Origin: Candidatus Methanoperedens sp.
Lineage (GTDB): Bacteria > Patescibacteriota > Microgenomatia > UBA12405
Direction: 5' to 3'
Assembly (NCBI GenBank): GCA_035562735.1
Contig: DATMWB010000003.1
Location: 44,232 to 108,231 of the forward strand
DNA: 64,000 nucleotides
In this document: positions 1 through 64,000 of the stretch, piece by piece
How positions within the stretch are numbered: the stretch's first letter is position 1
How the letters are laid out: every line of letters starts with the position of its first letter
The notes under the pieces: generated by a model
Database searches by the model: none
What the model saw: the letters and a program-made list of their open reading frames with translations, nothing else
What the model was told of the DNA's origin: nothing
Translations under genes and position numbers: made by a program

Positions 1-95
1 TTCAGTATGGAAAAATGGGATGTTATGACGATGCTTATGGAATCCTTTCAAACGTTATGTGTACTGAGCCTGATAAATTTCAACCAAAAAAGTAA
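1..95 (+). CDS. 3' end of an unidentified upstream gene (partial, runs off window start)
   Basis: The frame is open from position 3 to TAA at 93-95 (…GCYDDAYGILSNVMCTEPDKFQPKK*). No recognisable domain. Confidence 0.2.
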   Translation, partial: QYGKMGCYDDAYGILSNVMCTEPDKFQPKK

Positions 96-109
96 TTTTG
101 TGCTATAAT
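81..109 (+). promoter_or_regulatory. Candidate promoter for rpsO with extended -10 TGcTATAAT (101-109)
   Basis: TGCTATAAT at 101-109 and a weak -35-like CAACCA at 81-86. It lies 80 nt upstream of the rpsO ATG. Confidence 0.35.
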
Positions 110-188
110 CCTTTCCTGACTATTAAATCGGTTTTTTGGGAGCCATTCCAAAATATTATAAATTACCGACAAATAGCCAAATAATTAC

Positions 189-458
189 ATGGCATTAACT
201 ACCGAAGAAAAAAGCGAGATTATCTCAAAATACGCCCAAGCTAAGGGTGATACAGGTTCTCCAGAAATCCAAGTTGCGATTCTTTCAAAAGAAATTGAAA
301 AACTCCAAGGTCATCTAGGTGAAAACAAGCACGATTCCCCCGCCAAAAGAGGTTTATTAAGTAAACTCGCCAAACGTCGACGTTTGCTTCGATATCTCTC
401 TATTCACAATGAAGAGCGATATAGCAAGATTGTTAAGGGCCTAAACCTTAAGAAATAA
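189..458 (+). CDS. rpsO: 30S ribosomal protein S15
   Basis: 89 aa with S15-typical conserved motifs (…GDTGSPEVQVA…LxxHL…KHDxxSRRGLL…). It sits in the canonical position upstream of pnp. Confidence 0.9.
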   Translation: MALTTEEKSEIISKYAQAKGDTGSPEIQVAILSKEIEKLQGHLGENKHDSPAKRGLLSKLAKRRRLLRYLSIHNEERYSKIVKGLNLKK

Positions 459-504
459 GTGTCTCGTATTACTCTATAATCAATTTATATTTATTTAATT
501 CATC

Positions 505-2730
505 ATGGCAAAAAATTCTGTCGATATCGTTATTGGTAACAAAAAAATTACACTTACAACTGGTCAATTGGCCCCTCAGGCCAACGCAGCTGTTACGGCC
601 CAAATGGGTAAGACAGTTGTTTTAGCCACTGTTGTCTTAGGAAAAGTTGATAAAACCAAGGATTATTTTCCCCTTTCTGTTGAATTTGCCGACAAACTTT
701 ATGCTGGTGGTTTAATCAAAGGTGGTAAATGGATAAAGCGTGAAGGCGGCCCTTCCGATACTGCCATTCTTTTTGGTCGAATCATTGACCGCTCAATTCG
801 TCCTTTATTTTCCTCTGATTTTAAATATGAAGTTCAAGTTATTGCCACAGTTTTAAGTAATGACAAAGAAAACGATGTCGTTATTCCCGCATTTACTGCT
901 GTTTCTGCTGCCTTGATGCTCTCAGATATTCCTTTTAATGGTCCAGTTTCTATTGTTCGTGTTGGTACAAATGAAGGTGAGTTAACCGTCTTCCCCACGA
1001 TTTCAGAGCTTCAAAAATCCACCTTAGATCTTCTTGTCTGTAAAGACTCTGAAGGTATCAATATGATTGAGGCTGATGCCAATATTGTCGACAACGACAC
1101 TGTTTTAAAAGCCATGCAGCTTGGTTTTGATACTGGTACTGAAATTAATGCTCAATTATCTGATTTTGCTAAAAAGTACGGCAAAAAGAAAGTTGATTAT
1201 CAACCACTATCTCCCTCAAAGGAATTAATTGCTGAAGTTGAAACTTTGGTAAAAAAAGAGCTAACCCAATTCATGATGGATGGTGTTGACGGGGCTCACA
1301 TAGCTGCCGAAGATAAAATAAAAGAAAAAGTTAAAGAGGCTTTTGAAGCCAAAATTAAAGCTGAAGAAGTTGAGGAAAATCAAGTCATTGAATCTGTTGA
1401 TCTACTCGTGCGTCAATATTTGCGAGAAGCTACTCTAAAAGGTACCCGTTATGACAAAAGAACTTTTGATGAAATTCGACCTTTAGAAATCGAGACGGGA
1501 GTTCTTCCTGTCACCCATGGTTCCGCCCTTTTTCAACGTGGTTTAACTCAAGCCTTGACAATTACTACTCTCGGTTCTCTAGCCGAACAGCAATATCTTC
1601 AAGATTCAAACGGAGAAATCACCAAAAGATATCTTCACTATTATTCTGCCGCTCCTTTTTCCACAGGTCAAACTGGTCGCTTTGGTCGTCCTGGAAGACG
1701 CGAAGTTGGACACGGTGCTCTTGCTGAAAAGGCCTTAGTTCCGGTCATTCCATCAATTGAAGAATTTCCTTATACCATTACTTTAACCTCTGAAGTTATG
1801 TCACAAAATGGTTCTTCATCCATGGCTTCTACCTGCGGTTCCACTCTTTCTCTTATGGACGCTGGTGTTCCCATAAAGGACAAAGTCGCTGGCATTTCTA
1901 TTGGTATGGTTTCCGATGATAATGGTAAATATGTTTTATTAACTGATATAGCTGGTATCGAAGACCACTGTGGTGATATGGATTTCAAAATTACTGGTAC
2001 TCGTAGTGGTATTACTGCAATTCAACTCGATATCAAAAGAATGGGTCTTTCCATGCAAATGATAAACGACACCTTTGTCGCTTCGACCAAGGCTCGTCTC
2101 CAAATTTTGGACAAAATTGATTCTGTTATGCCCGCTCCACGAGCCCAATTATCCGAATACGCTCCAAAAATAAAAATGGTTACTCTTCCAGAAGATAAAA
2201 TCGGAGAGGTTATTGGCTCTGGTGGAAAAACTATCAAAGCCTTAATGGAAAAATTTGCTGTTCAAATTGATATTGACGACGATGGACGTGCTTCAATTTG
2301 CGCCATAGATCAAGCTAAAATTGATGCTTGTGCCTACGAAATTGAATGTATGATTAAAGATGTTCAAATTGGTGAAGATTACGAAGGCATTGTCACTCGT
2401 GTTGAAAATTATGGCGCCTTTGTTGAATTCCTCCCCGGTCGTGAAGCTTTACTTCACGTTTCTGAAATGAGTGGGGGATTCCTAAGTGACCCTTCTTCCA
2501 TTATCAAAGTCGGTGACAAATTAAATGTCAAAATCTCCGGATTTAACGATAATCATCAAATAAAATTAAGCTCACCAGAATTTAAAGCAGCACACCCCGG
2601 AGTTCCTCGAGATCCTTCTGAAGCTCCTCGTGCTCCCATGGGTTCACGTCCTCCATTCAGAAATTTTGGTAGCCCAAGCGGTGGTCAAAATCGCTCTTCC
2701 TTTGGAGATCGAAATCGCCGAGGAAGATAA
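505..2730 (+). CDS. pnp: Polyribonucleotide nucleotidyltransferase (PNPase)
   Basis: 741 aa with two RNase PH-like domains plus KH and S1 domains (…KIGEVIGSGGKTIKAL…, …GIVTRVENYGAFVEF…). It ends in an RG-rich C-terminal tail. Confidence 0.92.
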   Translation: MAKNSVDIVIGNKKITLTTGQLAPQANAAVTAQMGKTVVLATVVLGKVDKTKDYFPLSVEFADKLYAGGLIKGGKWIKREGGPSDTAILFGRIIDRSIRPLFSSDFKYEVQVIATVLSNDKENDVVIPAFTAVSAALMLSDIPFNGPVSIVRVGTNEGELTVFPTISELQKSTLDLLVCKDSEGINMIEADANIVDNDTVLKAMQLGFDTGTEINAQLSDFAKKYGKKKVDYQPLSPSKELIAEVETLVKKELTQFMMDGVDGAHIAAEDKIKEKVKEAFEAKIKAEEVEENQVIESVDLLVRQYLREATLKGTRYDKRTFDEIRPLEIETGVLPVTHGSALFQRGLTQALTITTLGSLAEQQYLQDSNGEITKRYLHYYSAAPFSTGQTGRFGRPGRREVGHGALAEKALVPVIPSIEEFPYTITLTSEVMSQNGSSSMASTCGSTLSLMDAGVPIKDKVAGISIGMVSDDNGKYVLLTDIAGIEDHCGDMDFKITGTRSGITAIQLDIKRMGLSMQMINDTFVASTKARLQILDKIDSVMPAPRAQLSEYAPKIKMVTLPEDKIGEVIGSGGKTIKALMEKFAVQIDIDDDGRASICAIDQAKIDACAYEIECMIKDVQIGEDYEGIVTRVENYGAFVEFLPGREALLHVSEMSGGFLSDPSSIIKVGDKLNVKISGFNDNHQIKLSSPEFKAAHPGVPRDPSEAPRAPMGSRPPFRNFGSPSGGQNRSSFGDRNRRGR

Positions 2731-2750
2731 AATTCCTGTATACTTTTCTT

Positions 2751-3806
2751 GTGGATTCGACACTAACTATTTCTGATGCCATTGCCAAATTAAAAGCCAA
2801 AAGTGGAGGTGTCAATTTACCTGATGGCTTGGAAGCCAAGCTTGAGGAAATGTTTGCCCAACTTGAGGTAAATTCTCACTCTGAAACTACCTTCTGGACT
2901 TATTACCAAACAGCCTCAAAATACATTGATTGGATAATTTCTCTTCCTTGGAACAATCGATCCCAAGATATTTTAGATCTTCGTTTTGCCAGCGAGAAAC
3001 TCAACGAAAATCATTTTGGTCTTGATGATGTCAAAGAAAGAATTTTAGAATACATTTCTGTTTTGGCTCTCCAAAAAAATCGTAATCCTGATGTCAGTTT
3101 TCGTGCTCCTATTTTGCTTTTTACTGGTCTAGTCGGTACTGGAAAAACCACCATGGCCAAATCAATTGCTGATGTCATGGGGAGAAAACTTATCCGTATT
3201 CCCTTTGGTGGTTTAGGTGATCCCTTGTATTTACGTGGCCAAAGTCGTCTTCACCCAGAAGCAGAACCGGGTGCTATTATTAGAGCTTTATCTCAGTGTC
3301 AAACAAGAAACCCAGTTATTTTACTAGATGAAATAGATCGTGTCGCTGACGATGCTCTAAATACAATTATGGGTGTTCTAGTTGAATTACTTGATCCAGA
3401 GCAAAATGCCCACTTTACTGATCATTATATTGATTATCCCTTCGATTTATCCGAAGCATTTTTCGTTGCTACATGTAACAATACAACCCGTATAGCTACG
3501 GCAGTTATGGATCGTCTTGAAGTCATTCAGATGCCATCATATACCGATGAAGAAAAAATCGCTATTGGACAAGACTATATTTTCCCAAAAGCCTTAAAAG
3601 ATTCTGGATTAACCCCCGACGAATTAATAATCAAGGAAAATGTTTGGCTTGGAGTTGTGAGACCATTGGGTTTTGACGCTGGTGTAAGAACTTTAAAAAG
3701 AAATATTGAAGGACTCTGTCGAAAAGCTGCTGCCATGGTTCTTGCTGGTACAAAGCAGGTTGTAATCGATGAAACTAACATTAAAAAATTTATACCCCAG
3801 TGGTAA
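2751..3806 (+). CDS. Lon-type AAA+ ATPase module without a protease domain (GTG start)
   Basis: It aligns along its length to the central region of Lon (HFGLDDVKERILEYISV…ILLFTGLVGTGKTTMAKSIA…VILLDEIDRV…LDPEQNAHFTDHY…ATCN…MDRLEVIQMPSYTDEEK…AGVRTL). The ORF stops before any S16 peptidase Ser-Lys region and has no LON N-terminal domain. Confidence 0.7.
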   Translation: MDSTLTISDAIAKLKAKSGGVNLPDGLEAKLEEMFAQLEVNSHSETTFWTYYQTASKYIDWIISLPWNNRSQDILDLRFASEKLNENHFGLDDVKERILEYISVLALQKNRNPDVSFRAPILLFTGLVGTGKTTMAKSIADVMGRKLIRIPFGGLGDPLYLRGQSRLHPEAEPGAIIRALSQCQTRNPVILLDEIDRVADDALNTIMGVLVELLDPEQNAHFTDHYIDYPFDLSEAFFVATCNNTTRIATAVMDRLEVIQMPSYTDEEKIAIGQDYIFPKALKDSGLTPDELIIKENVWLGVVRPLGFDAGVRTLKRNIEGLCRKAAAMVLAGTKQVVIDETNIKKFIPQW

Positions 3807-3810
3807 AAAT

Positions 3811-4248
3811 ATGAAAAATACAATCATTGGTCTTATTTTAGGTTTAATTATCGCCATGTGGGCATTTTATTTGTATACCCAAAAACCAAAAATAACCACA
3901 TCATTACCTCCGGCTACACCCACAACTGCAGAAATTTCGGAGATCCCGGAAAATGTAATATCTGATGACGATTTAATTAGACAAGCCCTTGCGGACAAAT
4001 ATAACAAGGACCTTTCTGACGTCACTTATACATCTTCACAAAATGATGGTACTCACGCCTCAGGCGGTGTCAAGTTTTCTGGAGACATTGCTGGTGCTTG
4101 GGTGTTAGCCGCTAAAGATGATGGAGTCTGGAAAATTGTCCAAGATGGCAACGGTGTAATAATGTGCGAAATTGTTGCCCCATATGACTTTCCTGTTTCA
4201 ATGGTTGCCGAGTGTGTTGATAAAAACGGTAAACTCATAAAATATTAA
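3811..4248 (+). CDS. Hypothetical membrane-anchored protein
   Basis: There is an ATG at 3811 just after the Lon-like stop. It has an N-terminal TM helix (IIGLILGLIIAMWAFYLY) and an extracytoplasmic domain with no recognised family. The track ORF begins at 3769 and overlaps the upstream gene. Confidence 0.45.
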   Translation: MKNTIIGLILGLIIAMWAFYLYTQKPKITTSLPPATPTTAEISEIPENVISDDDLIRQALADKYNKDLSDVTYTSSQNDGTHASGGVKFSGDIAGAWVLAAKDDGVWKIVQDGNGVIMCEIVAPYDFPVSMVAECVDKNGKLIKY

Positions 4249-4250
4249 TT

Positions 4251-5165
4251 ATGAACAAAAAGGAAATTTATCTTTCACTTACACTGTTGGCCTTGGCTTT
4301 TGTCATCCTACTAACTACCCTTCTACCTTATCATCGGGAAAACCCAACCCCCAGTCCGAGTATTATTTCCCAACCGAGTGCTATACCCACCCCTTCCTTT
4401 TCTCCCATTATTATCTTATCCCCAAATATTTCAAAGCCATTAACCTCACCCCTCAAATTAATTGGTCTGATTGACAAAAGTTGGGTTTTTGAGGGATCTT
4501 TTCCCATAGAGCTTCTTGATAATCAAAATAAAAGCTTATTCAAAAGTACTGCTTCGGCTCCAAACTGGTTAGAGGAAGAATCAAAATACACCAGCTTTAT
4601 GGCTGTATTTAATTTTGTCACTTATAGTCCAAGTGGATTTGTCCAAGTGAAAAATTCTAATCCCAGTGGCCTTCCAGAAAACGACAAAAGAGTCACTATT
4701 CCGGTGACTTTCGATTCTACTTCAGTTACAAAAACAGGTTTAAAAACTTATAAAAACAATCAATATGGTTTTGAATTTGAAATACCAATAGACTGGGAAG
4801 CAAAAGAGAAACCACCATATCATACTTATTTTGGAAAAATAGGGGAAAGTTATTATAATGAGGGTTCAGTTTCAGATGGTGAAATTGTTATTTCAGTTGA
4901 GAAAAAAAATCCAAACGAAAATCTAGAAACAATTTTTAAGTCATACTACGATGGATTTTTAAAAAATTCAGATACAACTATTCAGAAAATTAAATTAGGA
5001 GGAATCGATGCTGGCTATTTTGATTATTTTGACGAGACTGCTTTTACCATCAAAGATAATTATAGAATTACAATCCAAGTCACTGCATATCCCCAAATAG
5101 ATCCCAGTGTTTATTCAAAAGATATTTTTCAACAAATTCTTTCAACTTTTAAATTTACAAAATAA
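4251..5165 (+). CDS. Hypothetical N-terminally anchored secreted protein (FKFT-motif paralog family)
   Basis: It has an N-terminal TM/signal anchor, a Pro/Ser-rich linker, an internal NxYGFEFEIPIDWE motif and a C-terminal …FQQILSTFKFTK. It resembles ORFs 24570-25220 and 25224-25988. Confidence 0.5.
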   Translation: MNKKEIYLSLTLLALAFVILLTTLLPYHRENPTPSPSIISQPSAIPTPSFSPIIILSPNISKPLTSPLKLIGLIDKSWVFEGSFPIELLDNQNKSLFKSTASAPNWLEEESKYTSFMAVFNFVTYSPSGFVQVKNSNPSGLPENDKRVTIPVTFDSTSVTKTGLKTYKNNQYGFEFEIPIDWEAKEKPPYHTYFGKIGESYYNEGSVSDGEIVISVEKKNPNENLETIFKSYYDGFLKNSDTTIQKIKLGGIDAGYFDYFDETAFTIKDNYRITIQVTAYPQIDPSVYSKDIFQQILSTFKFTK

Positions 5166-5740
5166 TGCCCTTAACAAAAGTTCAACAATTAGAATATATC
5201 GCCCATTTGGTGGGAAAATGTAAGAAGTGCGATTTATATAAAACTGCTACCAATCCGGTTCCCGGTTTTGGTAATCCCAATGCCGATATCGTCTTTATCG
5301 GTGAAGCCCCTGGAGCCCAAGAAGATAAGGAGGGTTTGCCTTTTGTGGGGAATTCAGGTAAACTATTAGACAAGCTTCTGAATACGATAAGTGTGCCTCG
5401 AAAAGACGTTTTTATCTGTAATATATTAAAACATCGCCCTCCAGAGAATCGAGATCCACTTCCACACGAAATGAAAGTCTGTGTTCCTTATTTAAAGGCT
5501 CAATTAAAAATTATAAAACCGAAAATTATCATTACTTTAGGGCGATTTGCAATGAGTTATTTTTTTCCATCTGAATCTATCAGTCGAGTTCATGGTCAAG
5601 TCAGAAAAATAATCTGGCAGGAACTACCGTTAACAATTGTTCCTGTATACCATCCTTCAGCTGGACTCAGAAATGGTGCCATGCTTAAATCATTACAAGA
5701 AGATTTTCTTAGTATAAGCAAATTATTAAAAGACAATTAG
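5165..5740 (+). CDS. Family 4 uracil-DNA glycosylase
   Basis: It carries the GEAPGxxEDxxGxPFVGxSGxLL motif, conserved cysteines (CKKCDL) and the HPSA motif. Confidence 0.8.
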   Translation: MPLTKVQQLEYIAHLVGKCKKCDLYKTATNPVPGFGNPNADIVFIGEAPGAQEDKEGLPFVGNSGKLLDKLLNTISVPRKDVFICNILKHRPPENRDPLPHEMKVCVPYLKAQLKIIKPKIIITLGRFAMSYFFPSESISRVHGQVRKIIWQELPLTIVPVYHPSAGLRNGAMLKSLQEDFLSISKLLKDN

Positions 5741-5758
5741 CCAGTTTAACTATTTATC

Positions 5759-5779
5759 TTTTTTACTATTTATCTATTA
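5759..5779 (+). promoter_or_regulatory. 21-bp motif TTTTTTACTATTTATCTATTA upstream of rnj (identical copy upstream of fusA)
   Basis: It is an exact 21-mer match to 42296-42316. Both copies end about 20-25 nt before an ATG. Confidence 0.35.
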
Positions 5780-5798
5780 AACTATTTATCAAAAAAAT

Positions 5799-7571
5799 AT
5801 GATTAATCAAAAAACATATCAAAAACCAGCTTTAAATCCAGCTCTTCAAAAGGATTTCACGAGGACACCTCATATACAAAATTTATCTAATGGTCAAGAT
5901 GCTGTCCGCATTTCTTCACTAGGCGCTTTTGGAGATGTAACTCAAAACATGTTCGTTTACGAGTTTGCCCCACGAGGGGACTTCTCAAAATCTCAAATCA
6001 TTATCGTCGATTGTGGTGTTGGTTTTCCTGAAGAAGACGCCTTTGGTGTTGATCTTCAAATTCCTGATACAACTTATTTGCTAGACAAAAAAGAACGGAT
6101 ATTGGGAATTTTTATTACCCATGGTCATGAAGACCATATTGGGGCTATTCGTTACGTATTACCAATATTAGGCAACAATATCCCCATCTTTGCTCCAAAA
6201 TTAGCAGCTGCCTTTATTGAATCGCGACTAGCAGAAAACCAAATTCGAGCCTCGGTTTCTGTCTATCAATCTGGAGATATTTTCAACAAAGGTCCTTTTA
6301 CTATCGAACCCATTAGAGTGACCCATTCAATTCCAGACACTCATCATTTTGCAATCACCACTCCAATTGGCGTTTTTTACCACGGATCTGATTTTAAGTT
6401 TGACGTCTTTCCGATTGACAACAAACCTGCAGAACTGAAAAAAATTGCCAATGCCGGTAACAAAAAAGTTATCGCTTTAATGTCTGATTCGCTAGGTGCC
6501 GACCACGAAGGTTATTCTCCGTCTGAACGAGATATTGCTGAAAACTTTAAGCATCAAATAGTCAACGCCAAGGGGCGAGTCTTTGTTACTTCTATTAGTA
6601 GTAATATTGTCCGTTGGGGTCAGGCTATCGAGTATGGAAAATCAACAGGTAGAAAAATTTGTGTTGTTGGTTATTCTGTCGATAAAGCTATCAATATTGC
6701 CAAAGAATTAGGTTATATTAAATTGGCTGATACCGATATGATTGCCCCAGAACGAGCCAAAAATTTCCCCGACAACAAGCTTTTATTTTTAGTTGCCGGT
6801 TTTGCCGGTCAACCCGATTCGGCATTGAGCAAAATGGTTATGGGTAAGCATCGTGTCAAAATAAAATCAGGTGACAAAGTAATCTTTTCCTCTCCAGACT
6901 ATATTCCTGGAACTACCAGTAATATCTACGAAATGATCGATATTCTTTCCAAAATGGGTGCTGATGTTGCCTATGGAGAAAAAGAAGAACTTCATGTCTC
7001 CGGTCATGGTTACCAAAAAGAACACGCCCTTCTGATGACCCTAACTAACCCTCGATATCTATTACCAATTGGTGGTAATTTCCGACATGTAAAAAGCTAT
7101 TTTTCAATGGCCAAAATAATGGGATTTACTGACGACCAATTTATTACCCCAGATTTCGATTCTGCAGTTACCTTTTATGCTAATGGTAAAGTTGATACCA
7201 ATTTTCATATTCCCATGCATAAGGTTCTAATTGATGGTCTTGGAATAGGTGATGTCGGTGCCACAGTTCTTCGCGATAGGAAAACTTTAGCTGAAGATGG
7301 AATGTTTAGTGTAGTTCTAATGGTCAATAAAGAAGATGGCACAATGTTTAAGGAACCAGTAATTCTCTCTCGGGGTTTTGTGTTTATGAAAGAAAACACC
7401 GATCTTATTGATTATCTAAAAGAAGAGGTTAAAAGACGCTTCGGAGAAGTTACTAGCAAGCCTGCCAACTTTGATTATATTAGAACTGAACTTCAGGCCT
7501 ATCTCGAAAACATTATCAAGGAAAAAACTGGTCGCGAACCCATGGTTCTACCACTGGTTATTGAGGTCTAA
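5799..7571 (+). CDS. rnj: Ribonuclease J (metallo-beta-lactamase/beta-CASP RNase)
   Basis: 590 aa with the HGHEDHIGA motif, beta-CASP region and RNase J C-terminal domain. Confidence 0.85.
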   Translation: MINQKTYQKPALNPALQKDFTRTPHIQNLSNGQDAVRISSLGAFGDVTQNMFVYEFAPRGDFSKSQIIIVDCGVGFPEEDAFGVDLQIPDTTYLLDKKERILGIFITHGHEDHIGAIRYVLPILGNNIPIFAPKLAAAFIESRLAENQIRASVSVYQSGDIFNKGPFTIEPIRVTHSIPDTHHFAITTPIGVFYHGSDFKFDVFPIDNKPAELKKIANAGNKKVIALMSDSLGADHEGYSPSERDIAENFKHQIVNAKGRVFVTSISSNIVRWGQAIEYGKSTGRKICVVGYSVDKAINIAKELGYIKLADTDMIAPERAKNFPDNKLLFLVAGFAGQPDSALSKMVMGKHRVKIKSGDKVIFSSPDYIPGTTSNIYEMIDILSKMGADVAYGEKEELHVSGHGYQKEHALLMTLTNPRYLLPIGGNFRHVKSYFSMAKIMGFTDDQFITPDFDSAVTFYANGKVDTNFHIPMHKVLIDGLGIGDVGATVLRDRKTLAEDGMFSVVLMVNKEDGTMFKEPVILSRGFVFMKENTDLIDYLKEEVKRRFGEVTSKPANFDYIRTELQAYLENIIKEKTGREPMVLPLVIEV

Positions 7572-7594
7572 GTTTTTTTTAGATAAACTTATTT

Positions 7595-7648
7595 TGCCCG
7601 CCTTTGTTTGCGATTTTTTCCCAGACAGGACGGGCATCCTTGTTTTTT
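7595..7648 (+). terminator. Weak hairpin plus T-run after rnj
   Basis: TGCCCGCC …loop… GGACGGGCA followed by TCCTTGTTTTTT. The loop is long, so this is a weak call. Confidence 0.3.
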
Positions 7649-7692
7649 AGGTTTAAATTTGGAGTTTGCAACAAATTTATCCTAAAAACACA

Positions 7693-7722
7693 ATCCCGAT
7701 GAGACTTTAGTCGACATCGGGA
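7693..7722 (+). promoter_or_regulatory. 9-bp inverted repeat (ATCCCGATG / CATCGGGAT) just upstream of a leaderless-type promoter
   Basis: A perfect 9-bp stem with a 12-nt loop, 15 nt upstream of the TGgTAAAAT box. Confidence 0.35.
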
Positions 7723-7736
7723 TATCTCCTAAATTT

Positions 7737-7745
7737 TGGTAAAAT
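7737..7745 (+). promoter_or_regulatory. Extended -10 (TGgTAAAAT) 5 nt upstream of ATG 7751, with no SD
   Basis: TG at 7737-38 and TAAAAT at 7740-45. The ATG at 7751 has no purine-rich SD between them. Confidence 0.35.
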
Positions 7746-7750
7746 ATCTC

Positions 7751-8320
7751 ATGAAAATACTTTCAATTTGCGGTTCCCCCCGAAAAGGCAATTCTGAAAC
7801 CATTCTTTTAGAACTCCAAAAACTTTTTAAAGAAAAAGGCGTTGAAAATGAAATAATTTTACTTCGTCAAAAAAATATCAACCGCTGTCATGGTTGTGTT
7901 GAATTTTGCAACCCTGCTGGGCTTTGTTGTCAAAAAGATGATGTAAGTTCTATTATCGATAAAATGGTGGAATCAGACGCCCTAATTATCATCTCCCCAA
8001 ACTATTTTCAAATGCCACCCGGATTGTTAAAAGACTTAATGGACAGGACCTGCGTAATTTTTGCCAGTGCCAAGGACGAGTTATTAAAAAATAAAAAAAT
8101 CGCTGTTATTGCTCTTGGTGCTGAGGAGGCAAAAGAAAGTCAAGTCTGCGCTGAAAATATTGCCAAGTTATATTGTCGCTATATTGGAAAAGTGGTTATA
8201 ACCAAAAGCTTTCAATCCAACAGTGAGCTAAAAGGAAATTTTAACGATATTCTAGAAAATTCTTATAATCCCGACATTAAAGCATCTCTCAATTCCATTG
8301 TAAAAGCTCTGTTAAAATAA
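7751..8320 (+). CDS. Flavodoxin-like NADPH-dependent FMN reductase / iron-sulfur flavoprotein
   Basis: It has the MKILSICGSPRKGNSE flavodoxin-like N-terminus typical of NADPH-dependent FMN reductases and a Cys cluster (CHGCVEFCNPAGLCCQ). The track start at 7736 is a TTG, and 7751 is the first ATG. Confidence 0.6.
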   Translation: MKILSICGSPRKGNSETILLELQKLFKEKGVENEIILLRQKNINRCHGCVEFCNPAGLCCQKDDVSSIIDKMVESDALIIISPNYFQMPPGLLKDLMDRTCVIFASAKDELLKNKKIAVIALGAEEAKESQVCAENIAKLYCRYIGKVVITKSFQSNSELKGNFNDILENSYNPDIKASLNSIVKALLK

Positions 8321-8323
8321 GCC

Positions 8324-10030
8324 ATGAAGTACTCACAACTTTTTGGTAAAACAAGCAAGACAGTTTCCAAGGATGCTACCGTCGCCAGTCATCGTCTTCT
8401 TCTTCAGGCTGGTTTCATTCGCCAACTTGCCGCAGGACGATACACCCTCCTTCCTCTCGGTCTAAAAGTATGTAAAAAAATTGAAAATATTATTAGAGAA
8501 GAGGTGGAAAAAACTGGAGCCCAAGAGTTAATTGTCCCTACTCTCCATCCAATTGAATTATGGCAACAAGCTAATCGAGATAAAAAATTTGGTGCTGCCA
8601 TGATGATGGTTAATGACCGTAATCAAGCCCAATTTACTTTAGGTGCTACTGCAGAAGTAATAATGTTGGACTTAGTCAAACAATTTGCCCCAAGCTACAA
8701 GGATTTACCTATAAATATCTACCAATTTTCCCAGAAATTTCGCGACGAAGCTCGTCCTTCTGGAGGTCTTTTACGAACCCGTGAATTTGTCATGAAAGAT
8801 GGTTATTCTTTTCATACAAACGAAGCCGACTTAAAAGAAACTTATCAAAAATATTGGGACGCTTATTTGAATATTGCCCAAAAATTAGATTTAAAAATTA
8901 TTGTTGTTGAATCAGACAATGGTGCTATTGGTGGGGCTGTTTCCCATGAATTTATGGTTGAATCTGAGGTGGGGGAGGACACTATTGCTACTTGTACCTG
9001 TGGATATGCTGCTAATTTGGAAAAAGCCTCCTTTGTCAAAAATTCTATTAATCTTGATGAAGCTGAAAAAGAACTAAGTGAAGTTGAAGCAGTCAGAGGT
9101 ACGACCATGGAAGATGGAGTCAAGTTACACAATTTACCTCTTAACTTACAAATCAAAGATGTGGTCTACGTTGACGAAAAAGGTCGCTTTATTTTGGCCA
9201 TTATCCGAGGTGATTTTATGGTTAATGAAACTAAATTAAAAAATTTAGTTCTTTCAAATGAATTACGCCATGCCACCGAAGAGGAAATCATCAACATTCT
9301 TCATTCTGTCCCTGGCTTTATTTCTCCGGTTGGAATAAGACAAAATATTGACCCCAAATCTGAGTTTATAATTGTTGCCGACGACTCTTTGCGCACTGTA
9401 AAAAACTGTTATGGTGGTTCCAACAAGAAAAATATTGACCTTCTCAATGTAAATATTGACCGTGACTATAAGGCCGATCTAGAAGGTGACATCGCCGCTG
9501 CCTGTGAGGGAGATATCTGTCCCCAGTGTAAATCTCAAAAACTACATTTAATAAAAGCCGTAGAGTTTGGCAATATTTTTAATATCGGCTATGCCTATTC
9601 TGATCCCATGAATGGAAACTACACTGACAAAGATGGTTCCCTAAAAAAGCTTTACATGGGTTCTTACGGAATTGGTATAGGAAGAGCAATGGCAATTGAT
9701 GTGGAAGTGCATCATGATGACACTGGGATAGTATGGCCAAAAAGTTTAGCCCCATATCAAGTTCACTTAATTGGTCTTGATGGTATGGGTGAAGATTTTT
9801 ATCAAGAATTACTTTTAAAGAATATTGATGTCCTTTTTGACGATCGCGATAGTGTTTCCGCTGGCGCAAAATTTGCTGACGCTGATTTAATAGGAATTCC
9901 TATTAGATTGGTTATCAGCAAGAGAAGTCAGGAAAAAGGTGGAATCGAATATAAATTAAGATCCCAAAAAGAGTCAGAAATTATAGACAAAAAAAATCTT
10001 ATCTCAAAAATTACTAATTACTTTAACTAA
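8324..10030 (+). CDS. proS: Prolyl-tRNA synthetase
   Basis: 568 aa with a class II aaRS core and ProRS-specific motifs (…HRLLLQAGFIRQ…, anticodon-binding C-terminus). Confidence 0.9.
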   Translation: MKYSQLFGKTSKTVSKDATVASHRLLLQAGFIRQLAAGRYTLLPLGLKVCKKIENIIREEVEKTGAQELIVPTLHPIELWQQANRDKKFGAAMMMVNDRNQAQFTLGATAEVIMLDLVKQFAPSYKDLPINIYQFSQKFRDEARPSGGLLRTREFVMKDGYSFHTNEADLKETYQKYWDAYLNIAQKLDLKIIVVESDNGAIGGAVSHEFMVESEVGEDTIATCTCGYAANLEKASFVKNSINLDEAEKELSEVEAVRGTTMEDGVKLHNLPLNLQIKDVVYVDEKGRFILAIIRGDFMVNETKLKNLVLSNELRHATEEEIINILHSVPGFISPVGIRQNIDPKSEFIIVADDSLRTVKNCYGGSNKKNIDLLNVNIDRDYKADLEGDIAAACEGDICPQCKSQKLHLIKAVEFGNIFNIGYAYSDPMNGNYTDKDGSLKKLYMGSYGIGIGRAMAIDVEVHHDDTGIVWPKSLAPYQVHLIGLDGMGEDFYQELLLKNIDVLFDDRDSVSAGAKFADADLIGIPIRLVISKRSQEKGGIEYKLRSQKESEIIDKKNLISKITNYFN

Positions 10031-10094
10031 TTTTCTAGAATCTAGTTTTTGTATCTAGTTTCTAATTTTTTAATTTTTACTCTATACTCTTCTT

Positions 10095-12230
10095 ATGCCT
10101 CGAGGACGCAAGAAAAATCGAATTTTACCAACACTTAAATTAAAGCCAGATACTGTCAAGTCAATTTTCTTTATCTTTTTTCTAATATTAGCCATACTTT
10201 CCGTATTTTCGTTTCTTCAACAGGGGACCGTTGCTACAGATGTAAACCTTGCTTTAACTAAATTTTTTGGTTGGGGGGCGGTTATGGTTCCTTTTTTACT
10301 GCTTCTAATTTCATTTCTCTTTACCAAAGTAAAATCACCGTTACGTGAGGCAAATGTATTTTTTGGTTTCTCCATAATGTTTTTTGCTCTATTGGGCCTT
10401 TTCAAGCAAGGTTTCGTCGGTTTGTTTTTTTGGGAACAGTTTCTTGCCCTTTTTTCTGAAGCACCGACATTCATAATTTTCTTTTTCGCTCTCATAGTCG
10501 GTTTTGTTGTTCTATTTGATACTAATATTGCCCAAGTTATCAAATTTATTGCTAATGTCTTCAATACAATACGCAAGTATTCTGTTGGCCAAGCAGTCAA
10601 ATTAAAAGAGAAAAAAATTGCCAAAGAATCAGCCAAGAATCCTCTTTATCAATCAGAAATGAATTCAGAAAATTCTGACCCCTTTGCCACAAAGGAAAAG
10701 GATTATGCCAAATCGAGTTCAAAAACAGACTTGGCAGTAGTCGATATTGCCCCAGTTTTTAAAACCACTTCACCCCTTACCTCAACTGGTAATCAGACCT
10801 GGGTTTACCCTTCAATGTCTCTTTTTGATGATACCCCCGGTGCCAAAGCAGATAGAGGTGATGTCCGAAAGAATGCTCAAATTATTGAGCAAACACTTGA
10901 TTCTTTTGGAATAACTGCCCGTGTAGCCGAAGTCAACAATAGTCCTTCTGTTACCCAATACGCCCTTGAAGTCGCTCTCGGTACCAAGCTTGCAAAAATT
11001 TTATCCCTCAGTAACGATTTAGCCATGGCGCTAGCAGCACCAGGTGGACAAATTAGAGTTGAGGCCCCAATTCCAGGACGTTCTTTGGTTGGTATTGAAA
11101 TGCCAAATCGTTCTTTGGAAGTGGTTCCAATTCGAACAATTCTAGAATCTGAAGCCATGAAAAATGCCAAGAGTAAAATATCTGTTCCCTTGGGTCTTGA
11201 TGTTGCCGGCCAACCAAAAGTTGCCGATATTTCCAAGATGCCTCATGTCTTGATTGCTGGTCAAACTGGTTCCGGTAAATCTATTTGTATCAATTCTTGG
11301 ATTTCAACAGTTTTATTCCGTGCTTCCCCCGACGAAGTTAGACTAATTATGGTCGATCCTAAGCGTGTCGAATTATCGGGCTATAATGGCATTCCCCATC
11401 TTCTAACTCCGGTTATTGTCGAACCAGAAAAAGTAGTCTCTGCCTTAAAATGGGCTGTCAATGAAATGGAACGTCGTTATAAAATGTTTACCGAAGTTGG
11501 TGCCAAAAACATTGAGGGTTACAACAATTTATCCGGCTTTCAGTCCATTCCTTACATTCTTATTGTCATTGATGAGTTAGCCGAAATTATGCTTTTCTCG
11601 CCTGCCGAAGTAGAAGACAATATTTGTCGTATTGCTCAAATGGCTCGTGCCACCGGTATTCACTTAGTACTAGCTACGCAGCGACCTTCAGTCAACATTA
11701 TTACTGGTTTAATCAAAGCCAACATTCCAACAAGAATAGCCTTTGCTGTTGCCTCTATGACTGATTCACGGGTTGTTCTTGATACCCCAGGGGCTGAAAA
11801 ATTATTAGGTCGGGGTGACATGCTTTACATCCCACCTGATTTAGCCAAGCCTGTTCGTGTCCAAGGTTGTTTTATTTCAGACAAGGAAGTAAATCGTTTA
11901 ATAGACTTTCTAAAGACTCAACGTACCGGTGAGTACAATGACGAAATTACTCGACAACCAGTAAATAGTCCCACTTCAATGAGCAAAAATGTAATGGTTT
12001 CCGATGGAGAAGAACGTGATTCCATGTTTGAGGACGCCATAAAACTTATCCAAGAAACCGGAAAAGCGTCAGCTTCACTATTACAACGCCGTCTTAAACT
12101 AGGTTATGCCCGCGCCGCCAGAGTCCTTGATGAATTGGAAAAAGCCGGAATAGTCGGCCCAGTCAATGGCGCCAAACCAAGAGAAATATTAATCGATCAC
12201 AGATCACCTTCTGATAATAATCTAGAATAA
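10095..12230 (+). CDS. ftsK: DNA translocase FtsK/SpoIIIE
   Basis: It has N-terminal TM helices, a Walker A motif (GQTGSGKS), a RecA-like motor domain and a C-terminal gamma winged-helix (LLQRRLKLGYARAARVLDELEKAGIVG). Confidence 0.85.
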   Translation: MPRGRKKNRILPTLKLKPDTVKSIFFIFFLILAILSVFSFLQQGTVATDVNLALTKFFGWGAVMVPFLLLLISFLFTKVKSPLREANVFFGFSIMFFALLGLFKQGFVGLFFWEQFLALFSEAPTFIIFFFALIVGFVVLFDTNIAQVIKFIANVFNTIRKYSVGQAVKLKEKKIAKESAKNPLYQSEMNSENSDPFATKEKDYAKSSSKTDLAVVDIAPVFKTTSPLTSTGNQTWVYPSMSLFDDTPGAKADRGDVRKNAQIIEQTLDSFGITARVAEVNNSPSVTQYALEVALGTKLAKILSLSNDLAMALAAPGGQIRVEAPIPGRSLVGIEMPNRSLEVVPIRTILESEAMKNAKSKISVPLGLDVAGQPKVADISKMPHVLIAGQTGSGKSICINSWISTVLFRASPDEVRLIMVDPKRVELSGYNGIPHLLTPVIVEPEKVVSALKWAVNEMERRYKMFTEVGAKNIEGYNNLSGFQSIPYILIVIDELAEIMLFSPAEVEDNICRIAQMARATGIHLVLATQRPSVNIITGLIKANIPTRIAFAVASMTDSRVVLDTPGAEKLLGRGDMLYIPPDLAKPVRVQGCFISDKEVNRLIDFLKTQRTGEYNDEITRQPVNSPTSMSKNVMVSDGEERDSMFEDAIKLIQETGKASASLLQRRLKLGYARAARVLDELEKAGIVGPVNGAKPREILIDHRSPSDNNLE

Positions 12231-12238
12231 AAATTCCT

Positions 12239-12835
12239 ATGAAGCGCGCCTCAACCATATTAGAATCTGCCCGCCTAGATAGAGAACTTGATTTTACAGA
12301 GATTAGTAAAAAGACAAAGATACCGCTTAGATACCTGATTGCCTTTGAAAATGAAAACACTTCAGATTTTCCCAGCGAGCCATATTGTTCCCTAATGGTC
12401 AAGGATTATGCTGAATTTTTGGGAATAAATGGTGAGGAGTTGCTTTCTTTATTTCGGCGTGATTACGATCGTCGACCCCAAAACACTCTTCGTCGTCGTT
12501 TTTGGTTTTCTCTCACCCCACAATTCGCCTTTACTACCTTCATAATTTTTTTGGGAATAGTTTTTACCGCTTATCTAGTAACCGAATATTTAAAATTTAA
12601 CCGCCCCCCGCAGCTAAAAATAAATTGGCCTCAAGACTTCTCTCAAAAAACTGTTGAAATATCAGGTATTACCGACCCTGAATCAACTATTAAAATAAAT
12701 GATTCTCTAGTCATTGTCGATTCTGACGGTAATTTTAAAAAAACTCTTGATATTTCTACTTCAGAAGCAAAAATTATTGTTGAAGCCAAGTCCCCAGCAG
12801 GTGTCATTAGCAAAGATGAAAAAGTTTTAAAATAG
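12239..12835 (+). CDS. RodZ-like HTH membrane protein
   Basis: It has an N-terminal XRE-like HTH with the RodZ signature (…ISKKTKIPLRYLIAFENEN…DYAEFLGI…), a single TM helix and a C-terminal extracytoplasmic domain. Confidence 0.55.
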   Translation: MKRASTILESARLDRELDFTEISKKTKIPLRYLIAFENENTSDFPSEPYCSLMVKDYAEFLGINGEELLSLFRRDYDRRPQNTLRRRFWFSLTPQFAFTTFIIFLGIVFTAYLVTEYLKFNRPPQLKINWPQDFSQKTVEISGITDPESTIKINDSLVIVDSDGNFKKTLDISTSEAKIIVEAKSPAGVISKDEKVLK

Positions 12836-12836
12836 T

Positions 12837-12851
12837 TTATACTGAAGCTAT
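12837..12851 (+). promoter_or_regulatory. Leaderless promoter/start module TTATACTGAAGCTAT(g) (identical 15-mer at 37046-37060)
   Basis: A -10-like TATACT at 12838-43 is followed 6 nt later by ATG 12850. The 15-mer is identical to the one upstream of rfbC. Confidence 0.35.
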
Positions 12852-13092
12852 GGATATCACTCAAATTGTTGTCATTATCAGTCTTTTATCAATTTCAGTC
12901 GTCATTGTTGCCGTTGGAATTTACCTAATAAAACTTATCAAAGATCTTCGCATTACTGTAGGTCAAACCAATCAGATGATCAGTTCTGTTTCTGGACCAG
13001 TGTCTTCCATTTCTGAATTTTTAATGGGTTTTAAAAACGGCATTTCACTTTTTAATTCTTTTTTTAGTAAAGACAAAAAAGAAGAAAAATAA
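12850..13092 (+). CDS. Small membrane protein (80 aa)
   Basis: It has a single long hydrophobic helix (VVIISLLSISVVIVAVGIYLI). No homology is recognised. Confidence 0.4.
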   Translation: MDITQIVVIISLLSISVVIVAVGIYLIKLIKDLRITVGQTNQMISSVSGPVSSISEFLMGFKNGISLFNSFFSKDKKEEK

Positions 13093-13097
13093 TTTTT

Positions 13098-13529
13098 ATG
13101 TCATGTTGTAACAACAAAGAATGCAGTTGCCATCAAAATAGTAGCTTTGTATTTGGGATATTTATAGGCTTAATCATTGGTGCAGTTATTGCTATTGTTA
13201 TCTATAAAAATAATCGTGAAAAGGTCTTTGAGAATTTAAAAAAGAAACTAGAAAAAATATTTAAATCGGTTTTGGAAAGTGAAACTTTTCAAAATATTTC
13301 TACACTAAAAAGAAAAGTGGATATTAACAATTCGGCAAAAATATCCAAAAAAATAGTAAAAAAGTCTTCCTCAAAAAATAGTGCGTTGTCCAAACAAAAA
13401 AGTATGGCAAAAGAAGTACCCTCAACATCTCATAAGATTGCTGTAACTCTTCCAAAAGAATTGATTCAAAGAGAGTTTGAAGTAAAGGCACCCCCTCAAA
13501 AGATTAAACCAAGAGTTTTTAAAAAGTAG
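13098..13529 (+). CDS. Small membrane protein with N-terminal Cys cluster and Lys-rich tail
   Basis: It has CCNNKECSCH, then a TM helix, then a K/S-rich low-complexity tail. Its family is unknown. Confidence 0.4.
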   Translation: MSCCNNKECSCHQNSSFVFGIFIGLIIGAVIAIVIYKNNREKVFENLKKKLEKIFKSVLESETFQNISTLKRKVDINNSAKISKKIVKKSSSKNSALSKQKSMAKEVPSTSHKIAVTLPKELIQREFEVKAPPQKIKPRVFKK

Positions 13530-13557
13530 CCTATAACTTGACTTAAATATCGTCGAT

Positions 13558-13566
13558 TGTTATAAT
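13558..13566 (+). promoter_or_regulatory. Extended -10 TGtTATAAT heading a long structured leader
   Basis: TGTTATAAT at 13558-66 lies 30 nt after the upstream stop and about 270 nt upstream of the lipoprotein ATG. Confidence 0.3.
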
Positions 13567-13582
13567 CACCTAATGCAATTTT

Positions 13583-13623
13583 AAGCGAACCTAAGGCAAC
13601 ACGTCTTTCCGTTCGCTTTTTTT
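13583..13623 (+). terminator. Hairpin (AAGCGAAC…GTTCGCTT) plus T7 run, either a terminator for ORF 13098-13529 or an attenuator in the leader
   Basis: An 8-bp stem with a 20-nt loop is followed by TTTTTTT. Confidence 0.45.
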
Positions 13624-13633
13624 GTATCGATAT

Positions 13634-13660
13634 TTGAATACGCATTATATGCGTATTCAA
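13634..13660. repeat. Perfect palindrome TTGAATACGCA-ttata-TGCGTATTCAA
   Basis: It has 11-bp perfect arms and a 5-nt spacer. It could be an operator-like site or a hairpin. Confidence 0.7.
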
Positions 13661-13672
13661 AGTACCTTAACA

Positions 13673-13686
13673 ATCGAGAGTGAGTA
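13673..13686 (+). repeat. Left copy of the 14-bp inverted repeat ATCGAGAGTGAGTA flanking the lipoprotein cassette
   Basis: It is the exact reverse complement of 14731-14744. Confidence 0.75.
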
Positions 13687-13693
13687 AAAAATA

Positions 13694-13759
13694 TACAAGT
13701 TTAGACTTGCACCAAGGACACAAGAAATTGCTTCCTTGATGCAAGTTTTCAAACTTGTA
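13694..13759 (+). promoter_or_regulatory. Long imperfect hairpin in the 5' leader of the lipoprotein gene
   Basis: TACAAGTTTAGACTTGCACCAAGGA …loop… TCCTTGATGCAAGTTTTCAAACTTGTA forms a stem of about 25 bp with one bulge. An SD (AAGGAGG, 13824-30) lies downstream. Confidence 0.45.
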
Positions 13760-13838
13760 TAAGATAAAGTCTTATCCTCCCTGTTTCTCCACCCCTAGCC
13801 AGCCTTAAAACTGGCAACCGCTCAAGGAGGCGGTAACA

Positions 13839-14669
13839 ATGTTCCACCGTGTGTTTGTTTTTCTCACCGTATTGGCAATGCTCCTCGGAGCTGCTGGTTG
13901 TTCCCCCCAAAACCAAGCCAACGTTGAAGCTTGGAACACTTTGTTTTTTGGTTCAGAAATTGAACTTCAGAACCAACCACCCGAGTACAGCGAGACGCTT
14001 CTGGATGCCATCAATAAGTATATTGGCGAAAATTGTCCAATGAAAAAAGATTATGATATTGATGGTAATGGACAGATGTACACCATTTGTCGTGATTTTG
14101 AAGGTGAGGCAATCGAAGTTAAGTCAGCTGATTTCTTGGGTCTAGGTCTTGTTGGCTTGACTGCCGTCAGCCCAATTCCTGGAGATGAACTCCTTGCTGT
14201 CAAGTGGGCCTGGAACTCAGAAAAGACAATCAAGGTCATTATTGCGGTTGTCTTCACTGTTGAGGTTGCCCACACCATCAATGTTGTTTACAGCAAAACA
14301 AGCAACCCGCTTCACAACCCACATAACTCGCAGGTAGCTCGTGATTACATCAGTAGAATTTGGAACGATATCCAAATAAAGTTGAGTAATCCCAAAAATC
14401 CCACCGGACCTATACTGTATTGCGCTGTCGTCGTCTATCAAAACGGAGTTCAATATGTCCGTGTGTTGAGTACTGTTGATAACGTTACCGGGATCATGTC
14501 CTGGTATGGAAGTGAAGGATGGGTACACGCCTTTGACAACAAAGACGTCTATGGTTTTCTTAATGGCATGCCTCGTGGAGCCATTTCCTACGACGTCAGT
14601 CGTCCCCTGCAAGATTGCTTAAACGCACTTGGTAAAGGTGTCCCCGCCGCGAATCAATACGCACCCTAA
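13839..14669 (+). CDS. Lipoprotein of unknown function (G+C-rich relative to surroundings)
   Basis: It has a signal peptide with a lipobox (LLGAAG|C), a strong SD 8 nt upstream and a visibly higher G+C than neighbouring genes. No family is recognised. Confidence 0.6.
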   Translation: MFHRVFVFLTVLAMLLGAAGCSPQNQANVEAWNTLFFGSEIELQNQPPEYSETLLDAINKYIGENCPMKKDYDIDGNGQMYTICRDFEGEAIEVKSADFLGLGLVGLTAVSPIPGDELLAVKWAWNSEKTIKVIIAVVFTVEVAHTINVVYSKTSNPLHNPHNSQVARDYISRIWNDIQIKLSNPKNPTGPILYCAVVVYQNGVQYVRVLSTVDNVTGIMSWYGSEGWVHAFDNKDVYGFLNGMPRGAISYDVSRPLQDCLNALGKGVPAANQYAP

Positions 14670-14678
14670 AAACCCTAT

Positions 14679-14720
14679 GGTTGGTACTGGCTAACCCCAG
14701 TACCAACCCCCTTCGGGGGA
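14679..14720. terminator. Tandem hairpins between convergent genes (12-bp perfect stem, then a CCCC-cUUCGg-GGGG tetraloop hairpin)
   Basis: The first hairpin is GGTTGGTACTGG-ctaacc-CCAGTACCAACC. The second is CCCCCTTCGGGGG. Confidence 0.5.
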
Positions 14721-14730
14721 CCACAAGCAC

Positions 14731-14744
14731 TACTCACTCTCGAT
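14731..14744 (-). repeat. Right copy of the 14-bp inverted repeat (TACTCACTCTCGAT)
   Basis: It is the reverse complement of 13673-13686, and the pair bracket 1,072 bp. Confidence 0.75.
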
Positions 14745-14749
14745 TTACA

Positions 14750-15367
14750 TTATTCCTCAACTTTTCCAAACACTTCTCTTAGTGATTCATTTACTGTCTT
14801 ATTTTGAACTTGTTCAATTAGTTGTTGTTGATAAGCTACAATTTCCCCATCGGTAATTCCACCCTTTTCCATTATTGTTTTTGCGTGTACTTCGTCTAAA
14901 ATTGATTCTCCGACCTCATCACCAATTCTACCAAGCAAGTTAATCACTATTGGTTTGATTAAAGCTTTTTGTTCCACTGTCAATTCCTCACTTGTCAATC
15001 CCTCAACAATCCACTCCGTAGTTTTATTTTGTAACTCAGCTGGAGGTTCAAAACATTTTCCCTGAGTACTCCAAACCAAAAAGGCGTCGCTAAAAGATTC
15101 TGCCAACACCATTCCCATTCCACTTCTCAATGCGACCCCGTATAAGTCTGTTTGTTCTGAAACATAATTCTCAACCGAAGCTATAACATCTAAATTATTA
15201 TCAATTCTAGCCACGCCATAGACAAATGCTAGTGATTCTACCCCCAATTTATCAATATTTCCCTTATTCATTTCCGTCACCGCTCTCACATCTTCAATTG
15301 AAGACCTTGCTCCGAGTGGTGTCACTTGCATTCCATCAAATATTGAGCGTGATTGTTCTGCAGCCAT
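14750..15367 (-). CDS. Hypothetical acidic protein (205 aa)
   Basis: A clean ORF divergent from alaS. No recognisable domain. Confidence 0.45.
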   Translation of the reverse strand: MAAEQSRSIFDGMQVTPLGARSSIEDVRAVTEMNKGNIDKLGVESLAFVYGVARIDNNLDVIASVENYVSEQTDLYGVALRSGMGMVLAESFSDAFLVWSTQGKCFEPPAELQNKTTEWIVEGLTSEELTVEQKALIKPIVINLLGRIGDEVGESILDEVHAKTIMEKGGITDGEIVAYQQQLIEQVQNKTVNESLREVFGKVEE

Positions 15368-15388
15368 AGCTTATTGTACCGCATTTCT

Positions 15389-15397
15389 TGCTATAAT
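15389..15397 (+). promoter_or_regulatory. Extended -10 TGcTATAAT 6 nt upstream of the alaS ATG (leaderless geometry)
   Basis: TGCTATAAT at 15389-97 with the ATG at 15404 and no SD. Confidence 0.4.
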
Positions 15398-15403
15398 CTC
15401 CCT

Positions 15404-17278
15404 ATGAACGCACGGGATTTGAAAAACAAATTTGTTGATTTTTTCAAAAACTATCAACATGCCGAAATTCCCAGTGCTTCAATTGTTCCCGAAAACGATC
15501 CCACCACTCTTTTCATTTCTGCTGGCATGCACCCCCTCGTTCCTTATCTCTTAGGTCAACCCCATCCTCTAGGCAAAAGGTTAGTTGATGTTCAAAAATG
15601 TATTCGTACTGGCGATATCGATGAAGTCGGTGATACCTATCATCACACTTTTTTTGAAATGCTTGGCAACTGGTCTCTTGGTGACTATTTCAAAAAAGAG
15701 ATGATTGCTTTTTCCTATGAGTTTTTAACCAACAAAAAATATCTAGGTCTTGATGTATCAAAATTAGCTTTCAGCTGTTTTGCTGGTGATCAAGACGCTC
15801 CTCGTGACGAAGAAAGTTTCAATTTTTGGCGTGAACAGGGAGTTAGTCCCAGCAGAATTGCCTATTTACCTAAAAAAAATAATTGGTGGGGTCCCGCTGG
15901 AGCTACTGGCCCCTGTGGTCCAGATACCGAAATGTTTTATTGGACAGGGGAGAGTGAAGCACCCGAAAAATTTGATGCCAATGATAGTCGTTGGTTGGAA
16001 ATTTGGAATGACGTTTTTATGCAGTACAACAAAAAAGCCAATGGTACCTTTGAAGCACTAAAAGCTCCAAACGTTGATACAGGTATGGGGGTTGAGCGAA
16101 CTACTGCAGTTTTATCGGGCTTATCGGATAATTATCAAACCTACATTTGGCAACCAATAATTCAAAAAATAGAGGAAATCTCTGGGAAAAAATATGTCGC
16201 TGCAATGAATAATCCCGTCATTGCGAGTAGCACATCCGTCATTGCGAGCGAAGCGAAGCAATCTTCTAAAAAAATCGCCACCTTATCTTCTACTTCTAAC
16301 GATGACGCCCGAAGTTTTCGCATTATCGCTGACCATATAAAGGCTGCAGTTTTTATGATTGCCGACAGTGTTGAACCCTCAAACAAAGAGCGTGGTTATG
16401 TTCTCCGTCGTCTTATTAGACGTAGTATCCGTCAAGGTAAAATTTTGGGAATAGAGCAAAATTTTTGCTCTATTATTGCCACTACTGTTTTAGACAATCA
16501 AAACAATTATGCTGGTACCTATTCCGAACTAGATTCAAACAAAAATAAAATTTTAGAGACTTTAGAGGCTGAAGAAACCAAATTTCGTCGCACTCTCAAC
16601 AAGGGTCTTAGTGAAATTACAAAATTAATTATCCGTCAAAAAAGTGTCTCCGGAAAAGAAGCTTTTGACTTATACCAATCCTTTGGTTTCCCCGTCGAAA
16701 TGATAGAGGAAGAATTAAGAAGAAACAATTTATCTTTAGATATTGCCGAGTTTAACCGTCTAAAAGAGGAACATCAAAAACTATCTCAAACTCTTTCTGC
16801 CGGAAAATTCAAGTCAGGTTTAGCTGATAATTCCGAAATTATCACCAAATATCACACTACTACCCATCTAATGCACGCCGCTCTTAGAAAAGTTTTGGGT
16901 GAGCATGTTGAACAAAGTGGTTCCAATATTACCTCAGAAAGACTTCGTTTTGATTTTTCCCATCCGCAAAAAGTTGCCGAAGATCAGCTAAAAGAAGTCG
17001 AAAAAATAGTCAATGAACAAATTAATGCCTCACTTTCCGTCACTGTGGAATCTATGAAATTTACTGATGCCCAAAAATCTGGTGCCTTAGCCTTTTTTGG
17101 CGCTAAATACCCAGAAATTGTTACTGTCTATACAGTCGGTGACCCAAAAAGTTTTTTTTCAAAGGAAGTCTGTACCGGCCCCCATGTCGATAATGTTGGG
17201 AAATTAGGTCATTTTGAAATTCAAAAAGAAGAATCCGCAGGCAGTGGCAAGCGTCGGATTTATGCTATTCTTAAGTAA
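15404..17278 (+). CDS. alaS: Alanyl-tRNA synthetase, short form lacking the C-Ala domain
   Basis: Met at 15404 aligns to the AlaRS N-terminus (…FVDFFKNYQHAEIPSASIVPENDPTTLF…). The catalytic and editing domains are present (HxxxH …CTGPHV). The ORF ends right after the editing domain. Confidence 0.88.
   Translation: MNARDLKNKFVDFFKNYQHAEIPSASIVPENDPTTLFISAGMHPLVPYLLGQPHPLGKRLVDVQKCIRTGDIDEVGDTYHHTFFEMLGNWSLGDYFKKEMIAFSYEFLTNKKYLGLDVSKLAFSCFAGDQDAPRDEESFNFWREQGVSPSRIAYLPKKNNWWGPAGATGPCGPDTEMFYWTGESEAPEKFDANDSRWLEIWNDVFMQYNKKANGTFEALKAPNVDTGMGVERTTAVLSGLSDNYQTYIWQPIIQKIEEISGKKYVAAMNNPVIASSTSVIASEAKQSSKKIATLSSTSNDDARSFRIIADHIKAAVFMIADSVEPSNKERGYVLRRLIRRSIRQGKILGIEQNFCSIIATTVLDNQNNYAGTYSELDSNKNKILETLEAEETKFRRTLNKGLSEITKLIIRQKSVSGKEAFDLYQSFGFPVEMIEEELRRNNLSLDIAEFNRLKEEHQKLSQTLSAGKFKSGLADNSEIITKYHTTTHLMHAALRKVLGEHVEQSGSNITSERLRFDFSHPQKVAEDQLKEVEKIVNEQINASLSVTVESMKFTDAQKSGALAFFGAKYPEIVTVYTVGDPKSFFSKEVCTGPHVDNVGKLGHFEIQKEESAGSGKRRIYAILK
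16216..16264 (+). repeat. Interspersed repeat copy A (partial unit plus full unit) inside the alaS coding sequence, in frame
   Basis: CGTCATTGCGAGtagcacatc + CGTCATTGCGAGCGAAGCGAAGCAATCT. It translates as VIASSTSVIASEAKQS within a loop insertion relative to canonical AlaRS. Confidence 0.7.
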
Positions 17279-19467
17279 TGGAGCTGTCCTATTATTGGCT
17301 TATTTCAATCACTACCGAAGTTGTTTCAGTGGGTCTGATAAAACGAGGTAATCCAAATACTTTGGCTGCGCTTGGTCCAGAAACCGAATGGCTTCCCGAC
17401 AATCCTGATTCATTTTTACACTCTGTTGATATTTCTTTATCAGAGGCGGCGCAAAAAGCTTCACTTGAGCCCGAACAAGAACCAGAAACAAGTGCTTTTA
17501 TCCTTCCACCAAAGTGGATCGGCAATGACGGTAAAATTTTTCCAGAATATTTAAAATTACTCGAAAACCTTTGTCGTTCTCTAAAATTAAAACCCCTTGG
17601 TTTTATCAGTAACGATGAAGCCTTCATCGAATCTCTTGGAAAAGAGGATTCATTCCCCCCAAGTTTTATTTTGGTATACCTTGGTATAAAAGAATTCTCC
17701 TTGTCCTTGGTATATCTTGGAGAAGTAAAAAAACGTTTTCATCAAGCCTTAAGTAATGATTTTACCCCTCAAGATTTAGAAAATGCTCTAGTTACTGTTC
17801 GTTTGGATTCAGCCTTACCCCCGAGAATTTTAGTCTTTGGTCATTTGGGATTAAGCATTATTGATGATTTAAAAAATTATTCTTGGATAGGTAAAAAAAA
17901 TGTTGAAACCTTTTTACATTTACCTGATGTTGAAGCCTATCAACCAGAGGAACTTTTTTCTTTGTATTGTAAAACCGTCTCCTCTCAAATTGAAAATAAA
18001 GCTCAAAATGCGTCACCCCCCCCAGTAGAAAAAGTTGATATCTCCGATAATAATCTCGAAGAGATAGCCGAGGAACCCATAGAAGAAATTGAAGAAACAG
18101 AAGAAGCTCCTAAAGACGAAAAAATATTTATCGAGGAAGATATAGAAAATTCCATAGATGAAGTTCCTGCGATGGATTTGGGTTTTTCCCAAATTACTGA
18201 CTCTGACTCTATTGTTTTGACTCCACCAACTTCTATTGATACAGACTCTTTTGCCAAGGAAAATATCGAGACTCAGTTACCCCCCTCAAAGTCCAACATA
18301 AATCTCCCTAAATTTTCCTTTCCCAAGATTTCTTTGCCAAGTTTAAAATTCAATCCTTGGTTCCTCTTTCCCTTGGCTCTTTCACCCCTACTTCTGCTCA
18401 TTCCCTACTATCTAATGAAAGCGGAAATTACGATAAATTTTACTCCAGTTGAGATAAACAAAGACTTCAATGTCACTCTTGATTCAACGGCTACTGATGT
18501 TACGACAAGTACCATTCCTGTTCTTAAAAAAACTCTTGATTTAAAGTTTTCAGAGTCTATTGCTACGACTGGTCAAAAAGAGACTGGTGACAAATCAAAA
18601 GGGGAAATTACCCTTTTTAACAAGGCTGACAAAATTCAAAATGCTCCCAAAGGCACAATACTATCTGACAACTCTGGTAAAAAATACGAACTACTCACTT
18701 CCATTCAAGTGCCCGCAAGTACCTTTGACCTCGCTGTTGGTAGTATTGCCATGGGAAAAATCAATGCCACCATAATTGCTAGTGATATTGGACCTGAGTT
18801 TGATTTAAATAAAGACACTCTTTTGTCCTTCAAAGATAACGCCAACTTACTGGCTAAAGTCAATGAAACAATTACCGGTGGAAGTCGACGTCAAATTAGA
18901 GTCGTCTCTTCCGAAGATAAAAGCAAATTAAATAAGGTCGTTACCGATTCTTTACCTACCCGCATTTCAGAAAAGGTTGACGCAGAATCTTCACTTGCTG
19001 GTCTTATGACTGGCACTCTCTTTGTCGACAAAAAACAACTCGATTTTAATCGTGAGATAGGTGAAGAGGCAGATACTCTTCAAGTAAATGCCAACTTGGT
19101 TCTTTCTTTGCTTCAAGTTGACCCCCAACAAAAAGAAAATATCCTAAAAACATTACTAGTAAATAATCAAGATGTTTTAAAATCTATTTCCTCACCCGCT
19201 GATTTTTCTTTTACTTTTAACGCCACCCAAAACACCTCATTAAAATCAACCGGAAAGTTGACCATAACAGGTAAGACACTTCCCAAAATTGATACTGAAA
19301 GCCTCCGTTCACGCTTAGTTGGGAAAAGTATCACTGACGCCTTGAGCATTGTAGATTCACAGTCCCGAGTTTATGATAGGGACATAAAGATAATTCCTTC
19401 CCCTTTCAAATTTCTCAAGCGTTTACCCCCATCTCGAGATAAAATTACCATTATCCAAAAATTTTAA
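17278..19467 (+). CDS. Membrane protein with a PilM/FtsA-like (actin-fold) cytoplasmic N-domain, an acidic linker, one TM helix and a beta-rich extracytoplasmic domain
   Basis: The N-terminal ~160 aa resemble the PilM/FtsA SHS2 region. An E/D-rich linker, a TM helix (WFLFPLALSPLLLLIPYYLM) and a ~350-aa C-terminal domain follow. The fold assignment is by eye only. Confidence 0.5.
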   Translation: MELSYYWLISITTEVVSVGLIKRGNPNTLAALGPETEWLPDNPDSFLHSVDISLSEAAQKASLEPEQEPETSAFILPPKWIGNDGKIFPEYLKLLENLCRSLKLKPLGFISNDEAFIESLGKEDSFPPSFILVYLGIKEFSLSLVYLGEVKKRFHQALSNDFTPQDLENALVTVRLDSALPPRILVFGHLGLSIIDDLKNYSWIGKKNVETFLHLPDVEAYQPEELFSLYCKTVSSQIENKAQNASPPPVEKVDISDNNLEEIAEEPIEEIEETEEAPKDEKIFIEEDIENSIDEVPAMDLGFSQITDSDSIVLTPPTSIDTDSFAKENIETQLPPSKSNINLPKFSFPKISLPSLKFNPWFLFPLALSPLLLLIPYYLMKAEITINFTPVEINKDFNVTLDSTATDVTTSTIPVLKKTLDLKFSESIATTGQKETGDKSKGEITLFNKADKIQNAPKGTILSDNSGKKYELLTSIQVPASTFDLAVGSIAMGKINATIIASDIGPEFDLNKDTLLSFKDNANLLAKVNETITGGSRRQIRVVSSEDKSKLNKVVTDSLPTRISEKVDAESSLAGLMTGTLFVDKKQLDFNREIGEEADTLQVNANLVLSLLQVDPQQKENILKTLLVNNQDVLKSISSPADFSFTFNATQNTSLKSTGKLTITGKTLPKIDTESLRSRLVGKSITDALSIVDSQSRVYDRDIKIIPSPFKFLKRLPPSRDKITIIQKF

Positions 19468-19469
19468 TC

Positions 19470-20201
19470 ATGAGTTATCTCTATGTTAAATCACCACCCA
19501 AGATTACTGCGCCCAAAAAAGTCATGTCGCCGCTGCGTCGAAAGATATTGGCCTCATTTTTTCTTGTTTCCGGCCTTTTGTTGTTTTTTTCAGTGGTCTT
19601 TCCCATAGTCCAATTTCAGCTTGAATATTCCACAAAGTTTAATCAAATTCTCAATCCACTTTCAAACCAATTCTACAACCAAAATGGTTCAGTTTTAGGT
19701 GATTTGAATACTGATTACACCGAATTATCGAATTGGTTTGTTAATGATTCAGAGGTGGTCTCATCTTCTTCACCAAGCTCCCTTATTACTACTTATTATG
19801 TATCCATTCCCAAATTGAAAATTGAGCAAGCGGCAGTCATTTTTGGTAGTACCGATTTGAAAAAATCACTTATCCAATATCCGAGAACCGCGCTTCCAGG
19901 TCAATTTGGATCTCCCGTTATCTTTGGCCATTCTGTGCTCCCTCAATTTTTCAACCCTAAGTCCTATATCACCATTTTTTCAACCTTACACAAATTGAAT
20001 CAAGGAGACGAAATATTTATTGATTATGATCATATCCGTTATAAATACGTCGTTGAAGAAATGTATGAAGTTCAACCTACCGACTTGTCGGTCTTAGAAC
20101 AGCGTTTTGATGGTCGATATCTAACCTTAGTTACCTGTTCTCCTCCTGGTACATATTTGCGCCGCTTAGTAATTAAAGCCCAAATTACCGACAATACATG
20201 A
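19470..20201 (+). CDS. Sortase family transpeptidase
   Basis: It has an N-terminal TM anchor, a catalytic His region (GHSVLP) and the TLVTC active-site motif. Confidence 0.7.
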   Translation: MSYLYVKSPPKITAPKKVMSPLRRKILASFFLVSGLLLFFSVVFPIVQFQLEYSTKFNQILNPLSNQFYNQNGSVLGDLNTDYTELSNWFVNDSEVVSSSSPSSLITTYYVSIPKLKIEQAAVIFGSTDLKKSLIQYPRTALPGQFGSPVIFGHSVLPQFFNPKSYITIFSTLHKLNQGDEIFIDYDHIRYKYVVEEMYEVQPTDLSVLEQRFDGRYLTLVTCSPPGTYLRRLVIKAQITDNT

Positions 20202-20572
20202 ACTATCTAGCTATTGATTATGGAACCAAAAGAATTGGTCTTGCCTATTCCCTAAACGGAATTATTTTTACTCTGCCCATTGTTCAAAATGACGACAAAA
20301 TTGTCGATATTCTAAAAAAAATTATTACTGAATATCAAATTGAAAAAATATTCATCGGTCTTTGTGAAGGGCCGATTGCAACAAAGACAAAAAAATTTAT
20401 TGATATGCTCACCCCCATGATAAAATTACCTATCGAAACAGTTGAAGAAGCGGTTAGTACAATCGAGGCTGAAAGTATTTTTTTAAAGAGTAAAAAAAAT
20501 ACCAAAAGTTACAAAAAACAAATCGATTCTGTAGCTGCTGCTGTAATTCTGAATCGAGTTATTGGTTTCTAA
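20198..20572 (+). CDS. ruvX: Putative pre-16S rRNA nuclease / Holliday junction resolvase YqgF
   Basis: It has the MNYLAIDYGTKRIGLA N-terminus typical of the YqgF/RuvX RNase H fold. Confidence 0.8.
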   Translation: MNYLAIDYGTKRIGLAYSLNGIIFTLPIVQNDDKIVDILKKIITEYQIEKIFIGLCEGPIATKTKKFIDMLTPMIKLPIETVEEAVSTIEAESIFLKSKKNTKSYKKQIDSVAAAVILNRVIGF

Positions 20573-20577
20573 AAACT

Positions 20578-20775
20578 ATGTTTAAAAATCTTATTTCCCC
20601 AATTCAAGCTTGGTTGTTGTCACAGGGTCGTTGTGTAGGATGTGGTGAAGAACTGTCTAAAGGACAAAGAAAAGTAATTCGAGGTCAAACAACTGTTACT
20701 TGTCGTTGTGGTAGGATATTTATCCATAACCATCAAAGTGACACCTATCGTCGAGCTCTTTTTAATGAAATTTAA
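20578..20775 (+). CDS. Small zinc-ribbon protein
   Basis: It has a CxxC…CxC cysteine arrangement (CVGCG…CRCGR). Confidence 0.35.
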   Translation: MFKNLISPIQAWLLSQGRCVGCGEELSKGQRKVIRGQTTVTCRCGRIFIHNHQSDTYRRALFNEI

Positions 20776-21698
20776 TGAAAAAACTTTTTTTTGTTTTTCC
20801 CCTAATTTTATTGCTTTTATTTGGACTATACATTTATAGTTTAACCTTTGCTCCCTCATCTGATACCACCAAAAAAGTTTTTGTAATAAATCAAGGAGAA
20901 CCTCTTCTGACCATTGCTTCAAGACTGGAAAAATTAAACTTTGTCCGTAGTCGATACGCCTTTATTGTCTATAGTCGATTGTCGGGTTTAAACACTCAAA
21001 TCAAAGCTGGTACTTTTTATCTTACTTCGTCAGAAAAACTTATCGAGCAAGCCCAAAGATTAACCAAGGGGGGTAGTACCGACTATTGGTTTAAAATTAT
21101 CCCCGGGTCTCGAATTGAAGAATTTTCCCCAGATACTGAATTTACCTCTGCTGCCCTTGGTCTTGAAGGTCAGCTTTTTCCTGATAGCTACTTAATTCCC
21201 AAGTATTACGTATCTTCGCAGATTCTTGACTTAATTTTAAAGAATTTTGAAGATAAGCAACTCGAAGCAAAAGGTAATTCTATCACTCCTTTTTCCGATT
21301 CCGAAGTGCTAGTTTTAGCTTCACTTTTAGAACGTGAAGCCAAAACATTGGCTGATAAAAAAATTATCGCTGGAATAATCAAAAATCGCCTAGACGTAGG
21401 CATGCCTCTTCAAATTGATGCCACTGTCCAATACGCCAAAGACTCTTTAGGCAACCCTGAAAAATACTGGAAGCCAATAAGCAAAGCCGATCTAAGCATT
21501 ATTTCTCCTTATAACACCTATAAAAACAAGGGATTACCCCCATCACCAATTTGTAATCCCGGTTTTGATTCACTAATTGCGGCCTATCATCCAACAGAAT
21601 CTAATTATGTCTACTACATCAATGATAATCAGGGAATTATGCATTACGCCAAAAATTTAGAAGAGCACAACACCAACGTGGCTAAATATTTAAGATGA
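20775..21698 (+). CDS. mltG: Endolytic murein transglycosylase MltG (YceG family)
   Basis: It has an N-terminal TM helix and YceG-like motifs (…KAGTFYL…, …LQIDATVQYA…). Confidence 0.8.
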   Translation: MKKLFFVFPLILLLLFGLYIYSLTFAPSSDTTKKVFVINQGEPLLTIASRLEKLNFVRSRYAFIVYSRLSGLNTQIKAGTFYLTSSEKLIEQAQRLTKGGSTDYWFKIIPGSRIEEFSPDTEFTSAALGLEGQLFPDSYLIPKYYVSSQILDLILKNFEDKQLEAKGNSITPFSDSEVLVLASLLEREAKTLADKKIIAGIIKNRLDVGMPLQIDATVQYAKDSLGNPEKYWKPISKADLSIISPYNTYKNKGLPPSPICNPGFDSLIAAYHPTESNYVYYINDNQGIMHYAKNLEEHNTNVAKYLR

Positions 21699-22261
21699 GA
21701 CAAGCCAAGCTAGTAAAAAGAGAAATTTTATTTGATAAATACGGTAAAAAGTTTATCGTTGATAATTTAGAGCAGCTTGATGGTAAGCCCGACTTTTGGG
21801 CTTATGTCTCCGCCCCCAGAGGTTCAATCATTGTCGCTATCGATAAAGACAAAAACTTAATTCTTGTTCATCAATATCGATATACCTTAAAAGATTTTAC
21901 ATACGAAAACCCTGCTGGAGCTGCCGATAAAAATGAAAATCTTTTAGAAACCGCCAATAGAGAGCTTTTTGAAGAAACAGGCTACAAGTCGAATCAATTT
22001 ATAAATCTTGGAAATTTTCATGATCTCCCCAACGAAACAGATCACCAATGTCAAATATTTTTAGCACTAAATTGCCAATTTATAGAAAAACCCGCCCTTG
22101 ATCCCTTTTCCGAAATATATTGTGAAATGACGACCGAAATTCATCCCTTTATTGATATTTACAATTCACTTGGTCAAGATACCTCACTTATAAAAAGCTC
22201 CGAACATACCGCTGCCATTTTCCTCGCCCATCGCTATCTCTCTACTCATAACTTACTTTAA
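21695..22261 (+). CDS. NUDIX hydrolase
   Basis: It carries the Nudix box (…GAADKNENLLETANRELFEETGY…). Confidence 0.7.
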   Translation: MRQAKLVKREILFDKYGKKFIVDNLEQLDGKPDFWAYVSAPRGSIIVAIDKDKNLILVHQYRYTLKDFTYENPAGAADKNENLLETANRELFEETGYKSNQFINLGNFHDLPNETDHQCQIFLALNCQFIEKPALDPFSEIYCEMTTEIHPFIDIYNSLGQDTSLIKSSEHTAAIFLAHRYLSTHNLL

Positions 22262-22266
22262 AAAAA

Positions 22267-22307
22267 CGTCATTGCGAGGAGCATTTGCTGAAGCGATGTG
22301 GCAATCT
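22267..22307 (+). repeat. Interspersed repeat copy B (divergent) between convergent gene ends
   Basis: CGTCATTGCGAGgagcatttgctgaagcgatgtgGCAATCT. Confidence 0.55.
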
Positions 22308-22328
22308 CAAAGGGATTGATTTTGTTTT

Positions 22329-23417
22329 TTATATTTGATTCTTCTTATTTACCAATTCATTCAAAATATTCCATCTCCTCTTTTTCTCACTCATTGGAAT
22401 TTCATCTTTAAAAAGTTTGGCTGATACCGTTCCCCGTCGGGGGGAATATTTATTTAAATAGGCAATCTCAAAACCAACTTTTTTACAGACATCAACCGTA
22501 TTTTGAAAAGCATCTTCATCTTCACCTGGGAATCCAATAATTATGTCAGTCGAAAATCTGACATCAGCGACTTTGCTCTTTATTTTTTTTACCAAATTTA
22601 AATATTCCTGTTTGGTATAGCCCCGATTCATGTTTTTTAAAACTTTATCGTCGCCGGCTTGGAAGGGGAGATGCAACAACCTATCAATATTTGGATATTT
22701 GGCGATAGTTTCAATCAATTCATCAGAAAAATCCCACGGGTTACTGCTCACAAAGGAAACCTTTTTTAATTTTTTCTTGGCTACCTCTTCCAACAGTTTA
22801 GGGAATAAACTTTTTATTCTTTTTTTACCCATATTTACCAATATTTCATCACCAAAATCACTTCCATAACTATTCACATTTTGCCCAATCAAGACTACTT
22901 CTTCAAAACCTTTTTCAATTGCATCATCTATTTCTTTTAAAATATCCTCCATTTTGCGCGATATCTCTTTTCCGCGAGAATAGGGAACAATACAATAAGA
23001 GCAAAAATTATTACATCCCGAGCTAATTGTAATCAATGCCGCTCTTTTTTTATTGCGTATAGGTTTTAAATCGAAACTTATTTCTTTTGTAGGGAGCAAC
23101 TGATCAACTCCCTTAATAGTTTTTTTAGCAATTGGCACCAAGCATCCAGTCAATATAATGGTTTTTAAGCCCCCTTTCCTCAAGGGGGGTACTCCGGAGG
23201 AGTGGGGGATTTTTTCCCACTTTCTTATTTCATTAATCAATCCGTAGACTCTGTTTTCTGCTGATTCTCTAACCACGCAACTATTAATAATTACCTTATC
23301 AGCCTCTTTCCAATTATCAACAAAAACGTCCCCTTTTTCAGCATAAAATGCCTTAACCCTTTCCGAGTCAGATTCGTTTTGAGCACATCCAAATGTTTTT
23401 AAATAAATTTTACTCAC
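22329..23417 (-). CDS. MiaB/RimO-family radical-SAM methylthiotransferase (short, no obvious TRAM domain)
   Basis: It has an MTTase N-terminal domain (KTFGCAQNESDSE) and a radical-SAM CxxxCxxC (CNNFCSYCIVP). At 362 aa it is shorter than canonical MiaB. Confidence 0.7.
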   Translation of the reverse strand: MSKIYLKTFGCAQNESDSERVKAFYAEKGDVFVDNWKEADKVIINSCVVRESAENRVYGLINEIRKWEKIPHSSGVPPLRKGGLKTIILTGCLVPIAKKTIKGVDQLLPTKEISFDLKPIRNKKRAALITISSGCNNFCSYCIVPYSRGKEISRKMEDILKEIDDAIEKGFEEVVLIGQNVNSYGSDFGDEILVNMGKKRIKSLFPKLLEEVAKKKLKKVSFVSSNPWDFSDELIETIAKYPNIDRLLHLPFQAGDDKVLKNMNRGYTKQEYLNLVKKIKSKVADVRFSTDIIIGFPGEDEDAFQNTVDVCKKVGFEIAYLNKYSPRRGTVSAKLFKDEIPMSEKKRRWNILNELVNKKNQI

Positions 23418-23474
23418 TTGCGTTGTAAATATATCATAGTTGCGTCACCTTAGAAAAAATGAGAATATTATTTC

Positions 23475-24566
23475 ATGACTGATACAAATCAAGACCCAAA
23501 CTACCAAGATATTTTAAATAAGTATGCTGATAGTTTAAAACCAAGCGAAGCATTACCATCTCAAGACCAAGCACCTAGTCCTCAAGATCAATTAGAATCA
23601 GTCCCAGAACCATCAGTCTCAGTTCCAGAAATCACCCCCCCTCCAACCATGCTTGAACCAGATCCAACCGCTGAGATGCTTCCAGACACCGAACCCCAAA
23701 CCGCAGTTATGACCGAAGCCAATTCCGAATCAATCGCTTTTTCTCCTCCGACTTCTGACACTACCAGCGATTTCGATAAAAAACCAGCCGAAACAGTCAC
23801 CGAGCCACCCAAAGATTTCTCTATTCCTCAGCCAGAAGTTCAAATTCCTCCATCAATGCAAGATTATGTTGATTCTTCAAAAACAGACAAACTAGATAGT
23901 ATCATTCCTTCACCTCCCATGACTTCAGATTCCTTTATTCCACCAGCTCCTCATCCAATAAATATTGCCCCAGATATCGAGGTACCAAAAGAAAATCATT
24001 TTTTTAAATACCTATTTTTCTTCTCCTTGATAATTTTTATTGTCGTAGCTGCCTTGCTGGCTTATTCATTTTATAGGACTCAAAAATCAACCACTGATGT
24101 AAAAAGTGTTCCCACCAATACCCCTCCGACAGGTCTTCCTGCTTCAAAATGTCTCATAAATGGTGAAGAATATGACATTGGTCAGTCTTTTCCTGCCTCT
24201 GACGGTTGTAATACCTGTTCTTGTGATAAAGACCTCTTGATTGCCTGTACTACTATGGCCTGTGACGCTAGTAATTCAGCAACTCCTACCGAATCTACCA
24301 CTATTTCAGCAGTCTCCAAAACAGCTCAGGAAGCATGTCAGCTAGAAAAATTTACCTGGCTAAGTAAATACTCTGAATGTGAAGATGCCAGTTCTAATCC
24401 GACAAATTTACAAAAACTAAAGACAATCTGTGAAACATACAAGGGTACACTCAATGAAACTGCCGATAGTTGTCGCCATGTTACGGAACCACCTTGTGGA
24501 CCTGAAGCCGTTGCTGTTTGTTCCTTTGCTGTGCCTACAATTCCAAAAACTACAATTGCACCATAA
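23475..24566 (+). CDS. Pro-rich membrane protein with a C-terminal Cys-rich extracytoplasmic domain
   Basis: It has a P/S/T/E-rich N-terminal half, a TM helix (LFFFSLIIFIVVAALLAYSFY) and a C-terminal domain with at least 14 cysteines. Confidence 0.5.
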   Translation: MTDTNQDPNYQDILNKYADSLKPSEALPSQDQAPSPQDQLESVPEPSVSVPEITPPPTMLEPDPTAEMLPDTEPQTAVMTEANSESIAFSPPTSDTTSDFDKKPAETVTEPPKDFSIPQPEVQIPPSMQDYVDSSKTDKLDSIIPSPPMTSDSFIPPAPHPINIAPDIEVPKENHFFKYLFFFSLIIFIVVAALLAYSFYRTQKSTTDVKSVPTNTPPTGLPASKCLINGEEYDIGQSFPASDGCNTCSCDKDLLIACTTMACDASNSATPTESTTISAVSKTAQEACQLEKFTWLSKYSECEDASSNPTNLQKLKTICETYKGTLNETADSCRHVTEPPCGPEAVAVCSFAVPTIPKTTIAP

Positions 24567-24569
24567 AAC

Positions 24570-25220
24570 ATGGACAGGTCAGACTTTTTCAAAATAGACA
24601 AGTCAGTAGTCCTTCTCTTATTTTTAGTTGTCATCCTTATTATCTCTATTATTATGCTGGTAAATTATCAGCGGACATTGGTTCTCTCCCATAACGCCGA
24701 TACTATTATTGCCGCTATTCCAACTCGTTCACCCTCAAATTCAAAAGTCAAAATATCTGCTACTCCTACACCCGACTTTCGTGCCAACTGGAAAGAATAT
24801 GAAAATAGGGAATATGGCTTTATGTTCAGATATCCTGAAAAATTAAATGCTATCAAAGACCCCCACTTTGATGGTAGAAGCATAGTATTAATTACCGATG
24901 ACACCCGAGAAACTGTAACTGCTAGCGGTTGGTTTGGAATTTTTGTCGCCATAAAACCAAATCCATCAAATTATGATTCAAAATCATATATTGAATGGCA
25001 AGTAAAAAATGACCCCCTCAATTCAGGTGTCAAAATCAAAAAGGCAAATGTTGTCGGCATTGATGCCTCAATCACCCAAGGGGAAGTTGTCAATAACAAC
25101 GGTGAAATAGGGCCAAAAGTTTATATCTCCAAAGGAGATAGTATTATTCTTCTCACCCCAAACCATTCTCAATACTTCGAAATACTAAGTCAAATAATTC
25201 CGACATTTAATTTTTTATAA
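24570..25220 (+). CDS. FKFT-motif family secreted protein (paralog)
   Basis: It has an N-terminal TM anchor, a YENREYGFMFRYPEKLN motif and a C-terminal …ILSQIIPTFNFL. Confidence 0.5.
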   Translation: MDRSDFFKIDKSVVLLLFLVVILIISIIMLVNYQRTLVLSHNADTIIAAIPTRSPSNSKVKISATPTPDFRANWKEYENREYGFMFRYPEKLNAIKDPHFDGRSIVLITDDTRETVTASGWFGIFVAIKPNPSNYDSKSYIEWQVKNDPLNSGVKIKKANVVGIDASITQGEVVNNNGEIGPKVYISKGDSIILLTPNHSQYFEILSQIIPTFNFL

Positions 25221-25223
25221 TTT

Positions 25224-25988
25224 ATGAAAAAATCCACTTTTTTTCTATATATCCTCACTGCCTTCTTTTTTGTCTCCGTTCTTATCTTGGCTTACCTTAA
25301 TTATTTTAGCTCTTCAAAAATACCCTCTACCGCAAAGCCTATTGATAATCCGAGCATTCTCCCCACTAAAACCGTCAATTTAACAATATCTCCAAGTATT
25401 ACCTCCTCACCTTTGTCACTTTCAAATTTAAAGACTTATACTGGCCAAGATTTTGTTTACTTAAACAACATATATAGTGCCTATACTTTTAACTATCCTG
25501 ATTTTTGTACTCTAAAAGATGACACCTTAAGCTGTACTCTAAAAAACAGCCTTGCCACTATACAAATAAATGCTGGTGGTCATGGCGGTGGCGAAGGGAA
25601 TTATCAGGTTCTTGTTGATAACCAATCAAAAATTTTTAACTCCATTGAGGGAAAACTAACCGCCATTGAAGACTTAGACAACAAAACTGTTTTTGGAACT
25701 TACTGGATAAACAAAACCCCAAAATTAACCCAAGAACCTATTTTTGGTTTTGAATTCTATGGCCTTTCTTCGTCAGACTTCAATGAATTTAAAACGCTTT
25801 TTGAACAACTATTGTCCACCTTCAAATTTACAGAGAATACGACCCCTTTTTCTTCTCAAGATCTTAATCAAGGCTGGTATTGGGGTCTTGAAAATCAGAA
25901 AAAAATAAATACACCTACAGACTGGGTATTTGCAGAAGCCGGTAAAAGTTCCTGTTGGCATTCTCCTGATAAAAACTGTAATCTTTAA
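25224..25988 (+). CDS. FKFT-motif family secreted protein (paralog)
   Basis: It has an N-terminal TM anchor and a C-terminal region with …FEQLLSTFKFTEN…. Confidence 0.5.
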   Translation: MKKSTFFLYILTAFFFVSVLILAYLNYFSSSKIPSTAKPIDNPSILPTKTVNLTISPSITSSPLSLSNLKTYTGQDFVYLNNIYSAYTFNYPDFCTLKDDTLSCTLKNSLATIQINAGGHGGGEGNYQVLVDNQSKIFNSIEGKLTAIEDLDNKTVFGTYWINKTPKLTQEPIFGFEFYGLSSSDFNEFKTLFEQLLSTFKFTENTTPFSSQDLNQGWYWGLENQKKINTPTDWVFAEAGKSSCWHSPDKNCNL

Positions 25989-25997
25989 TCAACCCCC

Positions 25998-26026
25998 TTG
26001 CGATATGTATAGTATGAGTATATAAT
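25998..26026 (+). promoter_or_regulatory. Candidate sigma70-type promoter for rpoB (TTGCGA-17-TATAAT)
   Basis: TTGCGA at 25998-26003 and TATAAT at 26021-26026 with a 17-nt spacer, 59 nt upstream of the rpoB ATG. Confidence 0.4.
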
Positions 26027-26084
26027 TCCCACATTCGGCGAGCGGTTGGAACATAACTCGTCATTTAAACTTTAATAGTTAAAT

Positions 26085-29000
26085 TTGTCGATGCCTTCCG
26101 CAAAAAGAACTTCTTGGGGTAAAAAATACCCACAAATTCCTGTTTTAGATTTACTCGCTGTCCAAAAAGAATCTTGGGCAAAATTTTTAAAAACTGATCT
26201 CGAAGAAACCGTCCGCTCCATTTCTCCTATATCCGATTACACTGGAAATAACTGGCTTTTAGAACTCGGAGAATTATTTTTCGATAAGATAACTGTCACT
26301 CCAGAAACTGCTAAGCTCAAAGGCCTAAATTACACCGTCCCCGTCTATACCAAAGCAAAACTAACCAACAAAAGAACTGGTCTTGTCCGTGAAGAAGATG
26401 TTTTCCTCCTAAACCTTCCCACCATGACTCCAGAAGCTACTTTTATAGTTAATGGTATCGAAAGAGGAGTTATCAATCAGCTCGTTCGTTCTCCAGGTGT
26501 TTATTTTACTGGCGAAGTCGATCCTGCAACTGGAAAAACTTTGTGTAATGCTGAAATCAGACCTGTTCGTGGTTCTTGGCTCGAATTTTTCATTGGTAAA
26601 AAAGAAGTCATCTTTGCTCGTATCGATCGTAAAAAGAAAGTTCCTGCTACCATCGTTCTACGTGCTGCCTGTGGATTACAAGACAAACAACTAGTTGGCG
26701 AGTTTGGTGATTATATCAACGCCACCATTTCTGCTGATCCCACTAAAAGCCAAGAAGAGGCTTATCTCGAATTTTACCGAAAACTCAGACCAGGTGAACC
26801 CGTTGTTCTCGAAAATGCTGAAAAATTTTTCAATGATAGATTTTTTGATCTTCGCACCTATGAATTAGGTCAAGTGGGTCGCTATAAAATCAATAAAAAA
26901 TTTGGTTTTAATTTTTCCGATTCCGACAAAGAAAATTGGGTCATCAAAAAAGAAGATTTAATCGCTACAATCCGTCAATTAATAAAATTACAAAAAGGTG
27001 AATCAAAACACTTCGATGATATTGATTCTCTTGCCAATCGTCGTCTTCGACGTGCTGGCGAAATTGTCGCCCAGGTTGCTCTTCGTCCAGCTATGGCCAG
27101 ATTCGAAAGAATGGTTAAAGAAAGGATGTCATTAATTTCCACCAAAGAGAAGCCAACTCCTTCTCAAATGATTAATCCTCAACCCCTTATATCTTCCTTG
27201 AATACTTTTTTTAGAAGTAACCAACTGTCCGCAATTTTAGATCAAACCAACCCTCTAGCTGAATTAGACCTTTTACGACGTGTCACTGTTGTCGGTGTTG
27301 GTGGTTTAACCCGTGAAAGAGCTGCTTTCTCTATTCGTGATGTTCATTCTTCCCAATACGGTCGTATTTGTACCGTTCGTTCCCCAGAAGGTCCAAATAT
27401 TGGTTTGGTTAGCTATCTAGCTCTCTATGCCGAAGTTGATAAATATGGTTTTATCGAAGCTCCTTTTAGGAAAGTTATCAAAAATGGTAAAAACTATACA
27501 TTCTCTGATGAAGTAGTTTATATGGATGCTGAGGATGAATATGATCATCGTATCACCCATCTTGGTGTCAAAATTGAAGGCAATGTTATCCAACAAAATT
27601 GGGTTCCTATCCGCTATCAAGGTGAGTTTGCTGAAGGCCCAATTGATCAGGTTGAATTTATCGACATGATTCCAAGTGAAATCGTTGGCGCTTCTGCTTC
27701 CCTTATTCCTTTTATTGATCATGACGATGCTACTCGTGCCCTTATGGGTTCTCACATGCAGACTCAAGCCGTACCTCTTATCCAACCAGAAGTACCTATT
27801 GTTGGTACTGGTATGGAGTCAACTGTTGCCTCCGCTATGAATAGATGTGTTTTAGCCAAAGAATCGGGAGTTGTTTCGTATGCTGATGCTGGTAGAGTTA
27901 TTATTGGTGACATTACCTATGAGGTTACGAAATTTGAAAGAACCTCTCCTTATGGTACTTGTTACAATCAACGCGTTTTGGTTAATGTCGGCGATAAAGT
28001 TAAAAAAGGTGAAGTTATTATCGATGGCCCATCTACCGCAGAAGGTGAACTATCTATTGGTAGAAACTTATTGGTAGCTTACGCTTCTATCGACGGTCTA
28101 GGTTATGAGGACTCATTCTTAATCTCTGATCGTTTAGTTAAGCAAGATGTTTTGACCAATATTCAAATTTTTGAATACAAAGCCGATGTTGTTGAAACCA
28201 AGCTTGGTACTGAAGAACTTACCAAAGACATTCCTAATGTATCAGAAGCTGAATTAGCTAAGTTAACTGACGATGGAATTGTTATGATTGGTGCCACTGT
28301 TGGTCCTAATGATATATTAGTCGGAAAAGTTGAACCTCGTGGTGAAAAAGAATTATCCGCCGAAGAAAGACTTTTACGCGCTATTTTTGGTGAAAAAGCT
28401 CGTGAAGTTAAAGACACTTCTCTCCGTGTTCCAAATGGTGAGGGTGGAGTAGTCATAAAAATCGAAGTGTTGGGTAAAGATGAAGGTGATGAATTAGATC
28501 CAGGAGTCAATAAGGTTGTCAAAGTATATGTCGCTCAAATCCGTCGTATTCAAGAAGGTGACAAAATTGCTGGACGTCATGGAAACAAGGGTGTTATCTG
28601 TCGTATTATGCCCGAGTATGACATGCCTCGTTTAGGTGATGGTACTCCTGTTGACTTAGTCATGTCTCCACTTTCAGTTATTGCTCGTATGAATTTGGGT
28701 CAAATCCTTGAAGTTACCCTCGCCTCTGCTGGTTATCACCTCAACAAGAAATATGCCGTTCCTGTCTTTGAAAAATATAGTGAAGATCAAATTGGTAAAG
28801 AGCTTGCTGAAGCTGGATTAAATCCAACTGGTAAGGCAAAACTTTATGACGGACGTACTGGTGATGCCTATGACCAAGAAGTTGTCGTTGGTGTTGGCTA
28901 CATCCTCAAATTGGTCCACATGGTCGATGACAAAGTTCATGCTCGCTCTACCGGTCCATACTCTTTAGTCACTCAACAACCACTTGGTGGTAAAGCCAGA

Positions 29001-29345
29001 ATGGGTGGTCAACGACTTGGAGAAATGGAAGTTTGGGCTCTAGAAGCACATCAAGCTGCTCACATTTTGCAGGAAATGTTAACCATTAAATCAGATGATA
29101 TCGAAGGTCGTACTCATGCCTTCCAAGCCATTATTAAGGGTCAACCTATTCCTGAGCCTGCCATTCCTGAATCATTCAAGGTTTTAACCAAAGAATTAGC
29201 TGGATTGGCACTCGATATTTCTCCTGTTGGTATGAAGCCAATAATTGAAGAAACCGCAGAAGAAATTGAGACAGAGCTTGAAACTGAAACTCAAGTCGAA
29301 ACTATTCCTGAAACAAATGTTGAAGATTTAAAGGAGGAAAACTAA
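26085..29345 (+). CDS. rpoB: DNA-directed RNA polymerase subunit beta
   Basis: 1086 aa with conserved RpoB blocks throughout (…GPNIGL…, …NMQRQAVPL…-like, …GGQRFGEMEVWALEA…). Confidence 0.95.
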   Translation: MSMPSAKRTSWGKKYPQIPVLDLLAVQKESWAKFLKTDLEETVRSISPISDYTGNNWLLELGELFFDKITVTPETAKLKGLNYTVPVYTKAKLTNKRTGLVREEDVFLLNLPTMTPEATFIVNGIERGVINQLVRSPGVYFTGEVDPATGKTLCNAEIRPVRGSWLEFFIGKKEVIFARIDRKKKVPATIVLRAACGLQDKQLVGEFGDYINATISADPTKSQEEAYLEFYRKLRPGEPVVLENAEKFFNDRFFDLRTYELGQVGRYKINKKFGFNFSDSDKENWVIKKEDLIATIRQLIKLQKGESKHFDDIDSLANRRLRRAGEIVAQVALRPAMARFERMVKERMSLISTKEKPTPSQMINPQPLISSLNTFFRSNQLSAILDQTNPLAELDLLRRVTVVGVGGLTRERAAFSIRDVHSSQYGRICTVRSPEGPNIGLVSYLALYAEVDKYGFIEAPFRKVIKNGKNYTFSDEVVYMDAEDEYDHRITHLGVKIEGNVIQQNWVPIRYQGEFAEGPIDQVEFIDMIPSEIVGASASLIPFIDHDDATRALMGSHMQTQAVPLIQPEVPIVGTGMESTVASAMNRCVLAKESGVVSYADAGRVIIGDITYEVTKFERTSPYGTCYNQRVLVNVGDKVKKGEVIIDGPSTAEGELSIGRNLLVAYASIDGLGYEDSFLISDRLVKQDVLTNIQIFEYKADVVETKLGTEELTKDIPNVSEAELAKLTDDGIVMIGATVGPNDILVGKVEPRGEKELSAEERLLRAIFGEKAREVKDTSLRVPNGEGGVVIKIEVLGKDEGDELDPGVNKVVKVYVAQIRRIQEGDKIAGRHGNKGVICRIMPEYDMPRLGDGTPVDLVMSPLSVIARMNLGQILEVTLASAGYHLNKKYAVPVFEKYSEDQIGKELAEAGLNPTGKAKLYDGRTGDAYDQEVVVGVGYILKLVHMVDDKVHARSTGPYSLVTQQPLGGKARMGGQRLGEMEVWALEAHQAAHILQEMLTIKSDDIEGRTHAFQAIIKGQPIPEPAIPESFKVLTKELAGLALDISPVGMKPIIEETAEEIETELETETQVETIPETNVEDLKEEN

Positions 29346-32300
29346 TGTTTAAATTTAAAAATATGCTCGATTTCACTGGTATCGAGATAAAACTTGCCTC
29401 TCCAGAGGAAATTTTATCCTGGTCTACTGGTGAAGTTCTAAAACCTGAAACTATTAACTATCGCTCTTGGCGTCCAGAAAAAGACGGTCTTTTTTGTGAA
29501 AAAATCTTTGGACCCTCTCGCGACTATGAATGTTACTGTGGCAAATACAAAAAAATCCGATTCAAAGGTGTTATTTGTGATAAATGTGGTGTTGAAGTAA
29601 CTACTAGCAAAGTTCGACGTGAACGAATGGGTCATATTGCCCTTGCCGCTCCTATTGCTCATTTATGGTATCTTCGAAACACCCCATCACCATTAGGTGT
29701 TATTCTCGATGTTCCTCAAAAAGAATTAGAAGCCGTTGTTTATTTCACTAAATATTTAGTGACCGCTGTTGATAACGACAAAAGAAAAGAAGCTTTAAAC
29801 AATTTAGCTATCAATTCTGAAAATCGTCAAAAACAAATCGATGTCGATTCCGCTGCTGCAATTGAAAGATACAAGACTCAAACAGCCAAGGAAAAGAAAG
29901 AACTTGACAACAAAATCAAGAACAAAGATCAGCTCCTAATTGCCAAAGAAGAACGTGATGTTCGTCTAAAACAAGACATTCAAAAAATTGAAAACAAAGC
30001 AACTTCCGAAAAAAATCGCATCGAATCCTTGATCAAATTCTTGGAAGATAAAATCAAAAGCATGGAAGTCCTCTCTGTCTTAACCGACGAAGAAGAATTT
30101 TATCTTGCCCAATTTAAGGCCGATATTTTCTACAAGGCAAAAATGGGTGCCGAAGCTTTATTAGAAGTACTAAAAAATATTGATCTTCCAGAGACTGTAA
30201 AAAATCTAAAAAAAGAATTAGCCAAAACTTCTTCAAAACTCAAGAAAAAGAAAATCATGTACAAGATTAGAATCCTAAATGGCATGATTGAAAATTCTAT
30301 TAATCCTTCATGGATGATAATGCAATATGTCCCAGTTATTCCACCAGATCTCCGTCCTATGGTCCAACTCACTGGAGGCCGATTTGCAACTTCAGATTTA
30401 AATGACCTTTATCGACGTCTTATCAACCGCAACAACCGTCTTAAAAAATTAATCAAACTAGGTGCTCCAGAAATTATTCTCCGAAATGAGAAGAGAATGC
30501 TTCAGGAATCCGTTGATATTCTTATTGATGCTCAAAAAAGCTCTAAGAATAAACGAAAAAGTAGCAAACGTTTACCTCGATCACTTTCTGACCTTCTTCG
30601 TGGTAAAAAAGGACGTTTCCGACGTAATCTTCTTGGAAAACGTGTTGATTATTCAGGTCGCTCCGTTATTGTAGTCGGTCCAGAATTAAAACTAAATCAA
30701 GTCGGTCTTCCAAAAGAGATTGCTCTTGAAATGTATCGACCTTTCGTTTTGAAAGAATTGATGGATAGCGGTCTAGCTGCTAACATCAAATCCGCCAAAA
30801 ACTTGATTGACCACCGTGTCAACGAGGTTTATGACATTTTGGAAAGAGTTACAAAAAATACTTATGTTCTCTTAAACCGTGCTCCAACCCTCCACAAGCT
30901 TTCAATTCAGGCATTCAAACCAGTTTTGACCGATGGTTTGGCTATTAGGCTTCATCCTTGTGTCTGTAAAGGTTTCAATGCTGACTTTGATGGAGATCAA
31001 ATGGGTGTCCATTTGCCTCTTTCCGCCGCAGCTCAAAAGGAAGCCAAACATCTCATGCTTCCTTCAAGAAATCTTCTCAAACCTTCAGATGGTGCTCCAG
31101 TTTCAATTCCATCCCAAGAAATGGCCGTCGGTTGTTACTACATCACTTCCGTAAATTCTGCTGATATTTCCAAAGAAAATCAAGAAGGATTTAAGGACTT
31201 ATCCATTATGGGTGATACTGAGGAATTAACATTAGCCTATCAAACAGGCAAAGTTGGTCTTCGTGAATTGGTCGTTGTCAGAATGGATGGTAAGCTCGTT
31301 AAAACCACCTATGGTCGAGTTTGGTTCAATTCCATACTTCCAAAAGAATTTGAATATATTAATGCACCTATGGCTGGCTCAAAAGCCCTAAACGACCTTA
31401 TCGTCAAGTCTATTGAAATTGCTGGACGTCTAAAAACAGTCCGCTTAATCGATTCTCTAAAAGATATAGGTTTTGCCGGATTTACTCTATCTGGACTTTC
31501 ATTAGCCATGCCTGACATGGGTTATCTATCTGAGAAAGAAGGGATAATTGCCGCCGCCGACAAACGCGTTGTGGAAATTGAAGACAACTATAAAATGGGA
31601 CTTATTAGTAATGAAGAGAAAAAGCGTCTAAGTCAATCTGTATGGATGGAAATTACCGAATCCATCGCTGAAAAAACTTGGGACACTCTTGATATTGATT
31701 CTCCTATCCGAGTAGTTTCTGCAGCTGGTATTAAGCGTGCCTCAAAAGATCAAATCAAACAGCTCTCCGGTATGCGTGGACTTATGGTTGATCCAACAGG
31801 TAAAATCGTTCAACTTCCCACCAAAAGCAATTTCCGTGAAGGTTTATCAGTCTTTGAATACATTACTGGTGCCCGAGGTACTCGTAAAGGTTTGGCTGAC
31901 ACAGCTTTACGTACTGCTGACGCTGGTTATTTGACCCGACGTTTAGTGGATACATCCCACGTAGCTATTACCCGAGAGGATGACTGTGGTACAACTCGTT
32001 TTTGGACCATTGATAGAAACGAAAAAGGTCGTGAGAAATATTTCGGACGTCGACTTTTAGGTCGTGTCTTAGCCAATGACGTTATTGATCCTGCTACAAA
32101 AAAGATTGTTGCCAAAAAAGGCGATCTTATAGATAACAACCTTCAAGCAATTATCGAAGCTACTGAGGTCAAAACAGTTGATATTCGATCCGCACTAACC
32201 TGTAAATCAAAAGTAGGTCTTTGTCGTAAATGTTATGGATGGGATCTCTCTACCCGTCAGATGGTTGGTTTTGGAGTTCCAGTTGGAGTTGTTGCCGCTC

Positions 32301-33085
32301 AATCAGTCGGAGAACCAGGTACCCAGCTTACTCTTCGAACTAAACACACTGGTGGTGTCCTTGGTGTCGACGTTACCCAAGGTTTGCCTCGTATCCAAGA
32401 ACTCTTTGAAGTCAGAATGCCAAAGCTACCTTCTCCATTAGCTGAGATTGACGGTAAGATCAAAGTAAAAGAAAATGTCGATGGTTACGAATTAAAATTA
32501 ACTGGAAAAGATAAAAATGGTGCTGCCAAGACAATAAATTATCTTCTTCCAAGCAATGTTACTCTCTTAGTTGGAGATGGTGACCTTGTGGGTCAGGGAA
32601 CTCAACTATGTTCTGGTCCTATCGATGTTCGTGAAATTCTTGAAGTTTCAGGTTTAGAAGCAGCTCAACGCTATCTCATCAACTCAATTCAAGGAGTCTA
32701 CGAATCCCAAGGTATTGCTATTCACGACAAACACATTGAAGTAATTGTTCGTGAAATGAGTGACAAGCTAAAAATTGAGGATCCAGGTGATACCAATTTC
32801 CTTTATGGTCAAATCGTTACTAGACCAGTCTACGAAGAAGCCAATAATAAAGTAAAGGAAAACAACAAAGATGGTAAAGCCTCAAAAGGACACAAAGTAC
32901 TTTTGGGTCTTATCCAATCATCTCTTACTACTGGATCATGGCTTTCTGCAGCCTCTTTCCAACAAACCACTGGAGTTTTAACCGAAGCTTCCTTACTTGC
33001 CGAGGTTGATAGCTTGATAGGTTTGAAAGAAAATGTTATTATCGGACGTCTGATTCCTGTAGGAAAGGGTCAGGAAATTAAATAA
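29345..33085 (+). CDS. rpoC: DNA-directed RNA polymerase subunit beta'
   Basis: 1246 aa with the zinc-binding CxxC…Cxx[10 protein letters not shown] and trigger loop. Confidence 0.95.
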
Positions 33086-33087
33086 TT

Positions 33088-33510
33088 ATGCCAACTTTTA
33101 ATCAACTAATCAGTAAATGTCGAAAGGTCCGACGTCTTAAATTAAGAACCGGTGCACTTCGAGACAATTTTAATAGTATAAAAAGTACTAGTATTGACAG
33201 TTACAATCCCCAAAAGAAAGGGGTAGTAACAGTGGTCAAGACGATGACTCCAAAAAAACCTCATTCTGCTTTACGAAAAGTAGCTAGGGTAAGATTAAGC
33301 AATCGAGCCACTGTCACCGCTTACATTCCTGGTATCGGACATAATTTAGCCGAACATGGTATCGTCTCTATCCGTGGTGGACGTGTTCGAGATCTTCCTG
33401 GTGTTCGTTATCATATTATTCGCGGTAAATATGACGCTGGTGCTGTTGTCGGTCGTCAACAATCCCGCAGCAAATACGGTGCAAAACGTTCTGCTCCGGC
33501 TAAAAGCTAA
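33088..33510 (+). CDS. rpsL: 30S ribosomal protein S12
   Basis: It has the PTxNQL and KKPNSALRK motifs. Confidence 0.95.
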
Positions 33511-33527
33511 TCCATTTAAAAAAATAT

Positions 33528-34010
33528 ATGTCAAGAAAAGGTCAAATAAAAATTAGAGAAGTCCTACCCGACACTGAATACAAGAGTGTTGTAGTTACCA
33601 AGCTTATCAATCGTGTTATGTATGCCGGCAACAAAAATGCTGCTCAAAAACAGGTTTATGAAGCATTGCAACTTTTTAAAAAAGAAAGTAAAAGTGAAGA
33701 TATTATTACTACTCTCGAACAAGCACTTGATAATTTGAAACCAAAAGTTGAGGTTCGTCCTCGTCGTATTGGTGGCGCTGTTTATCAAGTTCCCACACCT
33801 GTGCGAGGTAGTCGTCAATATTCCCTTGCCATTCGCTGGTTGGTAACTTCAGCTAGAAAAAGACCCAACAAACAATATCATTCCTTTGCCCTAAAGTTAG
33901 CTGCCGAACTCTTAGCCACCCTAAACAATGAGGGCTCTTCTATTGCTAAGCGTCAAGAAATTGAGAGAATGGCCGAAGCCAATCGCGCCTTTGCTCATTT
34001 GCGTTGGTAA
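33528..34010 (+). CDS. rpsG: 30S ribosomal protein S7
   Basis: 160 aa, typical S7. Confidence 0.95.
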   Translation: MSRKGQIKIREVLPDTEYKSVVVTKLINRVMYAGNKNAAQKQVYEALQLFKKESKSEDIITTLEQALDNLKPKVEVRPRRIGGAVYQVPTPVRGSRQYSLAIRWLVTSARKRPNKQYHSFALKLAAELLATLNNEGSSIAKRQEIERMAEANRAFAHLRW

Positions 34011-34027
34011 AAAGCTAATTGCAATAA

Positions 34028-34063
34028 TTCGTCATTGCGAGGAGGTACTCCGACGAAGCAATC
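34028..34063 (+). repeat. Interspersed repeat copy C (between the rpsG stop and a terminator)
   Basis: TCGTCATTGCGAGgaggtactccgacGAAGCAATCT. Confidence 0.7.
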
Positions 34064-34074
34064 TATTTTAAAAT

Positions 34075-34102
34075 AAAAAAGTCCCCTGTATAGGGGACTT
34101 TT
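34075..34102. terminator. Rho-independent terminator after rpsG (bidirectional-type hairpin)
   Basis: AAAAAGTCCCCT-gtat-AGGGGACTTTTT, a 12-bp stem with flanking A and T runs. Confidence 0.75.
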
Positions 34103-34136
34103 TAGTTATTTGTTCTATCATGTATCTGATATATAT

Positions 34137-34145
34137 TGATATAAT
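34137..34145 (+). promoter_or_regulatory. Extended -10 TGaTATAAT 5 nt upstream of ATG 34151 (leaderless geometry)
   Basis: Its spacing to the ATG is identical to that of the 7737 element, with no SD. Confidence 0.4.
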
Positions 34146-34150
34146 AAGTA

Positions 34151-34570
34151 ATGTCGAGGTATGAATTGTTTCAACACTTAGTTGGAGAAGAAATAAGAAA
34201 AAGTAATCCCCATGGCAAATTACAGGTTGTTGGCGATACCTCTACTTTAGAAGACGACGAAAGACTTTTCCATATCGCTGGGGAACTCATTTCAAATTGT
34301 GCCGAAAAGGGAGCTGAAGAGATAACTTTAACTCTAACACCACGGCTAATAGTCGTAGAAGACAATTTAGTTCACACCCCAGAAGAAGTGGAAAAAATTC
34401 TTGAAAATATTCAGCAACCACTACCAGTAACCAATAAAGCTATCGTTGAAAACGGTCAATCAATTCGTGGTTTTGGTATTTTTAGTGTTCGAAACACTCT
34501 CCTTGAAATTGGTGCTTCCTTGTTTTATGAACATCGTGATGGTCGAATAATCGCTAGAGTTGAATTATAA
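34151..34570 (+). CDS. Small GHKL (histidine-kinase-like) ATPase domain protein, anti-sigma-factor/SpoIIAB-like size
   Basis: 139 aa with an N-box-like ELISNCAEKG and a G-box-like GFGIFSVRNTLLEIGASL. There is no sensor or DHp domain. Confidence 0.5.
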   Translation: MSRYELFQHLVGEEIRKSNPHGKLQVVGDTSTLEDDERLFHIAGELISNCAEKGAEEITLTLTPRLIVVEDNLVHTPEEVEKILENIQQPLPVTNKAIVENGQSIRGFGIFSVRNTLLEIGASLFYEHRDGRIIARVEL

Positions 34571-34615
34571 GAAAGAAATCTGGTTAGACTATTTTGTTTT
34601 GTGTTAACATAATTT

Positions 34616-36004
34616 ATGTCATTATTTTCAAAATCAAAAGTTGTTCTCTGGCCAAAAGATGAAAGCCTAGAAATATATTTAGACCGAAGTGACAACAACA
34701 CCTTTTCTTTTGAAACAAATCTTTGGAGTGAACAAGGTGATGATAGTTTAAATAGTTTAGCCAGCTTTTTTAAACAAAATAAAATATCCGAGGCATATGT
34801 TCTCCTAAATGACACTTATGTTATTACCAAGACTTTTATTTACGATTCTGTTGTCACTAAGCTCGATCCAAATGAAGTCATAACCTTGGCCAAAGATTCA
34901 ATAGATTTCAAAATATCACCCGAGTCTGTTACCTTTGATCTTGAGTCTGAAGGAAATCGGACTTTAGTTCGAACAAGAATTTTCAATCAGGATAAATTTC
35001 AAATACTTACTGCCAATCTCCAAAAAATTGGTCTAAAAGTACTTGATTTTGAAACCGTATCTTCATCTGTGGCCAAGCTTTACACCAATTTTGATAACGG
35101 TCAGTATTTTTTCTTTTACCCCATAAATACCCACGATTACGTTGCTATCCTAAGCAACAAAGGAAATGTTTACTTAACCTCAATTATCAAAAAATCTCTT
35201 CCGGAACTTAAGAAGTTATTAAATTACGCTCAAGCCTATTTTAGCAACAAGGAGCCAACCCAATATTTGCCAGATACCAATTACAACGAATCCGAAATTT
35301 GTCAACGTTTTCAAAAAGCGTCAAATCTACCTCTACCAGTTCTATCTTTCTTTATTGGCCAATCGAAGCCTGTTGCTGATATAATAAAGACAGAAACAAC
35401 CCAGACGCTTCCCCCAACGCCTACTTCTAATATTATCGATTCAACAAATAATCCCTTACCAACTATGGAAAACAACAAAAAAAGTCTTTTACCAATAATT
35501 GCTGTTTTTATCATCACCGCAATTGTTGCCTCAATTATTGTTTGGTTTATATTAAACCAAAACAAAGATACTGATTTAAATCCAGGTGGTGAAAACCCGG
35601 CAGAAGAAATAAGTAGTACCCCAATGGCAACCGAAGAACCAACTCCTACTATTGCTGAGCTTAGTAAAACCCTAAAAATACAGGTGCTAAATGCCACCGA
35701 CATAAATGGTCAAGCAGCCACTATCAAAACTGAATTGACCAACCTCGGTTTCACTAGTATCAATACAGGTAACAGCAAAGAAGCAGCAACCAGCAACCAA
35801 ATTCAAATAAAAAAGACCATTGTTCCGGACTATTTTCTTAAAAACGTGGCTCAATTTTCGACAGCAACAGTCAGTGAGTTATCTGAAACTTCAACCTATG
35901 ATGTTGTCTTTATTATTGGGGTAGATCTCAAAACTGGAAGTGCCGCTCCTACAGCGACAACTCCCACTACAACTAGTACCCCATCAGCTACTCCCACTAA
36001 TTAG
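34616..36004 (+). CDS. Membrane protein with a PilM-like cytoplasmic N-domain, one TM helix and a C-terminal LytR_C domain
   Basis: The N-terminal ~290 aa resemble PilM (…FQILTANLQKIGLKVLDFETVSSSVAKLY). A TM helix (LLPIIAVFIITAIVASIIVWFIL) and a LytR_C-like C-terminus (LKIQVLNATDINGQAATIKTELTNLGF…VVFIIGVDL) follow. Confidence 0.5.
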   Translation: MSLFSKSKVVLWPKDESLEIYLDRSDNNTFSFETNLWSEQGDDSLNSLASFFKQNKISEAYVLLNDTYVITKTFIYDSVVTKLDPNEVITLAKDSIDFKISPESVTFDLESEGNRTLVRTRIFNQDKFQILTANLQKIGLKVLDFETVSSSVAKLYTNFDNGQYFFFYPINTHDYVAILSNKGNVYLTSIIKKSLPELKKLLNYAQAYFSNKEPTQYLPDTNYNESEICQRFQKASNLPLPVLSFFIGQSKPVADIIKTETTQTLPPTPTSNIIDSTNNPLPTMENNKKSLLPIIAVFIITAIVASIIVWFILNQNKDTDLNPGGENPAEEISSTPMATEEPTPTIAELSKTLKIQVLNATDINGQAATIKTELTNLGFTSINTGNSKEAATSNQIQIKKTIVPDYFLKNVAQFSTATVSELSETSTYDVVFIIGVDLKTGSAAPTATTPTTTSTPSATPTN

Positions 36005-36021
36005 TAATTAAAAAAATCACT

Positions 36022-37041
36022 ATGAAAATCCTTGTTACAGGAGGTTGCGGTTTTATTGGTAGTAATTTTATCCATTATTGGTTGTCGCGACATCCCGATG
36101 ACACCATTGTAAATTTAGATAAATTGACCTATGCTGCCAATCCAGAATCACTACGTGATTTAGAAAAAAATCCTCATTATCAATTTATCAAAGCTGACAT
36201 TTGTGATGAGGTTGCGGTCGACAAAGTTATGTCCGAAGGTATCGAGCTCATAATTCATTTTGCCGCCGAATCACATGTTGATCGTTCTATCGATGATCCA
36301 CTTCTTTTTGTAAAGACCAACGTTTTAGGAACTTACACCCTTTTAAATTCCGCAAAAAAACACGGCAACATCCGTTTTCACCATGTTTCCACTGACGAAG
36401 TTTTTGGAGCTCTCCCCTTAGATACTGAGGAAAAATTCACTGAAGATACTCACTATGATCCCCGAAGTCCATACTCAGCTTCAAAAGCATCTTCAGATCA
36501 CTTTGTTAGATCTTTCTATCATACATTTAATTTGCCAGTGACTATCAGTAATTGTTCAAATAACTATGGTGCCTTTCAATCTCCAGAAAAATTTGTGCCA
36601 AGAATGATTACTAATCTTATGGATGGTAAAAAAATTCCTGTCTATGGAGATGGTCTCTATGTCCGAGATTGGCTTTATGTTGACGACCATTGTTCTGCCA
36701 TCGAAGCTATTGTCTTAAATGGAAAAATAGGTCAGTCATACAATATTGGCGGTCTTGTCAAAGACTATTCCAACCTAGAAGTTGCCAAGACAATTCTTCA
36801 AATTATGGGTAAAACCGATGCTGAACTTGAATTTGTAGCCGATAGACCTGGTCATGATCGTCGCTATGCTGTCTCTTGGGAAAAAATTCATAATGAATTG
36901 AATTGGTCTCCCAGTCTTACCTTTGAAGAGGGGATAACAAAAACAATCAACTGGTATCAGCAAAACGAAACATGGTGGCGCGAAGCTAAGACCGAAGCTG
37001 AAGCTTTCTATGTCCGACTCAACGCTTCAAAAAACAAATAA
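36022..37041 (+). CDS. rfbB: dTDP-glucose 4,6-dehydratase
   Basis: MKILVTGGCGFIGSNF, YxxxK and an extended SDR fold. Confidence 0.88.
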   Translation: MKILVTGGCGFIGSNFIHYWLSRHPDDTIVNLDKLTYAANPESLRDLEKNPHYQFIKADICDEVAVDKVMSEGIELIIHFAAESHVDRSIDDPLLFVKTNVLGTYTLLNSAKKHGNIRFHHVSTDEVFGALPLDTEEKFTEDTHYDPRSPYSASKASSDHFVRSFYHTFNLPVTISNCSNNYGAFQSPEKFVPRMITNLMDGKKIPVYGDGLYVRDWLYVDDHCSAIEAIVLNGKIGQSYNIGGLVKDYSNLEVAKTILQIMGKTDAELEFVADRPGHDRRYAVSWEKIHNELNWSPSLTFEEGITKTINWYQQNETWWREAKTEAEAFYVRLNASKNK

Positions 37042-37045
37042 TTTG

Positions 37046-37060
37046 TTATACTGAAGCTAT
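37046..37060 (+). promoter_or_regulatory. Leaderless promoter/start module TTATACTGAAGCTAT (second identical copy)
   Basis: TGtTATACT at 37044-52 is followed 8 nt later by the rfbC ATG at 37061. The 15-mer is identical to 12837-12851. Confidence 0.35.
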
Positions 37061-37621
37061 ATGATGAAATTTACCCCACTCTCCATTCCTGGACTAGTTC
37101 TTGTTGAACCTCAAGTATTTGGTGATGAAAGAGGTTTTTTTATGGAAACTTACAGTAAAAAAGAGTTTGCTGAAGCTGGTATAAATGTTGATTTTGTTCA
37201 AGACAACCACTCCCGATCTACCCAAGGGGTGCTCCGCGGACTTCATTTTCAAAAACCACCTTTTGCCCAAGCAAAACTTGTTAGAGTTACTCAAGGTGAA
37301 GTTTTGGATGTGGCTGTTGATATTCGACCCGATTCTCCGACCTTTGGTAAATGGGATTCAGCGCATCTTACCGCTGAAAACAAAAAAATGTTTTATCTTC
37401 CCGAAGGTTTTGCACATGGATTTTATGTCTTAACCGAAACAGCCGATTTCCAATACAAGTGTACCAACTTCTACAATAAGGAATCTGAAGGCGGTCTACT
37501 TTGGAATGACCCTGATATCAATATTGCTTGGATGGCTCCAAGTCCCACTCTTTCCGACAAAGATAAAAACTGGCCAAATCTAAAAGATATTGAAGCCGAG
37601 CTTAAAACCCTCAAGTGGTAA
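37061..37621 (+). CDS. rfbC: dTDP-4-dehydrorhamnose 3,5-epimerase
   Basis: Cupin RmlC motifs (…RGFFMETY…, …RGLHFQ…). Confidence 0.88.
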   Translation: MMKFTPLSIPGLVLVEPQVFGDERGFFMETYSKKEFAEAGINVDFVQDNHSRSTQGVLRGLHFQKPPFAQAKLVRVTQGEVLDVAVDIRPDSPTFGKWDSAHLTAENKKMFYLPEGFAHGFYVLTETADFQYKCTNFYNKESEGGLLWNDPDINIAWMAPSPTLSDKDKNWPNLKDIEAELKTLKW

Positions 37622-37684
37622 CAATAAATTTAACATTAAAAAATCTTATACTTTTTAATGAATTTTCAATAAACAACTTTTTGT

Positions 37685-37716
37685 CCCCCTTATTAAGGGG
37701 GATTAAGGGGGTTTAA
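37685..37716 (+). terminator. G/C hairpin (CCCCCTTA…TAAGGGGG), a duplicated GGGGG arm and then TTT after rfbC
   Basis: CCCCCTTATTAAGGGGGATTAAGGGGGTTT. Confidence 0.3.
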
Positions 37717-37739
37717 ATTATTAATTTAAAAATTTTTTT

Positions 37740-38624
37740 ATGAAAATTATTGGCACAGGTCTCACCGGTTTGGTTGGTTCAAGAATCATTGAGCTTAATC
37801 CAGATGTTGAATTCATCAATATTTCTATTGAAACTGGGATCAGTATCCTTGATCCTATTCAGCTAGAAAAAGTGTTTACCGACAATCCTGACGCAGATGC
37901 GGTTTTACATCTGGCTGCCTTTACTGACACCAACGGTGCCTGGGAGCAAAACGGTGATAAAAATGGTCTATGTTATCAGCTCAATGTCACCGGAACTCAA
38001 AATATTGTTGATTTGTGTAAAAAATACGATAAATATTTAATTCATATTTCCACCGACTTTGTTTTTGATGGAAAAAAAGTTGGAAAATATACCGAAGATG
38101 ACCTTCCAAATCCTATCGAATGGTACGGTCAAACCAAATATTTTTCTGAAAAAGTTGTCCTAGATTCAGGCATTTTATCCTCTATTGTTAGACTGGCTTT
38201 TCCTTACCGAGCCAATTTTGAACCCAAAAAAGATATCATCCGCAAAATTATTGATGGTTTCAAAGCTGGTAAGCTCTATCCCCAATGGACCGACCATTTT
38301 ACCAGTCCAGTCTTTATTGACGATATAGCCAATGCCCTAAAAGTATTTTTTGAAAAAAAACCTATCGGAATCTATCACTTAGTTGGTTCCTCTTCGCAGT
38401 CACCTTTTGAAATGTGTCAATTCATCGCAGAAGTTTTTGGATTTGATAAAAGTATAGTTCAAGCCAGCACCTTGGCAGATTATGTCAAATCATTACCCGA
38501 AGGTTCACGCCCATGGCAATACAATTTATCCTTAAGTAACGAAAAAATAAAATCTCTCGGTATTCAAATCAAAACCTTAAAAGAAGGTCTTGAAGAGATG
38601 AAAAGACAGACGGAAAACACTTGA
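37740..38624 (+). CDS. rfbD: dTDP-4-dehydrorhamnose reductase-like NAD(P)-dependent epimerase/dehydratase
   Basis: It has a Rossmann N-terminus (GTGLTGLVGS) and the YGQTKYFSE catalytic motif typical of RmlD. Confidence 0.65.
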   Translation: MKIIGTGLTGLVGSRIIELNPDVEFINISIETGISILDPIQLEKVFTDNPDADAVLHLAAFTDTNGAWEQNGDKNGLCYQLNVTGTQNIVDLCKKYDKYLIHISTDFVFDGKKVGKYTEDDLPNPIEWYGQTKYFSEKVVLDSGILSSIVRLAFPYRANFEPKKDIIRKIIDGFKAGKLYPQWTDHFTSPVFIDDIANALKVFFEKKPIGIYHLVGSSSQSPFEMCQFIAEVFGFDKSIVQASTLADYVKSLPEGSRPWQYNLSLSNEKIKSLGIQIKTLKEGLEEMKRQTENT

Positions 38625-38647
38625 TGGTTTAGTTGTTACAATTAGAT

Positions 38648-39742
38648 ATGGATAGAGAACCTCCAGCTTCTGTATTTTCTAATGCAAACAAACTGTCTGC
38701 ATTTCCAAAACAAGTCGAATCAGTTTTAAGAGGTGAAACTATTGCTCCAATCACCCTTGAAATTCAACCTAGCTCCGGTTGTAATCACGCCTGTCCCAAA
38801 TGTTCCGGAAAATTAAATAAAGATTCTCCTTATTATGCCGAAATAAGAAAACAATTTACATTTATAAACCCCGATGTGGTTAAGGGAATTGTCGATTCTC
38901 CAAGAGCTCCATTAGGTGTAGTTTTTGCTGGTGATACAGGTGACCCTCTTCTTCATCCCCAGATTGAGTCACTTATAGACATTGTCAGCGATAAAAACAT
39001 TTCTATCTCAGTGATTACTAATGGCCAGGCATTAAATCAGAGTATTTCCCAAAAAATTGTGCAAAGATGTCAGGGTGTAAGGGTCTCATTAGATGCTTTC
39101 GACGCAAAGTCACACCAATTGACACATGGTAGCAATGGTGAACAATGGGAAAGTTTATTAGAAAACATTAGAGAGCTTGTCAGTCTACGGGATAATTCTC
39201 CGAAAAAAAAAGAATGTTTAATTGGTATTGGTTATTTGACCGCAAAACACACACTCGGTGGAATCATTGAGGCTACAAAACTTGCAAAAGATCTTGGAGT
39301 AGATTATATCCATTTTCGCCCATTTTTTTATTCTAATGATGAAATTAGTCAGGAAATTATCGAAAGTTGTAAAGCTTTAGAAGATGAAAATTTCTCTGTA
39401 ATATTTCCCGGCGCCAAATATCAAAATTCAAAAGATAGAAACTATCCAACGTGTAAGGCTGCAAATTTTGTAACAGTTATAAATCCTAAAGGAGAAGCAT
39501 ATATTTGTTGTCATCACATAGGACAAGAAAATGCCAAAATTGATACCATTGGAACAAATCCAGAAGATTGGGATAAATTTGTTATAAGTGATAAAAGACG
39601 CGATCTAATCCAAAAATTTAATTTAACCGAATGTCCGCCATTTTGTCGTCTTCATAGTCATAATCAAACTTTATCCAAAGGAGTTTCCGTAGATTTATTA
39701 AACCAGCCTGTATCCGCCAGTCACCACGCCAAGTTTTTATAA
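38648..39742 (+). CDS. Radical SAM domain protein (possible sugar-modifying enzyme)
   Basis: It has a CxxxCxxC (SSGCNHACPKCSG) and additional C-terminal cysteines (CCHH…CPPFC). The first ATG is at 38648, while the track ORF begins at TTG 38633. Confidence 0.65.
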   Translation: MDREPPASVFSNANKLSAFPKQVESVLRGETIAPITLEIQPSSGCNHACPKCSGKLNKDSPYYAEIRKQFTFINPDVVKGIVDSPRAPLGVVFAGDTGDPLLHPQIESLIDIVSDKNISISVITNGQALNQSISQKIVQRCQGVRVSLDAFDAKSHQLTHGSNGEQWESLLENIRELVSLRDNSPKKKECLIGIGYLTAKHTLGGIIEATKLAKDLGVDYIHFRPFFYSNDEISQEIIESCKALEDENFSVIFPGAKYQNSKDRNYPTCKAANFVTVINPKGEAYICCHHIGQENAKIDTIGTNPEDWDKFVISDKRRDLIQKFNLTECPPFCRLHSHNQTLSKGVSVDLLNQPVSASHHAKFL

Positions 39743-39777
39743 TTATTTCTATTTTTCCCAGCCTTCCATTAAAAGTG

Positions 39778-39806
39778 TTGTTTTTTGCACAATTATAGGA
39801 TATAAT
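39778..39806 (+). promoter_or_regulatory. Candidate promoter TTGTTT-17-TATAAT upstream of the G+C-rich orphan gene
   Basis: A -35-like box at 39778-83 and a perfect TATAAT at 39801-06. An SD (AAGGAGAG, 39846-53) precedes ATG 39858. Confidence 0.4.
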
Positions 39807-39857
39807 ACCAATGCTTGTTTTAGCGTCGCATCTCATTTCCTAAATAAGGAGAGCTTG

Positions 39858-40535
39858 ATGAGCGACAATCGTTCTTTGACAATCGAAGGTGGGTCGACCG
39901 TGACCATCAGTTTCAAGACTGATCCCGCCAATGATTGGCAGCTAACGCTGCAAAACGTTCGGGAAGAGGAAGGCGGAATTTTCGCCGACAATTTTCTTCT
40001 TGCCCGGAAAAACGGTCAACATTTCTTTGCCAAACTCGTAAAAGTTTTGGGGATCAAAGCCGACGGATCAGAATTTCCGTACTGGCTTCCCAGGATTTTT
40101 GACATCGGGAATGGCTACAAATGTGGAGATGTCGTAATTCAGTTTCGCAAACACCCCCAGTCGAAACGCTGGATGGTTGATGTGGAATCAGAATACGGCA
40201 GCAAGTCTCCCGATCTCCTAGAAAAGGTTATCCGAATCAGTCGTTCTTCGCTTGACAATATCAAGCAGGCTGTTAAGAAAACCGTCAAGGAAACCGGACA
40301 AGACTGGCTCAACTCTCAGCGTATTGGTGGAGACAAAGTTTCCATGCATTGCGTTGACGCAGGTTGGTCACCACAGCTTTTTGCTCAGGGCAAGGTAATG
40401 GATGTTTTCGACTTCGTTGCAAATTCCCATGATGGTCCCGGGAAAATCGCACTAGTTGAAGCACTTCAACACCTTCCCACCCCCATCGCCAAGCAAGTCG
40501 CGATGTGTATCATTGTTCCTCCAACCGAGGAATAA
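39858..40535 (+). CDS. Hypothetical protein, G+C-rich orphan gene
   Basis: A 226-aa ORF with a strong SD and markedly higher G+C than its neighbours. No recognisable domain. Confidence 0.5.
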   Translation: MSDNRSLTIEGGSTVTISFKTDPANDWQLTLQNVREEEGGIFADNFLLARKNGQHFFAKLVKVLGIKADGSEFPYWLPRIFDIGNGYKCGDVVIQFRKHPQSKRWMVDVESEYGSKSPDLLEKVIRISRSSLDNIKQAVKKTVKETGQDWLNSQRIGGDKVSMHCVDAGWSPQLFAQGKVMDVFDFVANSHDGPGKIALVEALQHLPTPIAKQVAMCIIVPPTEE

Positions 40536-40631
40536 AAAACTAGCCAGATGCTAGAACAAGCATGCCGACACCCCATGTGTTGACGTTTTAAGCTGACGTC
40601 TCCTACGTTCGGTCGAAGCACAATTTTTTAT

Positions 40632-40689
40632 GTGTCCTCTTCTCTGATTTCAGACTTCGGTCTGTTTAAAAAATCAGGGAAGGGGACAC
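40632..40689. promoter_or_regulatory. Nested hairpin with a 19-bp outer stem (2 G·U if RNA) enclosing a 5-bp stem with a UUCG tetraloop
   Basis: GTGTCCTCTTCTCTGATTT-[CAGAC-TTCG-GTCTG]-tttaaaa-AAATCAGGGAAGGGGACAC. No U-run follows in either orientation, so it is not a canonical terminator. Confidence 0.5.
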
Positions 40690-40698
40690 AGTTATATT

Positions 40699-41934
40699 TC
40701 AAATTCTCTTCCCCACTCTCTCTCCCTCTCTCACAGCATAATTAATACCCCTGTCTTCCGGATATATTTGTGCAAAGTTAACATGAATAACTTTATTTTC
40801 TACATTAGTTTTTCTCTCCGTCTTGTCATTATAATTTTTGGTAACTATATGTTGTGCATATTTAAATCTAAAAACATGTTTTTCAATAAGTCCTTTTTCA
40901 CTAAATTCAGGAAAAATTTTCTTTAAATAGTCAAAAAAATCTTTTTCAATTAAAGAGTCTTTGCATGTAAAATATTTGTGATTTTGGGGCAAATAAGTCC
41001 CCATATAATAAATATTTTTTCCGCCATAATTCTCTGTCCCCATTAGGTTTGTATGTTGAATAAAGGCCAAAAAAGGGGAGTTGATATCATTGATATTATG
41101 CCAATAATAAGGACTTAAACTCTGTTTTGAAGAAAAAACCATCGTCACCGCTCCCAAATAATCAATACCATCTAATGGCGCCGAGCTAATAATTCTATCG
41201 AATCCGTCATCGCGAGTGTAATCACGAAGCAATCTTTCTGGATTGGTCTCAATATTCGTCTTTATCTCTCCTCCCAACTCTTTTATTCTTTTTTCCAATT
41301 CATCAATAATTATTTGAAATCCTCCTTCCATATAACCTAGATACTCTTTCCCCCTTTCACTCGAATTACCTCTTGTATGAATTCTTGCCCACATCCATGC
41401 CATTGAAATATCTTGATATCTATCGTTAAATTTACCTTTTAATAGTGGCTCCCAGACTACTTTATAAGCATTTTCCCCACACCATTTTCTCATCCACTCA
41501 TAAGCCAAAACATCTTCAAATTTCTTCCAATTCTTTTCTCTTTCTAGATAGATTTTAACTAGTCCCAATCTCAACTTATCAAATAAATTTAGAGGTTTAA
41601 ATTTTAATAAATCTATTACCCCTGCAAACGGATATATAGTTCCACTGTAATATAGAGCAGTTTTACTCTCAAACCATTTTAACTTATTTTCCAAACCCAA
41701 CTCCTTGATCAAAGCAATTATTTCTTTGTCAGTTTTAAAAATGTGATGATAAGCTTTCTCTAAATTCGTCCCTTCAATTTTAAATCCCCCCAACAATCCA
41801 CCCAAACTATCACTTCTCTCAAAAATTATTACCTTATGACCCTTTTGAAGCATTCTGTATCCCACCACCAAACCTGTTATTCCTCCGCCGATTATTGCAA
41901 TTTTTTGTTTTTTCACTTCCAAATTATATCTCAA
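40699..41934 (-). CDS. FAD-dependent oxidoreductase (amine-oxidase / UDP-galactopyranose-mutase-like Rossmann family)
   Basis: It has the dinucleotide-binding motif IAIIGGGITGLVVG…E…GGL at the N-terminus and is about 410 aa. It sits in a sugar-nucleotide context. Confidence 0.6.
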   Translation of the reverse strand: MRYNLEVKKQKIAIIGGGITGLVVGYRMLQKGHKVIIFERSDSLGGLLGGFKIEGTNLEKAYHHIFKTDKEIIALIKELGLENKLKWFESKTALYYSGTIYPFAGVIDLLKFKPLNLFDKLRLGLVKIYLEREKNWKKFEDVLAYEWMRKWCGENAYKVVWEPLLKGKFNDRYQDISMAWMWARIHTRGNSSERGKEYLGYMEGGFQIIIDELEKRIKELGGEIKTNIETNPERLLRDYTRDDGFDRIISSAPLDGIDYLGAVTMVFSSKQSLSPYYWHNINDINSPFLAFIQHTNLMGTENYGGKNIYYMGTYLPQNHKYFTCKDSLIEKDFFDYLKKIFPEFSEKGLIEKHVFRFKYAQHIVTKNYNDKTERKTNVENKVIHVNFAQIYPEDRGINYAVREGERVGKRI

Positions 41935-41949
41935 TCAGCTTATAACGGG

Positions 41950-41958
41950 TGTTAGAAT
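41950..41958 (+). promoter_or_regulatory. Extended -10 TGtTAGAAT 7 nt upstream of ATG 41966 (leaderless geometry)
   Basis: TG-n-TAGAAT with the ATG at 41966 and no SD. Confidence 0.35.
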
Positions 41959-41965
41959 TAAAAAT

Positions 41966-42214
41966 ATGGAAAATAAACAAAATAAAAAGAATTTTTTAGC
42001 CTTGGGTCGAACTCATATGGCTAATGAAAGAACTATGTTATCTTATTGGCGCACCGCTCTAACATTTTTAGTTCTTGGCGCCTATCTAATCAGACAAACT
42101 CCCGCCGAAGAATTTATATTACCCGCCACAATTGCTATTTTATTTGGTGTTGTACTCTTTATTTTTGGAACAGTTAAGTTCTATCAATTTAAAAAAATTA
42201 TCAACAACAGTTAG
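41966..42214 (+). CDS. DUF202/YidH-family small membrane protein
   Basis: It has the ANERTMLSYWRTALTFLVLG signature and two TM helices. Confidence 0.55.
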   Translation: MENKQNKKNFLALGRTHMANERTMLSYWRTALTFLVLGAYLIRQTPAEEFILPATIAILFGVVLFIFGTVKFYQFKKIINNS

Positions 42215-42264
42215 CTTTGGAAAATCCTACCCAAACAAGATTTTTCGTGATATCATAATCAAGT

Positions 42265-42300
42265 CAAAAAAAGCGGGTGTCTTGCCCGTTTTTATTTTTT
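42265..42300. terminator. A-run / GCGGG…CCCG hairpin / T-run (bidirectional-type)
   Basis: AAAAAAGCGGGTGTCTTGCCCGTTTTTATTTTTT. Confidence 0.45.
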
Positions 42301-42316
42301 TACTATTTATCTATTA
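42296..42316 (+). promoter_or_regulatory. Second copy of the 21-bp motif TTTTTTACTATTTATCTATTA, upstream of fusA
   Basis: Identical to 5759-5779. Confidence 0.35.
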
Positions 42317-42341
42317 GTCTATTCAACTAATTATCTAAAAA

Positions 42342-44453
42342 ATGGCCGACGCAATTCAAGTCACTAAAAACCGTGTAGTTACCATGGATAAAGTCCGAAA
42401 CATCGGTATTATCGCTCATATCGATGGTGGAAAAACTACCACCACTGAACGTCTTCTTTTTTATACTGGAAAAATTCACAAAATTGGTTCTGTTGATGAA
42501 GGTACTACCACAACTGATTCAATGGTCCAAGAAAAGGAGAGGGGAATTACCATCCAATCCGCCTGTATTACCACCTTTTTTAAGAATTATCGTATCAATA
42601 TTATTGATACTCCAGGGCATGTTGATTTTACCGCTGAAGTTGAACGTTCACTTCGTGTCTTAGATGGTGCCATCATGATTTTTGACGGAAATGCCGGTGT
42701 TCAAGCCCAATCTGAAACTGTGTGGCGACAAGCCGACAAGTATCAAGTTCCTCGCCTCGCCTTTGTCAACAAAATGGACAAGGTTGGAGCATCCTTCCAA
42801 GGAACTCTTGATTCTATTACTCAAAAATTACGTTGTCCTATCGTTCCAGTTGTCTTACCTATTGGTGAAGAGCATGACTTTATGGGTGTTATTGATCTCA
42901 TGGAAATGAAGATGATTGTTTATGATAAGGATGAAGAAGGTATGGAATTTACCACCAAAGATGTTACTCCAGAATTTATAGAAGCTGCCACCAAAGCCCG
43001 CGCTGCCATGGTCGAAAAAATTGCCGGTGAAGACGAAACGCTCATGGAAAAATTCCTCAATGATGAGGAGATTTCGGTTCCAGAGCTTAAAGCTGTCCTA
43101 AGAAAAGCCACTATTGATAGAAAATTATTCCCCGTCTTTTGTGGTGCTGCTTGGAGAAACAAGGGTATTCATCCTATTCTAGACGCTATCGTTGACTACT
43201 TACCTTCTCCAATTGATTTACCTCCAACAATAGGATTTGACGTTACTACTGGCGATAAAATTTCTCGTAAACCAGAAAACAAAGAACCTTTTTCCGGACT
43301 TTTATTTAAAGTTCAATCAGATCCACATGTTGGTACCTTGTCCTATGTCCGTATTTACTCAGGTTCCATAAAAACTGGTCAAGAAGTTTACAATGCTACC
43401 AAGCAAAAAAGCGAAAGAATCGGTCGTTTACTCCTAATGCACGCTGATAAGCGTGAAGGTATAGAAGAAGGTTATGCAGGTGAAATTATTGCCTGTATTG
43501 GTTTAAAAGAATCAATAACTGGAGACACCTTGTGCGATAAATCAGCCCCAATCTCTCTTTCTCCAATCCAGTTTTCCGAACCGGTTATTTCCCTTTCTAT
43601 TGAGCCAGAAACTGCCGATGATCAGGAAAAAATGGGCGCAGCCCTCAATCGTTTAACCTCAGAAGATCCCACCTTTAGAGTTTCATACAACCATGAAACT
43701 GGCCAAACAATTATTGCTGGTATGGGTGAACTATACCTCGAAATTATTGTTGATCGTTTAAAGCGCGAATTTGGAGTTGCCGTTAAAACAGGCGCCCCAC
43801 AGGTTGCTTATCGTGAAACAATTTCTCAAAATGCCGAAGGTGAAGGTAAATATATCCACCAATCCGGTGGTCATGGTCAGTATGGTCATTGTAAAGTCCG
43901 TGTTGAACCCAAGAATCGCGGTGAAGGTATTGAGTTTGTCAATGCTATCAAGGGTGGTGTTATTCCTGCCAACTTTATTCCCGCTATTGAAAAAGGTGTT
44001 CGTGAAACTCTCCAAAAAGGTATTATTGCTGGTTACCCATGTACTGACATTAAAGTTTCAGTTTACGACGGTTCTTACCACGAAGTTGATTCTTCAGAAA
44101 TGTCATTCAAATTGGCCGGTGCTTACGCCATCAAAGATGCTTTTGGACTAGCTAGACCTCTCATCCTCGAACCTATCATGAAGTTTGAAGTTGCTACTCC
44201 TTCCGAATTTTTAGGAACAGTAATTGGTGACCTTTCTTCCAGACGCGGTCAAATTGCTGGTACCACTGAGGCTTTTGGTTTTAGTACCATCGAAGCCACC
44301 ATTCCTCTAGAGGCTGTTCGTGGTTACGCCACCGTTATCCGCTCTCTAACTCAAGGACGCGGTTCATTCTATATGGAACCAAGCCACTACGACCCAGTTC
44401 CTCGTGATATTCAGGAAAAACTAACCATCAAGACTACTGATAAAAAAGAATAA
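42342..44453 (+). CDS. fusA: Elongation factor G
   Basis: It has G-domain motifs (AHIDGGKTT, DTPGH, NKMD) and all five EF-G domains. Confidence 0.95.
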   Translation: MADAIQVTKNRVVTMDKVRNIGIIAHIDGGKTTTTERLLFYTGKIHKIGSVDEGTTTTDSMVQEKERGITIQSACITTFFKNYRINIIDTPGHVDFTAEVERSLRVLDGAIMIFDGNAGVQAQSETVWRQADKYQVPRLAFVNKMDKVGASFQGTLDSITQKLRCPIVPVVLPIGEEHDFMGVIDLMEMKMIVYDKDEEGMEFTTKDVTPEFIEAATKARAAMVEKIAGEDETLMEKFLNDEEISVPELKAVLRKATIDRKLFPVFCGAAWRNKGIHPILDAIVDYLPSPIDLPPTIGFDVTTGDKISRKPENKEPFSGLLFKVQSDPHVGTLSYVRIYSGSIKTGQEVYNATKQKSERIGRLLLMHADKREGIEEGYAGEIIACIGLKESITGDTLCDKSAPISLSPIQFSEPVISLSIEPETADDQEKMGAALNRLTSEDPTFRVSYNHETGQTIIAGMGELYLEIIVDRLKREFGVAVKTGAPQVAYRETISQNAEGEGKYIHQSGGHGQYGHCKVRVEPKNRGEGIEFVNAIKGGVIPANFIPAIEKGVRETLQKGIIAGYPCTDIKVSVYDGSYHEVDSSEMSFKLAGAYAIKDAFGLARPLILEPIMKFEVATPSEFLGTVIGDLSSRRGQIAGTTEAFGFSTIEATIPLEAVRGYATVIRSLTQGRGSFYMEPSHYDPVPRDIQEKLTIKTTDKKE

Positions 44454-44495
44454 AGTTTATCGCGAGCAAATCGAATGGTTATTGCATTCAATAAC

Positions 44496-44524
44496 TCGTC
44501 ATTGCGAGCGAAGCGAAGCAATCT
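44496..44524 (+). repeat. Interspersed repeat copy D (between the fusA stop and a terminator)
   Basis: TCGTCATTGCGAGCGAAGCGAAGCAATCT. Confidence 0.7.
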
Positions 44525-44534
44525 ATAAAAATCT

Positions 44535-44558
44535 AAACCCGCCGAAGAGGCGGGTTTT
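44535..44558 (+). terminator. Rho-independent terminator after fusA
   Basis: AAACCCGCC-gaaga-GGCGGGTTTT. Confidence 0.75.
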
Positions 44559-44560
44559 CA

Positions 44561-44589
44561 TTGACAACCTATAAAATTTGTAATAGATT
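44561..44589 (+). promoter_or_regulatory. Candidate promoter TTGACA-17-TAGATT for the orphan gene between fusA and tuf
   Basis: A perfect -35 TTGACA lies immediately after the terminator, with a 17-nt spacer and a TAGATT -10. Confidence 0.35.
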
Positions 44590-44622
44590 TATGTCAGTTA
44601 ATATTTAAAATTACAAAAAAAT

Positions 44623-45618
44623 ATGCCAGGATTTTTCGATAGATTAAAACCCCAACCAAAAAATATAGCTCCAGCTTCCGAACCAGTTATTTCCACCCCA
44701 GTTGAAGTTACAAAACCTGTTGAAGTAACTCCTCCAGTAGAACCAGATTTCAAAAACAGTCAAATAGGTACTCCATTTGAAACCCCTATTGCCTTTGCTC
44801 AAAGATATTATGAAGCTGTGAAGACAACTGGTGAATTAACTCCAGAAATGCAAACAAAAATGGCCGCCTTTACCGAAGTATCAGGTATTCTGGCTGACGG
44901 TTGGCGATCAGAACAGGAAGAAAATGCTACTCTCGAAAAATCAAAAAGACCATCAGAAAAATTAAAAGATGCTCTAAAGGCTGGTATAAGACCAAATGGT
45001 TCATATTCGGTTGATACTGCAGGAAGAGAAATCGATTGGGCTTTCCAGACTATTGTTGGTGGCGCTGAAACCAAGCTAAGTCAGGAAAAAATAGTCTCTG
45101 ACAAATCTCCAGAAGATATTGTCGCCGATTTATTTAACAGCGGTGGTCTTATCAGAAGAATCGATATGGGTAATCTAATGAGAGGTTATGCAGGAGCTTT
45201 AGAGGAACAATCTCGCGATGGTGGTTTTTTAAGGACAGAACAAATTGCTATGTGGAAATCACTTGGTGTCATTCCAGCTGAAGCTCCGAATGGTGGATCT
45301 TTTCCACTAGGTCAGGAAAATGCCTATCTAATTAGACTCTTAAAAAGAGATGGACAGACAACCGAGACGGAAGTTAAAACTGAAGATGGTCAAGCCCTAA
45401 TAGAATACAAAAGACCAACTAAAGTTGAAGGAGTCTCCGCTGTCATTAGTATAAGAAAAGATTTACTAGATAGTCATCAAAGAGTCTCGAATCCAGACGG
45501 CTACCAAATGGTAAATGGATTTCGCCTCGAATTAAGCCCCGAATTTTATACAGGGACATTAGGTATTAAACCTACGGAGGGGGTATCTGTGACACCAACA
45601 GAAAAACCAACCGAGTAA
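44623..45618 (+). CDS. Hypothetical protein inserted between fusA and tuf
   Basis: A 331-aa ORF bounded by terminators on both sides. Its N-terminus is Pro/Val/Glu-rich, and no domain is recognised. Confidence 0.5.
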   Translation: MPGFFDRLKPQPKNIAPASEPVISTPVEVTKPVEVTPPVEPDFKNSQIGTPFETPIAFAQRYYEAVKTTGELTPEMQTKMAAFTEVSGILADGWRSEQEENATLEKSKRPSEKLKDALKAGIRPNGSYSVDTAGREIDWAFQTIVGGAETKLSQEKIVSDKSPEDIVADLFNSGGLIRRIDMGNLMRGYAGALEEQSRDGGFLRTEQIAMWKSLGVIPAEAPNGGSFPLGQENAYLIRLLKRDGQTTETEVKTEDGQALIEYKRPTKVEGVSAVISIRKDLLDSHQRVSNPDGYQMVNGFRLELSPEFYTGTLGIKPTEGVSVTPTEKPTE

Positions 45619-45637
45619 AATCTCTATCTTTAACTCT

Positions 45638-45661
45638 AACCCCGCCATTCGGCGGGGTTTT
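45638..45661 (+). terminator. Rho-independent terminator
   Basis: AACCCCGCC-attc-GGCGGGGTTTT. Confidence 0.75.
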
Positions 45662-45844
45662 CATTGACCTGATTTTGTGCTATTATCCATAAATTCAGCG
45701 AATAACCTTTTAGTCTTGTTTTTACCTCCACTTCCATCTTGCGAAGCTGGTGTCTTACTGATACAATTCTAAAGTATTTTTCGCTACAATTAATTGTTAT
45801 TAATTTTCCGCGACAAGCGGATTTTTTAAAAAAAACAAAAACAT

Positions 45845-47017
45845 ATGGCTGACACCTATCAAAGAACTAAACCCCATGTTAATGTTGGTACTATTGGTCA
45901 TGTCGATCATGGTAAAACAACCTTAACTGCGGCTATTACCAAAATTCAAGGAAATGCAAAATCTTACGCCGATATCGCCAAGGGTGGTACCGTTCGTGAT
46001 GCTAACAAAATTGTTACTATTGCTATTTCCCACGTCGAATACGAATCTGAAGCTCGTCATTATGCTCATATCGACTGTCCAGGGCACGCTGACTACGTCA
46101 AAAACATGATTACCGGTGCCGCTCAAATGGACGGTGCTATTCTCGTTGTTTCTGCTCCAGATGGTCCAATGCCTCAAACTCGTGAGCACGTACTTTTAGC
46201 CAAACAAGTTAATGTTCCTTCCTTAGTCGTCTTCTTAAACAAAGTCGATCTCGTCACTGATCCAGAATTCTTGGATCTTGTCGAAATGGAAATCAGAGAT
46301 CTTTTAACTAAGTACGGCTATCCAGGTGATACTACCCCAATTGTCCGTGGTTCAGCTCTAAAAGCTCTCAATGGTGAAGCTGATGGTATCGAATCTATCA
46401 AGAAATTGATGGAAGCTCTCGATTCTTTCATTCCTGAACCTGTCCGTGAACTCGATAAGCCTTTCTTAATGCCTATCGAAGACGTCTTCTCTATCAAAGG
46501 TCGTGGCACTGTTGCTACCGGTAGAATCGAACGCGGTATTGTTAAAGTCAACGATGAAGTTGAAATCGTCGGTCTACGTGATACTAGAAAAGCTATCGTT
46601 ACTGGTGTGGAAATGTTCCACAAATCTCTTGACCAAGGTCAAGCAGGTGACAATGTCGGTTTACTCTTAAGAGGTATTGAAAAAGATGATATCGAACGTG
46701 GACAAGTCATGTCCAAAGTCGGTACCATTACTCCTCACACCGAATTCAAAGCTGAAGTACTTTTACTTAAAAAAGAAGAAGGTGGACGTCACACTCCAAT
46801 CTTTGCTGGTTACCGACCTCAAGTCTTCATCAGAACAACTGATGTCACCGGTGAAGTAACCCTTCCTGAAGGTGTTGAAATGGTTATGCCAGGTGATAAC
46901 GCCAATGTTACCGTTAAATTAATCAAACCAGTTGCTATGGAAAATGGTTTCCGCTTCGCTATTCGTGAAGGTGGATTGACCGTTGGTGCTGGTGCTATTA
47001 CCGGAATCATTAAATAA
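45845..47017 (+). CDS. tuf: Elongation factor Tu
   Basis: [22 protein letters not shown]. 390 aa. Confidence 0.95.
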
Positions 47018-47018
47018 A

Positions 47019-47327
47019 ATGAAAGGCAATCGTATTCGTATTAGACTTAAATCTTTTGACCACCGTCTCATTGACGAGGCGGCGGTCAAGATTGTGGAAG
47101 CTGCAGTTACTGCTGGTGCCACAGTTCAAGGACCCATACCTTTGCCCACTTCTCGCAAACTCATTACAGTTTTAACTAGTCCTCATACCGATAAAAATGC
47201 TCGTGATCATTACGAAGTATTGACTCACAAACGTTTAATCGATATCTTCAGCACTAATCTTCGTACCGTCGATAGCCTCCAGCATCTCGACTTGCCCTCC
47301 GGAGTTGAAGTTGAAGTCAAGATGTAA
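47019..47327 (+). CDS. rpsJ: 30S ribosomal protein S10
   Basis: MKGNRIRIRLKSFDHRLID… The ATG at 47019 lies 1 nt after the tuf stop. The track ORF from 46983 is an in-frame read-through artefact. Confidence 0.93.
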   Translation: MKGNRIRIRLKSFDHRLIDEAAVKIVEAAVTAGATVQGPIPLPTSRKLITVLTSPHTDKNARDHYEVLTHKRLIDIFSTNLRTVDSLQHLDLPSGVEVEVKM

Positions 47328-47335
47328 TTACCATT

Positions 47336-47893
47336 ATGATTTCCGGATTTCTTACTCAAAAAAAATTCATGACCAGTATTTTTACCGATGATGGTAAACG
47401 TCTTGCTGTCACTGTTTTGGAAGCAAAACCTCTTACTGTCAATCGATTACGAACCGTTGCCAAAGATGGCTATGATGCTGTTCAAACCAAGTCTCACAAA
47501 AATAAACTAGTTGAATTTCAAGCTGTGTCTGAGACGCCTCTTGAAGTAAAGACCGAAATTACCGCCGATTTAGTTTTCTCTCCAGGCGATCAAGTATCCG
47601 CTACTAGCAAATCAAAAGGTCGAGGTTTTGCTGGTGTTATCAAGCGTTGGGGATTCCGTCGTCAGCCAGTCACTGGTGGTCAATCTGATAGAGTCCGAGC
47701 TCCAGGTTCAATCGGTGCTCAAACTCCAGGTAAAGTAGTCCGAGGTAAAAAAATGCCAGGACATTATGGTAATGCTACAGCTACCGTTACTCATTTGAAA
47801 ATTGTCAAATTCGACAAAGAGCAATCTTTGCTTTATGTTGCTGGCGCTGTTCCAGGTCATGTCAATTCTTGGGTGATAATTTCAAAATCATAA
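47336..47893 (+). CDS. rplC: 50S ribosomal protein L3
   Basis: …GFLTQKKFMTSIFTDDGKRLAVTVLE… L3 signature. Confidence 0.9.
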   Translation: MISGFLTQKKFMTSIFTDDGKRLAVTVLEAKPLTVNRLRTVAKDGYDAVQTKSHKNKLVEFQAVSETPLEVKTEITADLVFSPGDQVSATSKSKGRGFAGVIKRWGFRRQPVTGGQSDRVRAPGSIGAQTPGKVVRGKKMPGHYGNATATVTHLKIVKFDKEQSLLYVAGAVPGHVNSWVIISKS

Positions 47894-47897
47894 ACAT

Positions 47898-48599
47898 ATG
47901 GCAAAAACTATTAAAACTCAAAAAACTGTAAAAACAACCAAGACAGTAAAAACTGTTTCCGCTAGCAAAGCCAGTCTTTACAACATAAATGCCGAAAAAA
48001 TCAAGGATATTTCTTTAGACAAGAATATATTTGAATACAAAATTAATGAAAAATTAATTGCTCAGTCTATAAAAATATATCTCCACAACCAACGTGCTGC
48101 TCACGCCATTGCCAAACATCGCGGTGAGGTTGCCGGTACCACCAAAAAAATGTATGCCCAAAAGGGAACAGGAAATGCTCGTCATTCAACCGCCAAGGCT
48201 CCTCAATTTGTTGGTGGAGGTTCAGCTCACGGCCCTCGTGGTGATCAAAAAACACCTCAACATTTTTCCCAAAAATTACGTCAATCTGCTCTAAAGTCAG
48301 TCTTATCAAAATTTGCTTTAAACAAATCCATTTTAGTCATCGAAAAATTATCGACCATTGAACCAAAAACCAAAACCGCTTGGTCTTTTGTTGATAAATT
48401 AGAAAAACAAAACGAATCATTGGCAAATAGCCGTAAAATTGGTATCATAACCAGTCGTAGCTTAGACAACGTCAAACGAGCTTTCGGGAATATTCCTGGA
48501 ATCAAAATTCTTTCAGTTAAATCACTGAATTCCTATGATTTATCAAGACAGAATTATTTGATGTTTACGCTCTCGGCATTAAAACAATTATCAAAATAA
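47898..48599 (+). CDS. rplD: 50S ribosomal protein L4 (with Lys/Thr-rich N-terminal extension)
   Basis: L4 core (…KGTGNARHSTAKAPQFVGGG…). It sits in the canonical S10-operon position. Confidence 0.9.
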   Translation: MAKTIKTQKTVKTTKTVKTVSASKASLYNINAEKIKDISLDKNIFEYKINEKLIAQSIKIYLHNQRAAHAIAKHRGEVAGTTKKMYAQKGTGNARHSTAKAPQFVGGGSAHGPRGDQKTPQHFSQKLRQSALKSVLSKFALNKSILVIEKLSTIEPKTKTAWSFVDKLEKQNESLANSRKIGIITSRSLDNVKRAFGNIPGIKILSVKSLNSYDLSRQNYLMFTLSALKQLSK

Positions 48600-48600
48600 T

Positions 48601-48888
48601 ATGATTATAAAAAGACCTCTAGTCACCGAAAAATCAATTGCCGCCCAAACAACCGGCAAGTATGGTTTTGTTGTTGACGTCAAAGCTACCAAAAGTCAAG
48701 TTGCTCGTGAATTTGAATCACTTTTTGGTATCAAACCTCTAATGGTCAATATGTTCATTGTTAAGGGTAAAGTTAAAAGTAATTGGAAAACTCGTACCCC
48801 TATCAATCGTCCAAATTTTAAAAAAGCTATTGTTTCTATTGGAAAAGATCAAAAAATTGATATTTTAACTTTGAAAAATGAAAAATAA
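48601..48888 (+). CDS. rplW: 50S ribosomal protein L23
   Basis: 95 aa, in canonical position. Confidence 0.9.
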   Translation: MIIKRPLVTEKSIAAQTTGKYGFVVDVKATKSQVAREFESLFGIKPLMVNMFIVKGKVKSNWKTRTPINRPNFKKAIVSIGKDQKIDILTLKNEK

Positions 48889-49621
48889 ATTATTAACCAT
48901 CAAGAAAAAACGTAGTGGTCGTGATTCTCAAGGACATGTTTCTGTCCGTCACCGCGGTGGTGAGCAAAAACGTTTTCTTCGTCTAATTGACTGGAAAAGA
49001 AATAAGCTCGATGTTAAAGCAAAAGTAATAGCTATTGAATATGATCCTGGTCGCACTGCCGATATTGCCCTTTTATCCTACGAAGATGGTTCCAAATCCT
49101 ACATCTTGGCAAGCGCCAATATGAAAATCAACGATGTTGTTGTCTATTCAGAGTCCGCACCCATCAAAGAAGGTAATAAATTACCCTTAAAATATATTCC
49201 TGTTGGTACCGCTCTTCATTGTTTAGAGTTCCAAGCTGGAAAAGGTGCTCAAATCATTAAATCAGCTGGTTCCGCTGCTTATATTCAATCAATCGATGGG
49301 GAAAAAGTAACCATTAAGCTTCCTTCAGGTGAGCTTCGTCTCTTCCCCGGCTCAGCTTGTGCCACAATTGGTCAAGTTGGAAATGCTAACCATTCAAACG
49401 AAAAATTAGTTAAAGCTGGCGATTCCCGACATCGTGGTTTTAGGCCAAGTGTTCGTGGTGTTGCTCAAAATCCTCATTCACATCCACATGGAGGTGGAGA
49501 GGGTCGATCAAGTATTGGTATGAACCCAAAAACTCCTTGGGGTAAACCAGCAATGGGCAAAAAAACCAGAAAAAGAAAAAAATCTTCAAATAAATTAATT
49601 ATTAAACGTCGTTCAAAATAA
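48878..49621 (+). CDS. rplB: 50S ribosomal protein L2
   Basis: …[10 protein letters not shown]…, …HPHGGGEGR…. Confidence 0.92.
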
Positions 49622-49622
49622 T

Positions 49623-49898
49623 ATGGCTAGAAGTTCACGAAAAGGTCCATACATTGATGCAAAGTTAATCAAAAAAACTGCAGCTAATACGGACGGATCA
49701 TCTATCAAAACCTATGCCCGTGGTAGCCAGATTTCTCCAGACTTTGTTGGTCATCACTATTCTGTTCACAATGGCCACAAATTTATTGAAGTTTACGTTA
49801 CTGAAGACATGGTTGGTCATCGTTTAGGCGAATTTGCCTTAACTCGCACCTTCAAGGGTCACGGCCGTGTTGTTAAACGTGTTATTGAAAAGACCTAA
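49623..49898 (+). CDS. rpsS: 30S ribosomal protein S19
   Basis: …[32 protein letters not shown]…. Confidence 0.93.
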
Positions 49899-49902
49899 AA
49901 AT

Positions 49903-50352
49903 ATGGCAAAAGAAATTGTTAAAAAAACTACTCTAAAAAAAGAAGTTACCAAAAAAGCAACTAATACTCCAGTTGCCGCCACTCCCGTGCTTGTAGCTCC
50001 CGAATACAAAAAATCTGTCTATACCGATAAAAATATCAAAATTTCTCCACGTAAACTTCGTCTTTTAGCCAATTCTATAAAAAAACTAAGTCCAAGTGAA
50101 GCTTCAATAAAGCTTTCTCTCACAAATACAAAAGCCGCTCGCATTTTGACTAGTGCTCTAAAGACGGTTGTATCTGTAGCCAAAAACAACTATAATCTCT
50201 CACCTGAAAGCCTAATCTTCGATTCTATCCAAGTCGATGAAGGTCCAAAAATTAAACGTATGGACAAATCTCATGGTTCCCACTTTTCTCGTGGAATAAT
50301 CATGAAACGTCACAGTCGCTTAATCATAATTGTTAAAGGTCTAGTCAAATAA
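49903..50352 (+). CDS. rplV: 50S ribosomal protein L22 (with Lys-rich N-terminal extension)
   Basis: The ATG at 49903 follows the rpsS stop, and an L22 core lies downstream of a KKEVTKK-type extension. Confidence 0.88.
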   Translation: MAKEIVKKTTLKKEVTKKATNTPVAATPVLVAPEYKKSVYTDKNIKISPRKLRLLANSIKKLSPSEASIKLSLTNTKAARILTSALKTVVSVAKNNYNLSPESLIFDSIQVDEGPKIKRMDKSHGSHFSRGIIMKRHSRLIIIVKGLVK

Positions 50353-50355
50353 TCT

Positions 50356-51000
50356 ATGGGTCAAAAAATTAATCCTATTTCTTTTAGACTTAAGACACAC
50401 TCTACTTCACCTGAGTGGATGTCCTCTTGGTTTGCTCAAAAAAGTCGTTACAAAGAACTACTACTTGAAGATTATAAGATTCGCGAAGCTCTCCAAAAAA
50501 GACTCTCTTCAGCTGGTATTGTCTCAATTAGGATTGAAAGATCTGCCAAAAAAATTAAGCTCATCTTAGCCGTAAGCCGCCCAGGTTTAGTTATCGGTCG
50601 TGGTGGTAAAGAATTAGAAAGTGTCAAAAATGAAGTTCAAAAACTATTGACCAAACAAAGCTCAAAAACAAACATCGATATCCAAGTTGAGGAATTCAAA
50701 AATGTAGATTTATCAGCAAAACTTATCGCCGAAAAAATTTCTTACCAATTAGCCAAGCGCATGCCTTATCGTCGAGTTGTCTTGTCAGCGGTCGAGAAAT
50801 CAATGGCTGCCGGTGTCAAAGGGATAAAAGTAATTCTCTCAGGTCGTATCAATGGTGCTGAAATTAGTCGTCGTGAAAAGTTTCACCAGGGCCAAGTTCC
50901 ATTGAGTACCATCAAAGCTCGTGTAGATTATGCCGAAGTACCTTGTTTAACTCGTTCAGGCTACATTGGTGTTAAAGTTTATCTTTGTTTAGCCGTCTAA
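50356..51000 (+). CDS. rpsC: 30S ribosomal protein S3
   Basis: [12 protein letters not shown]…, KH domain. Confidence 0.93.
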
Positions 51001-51004
51001 AAAT

Positions 51005-51409
51005 ATGTTGCAACCATCACGTACAAAATACAGAAAACAATTTCGCGGTCGAATGAGAGGAAATTCTCAAGGTAATTTAGTTGCCTTTGGTGAATATGGC
51101 CTTAAGTCGATGGCTTGTGGTTGGATAACCAGTAACCAAATTGAATCAGCCAGACGCGCTATCGCTCATGCTACCAAAAGAAGTGGTCGCACCTGGATTC
51201 GTATTTTTCCTGATAAACCATTTACTCAAAAAGGGGCAGGTGCTCCCTTGGGTGCCGGTAAGGGAGACGTCAAAGGCTATGTCGCTGTTATTCGACCAGG
51301 TAGAATTTTATTTGAAGTTACCGGTATTACTGAAGCAGCTGCTCATGAGGCCCTTCGTCTTGCTGCCGCCAAATTACCAGTTATAACCAAAGTAGTTAAA
51401 AGAAAATAA
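51005..51409 (+). CDS. rplP: 50S ribosomal protein L16
   Basis: [19 protein letters not shown]…. Confidence 0.93.
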
Positions 51410-51424
51410 TTTACTCTAGAATTT

Positions 51425-51622
51425 ATGAAAAAAACTGATAAAATTGCCTACAAGCAAAAAAGCACTGCCGAACTAAACAAACTTTTGGCGGAACTCAAAA
51501 AAAAGTATATTGAGTCAAAAAGTAAACAGTATTTGGGAAATCAAAAAGACACCTCTGTTTTCAAAAAAATTCAATCAGAAATTGCATTAATTTTGACATT
51601 ACTAAACCAAAATGACAGATAA
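51425..51622 (+). CDS. rpmC: 50S ribosomal protein L29
   Basis: 65 aa helical, in canonical position between L16 and S17. Confidence 0.8.
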   Translation: MKKTDKIAYKQKSTAELNKLLAELKKKYIESKSKQYLGNQKDTSVFKKIQSEIALILTLLNQNDR

Positions 51623-51878
51623 AATTAAAGAAACCGGAAAAATATTTACTGGCGTCGTTGTCTCTGACAAAATGACCAACACTATTGTTATCTCTTTGTC
51701 CTACACTTCTCGTCACCCTTTATACAAAAAAATTGTCAAGAAAAATAAAAAAATCTATGCCGATAATAATCTAAACGCCAAAGCAGGTGACACTGTCATG
51801 GTAAAAGAAACTCGTCCTCTTAGTAAACTAAAAAGATTTACCACATTAAAAATTGTTAAAACAGGTTTAACTGACTAA
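51612..51878 (+). CDS. rpsQ: 30S ribosomal protein S17
   Basis: …[14 protein letters not shown]…. Confidence 0.9.
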
Positions 51879-51879
51879 T

Positions 51880-52248
51880 ATGTTACAACTAAGAACTCGA
51901 CTAAAACCAGCTGATAATTGTGGTGCAAAATCACTTGAAATTATGCATATCTACGTTGGATCAAAACACAAACAATGCGGTGTTGGAGATATTGTTTTGG
52001 CCGTAGTCAAAGAAGCCATGCCCAATGGACTTGTTAAAAAGAAAGAGAAAGTTAAAGCTGTAATTGTTCGAACAAAAAAAGAATTGGGTCGACCAGATGG
52101 TTCCTATATCCGTTTTTCCGATAATGCTGCAGTAATTATAGATTCTCAAAAAAATCCTCGAGGAACTCGTATCTTTGGACCTATTGCTCGTGAAATCAAA
52201 GATGCTGGTTTTACCAAAATTGCTTCAATGGCCAAGGAGGTTTATTAA
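51880..52248 (+). CDS. rplN: 50S ribosomal protein L14
   Basis: [17 protein letters not shown]…. Confidence 0.93.
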
Positions 52249-52252
52249 AAAT

Positions 52253-52573
52253 ATGAAAATTCAAAAAGGCGATAAAGTAGAAATAATGATTGGTAAAGAC
52301 AAGGGTCGAAATGGTGAAGTTCTCCGTGTTTTTTCTAAAAGCGAAGAAATAGTCATAAAAGGATTAAATATGTTCAAGAAACATATCAAACCAACTCAAG
52401 GCCAAAAAGGTGGTATTGTCGAAAAAGAACGTCCCATAAAAGCCTCAAAAGTAATGCTTATTTGCCCTAGTTGTGGTAAAAAAATTCGAGTAGCCTATTC
52501 CATTGATAAAAACGGTGACAAATCTCGTATTTGTCGAAAATGTAAATCAATAATCATTGCCTCCAAAAAATAA
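52253..52573 (+). CDS. rplX: 50S ribosomal protein L24 (variant with a C-terminal CxxC…CxxC cysteine pair)
   Basis: The ATG at 52253 has an SD (AAGGAGG) 12 nt upstream. A KOW domain (…GDKVEIMIGKDKGRNGEV…) precedes …CPSCGKK…CRKCKS…. Confidence 0.85.
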   Translation: MKIQKGDKVEIMIGKDKGRNGEVLRVFSKSEEIVIKGLNMFKKHIKPTQGQKGGIVEKERPIKASKVMLICPSCGKKIRVAYSIDKNGDKSRICRKCKSIIIASKK

Positions 52574-52578
52574 AATAT

Positions 52579-53112
52579 ATGATGTCAACTTACATAAAAG
52601 AAATTAACCAACAATTGGCCAAGGAATTAGGATCAAAAAATCCAAACTCACTTCCAAAATTAAAAAAAGTGGTCATAAACTATCGTGTTTCCGATGGTCG
52701 TGATTCAAAAGAACAGTTAGCTGCCGCCGAAAAAGAATTGATGGCTATAACTGGTCAAAAACCACGTTTAACTACCTCAAAAAAGTCAATTGCTGCATTC
52801 AAATTACGTCAAGGTGAGCCTTTGGCTTACAAGGTTACCCTTCGAGGTACCAGAATGTATGATTTTATCTACAAACTTTTTCACATTGTCTTACCCCGAC
52901 TTCGTGACTTTAAAGGTCTACCTTCAAGTTCTTTTGACAAGGAAGGTAATTATTCTCTAACTATCCACGATCAAACATATTTTTCCGAGGTGGATTTAGA
53001 TGTTATAAACAAAATTCGTTCCGTTCAAGTTACTATGGGTATTTCTGCCTCTTCAATCGAAGAGTCAAAAATGTTATTATCCACCCTAGGTTTTCCATTT
53101 GAGAAAAATTAA
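52579..53112 (+). CDS. rplE: 50S ribosomal protein L5
   Basis: 177 aa, in canonical position. Confidence 0.92.
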
Positions 53113-53114
53113 CT

Positions 53115-53300
53115 ATGGCTACAACTGCAAAAATTGTTCGTGAAGCAAAAAAACTAAAGTACTCAAATCGACATCATAATCGATGTCAGCTTTGTGGTAG
53201 ACCTCGATCTTATATTCGTCTATTTGGTCTTTGTCGTTTATGTTTTAGAAAATTAGCCAACACTGGCGCTCTCCCTGGAGTTAAAAGGGCCAGCTGGTAA
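53115..53300 (+). CDS. rpsN: 30S ribosomal protein S14, zinc-binding short (type Z) form
   Basis: 61 aa with CQLCGR…CRLCFR. Confidence 0.9.
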
Positions 53301-53307
53301 AAAATAT

Positions 53308-53676
53308 ATGATTAACTCTTTATCTTGCGATTTACTTACTAGAATAAAAAATGGCTCTAGAGCTGGACGCAAAAGTATCAACGCTCCACTTTCAAAATAT
53401 TCATTGAGTATTTTAGAACAACTAAAAAAATATGGATTTATCAGTGATTTCACTGTTAACGCAGAAGATAGAATTATCTCCATCGCCAAGCCACACGTAT
53501 TAGACATCGAAATATTTTCACGACCAGGTCGCCGTTTGTACTGTACTTCCACCTCCTTACCTTGGGGAAAAACACCTAAATCATTAATAATTATCTCAAC
53601 CTCCTCCGGTTTGCTCTCTCAAAGAGAAGCCGCTACCAAAAAACTTGGTGGCGAATTAATTGCCGAGATTTGGTAA
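53308..53676 (+). CDS. rpsH: 30S ribosomal protein S8
   Basis: 122 aa, in canonical position. Confidence 0.92.
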   Translation: MINSLSCDLLTRIKNGSRAGRKSINAPLSKYSLSILEQLKKYGFISDFTVNAEDRIISIAKPHVLDIEIFSRPGRRLYCTSTSLPWGKTPKSLIIISTSSGLLSQREAATKKLGGELIAEIW

Positions 53677-53682
53677 ACACTT

Positions 53683-54222
53683 ATGTCACGTATTGGTCGA
53701 CAAATCATCATTATCCCAGAAAATGTAACCGTTAAAAACGATTCTTCGGTTATCACTATTACTGGTCCAAAGGGGGTTTTAACTTATACTCTTCCCCTTA
53801 AAATCGAAGTTTCTATTTCCGAAAACAAGCTTGTAGTCTCCCGTCTTTCTGAGGACAAACAAACACGTTCCAATCATGGTTCCGCAAGAGCTCATCTAAA
53901 CAACATGATCAAAGGTGTTGTTGAGCCTTGGATAAAAGAATTAGAAATTCGAGGTACTGGTTACAAAGCTTCTGTTGCTGGCAACAAACTTACCGTTTTA
54001 GCTGGTTATATTCATCCTGTATATATTATCGCCCCAGAGGGTATTATCATTTCCGTTGCCGAAGAAACTAAAATTACTGTTTCTGGATGCAACCGTGAAG
54101 TTGTTGGTCAAGTCGCCAGCAATATTAGAAAAATTAGAACTCCAGAACCCTACAAAGGTAAAGGTATTCGCTATCTAAACGAGTTTATAAAATTAAAAGC
54201 CGGTAAGACCGCAAAAGCCTAA
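53683..54222 (+). CDS. rplF: 50S ribosomal protein L6
   Basis: [17 protein letters not shown]…. Confidence 0.92.
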
Positions 54223-54227
54223 ATCAT

Positions 54228-54572
54228 ATGTCAATTGTCAACAATACTAAAATTAGAAGACTTCGAAGAGTACGAGGAAAATTATCACAAAATAAAAGTA
54301 TTCCTCGACTTTCTGTTTTTCGCAGTAATTGTCATATTTGGGCACAAATTATTGATGATAAACACGGTAAAACTTTTGTATCAGCCTCAACAAAAACCGT
54401 AAAAACCAAGGGCACAAAGTCAGAACAAGCTCATGCCGTTGGTGTGGCTTTGGCTTCCCTTGCTACTTCCAAAAAAATAACTTTTGTTAGATTTGATCGT
54501 GGCTCTTATCGTTACCATGGCCGAGTCAAAGCTCTTGCCGAGGGTGCACGTTCAGGAGGTCTAAAATTTTAA
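54228..54572 (+). CDS. rplR: 50S ribosomal protein L18
   Basis: 114 aa, in canonical position. Confidence 0.9.
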
Positions 54573-54579
54573 AAAAAAT

Positions 54580-55035
54580 ATGTATCAAGACAAAGAAACT
54601 AAAATAATAAGTGAATTTACCGACAAGGTTGTTGAAGTTAAACGCGTTTCCAAAAAGACAAAGGGAGGCAATCAAGTCTCTTTTACAGCCTTAGTTGTTA
54701 CCGGTGACAAGAAAAATCGAGTCGGAGTTGGACATGGTCGTGCAAAAAGTGTTGCTGATGCTATCCAAAAAGCCATAAATCGTGCCCGAAAGACACTAAT
54801 CGAAGTAAACATTGTCAATGGTACTATTCCAGCCTCAGTCAAATTAAAATTCAAAGGCGCTGTTGTGTTAATTCGTCCCGGAAAACAGGGAAGTGGTCTT
54901 ATTGCTGGAGGCCCCGTTCGTTCAGTTGTCGAACTTGCCGGTATCAAAGATATTGTCAGTAAAATAATTGGCTCAAAAAACAAATCAATAAATGTTTGGG
55001 CAACACTCAAAGCTTTAGAAATTCTTAAAAAATAA
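54580..55035 (+). CDS. rpsE: 30S ribosomal protein S5
   Basis: …GRAKSVADAIQKA…. Confidence 0.92.
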   Translation: MYQDKETKIISEFTDKVVEVKRVSKKTKGGNQVSFTALVVTGDKKNRVGVGHGRAKSVADAIQKAINRARKTLIEVNIVNGTIPASVKLKFKGAVVLIRPGKQGSGLIAGGPVRSVVELAGIKDIVSKIIGSKNKSINVWATLKALEILKK

Positions 55036-55036
55036 T

Positions 55037-55492
55037 ATGGATATCTTGTCAAACTTACAAAAAACTGTTGCCAAAACCGCCAAGCGAGTAGGTCGAGGTA
55101 TTGGATCTGGAGTCGGTGGTCACACTACTGGCCGTGGTGCCAAAGGTGACAATGTTCGTGGTCATGGTAAATTGACTTTTGATGGAACTAAGATTAAAAA
55201 ATCATGGTTAAAGAGATTACCTTTTCTTAGGGGAAAACATCGATTACTACCAAAGGATGATACTTATATAATTTCTCTATCCCAAATTTCTACATGGTTT
55301 AAAAGTGGGGACATGGTTGACAAAAAATCGATTTTTGAAAAAATAAGTCGCACTACAGTACGAGATTTAACCAAAAAAGTTAAAATTCTTTCCACTGGGG
55401 AATTAGACAAAAAATTAACCTTCAAGGGAATTGAACTTTCTAAAAAAACAGTCGCAAAAATCGTTGCTTCTGGTGGTAAGATAGAGTCATGA
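55037..55492 (+). CDS. rplO: 50S ribosomal protein L15
   Basis: …[19 protein letters not shown]… It directly follows rpsE with no L30 gene between them. Confidence 0.88.
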
Positions 55493-56769
55493 ATTACCTC
55501 TCAAAATCTTTATCTCTCTATTTTGAAGGTCTAAAGACACCACTGCTTCGTAAAAAGATTTTTATAACTCTTGGAATTTTAGTATTTTTCCGCCTAATCG
55601 CTCATATCCCAGTACCAGGTGTCAATTTATCTCTTCTAAAATCATTTTTTGCTCAAAATCAATTTTTATCGTTACTAGATATATTTTCTGGTGGAACATT
55701 AGCCAATTTTTCAATAGCCGCTTTAGGCCTAAATCCCTATATCAATGCTTCTATCATGCTTCAGCTGTTTGGTTTTGTTATTCCCGAATTAAAAGAATTA
55801 CAAAAAGAAGGGGAATATGGTCGTGCCAAAATAAATCAGTACACTAGAATTCTCACTATCCCCCTCTCAATTTTTCAGGCTTTAGCTATGTATGGTATTT
55901 TAAATTCCCAAAATATAATTGGCCAACAATCAATTTTAACTATTATTGCTCTTGTCCTCTCCATGGTTACCGGTACAATGATTATGATATTTCTTGGTGA
56001 GCTAATAAACGAATTTGGAATTGGCAATGGAATTTCGGTTATGATTTTTGCAGGTATTATTTCCCGCCTTCCCATCGCCGCTGTCCAATCACTTAGTCTA
56101 GCCGATTTTTCTAACCCCCAAACTCTCTTTAACTTAATCTTATTTTTGGCCTTAGCTTTTGCCATTGTATTTGCTGTGGTTACGATAGAAGAAGCTGTCT
56201 TTAGAATTCCAATTTCCTATGCAAAAAGAGCTCAAACCACCTATCTTCCCATAAAGGTAAATGTAGCCGGAGTCATGCCAATAATTTTTGCAGTTTCTCT
56301 TGTTTCTATGCCTTCTTTGTTGGGACAATCTCTTAGTCGAGTCAGTAATCCAGCCATTGCCAATTTTGCTAGACATCTCTCAGACGCTTTTAGTAGTACA
56401 AGTGCCACTTATTTAATATTTTATTTTCTTTTAGTTATTGGTTTCACGATATTTTATTCAACTGTCGTCTTTAAACCCAAAGATGTTGCCGAAGAACTTA
56501 GAAAATCAGGCGGTTTTATTCCCGGTATTCGACCAGGGATTGCCACCGAAAAAAGACTCCAATACTTACTCTATCGCGTTGTTTTTATCGGTGCAGTTTT
56601 CTTAGCTCTTATTGCGGTTGTCCCTTCTTTAGTCCAAAACATCACTGGCATCACTTCACTAACAATTGGTGGAACTTCAGTCCTCATTGTCGTCTCCGTT
56701 ATTCTAGAACTCAATCGTAAAATAGAAAATGTTGTTCAAATGTATAATTACGATAAACTAACTTATTAA
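55489..56769 (+). CDS. secY: Preprotein translocase subunit SecY
   Basis: 10-TM SecY; 426 aa. Confidence 0.92.
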
Positions 56770-56771
56770 AA

Positions 56772-57362
56772 ATGTCATTAAATCTTTTTATAATCGGTCC
56801 AAGTGGTTGTGGTAAATCGACCCAAGCCAAGCTCATTGCAAAAAAATACAATCTCACCCATCTTTCAACCGGCCAACTTCTTCGAGACGAAATAGCAAAT
56901 AAAACAGGCTTTGGTGTTGAAGCAAAAACATATATTGATCAAGGAAAATTAGTTCCCGATGATTTAGTTTTTGACGTTCTAGTAGCCAAATTAAAAACAA
57001 TAGATTATCAAAATTTTATTATTGATGGTTTTCCCCGACTTTTAAATCAAGGTAAAATTGTCGAATATTTTCTTAAAAAACAATCAAGACCTTTTTCTCT
57101 GCTAATTCATTTGACCGTAAGTCTTGCCGAAATTTCTACTCGCCGAGCCAGACTCGGAGATGAGTTTCAAGATAAAGACAGGACCGACAATACTCCTGAA
57201 GCTATTGCCTCACGTCAACAATTCTACGATGACGGTATTACTCCAATTCGTGAATACTTTGAATCAAAGGGATTATTTTTTGATGTTGATGGCAACCGGC
57301 CAGTCGAACCAGTTTTTACCGATATTGTTAACAAAATCGAAATAATTAAAAACAAATTATAA
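56772..57362 (+). CDS. adk: Adenylate kinase (short form without a zinc lid)
   Basis: GPSGCGKSTQA P-loop, 196 aa. Confidence 0.88.
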   Translation: MSLNLFIIGPSGCGKSTQAKLIAKKYNLTHLSTGQLLRDEIANKTGFGVEAKTYIDQGKLVPDDLVFDVLVAKLKTIDYQNFIIDGFPRLLNQGKIVEYFLKKQSRPFSLLIHLTVSLAEISTRRARLGDEFQDKDRTDNTPEAIASRQQFYDDGITPIREYFESKGLFFDVDGNRPVEPVFTDIVNKIEIIKNKL

Positions 57363-57373
57363 ATTTAATCTAA

Positions 57374-57577
57374 ATGAAAGAACCACAAGTAAAAGCAATT
57401 GTCACAGAAGTTCTACCCGACCAACTTTTTCGGGTAAAACTTGAGGACGGTCGTCAAATCGTCTGTTATTTAGCGGGAAAATTAAAAATGCACCATATCC
57501 GCTGTTTGGCTGGAGATACCGTATCTCTAGTCCTATCTCCCGATGGTAATAAAGGTCGTATAACTTATCGTGGTTAA
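57374..57577 (+). CDS. infA: Translation initiation factor IF-1
   Basis: 67 aa S1-like OB fold. Confidence 0.92.
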   Translation: MKEPQVKAIVTEVLPDQLFRVKLEDGRQIVCYLAGKLKMHHIRCLAGDTVSLVLSPDGNKGRITYRG

Positions 57578-57649
57578 TCCCCAAAAAAAATGTAATTTAC
57601 TCTTTGATATTATTCGAAGTTTAGGTTACAATACCAAAGTCTAAAGTTT

Positions 57650-57763
57650 ATGAAAGTTAAATCAAGCATAAAACTCCGCTGCAAGAACTGTAAAATCGTC
57701 ATTCGACGGGGTATTAAACGAGTTATTTGTTCTACCAAAAGACACACCCAAAAACAGGGTTAA
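57650..57763 (+). CDS. rpmJ: 50S ribosomal protein L36 (not in the ORF track, under 60 aa)
   Basis: Manual translation gives MKVKSSIKLRCKNCKIVIRRGIKRVICSTKRHTQKQG*. It shows the C-x2-C…C-x5-H zinc-ribbon L36 pattern in the canonical infA-rpmJ-rpsM position. Confidence 0.85.
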   Translation: MKVKSSIKLRCKNCKIVIRRGIKRVICSTKRHTQKQG

Positions 57764-57770
57764 CTTTAAT

Positions 57771-58187
57771 ATGAGAATTTCCGGAATTGAAATCCCCGAC
57801 AACGAAAGAGCCCAAATTGCTCTAACTCGTTTTTACGGTATTGGTCCAAAAAATGTTATCGAATTAGCCAAAAAAGCTGGTATTGAACTTGATACTCGGG
57901 TTAAAACCTTTACTCGTGACAACATTAGCAATCTAATGAAAGCTTTGGAAGAGTTCCAAACAGAAGGTGACCTAAAAAGAGAAATTCGTGAAAATATTGA
58001 TCGTTTAAAAGCAATTAAATGTTACCGTGGTATTCGCCATATTGTTTCTCTCCCTGTACGTGGTCAAAGGACAAAATCTAATTCCCGTACACGCAAGGGT
58101 AAAAAGAAAACAGTTGGTTCTCTTACCAAGGAAGCTTGGGCAAAAATTGAAACCCAGCAAAAAGCTGCTTCAACCGCAAAAAAATAA
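57771..58187 (+). CDS. rpsM: 30S ribosomal protein S13
   Basis: MRISGIEIPDNER…. Confidence 0.92.
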   Translation: MRISGIEIPDNERAQIALTRFYGIGPKNVIELAKKAGIELDTRVKTFTRDNISNLMKALEEFQTEGDLKREIRENIDRLKAIKCYRGIRHIVSLPVRGQRTKSNSRTRKGKKKTVGSLTKEAWAKIETQQKAASTAKK

Positions 58188-58193
58188 AATCAT

Positions 58194-58619
58194 ATGGCTA
58201 AATCAACCAAAACTGAATCATCTTCACAAAAAGTCAAAGCACCTTCAGTTCGAAAGAAAGTTATCAAAAGTATTTCTGAAGGTAGACTTTATATTCAATC
58301 CACCTTCAACAACACCATTGTCACAGTTACTGATGCCAATGGAAATGCTCTTGCTTGGTCTTCCTCAGGTCAGTGTGGTTTCAAGGGTTCGAGGAAATCA
58401 ACTCCTTTCGCCGCTACCACTGCCATCGAAAAAGCTCTTGATGGTGTCAAACAGTATGGTATTAAAAAATTAGCAGTTTACTTAAAAGGTCCAGGTACAG
58501 GCCGAGACGCCGCACTCCGATTCTTGCGTACAAAGCGAGATTTTGAAGTTGACGTAATTGCCGATGTTACCCCAGTTCCACACAACGGCCCCCGACCTCC
58601 CAAGGCCCGCCGAGTTTAA
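58194..58619 (+). CDS. rpsK: 30S ribosomal protein S11
   Basis: 141 aa, in canonical position. Confidence 0.92.
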
Positions 58620-58630
58620 TCTAAACCAAT

Positions 58631-59260
58631 ATGAGAACTACACTAGATACCAAATGTCGTCTTTGTCGAGCAGAGGGCGTTAAGCTCTACCTAAAAGGTG
58701 CTCGTTGTTTTTCACCAAAATGCCCACTAGAAAAAAAAGGCGCTATTAAGCCTGGTATGCACGGTTTGAAAAGAGGTAAAAAACCCACTGATTACGGAAT
58801 TCAACTTCGTGCCAAACAAAAAGCCAAGAGAATTTACGGAGTTATGGAAACTCAGTTCAAAAATTATTACAACGCCGCCAAAAAGCTAAAAGGTTTAGTT
58901 GGTGACAATTTAATGATTCTTTTAGAAAGAAGACTCGACAATGTTGTTTATAATGCTGGTTTGTGTTTATCAAGAAGTCATGCAAAGGAGTTAATCAGTC
59001 ATAAACAAATTCTTGTAAATGATGCTGTCCTCAACATCTCCTCTTATCAAGTTAATGTTGGTGATGTAATTACCTTAAAATCAAAGATAGTTGAAAAGTC
59101 TGGCGATACTTTTAAATATGCCGACAAAGACTTCAAATCCCCAGAATGGATTGATCTCAACAAATCAAAAAATTCTGCTAAAATACTTGCTCTTCCCATT
59201 ATCGATCAAAATCAAAACGGGATCGATGTTAATTTAATCATTGAATATTATTCAAGATAA
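58631..59260 (+). CDS. rpsD: 30S ribosomal protein S4
   Basis: N-terminal zinc-finger-like CRLCRAEG…CFSPKC. Confidence 0.92.
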   Translation: MRTTLDTKCRLCRAEGVKLYLKGARCFSPKCPLEKKGAIKPGMHGLKRGKKPTDYGIQLRAKQKAKRIYGVMETQFKNYYNAAKKLKGLVGDNLMILLERRLDNVVYNAGLCLSRSHAKELISHKQILVNDAVLNISSYQVNVGDVITLKSKIVEKSGDTFKYADKDFKSPEWIDLNKSKNSAKILALPIIDQNQNGIDVNLIIEYYSR

Positions 59261-59276
59261 CAAAAAGGAGACACTC

Positions 59277-60197
59277 ATGATCGACACCAGCCGATTTCAT
59301 ATCAAAACCATTAAACAAAATGCCAATTATGGCAAATTTGAATTAAGTCCTCTTGTTGGTGGATTAGGCCACACTTTAGGAAATAGTCTTCGACGTATTT
59401 TATTAATCACTATTCCAGGTGCTGCCATTACCCGTATCAAAATAGATGGAGCCACCCATCTTTTTACCACCCTAAACGGTGTTAAAGAAGATTTAGTTGA
59501 AGTTTCTTTAAATCTTAAAAAAGTAAAGTTTACCTACACCAAGGAAGAACCCATTACTCTCGTTTTAGATAAAAAAGGTAAAGGTGTCGTTACTGCTGGA
59601 GATATTGCCGACAATACTGTTTGTAAAGTAGCCAATCCTGATCAAGTTATTGCTACCCTTACTGATGACAAAGCCCATCTAAAAATTGAAATAACTGTTG
59701 AACGTGGTGTTGGTTATACTCTGGCTCGTGAACAAAAAACCGATATCGTTGGCGAAATAATTCTAGATGCAACTTTTACCTCTGTTTTAAAAGCTAATTA
59801 CACTGTTGAACCAACCCGTCTTGGTAAAAAGAGTAATTATGACAAATTAACCATGGAAATTTGGACCGACGGTTCTATTGAACCTATGGCCGCACTTCAA
59901 GCTGCAACCAAAGATTTAATCAATGCCCTTAGCCAAATTGTTGATACTCGTGAATTCGACGACGAGGTCATAACTTTAGATTCAATGCCTATCAACCAAA
60001 TGGCAGAAATCAGTGTTGAAGAAATTGAATTACCTCTTCGAGTTACCAATGCTCTTAAAAAAGCAGGTTATCCTACTATTGACGCCCTAGTCAAAGCTGG
60101 TCGTCCTGATGTTAGCAAGGCAAAAAATGTTGGCGAAAAATCATTAAAAATTATTGATGCTTGGCTTCGAGAAAAAGGCTTTTCTTGGAACAAATAA
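59277..60197 (+). CDS. rpoA: DNA-directed RNA polymerase subunit alpha
   Basis: The ATG at 59277 has an SD (AAAGGAG) 7 nt upstream. The track start at 59241 overlaps rpsD and is rejected. Confidence 0.9.
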   Translation: MIDTSRFHIKTIKQNANYGKFELSPLVGGLGHTLGNSLRRILLITIPGAAITRIKIDGATHLFTTLNGVKEDLVEVSLNLKKVKFTYTKEEPITLVLDKKGKGVVTAGDIADNTVCKVANPDQVIATLTDDKAHLKIEITVERGVGYTLAREQKTDIVGEIILDATFTSVLKANYTVEPTRLGKKSNYDKLTMEIWTDGSIEPMAALQAATKDLINALSQIVDTREFDDEVITLDSMPINQMAEISVEEIELPLRVTNALKKAGYPTIDALVKAGRPDVSKAKNVGEKSLKIIDAWLREKGFSWNK

Positions 60198-60200
60198 AGT

Positions 60201-60713
60201 ATGAGACATCGAATATCTGGTCGACAATTAGGACGTAATATCAACGAACGCCAATCTCTCTATCGTTCTCAGTTGCGCAGTCTTTTCACTTATGGTTTTA
60301 TCAAAACCACCACCGCCAAAGCAAAATCTATAATGCCTTTGGCAGAAAAAATTGCTGCCGCTGCAGTAAAAGCAGATCTAAACTCTCGTCGCTATATTTT
60401 TACCTTCTTTCAAGATAGAAATGTTGTCAACAATATTGTCACCGCATTTTCAACCACTTTTTCTGGTCAAACCCAAAATTTTACCCAGATGAACAACGTC
60501 AAGTTTCGACAAGGTGATAATGCCTTGATTGTCAAACTAAGTTTTATCAAAGAAATAAACACCTTACCCAAGGAGATTTCCAAGCAAGATAAAAAAGCTG
60601 CTTCAGACAAAATAAAAACCTCCTTTGGTGGTAAAAAAGTTGCTGTAAAAAAGGAGACTGTAAAAAAAGAAGTTACTAAAAAAGTCGTTAAAAAAGGGGA
60701 AACTAAAAAATGA
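60201..60713 (+). CDS. rplQ: 50S ribosomal protein L17 (with Lys-rich C-terminal tail)
   Basis: MRHRISGRQLGRN…, with a C-terminal KKVAVKKETVKKEVTKKVVKK tail. Confidence 0.88.
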   Translation: MRHRISGRQLGRNINERQSLYRSQLRSLFTYGFIKTTTAKAKSIMPLAEKIAAAAVKADLNSRRYIFTFFQDRNVVNNIVTAFSTTFSGQTQNFTQMNNVKFRQGDNALIVKLSFIKEINTLPKEISKQDKKAASDKIKTSFGGKKVAVKKETVKKEVTKKVVKKGETKK

Positions 60714-61132
60714 AATCAAAAACCACTGTTTTAAAAGGAAGTAATCCAGTCCGTTCCTGGGTTTTAGTTGACTTGTCAGGTAAAACATTGGGACGTGCCG
60801 CCACAGAAATTGCTGCGGTACTCATGGGAAAAAACAAAGCCACTTTTTCATATCATCGAGATGATGGTGATTATGTAGTAGCTATCAATGCCAAGGATAT
60901 TGTTGTTACCGGAAAAAAACTAAAGCAAAAAATATATTATCACCATACTGCATTCGCCGGACATTTAAAAGAAATGAGTCTAAAAGAACTGATGGTCAAG
61001 GATCCTCGCAAAGTAATTGAATTTGCTGTTCATGGCATGCTTCCTAAAAATCATCTTCGACCTCTTAGAATGCGCCGTTTAAAAATTTCTGCAAATGCAG
61101 AACACAAATATACCGAAAAATTAGGTAAATAA
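60710..61132 (+). CDS. rplM: 50S ribosomal protein L13
   Basis: 140 aa, in canonical position. Confidence 0.92.
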   Translation: MKSKTTVLKGSNPVRSWVLVDLSGKTLGRAATEIAAVLMGKNKATFSYHRDDGDYVVAINAKDIVVTGKKLKQKIYYHHTAFAGHLKEMSLKELMVKDPRKVIEFAVHGMLPKNHLRPLRMRRLKISANAEHKYTEKLGK

Positions 61133-61134
61133 TT

Positions 61135-61551
61135 ATGGCAACTCCAAAAACCACCAAAAAAACCGCCAATACTTATGTTTACGCCCTCGGTCGTCGTAAA
61201 TCTGCTGTTGCTACCATCAAATTATTTTCTGGAAAAGGTGATTCAACCATCAACGCTCGAGAAATTAATAAATACTTCCCCTTAACTTTTTCTCGTCTCG
61301 AGCTACCATTCAAAACAACTGGAACGGAAGGAAAATTTCATTTTTCTGCCAAAATTGTTGGCGGTGGAAGAACCGGTCAATTAGCCGCTCTGATTTTAGC
61401 CATATCCCGCGCTCTTAAAAAGGGCAATCCTGACATGACCCTCGCTTTAGCTCAAGCAGGACTTTTGACTGTTGACGCTAGAGTTCGTGAAAGAAGAATG
61501 GTTGGTACCGGCGGTAAAGCTCGTAAACAAAAGCAATCTCCAAAGCGTTAA
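61135..61551 (+). CDS. rpsI: 30S ribosomal protein S9
   Basis: C-terminal …GGKARKQKQSPKR. Confidence 0.92.
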   Translation: MATPKTTKKTANTYVYALGRRKSAVATIKLFSGKGDSTINAREINKYFPLTFSRLELPFKTTGTEGKFHFSAKIVGGGRTGQLAALILAISRALKKGNPDMTLALAQAGLLTVDARVRERRMVGTGGKARKQKQSPKR

Positions 61552-61558
61552 TATTCTT

Positions 61559-61628
61559 GTCATTGCGACCACCTTCGTCATTTTGACTACCTTCGTCATT
61601 GCGAGGAGGTACTCCGACGAAGCAATCT
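61559..61628 (+). repeat. Interspersed repeat copy E (two 18-bp partial units plus a full unit) between the rpsI stop and a terminator
   Basis: GTCATTGCGACCACCTTC | GTCATTTTGACTACCTTC | GTCATTGCGAGgaggtactccgacGAAGCAATCT. Confidence 0.7.
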
Positions 61629-61642
61629 CTCTTAAAACCTCA

Positions 61643-61667
61643 AACCCGCCTCTCCGGCGGGTTTTTT
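61643..61667 (+). terminator. Rho-independent terminator after rpsI
   Basis: AAACCCGCC-tctcc-GGCGGGTTTTTT. The stem is the same as in the fusA terminator, with a complementary loop. Confidence 0.8.
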
Positions 61668-61692
61668 AAATTTTTCATAGTAAAATAAACTC

Positions 61693-62421
61693 ATGTCTTT
61701 TATCCAATCTCTTATTCTTTCTATTATTCAGGGTATTACTGAATTTTTACCCGTATCTTCCTCTGGTCATTTAAATTTATTTCAACACTTTTTTGGCTTA
61801 ACTCCTTCATTAGGTTTTGATATTTTTCTTAACACTGCTACCTTATTATCTGTTCTATTCTTTTTTCGCCTTAGAATCAAGTTCTTTTTTTCTCACTTAC
61901 CCCAAATTATTGTTGCCTCAATTCCGGCTGCCTTTGTCGGTATATTTTTAAATGACAATGTCGAATCAATATTTTCTAATTATTCTCTCTTACCGTTATT
62001 TTTTATAATTAATTCATCAATTTTATTAACCACAAAAAGATCAAGGGGTGAAAAATCAGAAATAACCCTACTACAGGCAATTATAATCGGTATATCTCAA
62101 GCCTTTGCCATACTCCCGGGAGTATCCCGCGCTGGCACTACCATTGCCACTGCTCTTGCCCTTGGTCTTTCACCAGAAACTGCCTTTAATTTTTCCTTTT
62201 GTCTTTTTATTCCCGCCTCACTTGGAGCCATAGTTCTTGGAGTTACCAATCTCGACTTGACTTCTTATCTAAATATCCAATATTTGGCTTCTTTTCTACT
62301 TACTTTTATTGTCGGTTTATTTTCCCTAAACATACTCCAAAAAGTCCTAAAAAATCGTCAAATTTGGTTCTTTGGAATATATACTCTATTTTTAGCTCTT
62401 CTTTTGCTTTTTCTAACCTAA
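61693..62421 (+). CDS. uppP: Undecaprenyl-diphosphatase
   Basis: …GITEFLPVSSSGHL… and PGxSRSG motifs, polytopic membrane protein. Confidence 0.85.
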   Translation: MSFIQSLILSIIQGITEFLPVSSSGHLNLFQHFFGLTPSLGFDIFLNTATLLSVLFFFRLRIKFFFSHLPQIIVASIPAAFVGIFLNDNVESIFSNYSLLPLFFIINSSILLTTKRSRGEKSEITLLQAIIIGISQAFAILPGVSRAGTTIATALALGLSPETAFNFSFCLFIPASLGAIVLGVTNLDLTSYLNIQYLASFLLTFIVGLFSLNILQKVLKNRQIWFFGIYTLFLALLLLFLT

Positions 62422-62654
62422 GCTTCTGCTATTGGACCCTTTAGCTTCACTTCGTTAAACTTTTTTATATTTTTTATGGTTTTTTTAAGCGCCTTATATC
62501 GTTTTTCCACGTCACTGGCTTCGGTAAAGATTTCTGATACCACCAACAATTCCTTATCACTATTTTTCTTTGTCATTTTTTTATATAAATTTTGGTTTCA
62601 GTTTTGAGGAGTTATTTAAAAATAATTTAGATAAAAATTAGTTAAATAATATTC

Positions 62655-62687
62655 TCTCCCCTCCTTTCAAAGGAGGGGCAGGGGAGG
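62655..62687. terminator. G/C-rich hairpin downstream of the convergent korB gene
   Basis: CCCCTCCTTT-caa-AGGAGGGG followed by CAGGGGAGG. Confidence 0.3.
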
Positions 62688-63311
62688 TTAACTTTGTTTT
62701 AATTGTTTTCCAAAACTTACACACAGCTGTTCCAAATCTAAAAGATGAAAACCTTTGTGACTTATGGCCCTTTCCATCGCCTCATTCACTTTTAGAGGTT
62801 CTTTACAATCAAGATGTTCAGCAGTCACTTCTGGATTTACAGTTTTTAGTAACTCCACTGGCATCAAAGCCACACTTGGTACACCGTGAGGTGTCGATTT
62901 TGTCTTGGTCCCCTTTGGAGTAGTAGGGCTACTTTGACCAGTAGTCAGAGAATAGAGATGGTTATTGGCCACGATTACGGTAATATCGATGTTTAATCTA
63001 GCTGCGGCTATCAAGTGACTCAATCCTTCACCATAAATTCCTCCGTCACCACCAATAGCAATCACATTTAGTTCGGGGTTGGCCAATTTTATTCCCACTG
63101 CAGTTGAAATAGATCTACCATGAAGAGAGTGGACTCCCCACCCTTTAACGAAGTCAGCCATGTTACCAATACAACCAATATCATAGACAATAACAGTCTT
63201 ATCTTGGTCAAGATTTAATTTTGCCAAAGTACCCTGTAAACCAGCAAAAATAACATAATCTTCACACCCAGGACACCATGTAGGGATAACCCCTGATCGC
63301 CAATTAGTCAT
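62688..63311 (-). CDS. 2-oxoacid:ferredoxin oxidoreductase beta subunit (TPP-binding)
   Basis: …WCPGCEDY… N-terminus and the TPP-binding GDGG motif (…IAIGGDGGIYGEGL…). Confidence 0.8.
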   Translation of the reverse strand: MTNWRSGVIPTWCPGCEDYVIFAGLQGTLAKLNLDQDKTVIVYDIGCIGNMADFVKGWGVHSLHGRSISTAVGIKLANPELNVIAIGGDGGIYGEGLSHLIAAARLNIDITVIVANNHLYSLTTGQSSPTTPKGTKTKSTPHGVPSVALMPVELLKTVNPEVTAEHLDCKEPLKVNEAMERAISHKGFHLLDLEQLCVSFGKQLKQS

Positions 63312-64000
63312 TTAGTTCCTCCTTTAATTCTTCCGGAAAGAAAGGCCTTCCGTCATATTTTAATATTTTTTTAGTAAACTCAACTGTCATTTTTGATTTT
63401 AAAAGAGATTCAAGTTGGGCTGTGGCATTATTTTCCACTAATATCTTTTCTGAAAAACCATTTATTATTTGACCTATCCTTGGGTCTATTGGCCATAAGC
63501 CCTTGAGCTGTAAAAAGGCAAAATCTTCTTTGTTTTCCATTTCTTTTAAGGCTTCTAAAATCGCTCCCTTTGTCGAACCCCAAGAAACAATTATCTTTTT
63601 AGCCTTATCACTACCATATAAGTTTACCTTTGGCATCGCCTCTAAAATATCCTTTTCTTTATTCAATCTCAAATCCATGGCTTTCTTACTTTCCGCCGCT
63701 TCTTCCACAGAATAACCATCCTCATTATGCTCATAACTATTATATAGTTTAATTGTGTGACCCTTCCCCGGAATTTGTTTGGTACTAACAACGACTTCTT
63801 TCTCATCAATATTAAAGTCTTTTGTATTAGCACTACTTTCTGAGAGATTTTTATCTGAAAGCATTATCACTGGAATATCAAACTTATTGGCCAAATTTAA
63901 AGACAACTTACTAAGTTCATAGGCTTCTTCATGATCACCAGCCGCCAGTACTACCTTGGGAAATTCTCCATGACCGCTATGAATGGCAAACAACAAATCA
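63304..64000 (-). CDS. 2-oxoacid:ferredoxin oxidoreductase alpha subunit (C-terminal part; the N-terminus lies beyond the window end)
   Basis: The frame is open to the window edge, and the C-terminal region is of the KorA/PorA type. Its stop overlaps the beta subunit start. Confidence 0.7.
   Translation of the reverse strand, partial: DLLFAIHSGHGEFPKVVLAAGDHEEAYELSKLSLNLANKFDIPVIMLSDKNLSESSANTKDFNIDEKEVVVSTKQIPGKGHTIKLYNSYEHNEDGYSVEEAAESKKAMDLRLNKEKDILEAMPKVNLYGSDKAKKIIVSWGSTKGAILEALKEMENKEDFAFLQLKGLWPIDPRIGQIINGFSEKILVENNATAQLESLLKSKMTVEFTKKILKYDGRPFFPEELKEELND

Follow-up and report, generated by a model that had tools for sequence, protein, structure and literature searches.

A protease-less Lon-like AAA+ ATPase with remodelled pore loops in CPR bacteria

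The open reading frame at 2751–3806 (+) of the 64-kb stretch of DNA analysed here (hereafter the window) starts with GTG, ends with TAA and encodes a protein of 351 residues that consists of the ATPase module of LonA alone, i.e. the three-helix bundle (3H), the AAA+ α/β domain and the lid. Comparison with its relatives shows that this protein belongs to a widespread and clearly delimited branch of LonA descent in which the Lon motor is kept, the protease is discarded and both pore loops are rewritten. We favour, with a probability of roughly 0.6, the reading that it is not a protease but a remodelling ATPase that derives from Lon, works on its own and has a pore of acidic, non-aromatic character.

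Domain content and integrity of the gene

Pfam detects an AAA domain (residues 122–260, E = 2.3e-16) and a Lon_lid domain (residues 283–335, E = 1.8e-9) in the 351-residue protein and nothing else; neither Lon_C nor LON_substr_bdg gives a match, even at E ≤ 1. The NCBIfam model for endopeptidase La (TIGR00763) aligns over profile positions 253–570 of 795 with a score of 308.9 bits, about half of the 608.05 required, and the protein therefore fails the equivalog cut-off. Neither Pfam nor NCBIfam holds a model specific for protease-less Lon-like proteins. The nearest solved structures are LonA proteins, with that of B. subtilis as the best match (3m6a, E = 3e-74); LonA chains of 7fd4/4ypl (M. 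taiwanensis LonA residues 249–564) match with E = 1e-69. An AlphaFold2 model built from a 20-sequence family alignment (mean pLDDT 90.4) superposes in Foldseek on the 3H bundle and AAA+ modules of human LONP1 and bacterial LonA with TM-scores of 0.82–0.88, so that Pfam, the PDB matches and Foldseek all indicate a Lon-type AAA+ module with a Lon lid domain. The preliminary description had assigned the protein to the Lon ATPase core, and this identity is borne out by Pfam, TIGR00763, the PDB matches and the model superposition. The motifs it had named (Walker A and B, the sensor residues, DRLEV at residues 254–258, YTDEEK and AGVR at 310–313) are present, with the correction that the helical motif given as AGVR..ER reads AGVRTLKR in this sequence.

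The N-terminal ∼110 residues do not lie outside Lon. The helical region of residues 1–111 (2751–3083, +) corresponds to the end of the long helix of LonA and the three-helix bundle (NTD-3H) that sits atop the ATPase ring, and shares the conserved residues Y58, W61, P66 and W67 with LonA. At the other end, the Lon-type lid (small α) domain, which includes sensor 2, occupies 3534–3803 (+) as judged from Pfam and the alignment, and Lon lid fragments of the PDB 4git/1x37 type match residues 261–349. The protein terminates in FIPQW, two residues beyond the [YF]-L-G linker motif of LonA.

The missing domains were sought with HMMs of the C-terminal (S16) and N-terminal regions of LonA, made from 53 and 56 full-length Lon representatives, respectively, in all stop-to-stop frames (six) of the window. 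Neither the S16 domain (best E = 0.59) nor the LON N-terminal domain (best E = 2.5) is found there, and no frameshifted remnants of either are present. As the same HMMs detect both domains in 36/36 LonA loci from reference genomes, the negative result for the window is meaningful. There is likewise no space for the lost domains between the reading frame and its two neighbours, pnp and the next gene downstream, which directly adjoin it. Other genes of the window (ProRS, FtsK, AlaRS, rpoB/C, fusA, tuf, the ribosomal protein operons, secY and rpoA) are core housekeeping genes, and no peptidase candidate occurs among the remainder of the 64 kb. Outside the window, no S16 or LON-N domain is encoded within ±10 kb of the Lon-like gene in ∼55 family loci, no peptidase gene recurs in the family neighbourhoods, and no orthologue with a fused protease domain was found. 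A protein search that took the S16 domain from the nearest LonA representative as query yielded nothing but fragments of other phyla and was uninformative as to a CPR LonA or orphan S16 domain. The earlier statements that both flanking domains are absent and that no neighbouring ORF supplies an S16 domain therefore stand, and a neighbouring ORF was rejected as the S16 supplier both in the window and in the ∼55 related loci. Likewise, no reading frame brings back the N- or C-terminal domain.

A codon-level comparison with four orthologous loci, in which the adjacent pnp served as control, yields a dN/dS of 0.019 for the Lon-like gene against its closest orthologue (the least saturated pair, dS 0.90) and of 0.04–0.10 against the others, values equal to or lower than those of pnp (0.03–0.13). 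The best 120 homologue clusters (348–374 residues, 72–97% identity) all contain the AAA and Lon_lid domains only, and 146 of 351 columns are invariant across them. The start and stop positions are the same in more than 100 independent assemblies or orthologue clusters, and identical domain boundaries recur in ∼70 sequences, down to 37% identity. The reduced genome and a domain content like that of a truncated Lon could suggest a pseudogene remnant, or an assembly or frameshift artefact of a full-length lon, and the preliminary description had considered a decaying Lon gene. However, the low dN/dS (0.02–0.10) and the negative six-frame search rule against such a reading, as do the recurring boundaries and the lack of room between pnp, whose stop codon ends at 2730, 20 nt before the GTG, and a membrane-protein gene that begins at 3811, 4 nt past the reading frame; its probability is negligible. 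The conservation pattern instead indicates a gene that is intact, functional and under strong purifying selection. The GTG start is kept in three orthologues and replaced by ATG in a fourth. A GTG 20 nt after pnp and without a Shine-Dalgarno motif had been pointed out before, correctly as an observation but not as an oddity: such a motif precedes just 2 of 39 genes of the window, so that its lack is the norm in this genome and not a defect of the Lon-like gene.

Retained motor and rebuilt pore loops

The catalytic residues of the Lon motor, which are those of AAA+ ATPases of the HCLR clade, are invariant in an alignment spanning 37–80% identity. These comprise K132 of Walker A (GLVGTGKTT, residues 126–134; 3126–3152, +), D193 and E194 of Walker B (VILLDEID, with LLDEID at 191–196; 3315–3338, +), N243 of sensor 1 (3477–3479, +), the trans-acting arginine finger R255 within DRLEV (3513–3515, +) and R313 of sensor 2 within the lid (codon 3687–3689, +). 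[quoted passage not shown] The pre-sensor-1 insertion of the HCLR clade is also present, as the β-hairpin region LDPEQNAHFTDHYIDYPFDLS (3390–3452, +), in which LDPEQN...DHY.D.P.DLS, including E217, Y226 and D228, is conserved as in LonA and for which the AlphaFold2 model has short strands between residues 216 and 236. In Lon, this hairpin and aromatic residues of the 3H bundle couple pore loop 1 to the nucleotide state (PMC7239648); both the hairpin and the 3H aromatics Y58 and W61 are kept in the Lon-like family. Since an arginine finger is relevant in oligomers only, its invariance implies a protein that would assemble into a ring or spiral and actively hydrolyse ATP. In LonA, the protease domain supplies much of the hexamer interface, and ring formation is thus not guaranteed for a protein without it.

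The residues that face the substrate are a different matter, as becomes apparent when 69 family and 36 LonA sequences are compared. Pore loop 1 is near-constant in the 36 LonA sequences (H-R-R-T-Y-[VI]-G-A-[ML]-P-G), whereas the 69 family members share QS[RK]xxP[DE]AEPG, read as QSRLHPEAEPG in the window protein (3240–3272, +). The position of Tyr398, tyrosine in 36/36 LonA, is taken by F (16), H (13), S (10), Y (6) and others in the family; the following Ile/Val is replaced by Pro in 44/69 members, Gly by Asp (30) or Glu (29) in 59/69, and Met/Leu by Glu in 61/69 (E172 of the window protein), and P173 is present in 66/69. Tyr398 and Ile399 of Lon form a pincer that grips and translocates the substrate, buttressed by R395/R396 (PMC7239648). 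The window protein has His-Pro in place of the Tyr398-Ile/Val399 pair, which is thus absent. Pore loop 2 is remodelled as well (ADDALNTIMG, 3345–3374, +, against xxDFRGDPxx in LonA): the DFRGDP of LonA becomes [ED]A[RL]x[DT]I, the aromatic residue found in 31/36 LonA (F/Y/W) gives way to A (37), S (9) and other small residues, and the IMG motif is nearly invariant in the family. The engine and its coupling are thus kept, and the gripping surface is swapped from an aromatic and basic loop to a conserved one rich in proline and acidic residues.

The rebuilding of both pore loops that grip the substrate casts doubt on a generic ‘unfoldase’. The preliminary description had proposed a stand-alone Lon-like unfoldase or chaperone, of which the stand-alone ATPase holds and the unfoldase is weakened. 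Sequence-blind threading by aromatic paddles is unlikely judging from these replacements, although some threading ability may persist, as F, Y or H occupies the position of Tyr398 in about half of the family. That the new acidic loop is itself so strongly conserved speaks for continued use of the channel.

That same conservation bears on the proposal of a nucleotide-dependent switch or scaffold that works independently of its central pore and whose ATP state controls assembly, for example a DNA- or nucleoid-associated regulator acting through the Lon lid domain. Many AAA+ proteins serve as switches, the pore loops are no longer Lon-like, and the lid (α) domain of LonA has been crystallised as a DNA-binding module, of which the 4git/1x37-type fragments match residues 261–349 as noted above. 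Nevertheless, E172 (61/69), P173 (66/69) and IMG point to selection on the channel itself, and the coupling elements (3H bundle and pre-sensor-1 hairpin) are kept, which makes a pore-independent switch improbable.

For the preferred reading of a stand-alone remodelling ATPase, the following course may be proposed. A LonA ancestor would have undergone clean loss of its N-terminal substrate-binding and C-terminal S16 domains to leave a stand-alone AAA+ ATPase; this would assemble as a ring or spiral, hydrolyse ATP and be incapable of degradation by itself. It would not thread arbitrary unfolded polypeptide in the Lon style, by aromatic paddles; rather, the retained motor would serve a narrower client, to be remodelled, held or released inside a channel of negative charge; a protein segment that is disordered or positively charged is the most plausible candidate. 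The protein would so act as an ATP-dependent chaperone or remodeller.

Family, termini and gene neighbourhood

A search of 1.8 billion representative proteins recovers protease-less relatives at 37–57% identity (351–669 residues), whereas typical LonA proteins of 770–830 residues begin at ∼42% identity in the same search. Members from 37 to 97% identity uniformly contain AAA and Lon_lid only, including ten distant relatives that were examined. The N- and C-terminal extensions of the longer relatives were considered as sites of hidden folded domains and proved to be Q/P/S-rich low-complexity tails. Among the best 120 clusters, the named members are Candidatus Shapirobacteria or Woesebacteria. 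When one genome per GTDB species was scanned, which also supplied the LonA loci of other phyla, 44 family loci were recovered, with titles naming Shapiro-, Ames-, Levy-, Roizman-, Davies- and Pacebacteria or ‘Patescibacteria group’, along with one Nomurabacteria and two Saccharibacteria-labelled MAGs; a second subgroup of the family is typical of Dojkabacteria/WS6. The clade spans the Microgenomates (Shapiro-, Woese-, Ames-, Levy-, Roizman-, Davies- and Pacebacteria) plus Dojkabacteria. In a neighbour-joining tree of 288 shared columns, which took in no CPR LonA, the 69 family sequences split from the 36 LonA sequences in 100/100 bootstraps. Within this sampling the protease-less clade is monophyletic against LonA, which points to an old and clean domain loss as opposed to scattered independent truncations. 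Database labels for the family are ‘AAA family ATPase’ or, misleadingly, ‘Lon protease’.

The family sequences terminate at the same column, at the A-P linker, in 53/69 cases, and the window protein shares this end together with the [SN][RK]xxP[DE]AEPG pore loop and the grouping apart from LonA. The last residue is W, Y or F in 38/69 members and hence not universal. A C-terminal ‘PQW’ was rejected as a universal docking motif, being invariant in the close clade only and aligning with the LonA linker. An end exactly at the A-P linker, with an aromatic residue that could dock, would fit the proposal of a split Lon, in which the ATPase would feed a peptidase encoded elsewhere, be it an orphan S16 domain or a self-compartmentalised peptidase of another kind; two-component AAA+ proteases such as ClpXP and HslUV are common. 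This proposal is nonetheless unlikely, marginally less so than the pore-independent switch: the ±10 kb of ∼55 loci and the whole window are devoid of S16, no peptidase recurs as a neighbour, the aromatic terminus varies, and the loss of the translocating pore-loop residues is a poor fit to feeding a degradation chamber. Partners of the kind seen for Lon-like proteins of defence systems are unmatched as well, since PADLOC models give weak generic P-loop matches only (best DolB, E = 2.4e-9, partial). These weak matches and the housekeeping neighbours also led us to reject membership of an anti-phage system (BrxL-type Lon-like proteins or other defence ATPases).

The gene lies in a string of genes all on one strand, with gaps of 0–60 nt from pnp to RNase J, in the order rpsO, pnp, Lon-like gene, small membrane protein, Gmad2-like, UDG, RNase J, FMN reductase, ProRS, FtsK. 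The conserved upstream neighbour is the pair rpsO and pnp (189–2730, +; rpsO 189–458, pnp 505–2730), pnp encoding a PNPase of 741 residues; PNPase in these genomes bears an Arg/Gly-rich C-terminal tail. Between the Lon-like gene and the conserved downstream neighbour, RNase J (5799–7571, +), lie tightly packed, lineage-variable genes (3811–5740, +) for a small membrane-anchored protein without family (3811–4248, +), a Gmad2-like protein (4251–5165, +) and a UDG-family glycosylase (5165–5740, +). The small membrane protein was discarded as a conserved partner, as it is detectable in the closest relative only. Close relatives have the same order, with hrcA-grpE-dnaK-dnaJ-nusA-infB ahead, so that the dnaK operon precedes the Lon-like gene by a few kb.

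Two contexts recur, neither of them with a peptidase gene. The first is rpsO-pnp-Lon-like gene-(0–3 genes)-RNase J-ftsK. Among the 44 species-level loci, pnp lies upstream in 24 of the 38 with enough flank and ends within 200 nt in 18/38, RNase J lies within 3.5 kb downstream in 26/36 and within 200 nt in 12/36, and members at 51–57% identity have pnp, the Lon-like gene and RNase J directly adjacent. The RNase J linkage outlasts the pnp linkage in several loci. The second context, a subclade of seven loci that includes a Roizmanbacteria genome, places the Lon-like gene head-to-head with groES-groEL; the groES/Lon-like intergenic regions hold a promoter-like motif and no convincing consensus match to the CIRCE heat-shock operator. 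Dojkabacteria members have varied contexts that differ from both arrangements. A promoter and terminator scan of 1–8400 found promoter-like sites at background level only and 14 terminator-like sites, against a shuffle mean of 7.8 ± 2.8, none of them in the 20-nt gap between pnp and the Lon-like gene.

The position of the gene is in keeping with a role in the upkeep of proteins and ribonucleoproteins, either in housekeeping or under stress. Its descent from Lon, its linkage to groESL and the nearby dnaK operon point to proteostasis, and the pnp/RNase J linkage and the Arg/Gly-rich PNPase tails to RNA or ribonucleoprotein turnover. Taken further, the second line leads to an accessory ATPase of the RNA-decay machinery that works with PNPase and RNase J; its acidic pore could, for example, engage the PNPase tail or basic RNA-binding and ribosomal proteins, and could thereby assemble, release or clear ribonucleoprotein substrates in parallel to the helicase ATPases of degradosomes. 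The rpsO-pnp-Lon-like-rnj arrangement persists to ∼46–57% identity with very short gaps, close linkage to pnp and to RNase J is frequent by the counts above, RNase J linkage survives where that of pnp is lost, the pnp gap is without a terminator-like signal, PNPase in these genomes bears the Arg/Gly-rich tail, and the net charge of the pore loop has turned from basic and aromatic to acidic. However, nusA-infB-rpsO-pnp is an ancient string and the order with ftsK is also kept, so that the synteny may be phylogenetic inertia, i.e. the recurrent contexts may reflect inherited gene order rather than functional linkage. Moreover, one subclade adjoins groESL, the Dojkabacteria members sit elsewhere, and the protein has no RNA-binding domain. 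On balance we regard an RNA-decay accessory as a minority possibility, if the most credible of the alternatives. Its most specific form is more doubtful still, namely that the pore has become a charge-selective acidic channel for basic disordered segments and that the protein is the ATPase of a CPR-specific PNPase–RNase J machine; the Arg/Gly-rich tail of PNPase and free ribosomal or RNA-binding proteins are speculative candidates for its substrates. If true, such an RNA-decay or ribonucleoprotein-recycling ATPase would fill, in CPR bacteria, the role of DEAD-box helicases in other bacteria.

Comparison with known Lon proteins and other AAA+ remodellers

As a remodelling ATPase of the proposed kind, the family would represent a natural separation of the ATP-dependent remodelling of Lon from its proteolysis, which otherwise needs engineered mutants, and would offer a test case for the share of pore-loop chemistry in substrate choice. 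It also bears on how ultra-small CPR bacteria, with their poorly understood minimal gene sets, manage proteostasis or RNA turnover, and metabolic reconstructions that follow the ‘Lon protease’ label and count these proteins as a protease would err. Searches of the literature returned nothing relevant on Lon in CPR bacteria or on a Lon that naturally lacks the protease, and no description of a Lon-derived, peptidase-free remodeller. According to a passage in PMC9569914, which summarises the Lon subfamilies, all Lons contain both ATPase and protease domains.

With LonA (B. subtilis 3m6a, M. taiwanensis 7fd4, Y. pestis 6on2 and human LONP1), the family has the 3H, AAA+ and lid domains in common at 33–42% identity, and Walker A/B, sensor 1, the arginine finger, sensor 2 and the pre-sensor-1 hairpin are all conserved. 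LonA (MEROPS S16) differs in having the LON N-terminal and S16 Ser-Lys peptidase domains, both of which the family lacks, and in its pore loop 1 with Tyr-Ile/Val and tandem Arg, where the family has x-P-[DE]-A-E along with the loss of the pore-loop-2 aromatic. LonC is a Lon-like protease whose AAA-like module is degenerate and does not hydrolyse ATP. Both are Lon derivatives that give up one of two catalytic activities, and LonC would be the mirror image of the family: the protease is kept and the ATPase lost in LonC, whereas in the family it is the ATPase that seems intact and the protease that is missing.

Some AAA+ unfoldases operate with no peptidase partner, such as ClpB/Hsp104 and, in organisms lacking ClpP, ClpX (e.g. 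yeast Mcx1). By analogy, the Lon-like protein may likewise be a motor of a protease-associated AAA+ lineage that serves as a stand-alone remodeller; these unfoldases, however, belong to other families, keep their aromatic pore loops and thread polypeptide. A counterpart with nearly identical boundaries is the AAA+ module of E. coli Lon in 6n2i (344 residues), which aligns with the window protein over residues 14–344 against 14–335 (E = 4.5e-67, TMt 0.87). Whereas 6n2i is an engineered truncation of the protease that retains native Lon pore loops, the Lon-like gene is natural and selected, and its pore loops are rebuilt.

Start signals for translation and transcription

A Shine-Dalgarno-like motif precedes just 2 of the 39 gene starts in the window, and the regions upstream of the window genes are rich in A/T; thus, the source organism does not seem to rely on Shine-Dalgarno-led initiation. 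At related loci in which the Lon-like gene is linked to groES (L011, L027, L041, L042 and L046), the groES/Lon-like intergenic region carries a conserved promoter-like motif, TTGTCAAG-N12-14-(C/G)TGCTAA(T), the end of which lies in most of these loci only 3-6 nt upstream of the Lon-like ATG. Such spacing suggests that the Lon-like transcript is leaderless or near-leaderless at the groES-linked loci. The same intergenic regions showed no clear CIRCE operator.

PNPase tail and variable neighbouring genes

Past its last folded domain, the PNPase encoded upstream of the Lon-like gene continues for 40-60 residues as an Arg/Gly-rich, apparently disordered tail, both in the window (2590-2727, with the sequence ...SRPPFRNFGSPSGGQNRSSFGDRNRRGR) and at related loci (L002, L009, L012, L013 and L019-L052). 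Of the ~34 related PNPase genes inspected, the majority encode RG-rich tails, which vary in sequence; L018 and L047 lack one. In GCA_003508875.1 (L001, 6088-8179), pnp is called as two overlapping pieces of 428 and 328 aa; as the gene is unbroken in L002 and L003, the identical-protein loci, the split probably reflects a frameshift in the assembly.

Between pnp and the Lon-like gene, Shapirobacteria GW2011_GWE1_38_10 and relatives (L002, L003 and L004) carry an inserted 597-aa Peptidase_S26 + CAP-domain gene (L002, 8171-9964) that is absent from the window. The architecture of prolyl-tRNA synthetase is not uniform among close relatives: the window enzyme (8324-10030) is 568 aa long and contains an editing-domain insertion, that of the 86%-identity relatives (L002, 15651-16880) comprises 409 aa without the editing domain, and that of L010 (17266-18684) comprises 472 aa with a ProRS-C_1 domain. 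Further along the window, a 729-aa ORF (17278-19467) that matches no Pfam family is directly followed by a sortase gene (19470-20201), and may encode a sortase substrate or surface protein.

Taxonomic labels and Lon-like types

The CPR-type rpsO-pnp-Lon-like-rnj-ftsK string, with Lon-like family members that are 50-75% identical, is found in many MAG records that bear the title 'uncultured Gammaproteobacteria/Pseudomonadales bacterium' (L015, L016, L019, L024, L025, L028, L030-L032 and others). The taxonomy that the submitters gave for these records is probably wrong or a placeholder. Dojkabacteria appear to possess two divergent protease-less Lon-like types (loci L005, L006 and L007 versus P0150-type proteins). 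One type has the pore loop SKAFLDAEPG, whereas the second has TTSTDANGFPG or SSATSLDGHPG, together with a long Ser/Asn-rich C-terminal tail and, at both loci, a nearby Big_5 + Peptidase_C39_2 gene.

Follow-up and report, generated by a model that had tools for sequence, protein, structure and literature searches.

In an uncultured member of Candidatus Shapirobacteria (Microgenomates, CPR) with a small genome (38% G+C, genetic code 11), extended -10 promoters are likely to set the beginning of transcription on, or right beside, the A of the ATG, or the first base of the GTG, of the genes that they serve, giving leaderless mRNAs. The mRNAs of alaS, proS, ftsK and others probably begin at AUG without a ribosome-binding leader. 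Directly observed in a 64-kb window (the whole stretch of DNA analysed, 64,000 nt) and its relatives are the geometry of promoter and start codon, its enrichment, its preference for operon-first genes, its retention in related genomes and the lack of Shine-Dalgarno (SD) sequences. This geometry has been published as the hallmark of leaderless genes (group C of GeneMarkS-2, PMC6028130) and is hence a known kind of organisation rather than a new property of the translation apparatus; an earlier note on the window, which raised systematic leaderless initiation at genes such as alaS as a notable property of the lineage, was right about the geometry. A literature search turned up no report of a leaderless layout in Candidatus Shapirobacteria; other bacteria have it.

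Sequences and definitions

The statistics are based on the 64 kb of the window and about 217 kb more, not on whole genomes, and those for motifs on the 74 curated genes of the window. The hexamer is TAnnnT and its extended form TGnTAnnnT; the gap is the number of nucleotides between the end of the -10 hexamer and the start codon. GGAG, GAGG or AGGA at most 20 nt upstream of the start was scored as an SD core. Orthologs were compared in up to eight related Shapirobacteria genomes, and taxonomic groups by a single scan without gene calls, the same for all groups.

Candidate promoter-start modules

The earlier note had placed five extended -10 motifs shortly before ATGs that lack an SD. All five motifs and ATGs lie exactly where it put them (gaps of 5, 6, 5, 7 and 8 nt), the ATGs open genes that Pfam assigns, in the same order, to an FMN reductase, alaS, a weakly matching HATPase_c protein, DUF202 and rfbC, and none has GGAG, GAGG or AGGA within 20 nt upstream. 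The arrangement is also recurrent, as had been suspected: there are five more extended cases (proS, LytR_C, radical SAM, gene 17278 and secY) and, missed earlier, plain -10 cases at ftsK, at the gene starting at 12850, at the minus-strand genes starting at 15367 and 41916, at uppP and at a Lon-like gene with a GTG start at 2751. The candidate modules are:

2736-2753, plus strand: Lon-like AAA ATPase; cTGTATACT, 6 nt, GTG at 2751; candidate leaderless GTG start
7737-7753, plus strand: FMN-reductase gene; TGGTAAAAT at 7737-45, 5 nt, ATG at 7751
8310-8326, plus strand: proS; TGTTAAAAT, 5 nt, ATG at 8324; motif overlaps the upstream gene's stop codon
10083-10097, plus strand: ftsK; plain -10 TATACT, 6 nt, ATG at 10095
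12838-12852, plus strand: 80-aa gene; plain -10 TATACT, 6 nt, ATG at 12850
15365-15378, minus strand: divergent 205-aa gene; TACAAT (15378-15373), 5 nt, ATG at 15367
15389-15406, plus strand: alaS; TGCTATAAT at 15389-97, 6 nt (ctccct), ATG at 15404
17263-17280, plus strand: gene 17278, weaker candidate; TGCTATTCT, 6 nt, ATG at 17278; inside the alaS 3' end
34137-34153, plus strand: 139-aa HATPase_c-like gene (weak Pfam match); TGATATAAT at 34137-45, 5 nt, ATG at 34151
34602-34618, plus strand: LytR_C gene; TGTTAACAT, 5 nt, ATG at 34616
37044-37063, plus strand: rfbC; TGTTATACT at 37044-52, 8 nt, ATG at 37061; second ATG at 37064
38634-38650, plus strand: radical-SAM gene; TGTTACAAT, 5 nt, ATG at 38648
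41914-41928, minus strand: amine-oxidase gene, divergent from the DUF202 gene; TATAAT (41928-41923), 6 nt, GTG at 41916
41950-41968, plus strand: DUF202 gene; TGTTAGAAT at 41950-58, 7 nt, ATG at 41966
55474-55491, plus strand: secY, weaker candidate; TGGTAAGAT, 6 nt, ATG at 55489; lies within the 3' end of rplO, where it may be an internal promoter
61681-61695, plus strand: uppP (BacA); plain -10 TAAAAT, 6 nt, ATG at 61693; terminator CCCGCCTCTCCGGCGGGTTTTTT 9 nt upstream

The ATG or GTG beside the promoter qualifies as the predicted true translation start: Pfam matches begin at residues 1-15, and independent gene calls in 10 loci agree (for the radical-SAM gene, in locus L001). The N-terminus MNAR[DE]LK of alaS is common to about 115 of 120 homologues, and NCBI HWS48500.1 opens at the same ATG. 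The start codon of the amine-oxidase gene is uncertain because the called start varies among genomes, its TATAAT being kept in loci L095 and L096; for the 205-aa gene a Pfam search gave no family match.

The -10/start spacing is enriched beyond chance. Of the 74 genes of the window, 10 have TGnTAnnnT at gap 5-8, where chance would predict about 0.7 (binomial p~6e-9); the background rate, 0.0025 per position per gene, comes from five matches at the 27 other gaps considered. Plain TAnnnT stands at the same distance before seven further genes. Frequencies peak at gap 5-7, where TANNNT reaches 0.090 per position per gene versus 0.031 (p~2e-5). The pattern TGNTANNNT-N5-8-ATG is found 24 times, compared with 14.5 +/- 3.6 in Markov-1 simulations, and in 10 of the 24 matches the ATG is a gene start. 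TGn precedes 10 of 23 start-proximal hexamers (43%) versus 7.7% of all 2573 (p=3e-6), a 5.6-fold enrichment of TG one base upstream. The motif is present in 15 of 31 operon-first or operon-first-like genes versus 8 of 43 internal ones (Fisher p=0.007), and a search for a conserved motif at operon-internal control genes across genomes found none.

Conservation and taxonomic spread

At alaS, proS, ftsK, the Lon-like ATPase, rfbC, LytR_C and the 80-aa gene, the relatives keep both the -10 hexamer and its precise spacing from the start codon, and the region further upstream is either unrelated among genomes or a terminator. TGnTATAAT+6+ATG precedes alaS in 8/8 Shapirobacteria genomes, with identity of 0.96 in the hexamer window versus 0.30 at -45..-21. 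Also in 8/8 genomes are the ftsK module (identity 0.94 in the hexamer window), the hexamer of the 80-aa gene, whose 6-nt spacer is constant in length and variable in sequence, and TA[AC]AAT+5+ATG before proS, even where another element stands upstream. In 4/4 genomes we found the Lon-like module (identical, GTG included), TG[TC]TATACT at gap 7-8 before rfbC, and TG[TC]TAA[CG]AT+5-6+ATG before the LytR_C gene; 14 nt are identical in the 3/3 genomes that carry the FMN-reductase gene. Among the ortholog variants (TATAAT, TAAAAT, TACAAT, TATACT, TAACAT and TAAGAT) T1, A2 and T6 are constant and the differences fall at positions 3-5 and at the 'n' of TGn; TGn itself is kept at alaS (8/8), rfbC (4/4) and LytR_C (4/4). 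In 10 related loci gaps of 5, 6 and 7 nt occur 9, 15 and 9 times (mode 6). Part of this conservation reflects shared ancestry, since the loci compared are syntenic and come from relatives (alaS 67-81% identical); their flanking non-coding sequence is already randomised.

On a larger scale, the scan gives enrichments of 7.6x in the window, 7.7x in other Shapirobacteria and 3.7x in other CPR, and values near 1 in DPANN archaea (0.8x), 54 non-CPR loci (1.1x) and low-GC non-CPR loci (0.9x). Extended -10 motifs at gap 5-8 precede 14-16% of genes in the window and related loci versus a background of 0.2-0.7%; in 17 loci of other CPR the figures are 6.9% and 1.1%, and SD-like cores precede only 9% of genes there. 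For alaS, a -10 box also stands 5-8 nt ahead of the ATG in Saccharibacteria, Kuenenbacteria, Microgenomates and other Patescibacteria loci.

Shine-Dalgarno use and the remaining genes

An SD core precedes only 7 of the 74 genes, so that about 90% lack one, and GGAG, GAGG or AGGA is found within 20 nt upstream of no candidate leaderless gene. The contrast that the earlier note drew with ribosomal-protein genes, which it took to use SDs, was mistaken: only rplX does, among roughly 27 in the window. A conserved AAGGAGG is retained at a few genes (rpoC, rplX). Motif-less genes, mostly operon-internal, have A-rich, G-depleted upstream sequence mostly without an SD and often begin 1-5 nt past the preceding stop codon, a layout suggestive of initiation, or re-initiation, that does not depend on an SD.

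Predicted mode of initiation

RNA polymerase normally initiates about 7 bp downstream of the -10, favouring a purine flanked by pyrimidines. Under that rule, transcription behind a gap of 5-8 nt would begin on the A of ATG or G of GTG, or 1-2 nt ahead of it. Roughly a third of the transcription units in the window would be served by sigma70-type promoters that consist of TAnnnT, often with TGn and with no recognisable -35, and whose hexamer is separated from the start codon by 5-8 nt (mode 5-6). The 5' end of the mRNA would be the start codon, hence carrying no SD, and the message would be decoded by direct binding of ribosome and initiator tRNA to the 5'-terminal AUG. What we infer here is where transcription starts and how the message is translated; in 49 species starts centre 7 bp downstream of the -10 (PMC12641261), which is where the A of ATG falls at the modal gap of 6. 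The leaderless reading proposed in the earlier note draws support, at the level of sequence, from the gap peak, TGn, the operon-first bias, conservation and the absence of room for a leader. Gaps of 7-8 nt (rfbC, DUF202) could leave leaders of 1-2 nt, and for proS, gene 17278, secY and rfbC, which lie 0-19 nt behind a same-strand gene (the rfbC motif begins 3 nt past the rfbB stop codon), polycistronic read-through mRNA may serve as a template for translation, in addition to a leaderless one or in its place.

As to promoter type, TTGACA with at least 4 of 6 matches at 16-18 bp accompanies only 3 of 17 candidates, the -45..-21 region is not conserved (identity about 0.30), and a two-hexamer promoter scan gave no enrichment (61 vs 53 +/- 8). 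The candidates classify as predicted sigma70-type extended -10 promoters whose -35 is dispensable or absent. In the related locus L095, relB has a canonical TTGACA-17-TACAAT-5-ATG. Against the leaderless reading, predicted 5' folding energy does not differ between motif genes and other genes.

Alternative readings

The promoters might be genuine but mostly secondary, internal or silent, with longer leadered or read-through transcripts dominating and leaderless initiation marginal. Leadered promoters do exist in the window (TGCTATAAT at 101-109, about 80 nt before rpsO; the tuf promoter at 45739-45767, with a leader of roughly 70 nt), fusA and RNase J share an AT-rich leader, and some candidates are operon-internal, but we consider this reading unlikely, since strict spacing to the ATG would be unexpected were the ATG internal to a longer transcript. 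Moreover, because a divergent gene or terminator immediately adjoins the -10 boxes of alaS, LytR_C, gene 34151, uppP and FMN reductase, they have little or no leader space and no visible space for an alternative promoter. The alaS intergenic region is only 36 bp and holds the promoter of the divergent 205-aa gene back-to-back with that of alaS; a terminator (34076-34103) lies 33 nt upstream of the module of the HATPase_c-like gene, a hairpin (ATCCCGATG...CATCGGGAT) upstream of the FMN-reductase promoter, and an intrinsic terminator directly 5' of the LytR_C motif in loci L094, L095 and L096.

The TAnAAT/TATACT element could instead be no promoter at all, but an element that binds ribosomes or enhances translation without an SD, on mRNAs that are leadered or polycistronic; the model would be the AT-rich motif of Bacteroidota (group B), and group B motifs also lie near starts (PMC6028130). 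This would suit the lack of SDs at about 90% of genes, upstream sequence that is AT-rich throughout, and the position of proS, gene 17278, secY and rfbC close behind same-strand genes. We judge it very unlikely: the constant positions are exactly T1, A2 and T6 of a -10, group B motifs stand before every gene but the motif of the window is missing from most internal genes, motif-less genes show an A-rich pattern of another kind, and the proS motif is kept where a terminator-like element replaces the upstream gene. The 5.6-fold enriched TG also argues for a promoter. TG upstream of a -10 is known to contribute to contact with the sigma factor, and we know of no role for it in translation.

Coincidence of AT-rich composition and gene-start choice, conceivable at 38% G+C with TANNNT occurring 2573 times on both strands of the window, is dismissed with near certainty, as the enrichment is position-specific over local background, the ratio in low-GC non-CPR controls is 0.9, the same peak appears without gene calls, the motif is conserved between genomes, and the starts are backed by conserved N-termini and independent gene calls.

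Comparison with known systems

Leaderless initiation from extended -10 promoters, the reading we prefer, might extend across the CPR, with SD-independent initiation as the default, operon-first genes leaderless behind a -35-less -10 and internal genes on A-rich, SD-free junctions; we hold this tentatively, at somewhat less than even probability. The figures for the 17 loci of other CPR and the -10 boxes before their alaS genes lend it preliminary support. If true, initiation of the 70S type, a route often regarded as ancestral, would be the main one in a very large share of bacterial diversity, whose ribosomes are reduced.

The closest parallels are the group C Actinobacteria and Deinococcus (Mycobacterium tuberculosis, M. 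smegmatis, Deinococcus deserti), which likewise have TANNNT 6-8 nt before operon-first starts, no SD at leaderless units, and both ATG and GTG starts (PMC6028130). According to PMC6028130 and to Zhu et al. 2017 as cited in PMC12641261, about 25-50% of their transcription units are leaderless, the -35 is weak or absent, and a G/TG extension contributes, as in the window. These are, however, high-GC organisms whose other genes use SDs, whereas the window has 38% G+C, about 90% of genes without SD, and leaderless starts that are predicted; a combination like 38% G+C with code 11 is almost absent from group C (MetaGeneMark-2 preprint). The Mollicutes, including Mycoplasma (low-GC group C, code 4), share small, low-GC, reduced genomes and the same promoter-to-start spacing, with 30-60% of transcripts predicted to be leaderless (MetaGeneMark-2 preprint), but they belong to another phylum with another genetic code, and the remaining Mycoplasma genes follow an SD-type RBS model where those of the window are A-rich and non-SD. 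The extended -10 of E. coli and Gram-positive bacteria has the same TG one base upstream of a TATAAT-like hexamer and makes the -35 dispensable (Mitchell et al. 2003, as cited in PMC12641261); its leader is normally 20-40 nt or more, whereas in the window the transcription start is predicted on the start codon. Bacteroidota group B resembles the motif-less genes of the window in very low SD use and A-rich, G-poor upstream sequence (PMC6028130), but places one motif before operon-first and internal genes alike, which is why that motif is not a promoter, whereas the TAnnnT of the window has an operon-first bias and a TG extension.

Start-proximal -10 boxes in the window

The earlier note had paired five extended -10 boxes (TGn ahead of a TAnnnT hexamer) with the ATGs at 7751 (FMN reductase), 15404 (alaS), 34151 (HATPase_c-like), 41966 (DUF202) and 37061 (rfbC); the coordinates are exact, the gaps between the end of the hexamer and the start codon are 5, 6, 5, 7 and 8 nt, respectively, and all five ATGs are the starts of real genes. 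A strict search of the window (TGnTA[AT]A[AC]T) gives 11 matches on the + strand, seven of them with an ATG 5-8 nt downstream. Among 74 curated gene starts, TGnTAnnnT lies at a gap of 5-8 nt in 10 (gap 5 in five genes, gap 6 in three, and gaps 7 and 8 in one each), as against only 5 matches over the other 27 gap positions (binomial p ~6e-9 for the excess), and the plain hexamer TAnnnT at gaps 5-7 is three-fold above local background (p~2e-5). The arrangement TGNTANNNT-N5-8-ATG occurs 24 times in the window, compared with 14.5 +/- 3.6 in Markov-1 simulations, and 10 of these 24 ATGs are gene starts, whereas gene starts account for no more than a few percent of ATGs overall. Further genes carrying such a box had been overlooked in the earlier note.

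Additional gene starts with a start-proximal -10 box
8324, proS, extended -10
17278, gene, extended -10
34616, LytR_C, extended -10
38648, radical SAM, extended -10
55489, secY, extended -10
2751, Lon-like AAA, GTG start, plain -10
10095, ftsK, plain -10
12850, 80-aa gene, plain -10
15367 (-), gene, plain -10
41916 (-), amine oxidase, GTG start, plain -10
61693, uppP, plain -10
26091, rpoB, plain -10, possible case only

Several observations bear on whether these start codons are true starts. The MNAR[DE]LK N-terminus of alaS is common to ~115 of 120 homologues, and the identical protein HWS48500.1 (NCBI) has the same start; Pfam alignments start at residues 1-15, and orthologous starts are also used by independent gene calls on related contigs.

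Host lineage and conservation among relatives

An exact look-up of the window's alaS protein gave no record, although the identical HWS48500.1 is in NCBI, filed under 'MAG TPA: Candidatus Methanoperedens sp.'; alaS homologues at 67-89% identity carry the name Candidatus Shapirobacteria. Since gene content is bacterial (rpoB/C, and S10-spc-alpha operons in which the L30 gene is absent between rpsE and rplO) and Shapirobacteria contigs are 67-89% identical and syntenic, the contig looks like that of a Candidate Phyla Radiation (CPR) bacterium wrongly binned with an archaeal MAG.

Relatives' loci, all syntenic with the window, were obtained by exact-protein look-ups only: loci from seven other Shapirobacteria genomes (L083-L093) cover 2.7-27 kb of the window, and three relatives' loci (L094-L096) cover 24-47 kb. 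Upstream regions were compared with the start codon as anchor, and the counts below refer to syntenic orthologs, not to independent genes.

Proposed promoter-start modules conserved among Shapirobacteria orthologs
alaS: TG[CTA]TATAAT + 6 + ATG, 8/8 genomes
proS: TA[AC]AAT + 5 + ATG, 8/8 genomes
ftsK: TATACT + 6 + ATG, 8/8 genomes
80-aa gene: TATACT + 6 + ATG (spacer constant in length, variable in sequence), 8/8 genomes
Lon-like ATPase: TGTATACT + 6 + GTG, 4/4 genomes
FMN reductase: TGGTAAAAT + 5 + ATG, 3/3 genomes
LytR_C: TG[TC]TAA[CG]AT + 5-6 + ATG, 4/4 genomes
rfbC: TG[TC]TATACT + 7-8 + ATG, 4/4 genomes

Orthologs have a mean pairwise identity of 0.84-1.0 across the hexamer window and of ~0.30, the level of unrelated sequence, at -45..-21; the same ortholog comparison gave no comparable conserved block for operon-internal control genes. 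The alaS module is unchanged across genomes although its upstream neighbour varies (either a divergent gene, a small gene on the same strand, or a radical-SAM gene). The 36-bp intergenic region between alaS and its divergent neighbour contains the -10 boxes of both, the LytR_C motif directly follows an intrinsic terminator in all three of L094, L095 and L096, and in the window terminators or hairpins lie ahead of the motifs of gene 34151, uppP and the FMN reductase gene, so that there is no room for a leader.

The modules of the 80-aa gene (12838-12849) and rfbC (37047-37058) have in common the 13-mer TTATACTGAAGCT; because orthologs keep the hexamer but not the spacer, this identity may be a coincidence or a recent copy.

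Nature of the start-proximal boxes

TGn stands ahead of 43% of start-proximal hexamers versus 7.7% across the full set of 2573 hexamers (p=3e-6), and among orthologs T1, A2 and T6 are kept and positions 3-5 change. The motif is biased towards operon-first genes (15/31 versus 8/43 internal genes, p=0.007). A -35 element of at least 4/6 matches is found in only 3 of 17 candidates, and a generic two-hexamer promoter scan was not enriched over shuffles (61 vs 53 +/- 8 and 42 vs 34 +/- 6); the predicted start-proximal promoters are thus of the extended -10 type without a -35. A textbook-type example, TTGACA-17-TACAAT-5-ATG, precedes relB in the relative L095. In a set of 49 species, transcription starts cluster around the position 7 bp past the -10 (PMC12641261), so a 6-nt gap, the mode in related loci, would place the A of the ATG at +1; most candidates have a pyrimidine at -1, giving Y-A-T at the predicted start. 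Predicted 5' folding energy (+1..+40) did not differ between candidates and other genes (-2.7 vs -2.2 kcal/mol, p=0.13).

Taken from sequence, the leaderless reading of the start-proximal -10 boxes is supported, and we hold it to be probable. For some candidates, the box may act as an internal promoter, or transcription from genes further upstream may run through as well.

Controls in other lineages

Control loci were distant alaS loci (44-54% identity) from an alaS-alignment search, drawn from CPR, DPANN and non-CPR genomes and with no Shapirobacteria among them. A gene-call-free scan compared gaps 5-8 with gaps 9-60 for ATGs that open an ORF of at least 80 codons after TGNTANNNT; a second control took first-ATG genes and scored what proportion had an extended -10 at gap 5-8 and what proportion had a Shine-Dalgarno (SD)-like core.

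Enrichment at gap 5-8 in the gene-call-free scan; first-ATG genes with an extended -10; first-ATG genes with an SD-like core
Window: 7.6x; 14%; 9%
Other Shapirobacteria loci: 7.7x; 16%; 7%
Other CPR (17 loci, on which the statement on other CPR lineages is based): 3.7x; 6.9%; 9%
DPANN archaea: 0.8x; 0%; 16%
Non-CPR bacteria (scan: 54 loci, 907 kb): 1.1x; 2.5% (~background); 44%
Non-CPR loci below 42% G+C (471 kb): 0.9x (scan only)

AT-richness was rejected as the cause of the peak, since low-GC non-CPR controls have none.

Short-form alaS with a -10 box 5-8 nt before the ATG is present in many other CPR lineages (L031, L043, L047, L077, L017, L015, L079). Four Treponema/Spirochaetia alaS loci (L005, L012, L016, L064) carry the full promoter TTGACA-17/18-(-10)-8-ATG, and short-form alaS in Clostridia and Bacilli is SD-led. 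Leaderless alaS may, on these upstream regions, not be restricted to CPR.

SD use and leadered promoters

The earlier note had set the boxes against ribosomal-protein genes that use SDs; this contrast was wrong, as rplX is the only ribosomal-protein gene with an SD core, and such a core lies within 20 nt of the start in only 7/74 genes of the window. In the 51 genes that lack a start-proximal -10 motif, positions -8..-2 are 57-71% A and 0-2% G and position -1 is a T, and most of these genes begin 1-5 nt past the previous stop codon or overlap it (for example, in the ribosomal-protein operon at 47-61 kb); their predicted context is Bacteroidota-like or Kozak-like non-SD, or one of termination-reinitiation. 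SD-anti-SD pairing appears to be still in selective use, since the AAGGAGG at 29331-29337, before the rpoC ATG at 29345, is identical in 4/4 Shapirobacteria genomes despite sitting inside the variable 3' end of rpoB. Strong AAGGAGG also precedes rplX 52253, gene 13839, rpoA 59277 and gene 63311 (-).

Leadered promoters are also present in the window (rpsO, tuf, fusA, RNase J). Upstream of tuf (45739-45844, +), a ~70-nt leader follows the promoter TTGCGA-17-TGnTACAAT; it contains a conserved hairpin, CCGCGACAAGCGG + T6 (45807-45827), with 18 A-rich nt between this and the ATG. The arrangement is conserved in 3 genomes, and the hairpin could serve for attenuation or for stabilisation of the 5' end. 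An AT-rich upstream module, ttttttACTATttatctatta..., is common to RNase J (5750-5798, +) and fusA (42294-42341, +), is found before RNase J in L089 as well, and lies directly 3' of a terminator in its fusA copy; it is probably a shared promoter with a 25-35-nt SD-less leader.

The site at 13558 (TGTTATAAT+6+ATG) was rejected as a leaderless gene, having only a 3-codon ORF and then a terminator. The surrounding unit (13538-13626, +), located in the 309-nt gap ahead of gene 13839, has the best canonical promoter of the window's first 20 kb (TTGACT-17-TGtTATAAT); the ATG 6 nt past its -10 opens ATG CAA TTT TAA, followed by a hairpin (GCGAAC...GTTCGC) and a T7 run. It resembles a free-standing transcript of ~50 nt and is a candidate for a small RNA or a decoy; over the whole window, this unit included, Rfam and tRNA scans gave no match.

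Significance and comparison with known systems

The boxes provide a sequence-based rule for locating promoters and genuine start codons in Shapirobacteria and probably other CPR genomes, groups that, to our knowledge, have neither been cultured nor had their transcription starts mapped; a start prediction based on SDs would go wrong for ~90% of genes. The conserved 20-25-bp promoter-start modules are compact and could serve to drive expression in those few CPR systems that can be cultivated. On this analysis, essential genes (alaS, proS, ftsK, perhaps also secY and rpoB) of a low-GC, code-11 lineage whose ribosome is reduced would be expressed from leaderless mRNAs, adding to Actinobacteria, Deinococcus and Mollicutes a further lineage with predicted heavy use of leaderless transcripts. 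The leaderless mechanism itself is textbook knowledge.

GeneMarkS-2 defines the leaderless genes of its 'group C' genomes, which are mostly Actinobacteria and Deinococcus-Thermus, by a Pribnow box located 6-8 nt from the start in operon-first genes (PMC6028130); according to the MetaGeneMark-2 preprint, nearly all group C genomes with code 11 have a high GC, and the low-GC ones are Mycoplasma, with code 4. In the CPR ribosome paper, the anti-SD is described as lost only in some of the Parcubacteria (PMC9297842), and the literature searched held no report of leaderless genes in CPR (Patescibacteria, Saccharibacteria, Microgenomates, Parcubacteria). Given the published definition and the lack of a CPR report, the finding is a new lineage for an already known organisation; it is unusual in the low GC, in an extended -10 without a -35, and in the near absence of SDs elsewhere.

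Follow-up and report, generated by a model that had tools for sequence, protein, structure and literature searches.

The stretch of DNA analysed here (64,000 nucleotides, hereafter the window) belongs to an uncultured member of Candidatus Shapirobacteria (CPR/Patescibacteria) and contains on the forward strand two exact copies of the 15-mer TTATACTGAAGCTAT, at 12837-12851 and at 37046-37060, in agreement with the initial annotation. Copy 1 is composed of T, the hexamer TATACT, GAAGCT and a terminal AT that is simply the first two bases of ATG 12850, and copy 2 abuts ATG 37061. The register differs by 2 nt, the spacer between box and ATG being 6 nt at site 1 and 8 nt at site 2, and hence the two copies do not lie, as had been claimed, at the same position relative to both starts. 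No third copy was found in the window with up to two mismatches allowed; the proviso that the 15-mer might be common at random positions does not apply to the window, which holds these two copies only.

At site 1 the TATACT hexamer (12838-12843, + strand) lies 6 nt before ATG 12850 and is followed by the spacer GAAGCT (12844-12849, +, discriminator region), whose last base, a pyrimidine, directly precedes the A of the start codon. The gene that begins here (12850-13092, +) is real and conserved and encodes an 80-aa single-pass membrane protein, with 79 homologous protein clusters and a weak resemblance to DUF948 (E=0.005, which fails Pfam's cut-off). Its N-terminus, MDITQ, is conserved from ATG 12850 in the orthologs, and the gene order FtsK, HTH_25 (RodZ-like) protein, small protein and YtxH-like protein is kept. 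The upstream HTH_25 protein (12239-12835) is a RodZ-like membrane protein, not an obvious repressor. A consensus scan detected a weak -35 element (ATGAAA, with a 16-nt gap) at this site, and the hexamer is preceded by AGT, with no TGn.

Site 2 precedes rfbC (37061-37621, +), the second gene of rfbB-rfbC-rfbD, which encodes dTDP-4-dehydrorhamnose 3,5-epimerase (Pfam PF00908, E=1.3e-77, with profile position 2 matched from residue 7) and stands within the order rpoB-rpoC-S12-S7-LytR_C-rfbB-rfbC-rfbD conserved in relatives. Here the hexamer (37047-37052) forms part of an extended -10 box, TGT-TATACT (37044-37052, +), 8 nt before ATG 37061 and 11 nt before a second ATG at 37064; the RfbC N-terminus M(M)KFTPL is conserved from these ATGs in orthologs. 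The spacer GAAGCTAT occupies 37053-37060 (+), and no recognisable -35 element was found at the rfbC site. Based on the usual 6-8 nt from a -10 box to the transcript start and on the pyrimidine/purine rule, transcription is predicted to begin at A37059 (2-nt leader) or A37061 (no leader). A distance of 8 nt lies at the edge of the distribution, and the two outcomes would be equally likely.

Neither spacer (gaagct, gaagctat) contains GGAG, GAGG or AGGA as a Shine-Dalgarno sequence, for which 6-8 nt leave no room, and no terminator-like site was found between the upstream genes and either 15-mer site. The identity between the sites ends at the 15 bases on either side, the flanks being unrelated. 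No repeats or mobile-element features were found around the two copies, and the whole window, including both sites, gave no match to Rfam or known RNA families.

Dinucleotide-preserving shuffles of the window yielded 8.0 +/- 4.3 direct 15-mer pairs, and the window itself contains about 10 isolated pairs of 15-17-mers in addition to three longer families of genuine repeats; since shuffled windows yield ~8 such pairs each, the idea that the 15-mer is a rare repeat was rejected. The argument that the match is improbable by chance therefore fails for the bare 15-mer, and it retains moderate force for the 8 identical bases beyond the box, which, given the shared box design, we estimate to occur at ~1e-4 per promoter pair. 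This estimate corresponds to ~0.5-1% for this window (~55 promoter pairs), and a genome of ~1 Mb would hold about one such pair. When 5491 non-orthologous promoter pairs were compared, the identical run following the common hexamer never exceeded 5 except in this pair (at least 8), and ~0.04 pairs with a run of 8 or more are expected against the one seen. The spacer coincidence is not trivial and counts against the explanation preferred below. What clearly departs from randomness is the occurrence of TATACT at such a distance from a start codon, not the 15-mer repeat itself; the extra identical bases of TATACTGAAGCTAT at both gene starts are most likely coincidental. A search for the 12-mer TATACTGAAGCT at starts in ~2 Mb of fetched loci returned only the orthologous rfbC site of locus L167, and with up to one mismatch the remaining matches in all fetched loci were intragenic and unrelated to starts.

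Both sites were compared across orthologous loci of about 20 related genomes. Relatives of rfbC from a metagenome scan were dropped, as the best matches were 54-69% identical, mostly from unrelated lineages and not comparable in their upstream regions; the rfbC loci were taken from protein-search matches and contig look-ups instead. At both genes, most loci retain the box at 5-8 nt from the start. Upstream of the small gene, TATACT or TAAACT occurs 5-8 nt before the ATG in 11 of 12 GTDB Shapirobacteria orthologous loci, and box and spacing are also kept in all six closer relatives. At rfbC they are kept in five of seven loci (L165, L166, L167, L170 and L171): TGTTATACT stands 6-7 nt before ATGATG in L165, L166 and L167 (RfbC identity 84-91%), and TACAAT (L170) or TATCAT (L171) 8 nt before ATG.

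The GAAGCT spacer is not conserved, the orthologs being changed at nearly every position. Small-gene orthologs of 89% and 86% protein identity have cttttt and ctcttt, respectively, more distant relatives show many other forms, and gaagct is kept only in same-species contigs (96%; same region, from SRR7550491 and SRR7550492). At rfbC the orthologous spacers are gaagct (L167), gagctat (L165) and agttcat (L166). In the sister species carrying proteins P0005 and P0129, TTATACT alone is common to both genes, followed by agttcat at rfbC and ctcttt at the small gene. These patterns would be best explained if TTATACT and its distance to ATG were under selection and the spacer GAAGCT drifted freely, except for the pyrimidine at its last position. 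A co-regulation module, as suggested in the initial annotation, is disfavoured by the different spacers that the nearest relatives carry at both genes and by this sister pair.

The interpretation of TATACT 6-8 nt before both starts as a -10 box is supported by the conserved box and spacing, and by the recurrence of this design at 2751, 10095, 15404 and other starts. In the window, 4 of 20 TATACT hexamers have the start of a long, genuine ORF 6-8 nt downstream, and the same placement was found for 37 of 127 in 393 kb of Shapirobacteria loci. Distances of 5, 6, 7 and 8 nt from TATACT to an ORF-opening ATG occurred 4, 17, 7 and 3 times, respectively, and no other distance between 0 and 24 more than twice; for TATAAT, distances of 5, 6 and 7 nt occurred 12, 14 and 7 times. 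The control hexamers TCATAT and ATTATC produced no distance peak in the 393 kb. The aligned sites converge on TAnnnT, in which T1, A2 and T6 are invariant. A G lies 2 nt ahead of the hexamer at 21 of 43 sites and TGn precedes it at 34 of 93; a pyrimidine stands directly before ATG at 39 of 43, in line with the pyrimidine(-1)/purine(+1) rule for sites of transcription start. Such a motif is in keeping with the housekeeping sigma-70 type (TGn-TATAMT), so that a special sigma factor would not be needed. AAG at -5 to -3 before the ATG was rejected as a general promoter feature, the lineage set favouring AA plus any base (29/112), not AAG.

Within the window, TATACT at 2739-2744 (+) lies 6 nt before GTG 2751 of an AAA+ ATPase with a Lon lid domain, at which TATACT stands 5-9 nt before ATG in all seven orthologous loci, and TATACT at 10083-10088 (+) lies 6 nt before ATG 10095 of FtsK. 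Of the 11 orthologous FtsK loci listed, 9 have the box 5-6 nt before ATG, the exceptions being L006 (TAATACT) and L007 (TATACT 13 nt upstream); it is also present in L176 and L177, not in L174 and L175. Two boxes are arranged back to back: TACAAT at 15373-15378 (-), 5 nt before ATG 15367 of a 205-aa gene, with a spacer AAGCT that resembles the 15-mer (aggtc in an 89% relative), and TGc-TATAAT at 15392-15397 (+), 6 nt before ATG 15404, the likely start of alaS. TATAAT at 34140-34145 (+) precedes by 5 nt ATG 34151 of a 139-aa HATPase_c protein, and TAAAAT at 61681-61686 (+), 6 nt before ATG 61693, is a weaker case. Roughly 10 of the 73 window genes appear to have this design, and an SD-like motif is present in only ~10 of the 73.

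With a probability of about 0.8, the two 15-mers represent two independent start-adjacent -10 boxes of sigma-70-type promoters, in which TTATACT would be selected and the GAAGCT identity coincidental. Both genes display the features of leaderless genes, namely TAnnnT 5-8 nt before the start, no SD sequence, a conserved start codon and a conserved box and spacing, and from these we infer transcription start at the two sites and leaderless translation. RNA polymerase would start the transcript at the A of ATG or within 2 nt of it, and the mRNAs of both genes would have no leader, their translation proceeding without a Shine-Dalgarno sequence. Since the sites lie in gaps of 14 and 19 nt behind a same-strand gene with no terminator, both boxes may act as operon-internal promoters that provide the downstream gene with its own transcript on top of any read-through.

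The design itself is already known, start-adjacent -10 boxes of leaderless mRNAs having been described in Deinococcus and Actinobacteria. In Deinococcus, the -10 motif TAnnnT ~6-7 bp before the ORF leads to leaderless mRNA (PMC12340547; PMC4007540), and "TA-led" genes were reported across bacteria (PMC3160421). Leaderless genes with a -10 box adjoining the ORF have been mapped in Deinococcus deserti, D. radiodurans and Mycobacterium tuberculosis (PMC4007540; PMC12340547; PMC3898074; PMC3160421). The Shapirobacteria sites share with them TAnnnT ~6-7 bp before the start, the lack of SD, a weak or absent -35, conservation of the box in orthologs, a sizeable minority of genes and no clear functional bias. 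They differ in the hexamers, TATAAT and TATACT instead of the TACACT preferred in D. radiodurans (PMC12340547), in the CPR/Patescibacteria host and in that many boxes occupy 14-25 nt gaps within apparent operons. A literature search found no description of leaderless genes in CPR/Patescibacteria, including Shapirobacteria.

It is unlikely that the whole 13-15-mer is a species-specific functional element, in which GAAGCT(AT) would serve as an operator for a regulator or as a preferred discriminator/initial sequence co-regulating envelope-related genes (DUF948-like protein, rhamnose synthesis). In its favour, spacer matches of this length are expected less often from the empirical decay than observed, the two AAGCTATG octamers present in the window both sit at start-adjacent boxes, the TACAAT box at 15373-15378 (-) is a third one followed by AAGCT-ATG, and GAAGCT of rfbC is kept in L167 and nearly so in L165. 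However, the small-gene spacer is different in the nearest other species, the 205-aa gene has aggtc in the 89% relative, the sister species carries different spacers at the two genes and the sites differ in register; in addition, no dyad symmetry was seen on inspection, GAAGCT is common in the window (53 copies vs 26 expected), and the third AAGCT case is, by our estimate, only a ~5% event given the first pair. There is similarly little probability that (G)AAGCT(AT) after a -10 box is a real species-specific promoter element (discriminator, initial-sequence preference or binding site) tying at least three promoters, those of 12850, 15367 (-) and 37061. If it were, leaderless promoters would be tuned via the few bases between -10 box and start in a CPR bacterium that has very few regulators.

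An improbable explanation, too, is that the boxes are not promoters and that TATACT serves translation initiation or coupling as an AT-rich signal on a polycistronic mRNA, or is simply a conserved intercistronic sequence, the genes being expressed by read-through only. Two observations count against promoters: the co-oriented genes end 14 and 19 nt upstream without terminators, so that expression wholly by read-through is possible, and the -35 regions are poor at both sites. In addition, an SD motif is missing from most genes here, and their upstream sequence is rich in A/T. Yet the invariant positions of TAnnnT, the TGn and the pyrimidine/purine rule belong to recognition by RNA polymerase, not to ribosome binding, and the box also precedes first genes of transcription units and occurs in the divergent pair at 15373-15397, where read-through is impossible. 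TATACT shows no complementarity to the canonical anti-SD sequence. Extended -10 (TGn) sigma-70 promoters do not depend on a good -35, and rfbC (TGTTATACT) and about one third of the collected sites resemble them in the TGn upstream of the hexamer; site 1, with AGT, is unlike them, and promoter function at these sites is deduced from their sequence.

Copying of the 15-mer between the sites, as the portable promoter cassette initially proposed or by short-patch gene conversion with the rfbC promoter as donor and the small-gene promoter as recipient, is very improbable: the rfbC spacer is the older one, common to L167 and L165, and GAAGCT at the small gene occurs in this species alone, differing from the sister cttttt at 5 of 6 positions between identical flanks, but these flanks are constrained by coding sequence and box, leaving the six spacer bases as the only free positions, expected to be saturated at this divergence (gene conversion was rejected as unnecessary for these reasons), the small-gene TATACT box long predates this species, the two copies have unrelated flanks, a differing register and no associated repeats or mobile-element features, no other non-orthologous start-adjacent TATACTGAAGCT occurs in ~2 Mb, and homologous recombination normally needs far more than the seven plus two bases of flanking identity available. 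Short interspersed intergenic repeats and regulon operators likewise present an identical short sequence upstream of unrelated genes; this pair differs from them in having two copies of 15 bp, no flank similarity, no symmetry and a non-box part unconserved in orthologs.

Under the preferred reading of two independent start-adjacent promoters the 15-mer itself is of little weight, and the useful by-product is the comparative evidence on gene expression in Shapirobacteria, which belong to the uncultured CPR/Patescibacteria with their small genomes. About one in seven window genes would be leaderless via start-adjacent -10 boxes, also inside tightly packed operons, with SD motifs being rare, which offers a testable view of how transcription and translation are initiated in organisms not yet grown alone. 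Such boxes also aid start-codon annotation. At alaS, the MNARDLKN start, TATAAT and the 6-nt distance are kept in L172, L174 and L176, and the true start is most likely ATG 15404, not the longest-ORF TTG 15353.

Two exact copies of the 15-mer TTATACTGAAGCTAT are present in the window, at 12837-12851 (site 1) and 37046-37060 (site 2), both on the + strand, and no further copy was detected in the window when up to 2 mismatches were allowed. This agrees with the initial annotation, in which an identical 15-mer was noticed at two gene starts. At site 1, the TAG stop codon of the upstream gene (12833-12835) is followed by a TATACT box (12838-12843, +), the spacer GAAGCT (12844-12849, +) and the ATG at 12850, while at site 2 the TAA stop codon of rfbB (37039-37041) is followed by a TGT-TATACT box (37044-37052, +), the spacer GAAGCTAT (37053-37060, +) and the ATGATG that opens rfbC (37061-37066, +). 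The final two bases of the first copy lie inside the start codon and the second copy terminates directly ahead of the ATG; based on these coordinates the two copies differ by 2 nt in their distance to the ATG, and the identical placement initially described does not hold.

Site 1 adjoins the 5' end of a gene (12850-13092, +) encoding an 80-aa single-pass membrane protein with 79 homologous clusters, for which the sole Pfam lead is a sub-threshold match to DUF948 (E=0.005). The order FtsK, HTH_25 (RodZ-like) protein, small protein and YtxH-like protein is conserved across Shapirobacteria, and the best relatives of the FtsK encoded at 10095-12230 (68-79% identity) are found in Candidatus Shapirobacteria (CPR/Patescibacteria) MAGs. 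The YtxH-like protein, which comes next after the 80-aa protein (the two together at 12850-13529), was recognized with E=3.6e-4, under Pfam's cut-off. The pairing of DUF948-like and YtxH-like proteins also occurs in Firmicutes. Site 2 precedes rfbC (PF00908, E=1.3e-77) within the conserved arrangement rpoB-rpoC-S12-S7-LytR_C-rfbB-rfbC-rfbD. Another TATACT (37647-37652) falls between rfbC and rfbD, which are 118 nt apart, and 5 nt on an ATG opens an ORF of only 4 codons; this hexamer may serve rfbD as a promoter with a leader, or may belong to a mini-ORF.

In Deinococcus, TAnnnT located 6-7 bp ahead of the ORF represents the -10 region; a conserved -35 is lacking, and transcripts begin at the start codon or a few nt from it (PMC4007540, PMC12340547). 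Such "TA-led" genes occur widely among bacteria (PMC3160421). Both sites described here share this TAnnnT-before-ORF design with the Deinococcus leaderless genes, although the transcript starts are predicted in our case. Based on this known design, RNA polymerase carrying the housekeeping sigma factor would start at A12850, and the rfbC transcript would begin at A37059 or A37061, resulting in a 2-nt or a 0-nt leader, both of which are leaderless under the criterion of a leader <6 nt (PMC4007540). As no terminator-like site was detected between either gene and its upstream neighbour, both boxes would be operon-internal promoters that supplement read-through. Neither site 1 nor site 2 overlaps a known RNA family. 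Altogether, the sequence evidence indicates that both sites are probably start-adjacent -10 promoters of leaderless genes in a CPR bacterium, a promoter type for which no description in CPR was found in the literature searched.

The small gene was compared in 12 GTDB Shapirobacteria loci and in closer relatives obtained by protein search. In the GTDB loci the protein begins with MD(I/T/S/P)TQ, and TATACT (TAAACT in one locus) lies 5-8 nt ahead of the ATG in 11 of the 12, with spacers that vary by locus (gaacta(t), taattaat, agttct, gaaccc, aaaaac, catttt, gaattc, aaatt). The closer relatives provide the most telling comparison at this site: ahead of the ATG, same-species contigs (small protein 96% identical) carry ...aaaatagtTTATACTgaagctATG, the orthologous loci L174 and L175 (89%) ...aaaatagtTTATACTctttttATG, and L176 and L177 (86%) ...aaaatagtTTATACTctctttATG. 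In all of these the box stays fixed at 6 nt from the ATG and the spacer is variable. For site 2, rfbC was read in seven orthologous loci (75-91% identity); here too an extended -10 box is retained 6-8 nt from the first ATG, with a drifting spacer. The sequences ahead of the ATG are tgtTATACTgagctatATGATG in L165, tgtTATACTagttcatATGATG in L166 and tgtTATACTgaagctATGATG in L167, the last being a 16-mer identical to site 1 of the window in the 6-nt register; TACAAT and TATCAT occur 8 nt from the ATG in L170 and L171, respectively, and no clear box was evident upstream of rfbC in L168 and L169. Two proteins of relatives, P0005 (RfbC) and P0129 (the small protein), both carry the name of Candidatus Shapirobacteria GW2011_GWE1_38 and were taken as products of one sister species; in the loci encoding them, the two genes have only TTATACT in common, with spacers agttcat (rfbC) vs ctcttt (small gene).

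Start-adjacent boxes are not confined to these two genes. In the window, 4 of 20 TATACT hexamers sit 6-8 nt ahead of a long-ORF start, those of an AAA+ ATPase with a Lon lid domain (2751), FtsK (10095), the small gene and rfbC, and the same is true for 37 of 127 in 393 kb of Shapirobacteria loci. The distance from TATACT to an ORF-opening ATG was 5, 6, 7 and 8 nt in 4, 17, 7 and 3 cases (≤2 at any other distance) and that from TATAAT was 5, 6 and 7 nt in 12, 14 and 7 cases; control hexamers displayed no distance peak before an ORF-opening ATG. The aligned sites have a G two bases 5' of the hexamer (21/43), TGn 5' of it (34/93) and a pyrimidine directly ahead of the ATG (39/43), features of an extended -10 motif and of transcription start sites, which prefer pyrimidine(-1)/purine(+1). 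The ATPase box is kept in all 7 orthologous loci shown and the FtsK box in 9 of 11 loci, as well as in L176/L177, and is absent from L174/L175. Two further boxes are arranged divergently, back to back (15365-15406): TACAAT-aagct-ATG 15367 (box 15373-15378, -) of a 205-aa gene, and TGcTATAAT-ctccct-ATG 15404 (box 15392-15397, +) of alaS, whose conserved start is ATG 15404 (MNARDLKN) vs the longest-ORF TTG 15353. Among the 73 ORF-based genes of the window, a -10 box 5-8 nt ahead of the start was recorded for about 10 and an SD-like motif for only about 10, e.g., rpoC (29345) and the gene at 62688-63311, while most of the remaining ones show plain A/T-rich sequence upstream; thus, Shine-Dalgarno pairing seems to play little part in this organism. 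The initial reading of TATACT as a -10 box located 6-8 nt before the ATG is supported at both sites and generalises to the whole lineage.

The sharing of the 15-mer had been considered unlikely by chance, a claim that the analysis does not support. Dinucleotide-preserving shuffles of the window contained 8.0 +/- 4.3 direct exact 15-mer pairs, and the real window holds about 10 isolated pairs of 15-17-mers in addition to three families of genuine longer repeats, so that the repeat in itself is not unusual; the point needing explanation is that both copies lie directly ahead of a start codon. From the position frequencies of the collected 6-nt spacers, two promoters have an identical 6-nt spacer with a probability of 1.5e-3; adding the same hexamer, the preceding T and AT gives an estimated ~1e-4 per pair, that is, with ~55 promoter pairs, a chance of ~0.5-1% in the window and about one expected pair per ~1 Mb genome. 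When identical bases after a shared hexamer were counted in 5491 non-orthologous promoter pairs, runs of 0, 1, 2, 3, 4 and 5 bases were found in 816, 201, 65, 13, 8 and 7 pairs, and nothing longer was seen except runs of 8 or more (~0.04 pairs expected), which involved the site 1/site 2 pair and the L167 ortholog. A third promoter of the window, at 15367 (-), also reads AAGCT-ATG, but the 89% relative has aggtc there. GAAGCT is present in 53 copies in the window vs 26 expected (~2x). The spacer identity between the two sites is most likely a coincidence, with a small residual possibility of a species-specific sequence preference. The portable cassette or co-regulation module first suggested is not sustained, since the likeness between the copies ends at the 15-mer borders, the spacer differs in relatives and only TTATACT is common to both genes in the sister species.

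Other repeats were observed in the window. The family GTCATTGCGAG...(C)GAAGCAATCT (~27-37 nt) comprises eight copies, all on the + strand (16217, 16238, 22268, 34031, 41206, 44498, 61559 and 61595), several of them closely 3' of stop codons (22261, 34010, 44453, 61551); within it, the 37 nt of 34028-34064 recur without change at 61592-61628, and no Rfam match was obtained for the family. RNase J (ATG 5799) and EF-G (ATG 42342) have the exact 21-mer TTTTTTACTATTTATCTATTA in common upstream (5759-5779 and 42296-42316, respectively), and the 10-mer ACTATTTATC is repeated three times with a 16-nt period ahead of RNase J. These repeats are not conserved in relatives, which carry other short tandem repeats at those places, e.g., ttcgtaatt x2 and aatacgtaatactt x2, both ahead of fusA. 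Likewise, short tandem direct repeats (tctagttt-like units, 10040-10082) are found directly 5' of the FtsK -10 box, and relatives display aatact units (L013) or ttagaaat units (L015) there, with the same place but different sequences between species.

Follow-up and report, generated by a model that had tools for sequence, protein, structure and literature searches.

In bacteria, intramolecular pairing between the 5′ and 3′ UTRs of a messenger has been described for icaR of Staphylococcus aureus (PMC3868564) and hbs of Bacillus subtilis (PMC5737220), where it was established experimentally and affects processing, stability or translation. The 3′ UTR of icaR pairs with the SD region and thereby blocks translation (PMC3868564). 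A related arrangement is found in rRNA operons, in which boxA lies just 5′ of the leader strand of boxC, and boxC pairs with its complement beyond the 16S rRNA; delivery of the boxC strand to this distant partner is attributed to the Nus-modified polymerase (PMC8632103). Inverted repeats are also a hallmark of systems that act on DNA. Short ones flank 0.3–1 kb by a surface-protein gene in invertible switches such as fimS (FimB/FimE), hin/hix and the Bacteroides invertons, and terminal ones enclose the mobile elements known as MITEs.

The locus described here lies in a 64-kb window (the whole stretch of DNA that was analysed) and consists of a lipoprotein gene enclosed by a perfect inverted repeat, which most likely lets the ends of the lipoprotein mRNA pair and does not mark the terminus of mobile DNA. 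With icaR and hbs it would share the intramolecular pairing of the two untranslated ends of an mRNA, known there from experiments and here from comparative sequence, with a conservation down to 25% protein identity that is unusual. In contrast to icaR, the putative helix is situated some 140 nt before the SD, which stays displayed in a hairpin loop. With the boxB-boxA-boxC layout of rRNA operons it has in common a boxA-like motif immediately 5′ of a strand whose complement is found about 1 kb downstream, a payload enclosed between the two, a strong promoter and a hairpin upstream of the motif, and the invariance of C4 and T6; the likeness is one of sequence, and the boxA consensus used is gamma-proteobacterial and may not be that of this organism. 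Unlike in rRNA operons, the payload is a protein-coding gene, the helix comprises only 12–15 bp and a hairpin with a U-run separates the promoter from the motif.

Extent and conservation of the inverted repeat

The sequence-only reading had reported a 14-bp inverted repeat, ATCGAGAGTGAGTA at 13673–13686 and its exact reverse complement at 14731–14744, and this repeat is real. Complementarity turned out to be perfect over 15 bp, one base more, between a 5′ arm at 13672–13686 (+ strand, AATCGAGAGTGAGTA) and a 3′ arm at 14731–14745 (+ strand, TACTCACTCTCGATT) that are separated by 1044 nt. Both arms are outside any conserved ORF, that is, in the 5′ and 3′ untranslated regions: the 5′ arm is located 153 nt upstream of the ATG of the lipoprotein gene, and the 3′ arm 62 nt past its stop codon and 5 nt past the stop codon of a convergent gene. 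Within the window the repeat has no statistical significance, as 0.7 perfect repeats of this kind (15 bp or more, arms 100–3000 nt apart) are expected per simulated window and at least one is present by chance in 40% of the simulated windows. A chance repeat is ruled out by conservation among relatives, not by these within-window statistics. The arms are 100% identical in seven Shapirobacteria (CPR) lineages, among which merely 5% of third codon positions are invariant (13/276), and identity across lineages with saturated synonymous sites implies that the repeat is functional. The 5′ arm is part of the longest invariant run in the alignment of the 1.25-kb locus (21 nt, 13667–13687), and the run that contains the 3′ arm is the third longest (16 nt, 14731–14746) and is preceded by a 9-nt linker in which none of the nine columns is invariant. 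As judged from this alignment, both arms are under very strong purifying selection.

In distant relatives the 5′ arm occurs as variants (AACCGAGAGTGGGTA in locus L140 and AACCGAGAGTGAGAA in locus L139), and co-varying versions of the 3′ arm were found in L140 and L143. Pairing is kept in L140, whose protein is 25% identical, through a change from U-A to C-G at position 3 and from A-U to G-C at position 12, and position 12 of L143 holds a G·U that is able to pair only as + strand RNA. The complementarity extends over 15 bp in the window and over 12–14 bp in the distant relatives. Across the loci, 97.6% of the cells are paired, a value that drops to 30–43% when the partner strand is slid by 1–3 columns. 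The covariation is limited to two positions in two loci, and 11 of the 15 pairs never vary. If two copies of a single recognition motif had changed in concert, the result would be the same as that seen in these arms.

Further copies of the repeat had been proposed as a check on mobility. Besides the two arms, none is present in the 64-kb window with up to two mismatches allowed, and each locus compared carries one pair. At least 119 matches to the 15-mer were found in genome contigs, all of them single, in unrelated taxa, chance-like and without shared flanks; an 18-nt core gave no match in viral contigs. No Rfam family reached the gathering threshold in the window, and the interval 13500–14800 returned only noise at E values up to 10.

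Promoter, leader and 3′ UTR of the lipoprotein gene

Upstream of the repeat lies a near-consensus sigma-70 promoter, P1 (13538–13566, + strand), which consists of TTGACT, 17 nt and TATAAT, with a TG before the −10. It scored 11/12 in the promoter scan, and its −35 and −10 elements are kept in all the orthologous loci, including L139 and L140. A conserved initial transcribed region follows (13573–13623, + strand), with 42 of 53 columns invariant in the seven lineages. It contains a mini-ORF of three codons (ATG CAA TTT TAA, 13573–13584) and an 8-bp stem (13583–13590 / 13611–13618) with a conserved 20-nt loop, and it ends in a run of seven T, so the hairpin sits between the promoter and the repeat. 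Locus L135 displays a compensatory change from C-G to G-C in this stem, and L139 and L140 share the layout. This element would be either an intrinsic-terminator-like hairpin or a small RNA. The next feature is a perfect, AT-rich palindrome with two 13-bp halves around 3 nt (13633–13661, + strand), whose sequence differs among relatives with the dyad symmetry retained and which is missing from L140. We set aside a second promoter within the palindrome, since relatives do not keep its −10 element in alignments inspected by eye.

The boxA-like motif (13662–13672, + strand, GTACCTTAACA) adjoins the 5′ arm. The consensus of the family is GTWCNTTAACA, and nine of its 11 positions (G1, T2, C4, T6, T7, A8, A9, C10 and A11) are invariant in nine loci. 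When compared with the gamma-proteobacterial boxA consensus GYTCTTTAANA (PMC5725501), which may not be that of this organism, the copy in the window agrees at 9/11 positions, those of L003, L135 and L140 at 10/11 and that of L007 (GTTCTTTAACA) at 11/11. Joint mutation of the C4 and T6 positions inactivates the boxA of E. coli suhB (PMC5725501). Matches to the boxA consensus are not enriched within the window, and no rRNA genes are found in its 64 kb.

The long hairpin leader, the strong SD and the double 3′ hairpins with a UUCG tetraloop that had been noticed in the sequence are all present. The leader hairpin (13692–13761, + strand) covaries among relatives: its consensus fold includes double-sided changes and + strand G·U pairs, and the leaders of L003 and L135 still form a hairpin from a different sequence. 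It is followed by a small hairpin, GCCAG...CTGGC, read from the sequence (13798–13815, + strand), and by a hairpin CCGC-UCAAGGAG-GCGG (13818–13833, + strand) that displays the SD, AAGGAGG (13824–13830), and whose stem covaries, being CCGG/CCGG in L003 and L135. These substitution patterns indicate that the leader following the 5′ arm has an RNA structure that is conserved on the + strand. Past the stop codon, the 3′ UTR contains two hairpins (14679–14721, + strand), the first formed by GGTTGGTACTGG-CTAACC-CCAGTACCAACC with a 12-bp stem (14679–14708) and the second by a short C/G stem capped by a UUCG loop (approximately 14707–14721). Their invariant runs are 18 and 13 nt long, and the 3′ hairpin of L010 shows a U·G wobble that is compatible only with + strand RNA. 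Between the stop codon of the lipoprotein gene and the 3′ arm there is no U-tract terminator, nor does a T-run follow the hairpins. The mRNA could end at these hairpins, before the 3′ arm.

Downstream, a convergent gene (14750–15367, − strand) encodes an all-helical protein of 205 aa and is paired with the lipoprotein gene in every locus, even in L140, where this protein is only 27% identical. Its AF2 model has a pLDDT of 83, and a fold search gave no significant match in PDB, the best non-significant ones being helical-repeat proteins. The gene neighbourhood of the lipoprotein gene and both arms is shared by every relative that was found, including those at only 25% protein identity, and a protein-guided scan of metagenome contigs returned two loci, both already in the comparison set. 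A more distant locus, that of P0016, is likewise syntenic. The constant presence of the convergent neighbour is not explained by pairing of the arms.

A lipoprotein gene with exchanged alleles

The gene enclosed by the repeat (13839–14669, + strand) encodes a protein of 276 aa with a signal peptide and, as the sequence-only reading had claimed, the lipobox LLGAAG↓C. Its N-terminus, MFHRVFVFLTVLAMLLGAAG↓C, appears to fit the lipobox pattern (Prosite PS51257), and the G-C of the lipobox is invariant in seven orthologs. The protein has no match in Pfam or NCBIfam and no known domain. The family is tiny, with 15 representatives in 1.84 billion proteins; a profile search with the distant homologs contributed P0028 as the sole addition, and the AlphaFold model of the lipoprotein (pLDDT 34) is unusable. 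The gene was also said to be richer in G+C than its surroundings, which agrees with a GC of 0.454 vs a gene mean of 0.378. The deviation is also evident in GC3, which is 0.451 vs a mean of 0.286 (sd 0.045, z = 3.65) and the second highest of 63 ORFs, and in a tetranucleotide correlation to the window that is the second lowest. GC3 is comparably raised in every ortholog, which indicates that the composition is maintained and not recently imported; recent foreign origin as the source of the high GC is ruled out on these grounds.

Comparison of close relatives revealed that the flanks and UTRs of L002 and L011 are 93–97% identical and their coding sequences only approximately 60%. The lipoprotein of L011 is nearer to those of the distant L003 (77%) and L135 (75%) than to those of sister genomes (63–64%), and across lineages the lipoprotein is incongruent with the neighbouring protein. 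The breakpoints of the exchange coincide with the start and stop codons of the lipoprotein gene, inside the repeats. These identities show that the coding sequence alone has been swapped between close relatives. Recombination is concentrated in the coding sequence between the UTRs, a hotspot with allele replacement between lineages, and GC-biased gene conversion resulting from this replacement may explain the persistently high GC3. With the breakpoints at these codons, the repeats do not form the boundaries of a cassette.

Proposed pairing of the mRNA ends and alternative readings

The reading that we favour, tentatively, is that the lipoprotein mRNA forms a long-range RNA helix, with one arm providing its 5′ strand and the other its 3′ strand. 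The untranslated segments on either side of the gene are complementary, this complementarity is kept with compensatory changes, and thermodynamic prediction agrees, in that both the MFE and the centroid fold of 13655–14755 close with the 15-bp helix. Transcription would begin at the conserved strong promoter P1, pass the conserved hairpin and its U-run, and then produce the boxA-like motif and, directly afterwards, the 5′ arm. It would go on through the structured leader, the GC3-rich coding sequence and the two 3′ hairpins that have no U-tract, until the 3′ arm is made and pairs with the 5′ arm, closing the message of approximately 1.07 kb as a loop. The helix could set both ends of the mRNA by acting as a double-stranded site for processing (RNase III type), shield both ends from exonucleases or aid the stop of transcription before it enters the convergent gene in antisense, and it would perform one or more of these roles of processing, end protection and transcription stop. 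We infer that both arms would be carried by one transcript and pair in vivo, that Nus factors may bind at the boxA-like motif and that the helix would have such a role. By the standard of classical RNase III sites, a helix of 15 bp is short. The presence of a conserved hairpin and U7 between P1 and the 5′ arm means that the helix model must assume read-through. Moreover, the sequence of the arms is perfectly conserved while neighbouring stems covary freely, which speaks for sequence-specific recognition rather than for pairing by itself.

Such recognition is at the centre of the main rival explanation, which we regard as unlikely and as a serious competitor nonetheless: AAUCGAGAGUGAGUA would be one recognition motif used twice, without pairing, as the site of a protein or a small RNA. 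It would be present as same-sense copies in the 5′ leader of the lipoprotein gene (+ strand) and in the 3′ UTR of the 205-aa gene (− strand), and a stable hairpin follows the motif in the sense of both transcripts. The binder could be the adjacent 205-aa helical protein, co-regulating the gene pair, or, in a DNA version, a transcription factor bound at both sites. Such a motif would account for the absolute conservation of both copies next to ordinary stems that covary, and for the like changes of the two copies in L140, as if the specificity of the binder had shifted; the conservation of the gene pair down to 25–27% identity and the helical-repeat proteins among the non-significant fold matches of the 205-aa protein are also in line with it. 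However, the conserved 3′ block stops one base past its complementarity to the 5′ arm, and the 3′ copy is devoid of the boxA-like half (six mismatches to the 25-nt consensus). The sole asymmetric difference between arms, at position 12 of L143, is in the direction compatible with G·U. The motif is not palindromic, unlike most bacterial operators, and the fold search, having given no significant match, offers nothing that would indicate nucleic-acid binding by the 205-aa protein.

The composite of the boxA-like half and the arm, GTWCNTTAACAAYCGAGAGTGRGTA, has a further, statistically significant copy at 39871–39895, beside the other GC3-rich gene of the window. This third copy has no inverted partner, and duplex energies for a 3′ partner are no better than background. 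A copy that is unpartnered suggests a shared regulatory motif, in line with the rival explanation, and the lack of a clear 3′ partner at this site sits uneasily with the pairing of arms. The same copy would mark a small regulon if a CPR protein-coding gene were expressed through machinery of the rRNA-operon style, an extension of the helix model that we consider rather doubtful. Nus factors would then be loaded by a boxA-type element and keep the neighbouring strand of the leader tethered to the polymerase, the tethered strand would be delivered to its complement 1 kb downstream, and a processing or termination helix would close the whole mRNA. The regulon would comprise specially transcribed, recombination-prone surface or accessory genes.

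Improbable, to a greater degree, is the site-specific inversion that the sequence-only reading had proposed. The 1.07-kb segment would be turned around by a recombinase whose gene lies elsewhere, and phase variation of the lipoprotein would result. As in fimS and similar switches, short perfect inverted repeats flank a segment of about 1 kb, and the promoter and the gene are on opposite sides of one repeat; P1 precedes the left arm, with the leader, SD and gene lying between the arms, so that flipping would uncouple the gene from its promoter. A variable surface lipoprotein is a typical target of phase variation, and recognition by a recombinase would keep the arms identical and changing in concert. 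Unlike in invertible switches, the repeats enclose a whole gene and not the promoter. Approximately 20 contigs from independent samples show a single orientation, and the pattern expected of a flipped junction gave 0 matches in the metagenome and genome contig collections searched. No recombinase or transposase (tyrosine, serine or Piv) was detected in the 25 window ORFs scanned with Pfam or in the conserved neighbours, the arms of L143 differ at position 12, and the leader and the 3′ hairpins are constrained specifically as + strand RNA.

The least probable reading is a mobile or exchangeable cassette, either a MITE-like element or conserved flanks acting mainly as homology arms for the swapping of alleles. 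Part of this claim stood, since the gene is bounded and compositionally distinct and its coding sequence is exchangeable, with a clear horizontal replacement and incongruence between the lipoprotein and its neighbour; the MITE and inversion mechanisms did not. The 15-bp perfect terminal repeat around approximately 1 kb is like that of a MITE. Unlike a MITE, the segment shows no target-site duplication (the flanks, CCTTAAC before the 5′ arm and TACATT after the 3′ arm, contain no direct repeat, likewise in all the orthologs), is single copy in the window and in the loci compared, has no match in viral contigs and holds a conserved host gene as well as the regulatory RNA structures that belong to it. 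It is at the same syntenic site across deep divergence, and the empty sites that had been suggested as a check were found in none of the relatives, every one of which carries the gene in this neighbourhood. The breakpoints at the ATG and the stop codon are 160 nt and 70 nt inside the arms, and homology arms alone cannot explain 100% conservation of 15–21 nt beside a diverging UTR. With a fixed neighbourhood and no extra copies, target-site duplication, empty site, recombinase or flipped junction, the MITE and inversion readings are unsupported. An IS200/IS605-type or integron cassette was dropped owing to the fixed synteny and the absence of a transposase or integrase.

A terminal inverted repeat around a gene of odd composition can therefore mimic a mobile element even though it is a fixed regulatory feature. 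To our knowledge, there is hardly any information on how genes are regulated in CPR/Patescibacteria, a group that cannot be grown in pure culture. At this locus, perfectly conserved non-coding blocks lie on either side of the gene for a lineage-specific surface lipoprotein, and close relatives have exchanged alleles of this gene. If the arms pair, the lipoprotein messenger would be among the very few bacterial mRNAs closed between their 5′ and 3′ ends, and by far the most deeply conserved of them, and it would provide the first rRNA-leader-like layout around a protein gene.

Conservation of the inverted repeat

The 14-mer and its reverse complement that the sequence-only reading had described around the lipoprotein gene were both found where it had placed them, and perfect complementarity extends over 15 bp, between a 5′ arm (IR-L, AATCGAGAGTGAGTA, 13672-13686) and a 3′ arm (IR-R, TACTCACTCTCGATT, 14731-14745) spaced 1044 nt apart. 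In order-2 Markov simulations of the window, perfect inverted repeats whose arms measure 15 bp or more and lie 100-3000 nt apart occurred on average 0.7 times per simulated window, with at least one in 40% of the simulations. Judged in one sequence alone, the inverted repeat is unremarkable. Both arms, however, are present and the same as those of the window in all homologs with the conserved gene order. In a seven-lineage alignment, 13 of the 276 third codon positions of the lipoprotein gene are invariant (5%), which means that neutral sites are saturated. Ranked by length, the top five invariant runs of the 1.25-kb region all fall in non-coding sequence. They comprise 21 nt over the end of a boxA-like motif and IR-L (13667-13687), two runs in the 3′ hairpins (18 nt and 13 nt), a 16-nt run at IR-R (14731-14746) and one of 15 nt in the terminator-like hairpin upstream. 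In the same alignment, the 9-nt linker beside IR-R has no invariant column. The arms stay invariant next to saturated third codon positions and a variable linker, so the repeat is under strong selection and cannot be put down to chance.

More divergent loci allowed the pairing itself to be compared. Locus L140, whose lipoprotein and convergent gene are 25% and 27% identical to those of the window, has the same layout, with arms AACCGAGAGTGGGTA and the reverse complement of ACCCGAGAGTGGGTG forming 12 perfect pairs; compared with the window, both partners of a pair have changed at position 3 (U-A to C-G) and at position 12 (A-U to G-C). In L143 (35% identical) the 5′ arm is cut by the contig end and its visible part gives a G·U at position 12, a pairing that is possible only in + strand RNA, and L139 (46% identical) has the 5′ arm AACCGAGAGTGAGAA with the 3′ end missing. 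Overall, 97.6% of the cells are paired, a share that falls to 30-43% once the partner strand is shifted by 1-3 columns; of the 15 pairs, two have changed on both sides and 11 are constant throughout. The L143 contig begins within the 5′ arm (GTGGGTAAC..., L143:1-9), and several other short contigs stop 80-140 nt upstream of IR-L. These breaks probably reflect assembly-graph branching at ultra-conserved blocks of co-occurring relatives, with a structural variant as a possible alternative.

Layout of the predicted transcript

A near-consensus promoter (TTGACT, 17 nt, TATAAT; 13538-13566), kept even in L139 and L140, is followed after about 7 nt by a conserved mini-ORF of three codons (ATGCAAnnnTAA) and then by an 8-bp stem with a 20-nt sequence-conserved loop and a U7 run (13583-13623). 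The stem is backed by one compensatory change in locus L135, and the whole arrangement of promoter, mini-ORF and hairpin/U7 is also retained in L139 and L140. The hairpin and its U7 run, placed between promoter and lipoprotein leader, look like a ~50-nt small RNA or an attenuator. Downstream there is an AT-rich palindrome (13 bp, 3 nt, 13 bp; 13633-13661), absent from L140, whose dyad symmetry is kept while its sequence varies among relatives; loci L002 and L011 have one imperfect pair in it, A·C when read on the + strand, which on the − strand would be G·U. Operator, hairpin and promoter part are all candidate roles. The boxA-like motif GTWCNTTAACA (13662-13672) then abuts IR-L.

Between the arms, the leader hairpin (13692-13761), the Shine-Dalgarno sequence, the lipoprotein ORF with LLGAAG|C (13839-14669), the 12-bp 3′ hairpin (14679-14708) and the short UUCG hairpin of the sequence-only reading were all confirmed. 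Covariation and + strand G·U pairs back the leader hairpin as well as the one that displays the Shine-Dalgarno sequence. The 3′ hairpins (14679-14721) keep their sequence, loops included (GGTTGGTACTGG-CTAACC-CCAGTACCAACC); conservation of both loop and stem sequence is unusual for a simple terminator, and the 12-6-12 dyad could be a protein site on DNA. No U-tract follows these hairpins on either strand, so that nothing obvious halts the polymerase ahead of IR-R. Upon RNA folding of 13655-14755, the 15-bp helix closes both the minimum-free-energy and the centroid structures.

The boxA consensus GYTCTTTAANA was derived for gamma-proteobacteria (PMC5725501). Against this consensus from a distant phylum, the motif 5′ of IR-L matches 11 of 11 positions in L007, 10 in L003, L135 and L140 and 9 in the window. 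Its C4 and T6 are invariant; in E. coli, the suhB boxA was inactivated by a joint mutation of these two positions. The window has no excess of boxes that match this well. In rRNA operons, boxC comes after boxA and forms an RNase III stem with its complement beyond the 16S rRNA, and the Nus-modified polymerase is thought to bring the two together (PMC8632103). The layout of boxA, arm and distant complement is the same here, but the payload is a protein gene. The boxA identity of GTWCNTTAACA is a putative and weak lead.

The 25-nt composite motif formed by the boxA-like motif and the arm recurs once more in the window, as GTTCTTTGACAATCGAAGGTGGGTC at 39871-39895 (+), with four mismatches to the consensus. 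The match is statistically significant: a search of both strands of 60 simulated windows gave none as good. This second copy is located at the 5′ end of ORF 39855-40535, whose GC3 (0.50) is the only one above that of the lipoprotein gene. Similar to the lipoprotein gene, the ORF has upstream a TATAAT and then AATGC...TTTTAGCG, and a UUCG-capped hairpin lies downstream (40632-40690). No convincing inverted partner was found for the copy at 39871, which suggests recognition of the 5′ block as an independent element.

Gene neighbourhood and allele exchange

The window (GC 0.378) is a housekeeping region of a small AT-rich bacterial genome, with genes for PNPase, ProRS, FtsK, AlaRS, sortase, RuvX, YceG and EF-G/EF-Tu-like proteins together with RpoB/C-sized and ribosomal-protein-sized ORFs. 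The identical NCBI proteins, HWS48498.1 and HWS48499.1, lie on a 111,911-nt contig; the NCBI lipoprotein model has 272 aa, implying another start codon. The source contig is filed under a MAG of an archaeon, Candidatus Methanoperedens sp., probably through a mistake in binning or labelling, because the gene content and the nearest named relatives (Candidatus Shapirobacteria) are those of CPR bacteria. At every homolog the gene order is FtsK, HTH_25 protein, 80-aa ORF, YtxH-like ORF, lipoprotein, convergent ~205-aa gene (14750-15367, − strand, in the window) and AlaRS. The listed AlaRS ORF has a TTG start at 15353 and overlaps the divergent 205-aa gene; its true start is likely the ATG at ~15404 (MNARDLKNKF...), which results in a 36-nt divergent intergenic region matching the orthologous loci. 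Among 5.8 billion proteins, only six clusters are close homologs of the lipoprotein (63-92% identity), and its family has 15 representatives in a 50% library. Neither protein has an above-threshold match in Pfam or NCBIfam. The structure model of the lipoprotein failed (pLDDT 34); that of the 205-aa protein is all-helical and confident (pLDDT 83), with no significant PDB match to its fold.

The unusual composition attributed to the lipoprotein gene was borne out by its GC3 (0.451 vs. 0.286, z = 3.65), and only one ORF correlates less well with the window in its tetranucleotides. GC3 is equally raised in every ortholog (0.42-0.52 vs. 0.20-0.35 in neighbouring genes), which argues for a maintained property and not for the trace of a recent import. 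Between L002 and L011, identity is 93-97% across the flanking genes and the entire 5′ UTR to the ATG, ~60% exactly from start to stop codon (11-25 matches per 30 nt) and again 85-97% after the stop codon. The protein groupings are incongruent: the 205-aa protein of L011 groups with L002 (90%) and the window (84%), whereas its lipoprotein is closest to the distant L003 and L135 (77% and 75%) and 63-64% identical to its sisters. Such groupings, and a drop in identity confined to the start-stop span, show that homologous recombination has replaced the lipoprotein coding sequence. The cassette proposal survives in part, in that the coding sequence has been swapped between relatives, with breakpoints inside the repeats instead of at them. 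There are two lipoprotein allele types, differing mainly in a central segment. Recurrent recombination may keep GC3 persistently high via GC-biased gene conversion.

Readings of the repeat

The best reading, to be taken as tentative, is a long-range helix within the lipoprotein mRNA. Formed by the two arms as its strands, such a helix would act in processing, stability or termination, possibly aided by a boxA-type element. The main rival, which we regard as rather unlikely, is that the 15-mer acts as a recognition motif without pairing, carried in one and the same sense by two convergent transcripts, in the lipoprotein leader and in the 3′ UTR of the 205-aa gene; this would account for the absolute sequence conservation of the arms, the constant association of the two genes and the unpaired third copy at 39871, but it leaves unexplained why the 3′ conserved block stops where complementarity stops. 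That the repeat is an inversion switch, as the sequence-only reading had also proposed, is improbable: a single orientation was found in all contigs examined, from independent samples, the flipped-left-junction pattern (TTAAC, arm and reverse complement of the 3′ hairpin) had 0 matches in metagenome and genome collections, and no recombinase, integrase or transposase was present among the 25 window ORFs scanned against Pfam, although a low-frequency flip, detectable in reads alone, would be compatible with assembly-level negatives. A MITE-like mobile cassette is very improbable, given that there is no target-site duplication at the window or its orthologs, no additional copy of the arms in the window (two or fewer mismatches) or in the orthologous loci examined, no empty site in any relative found and no match in viral contigs, and that the compositional anomaly is common to all orthologs and hence not a recent import.

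Pairing between 5′ and 3′ UTRs has bacterial precedents in icaR (PMC3868564) and hbs (PMC5737220). Because of them, a long-range helix in the lipoprotein mRNA, if true, would be a variant within a known category of regulation by 5′/3′ pairing and not a new category.
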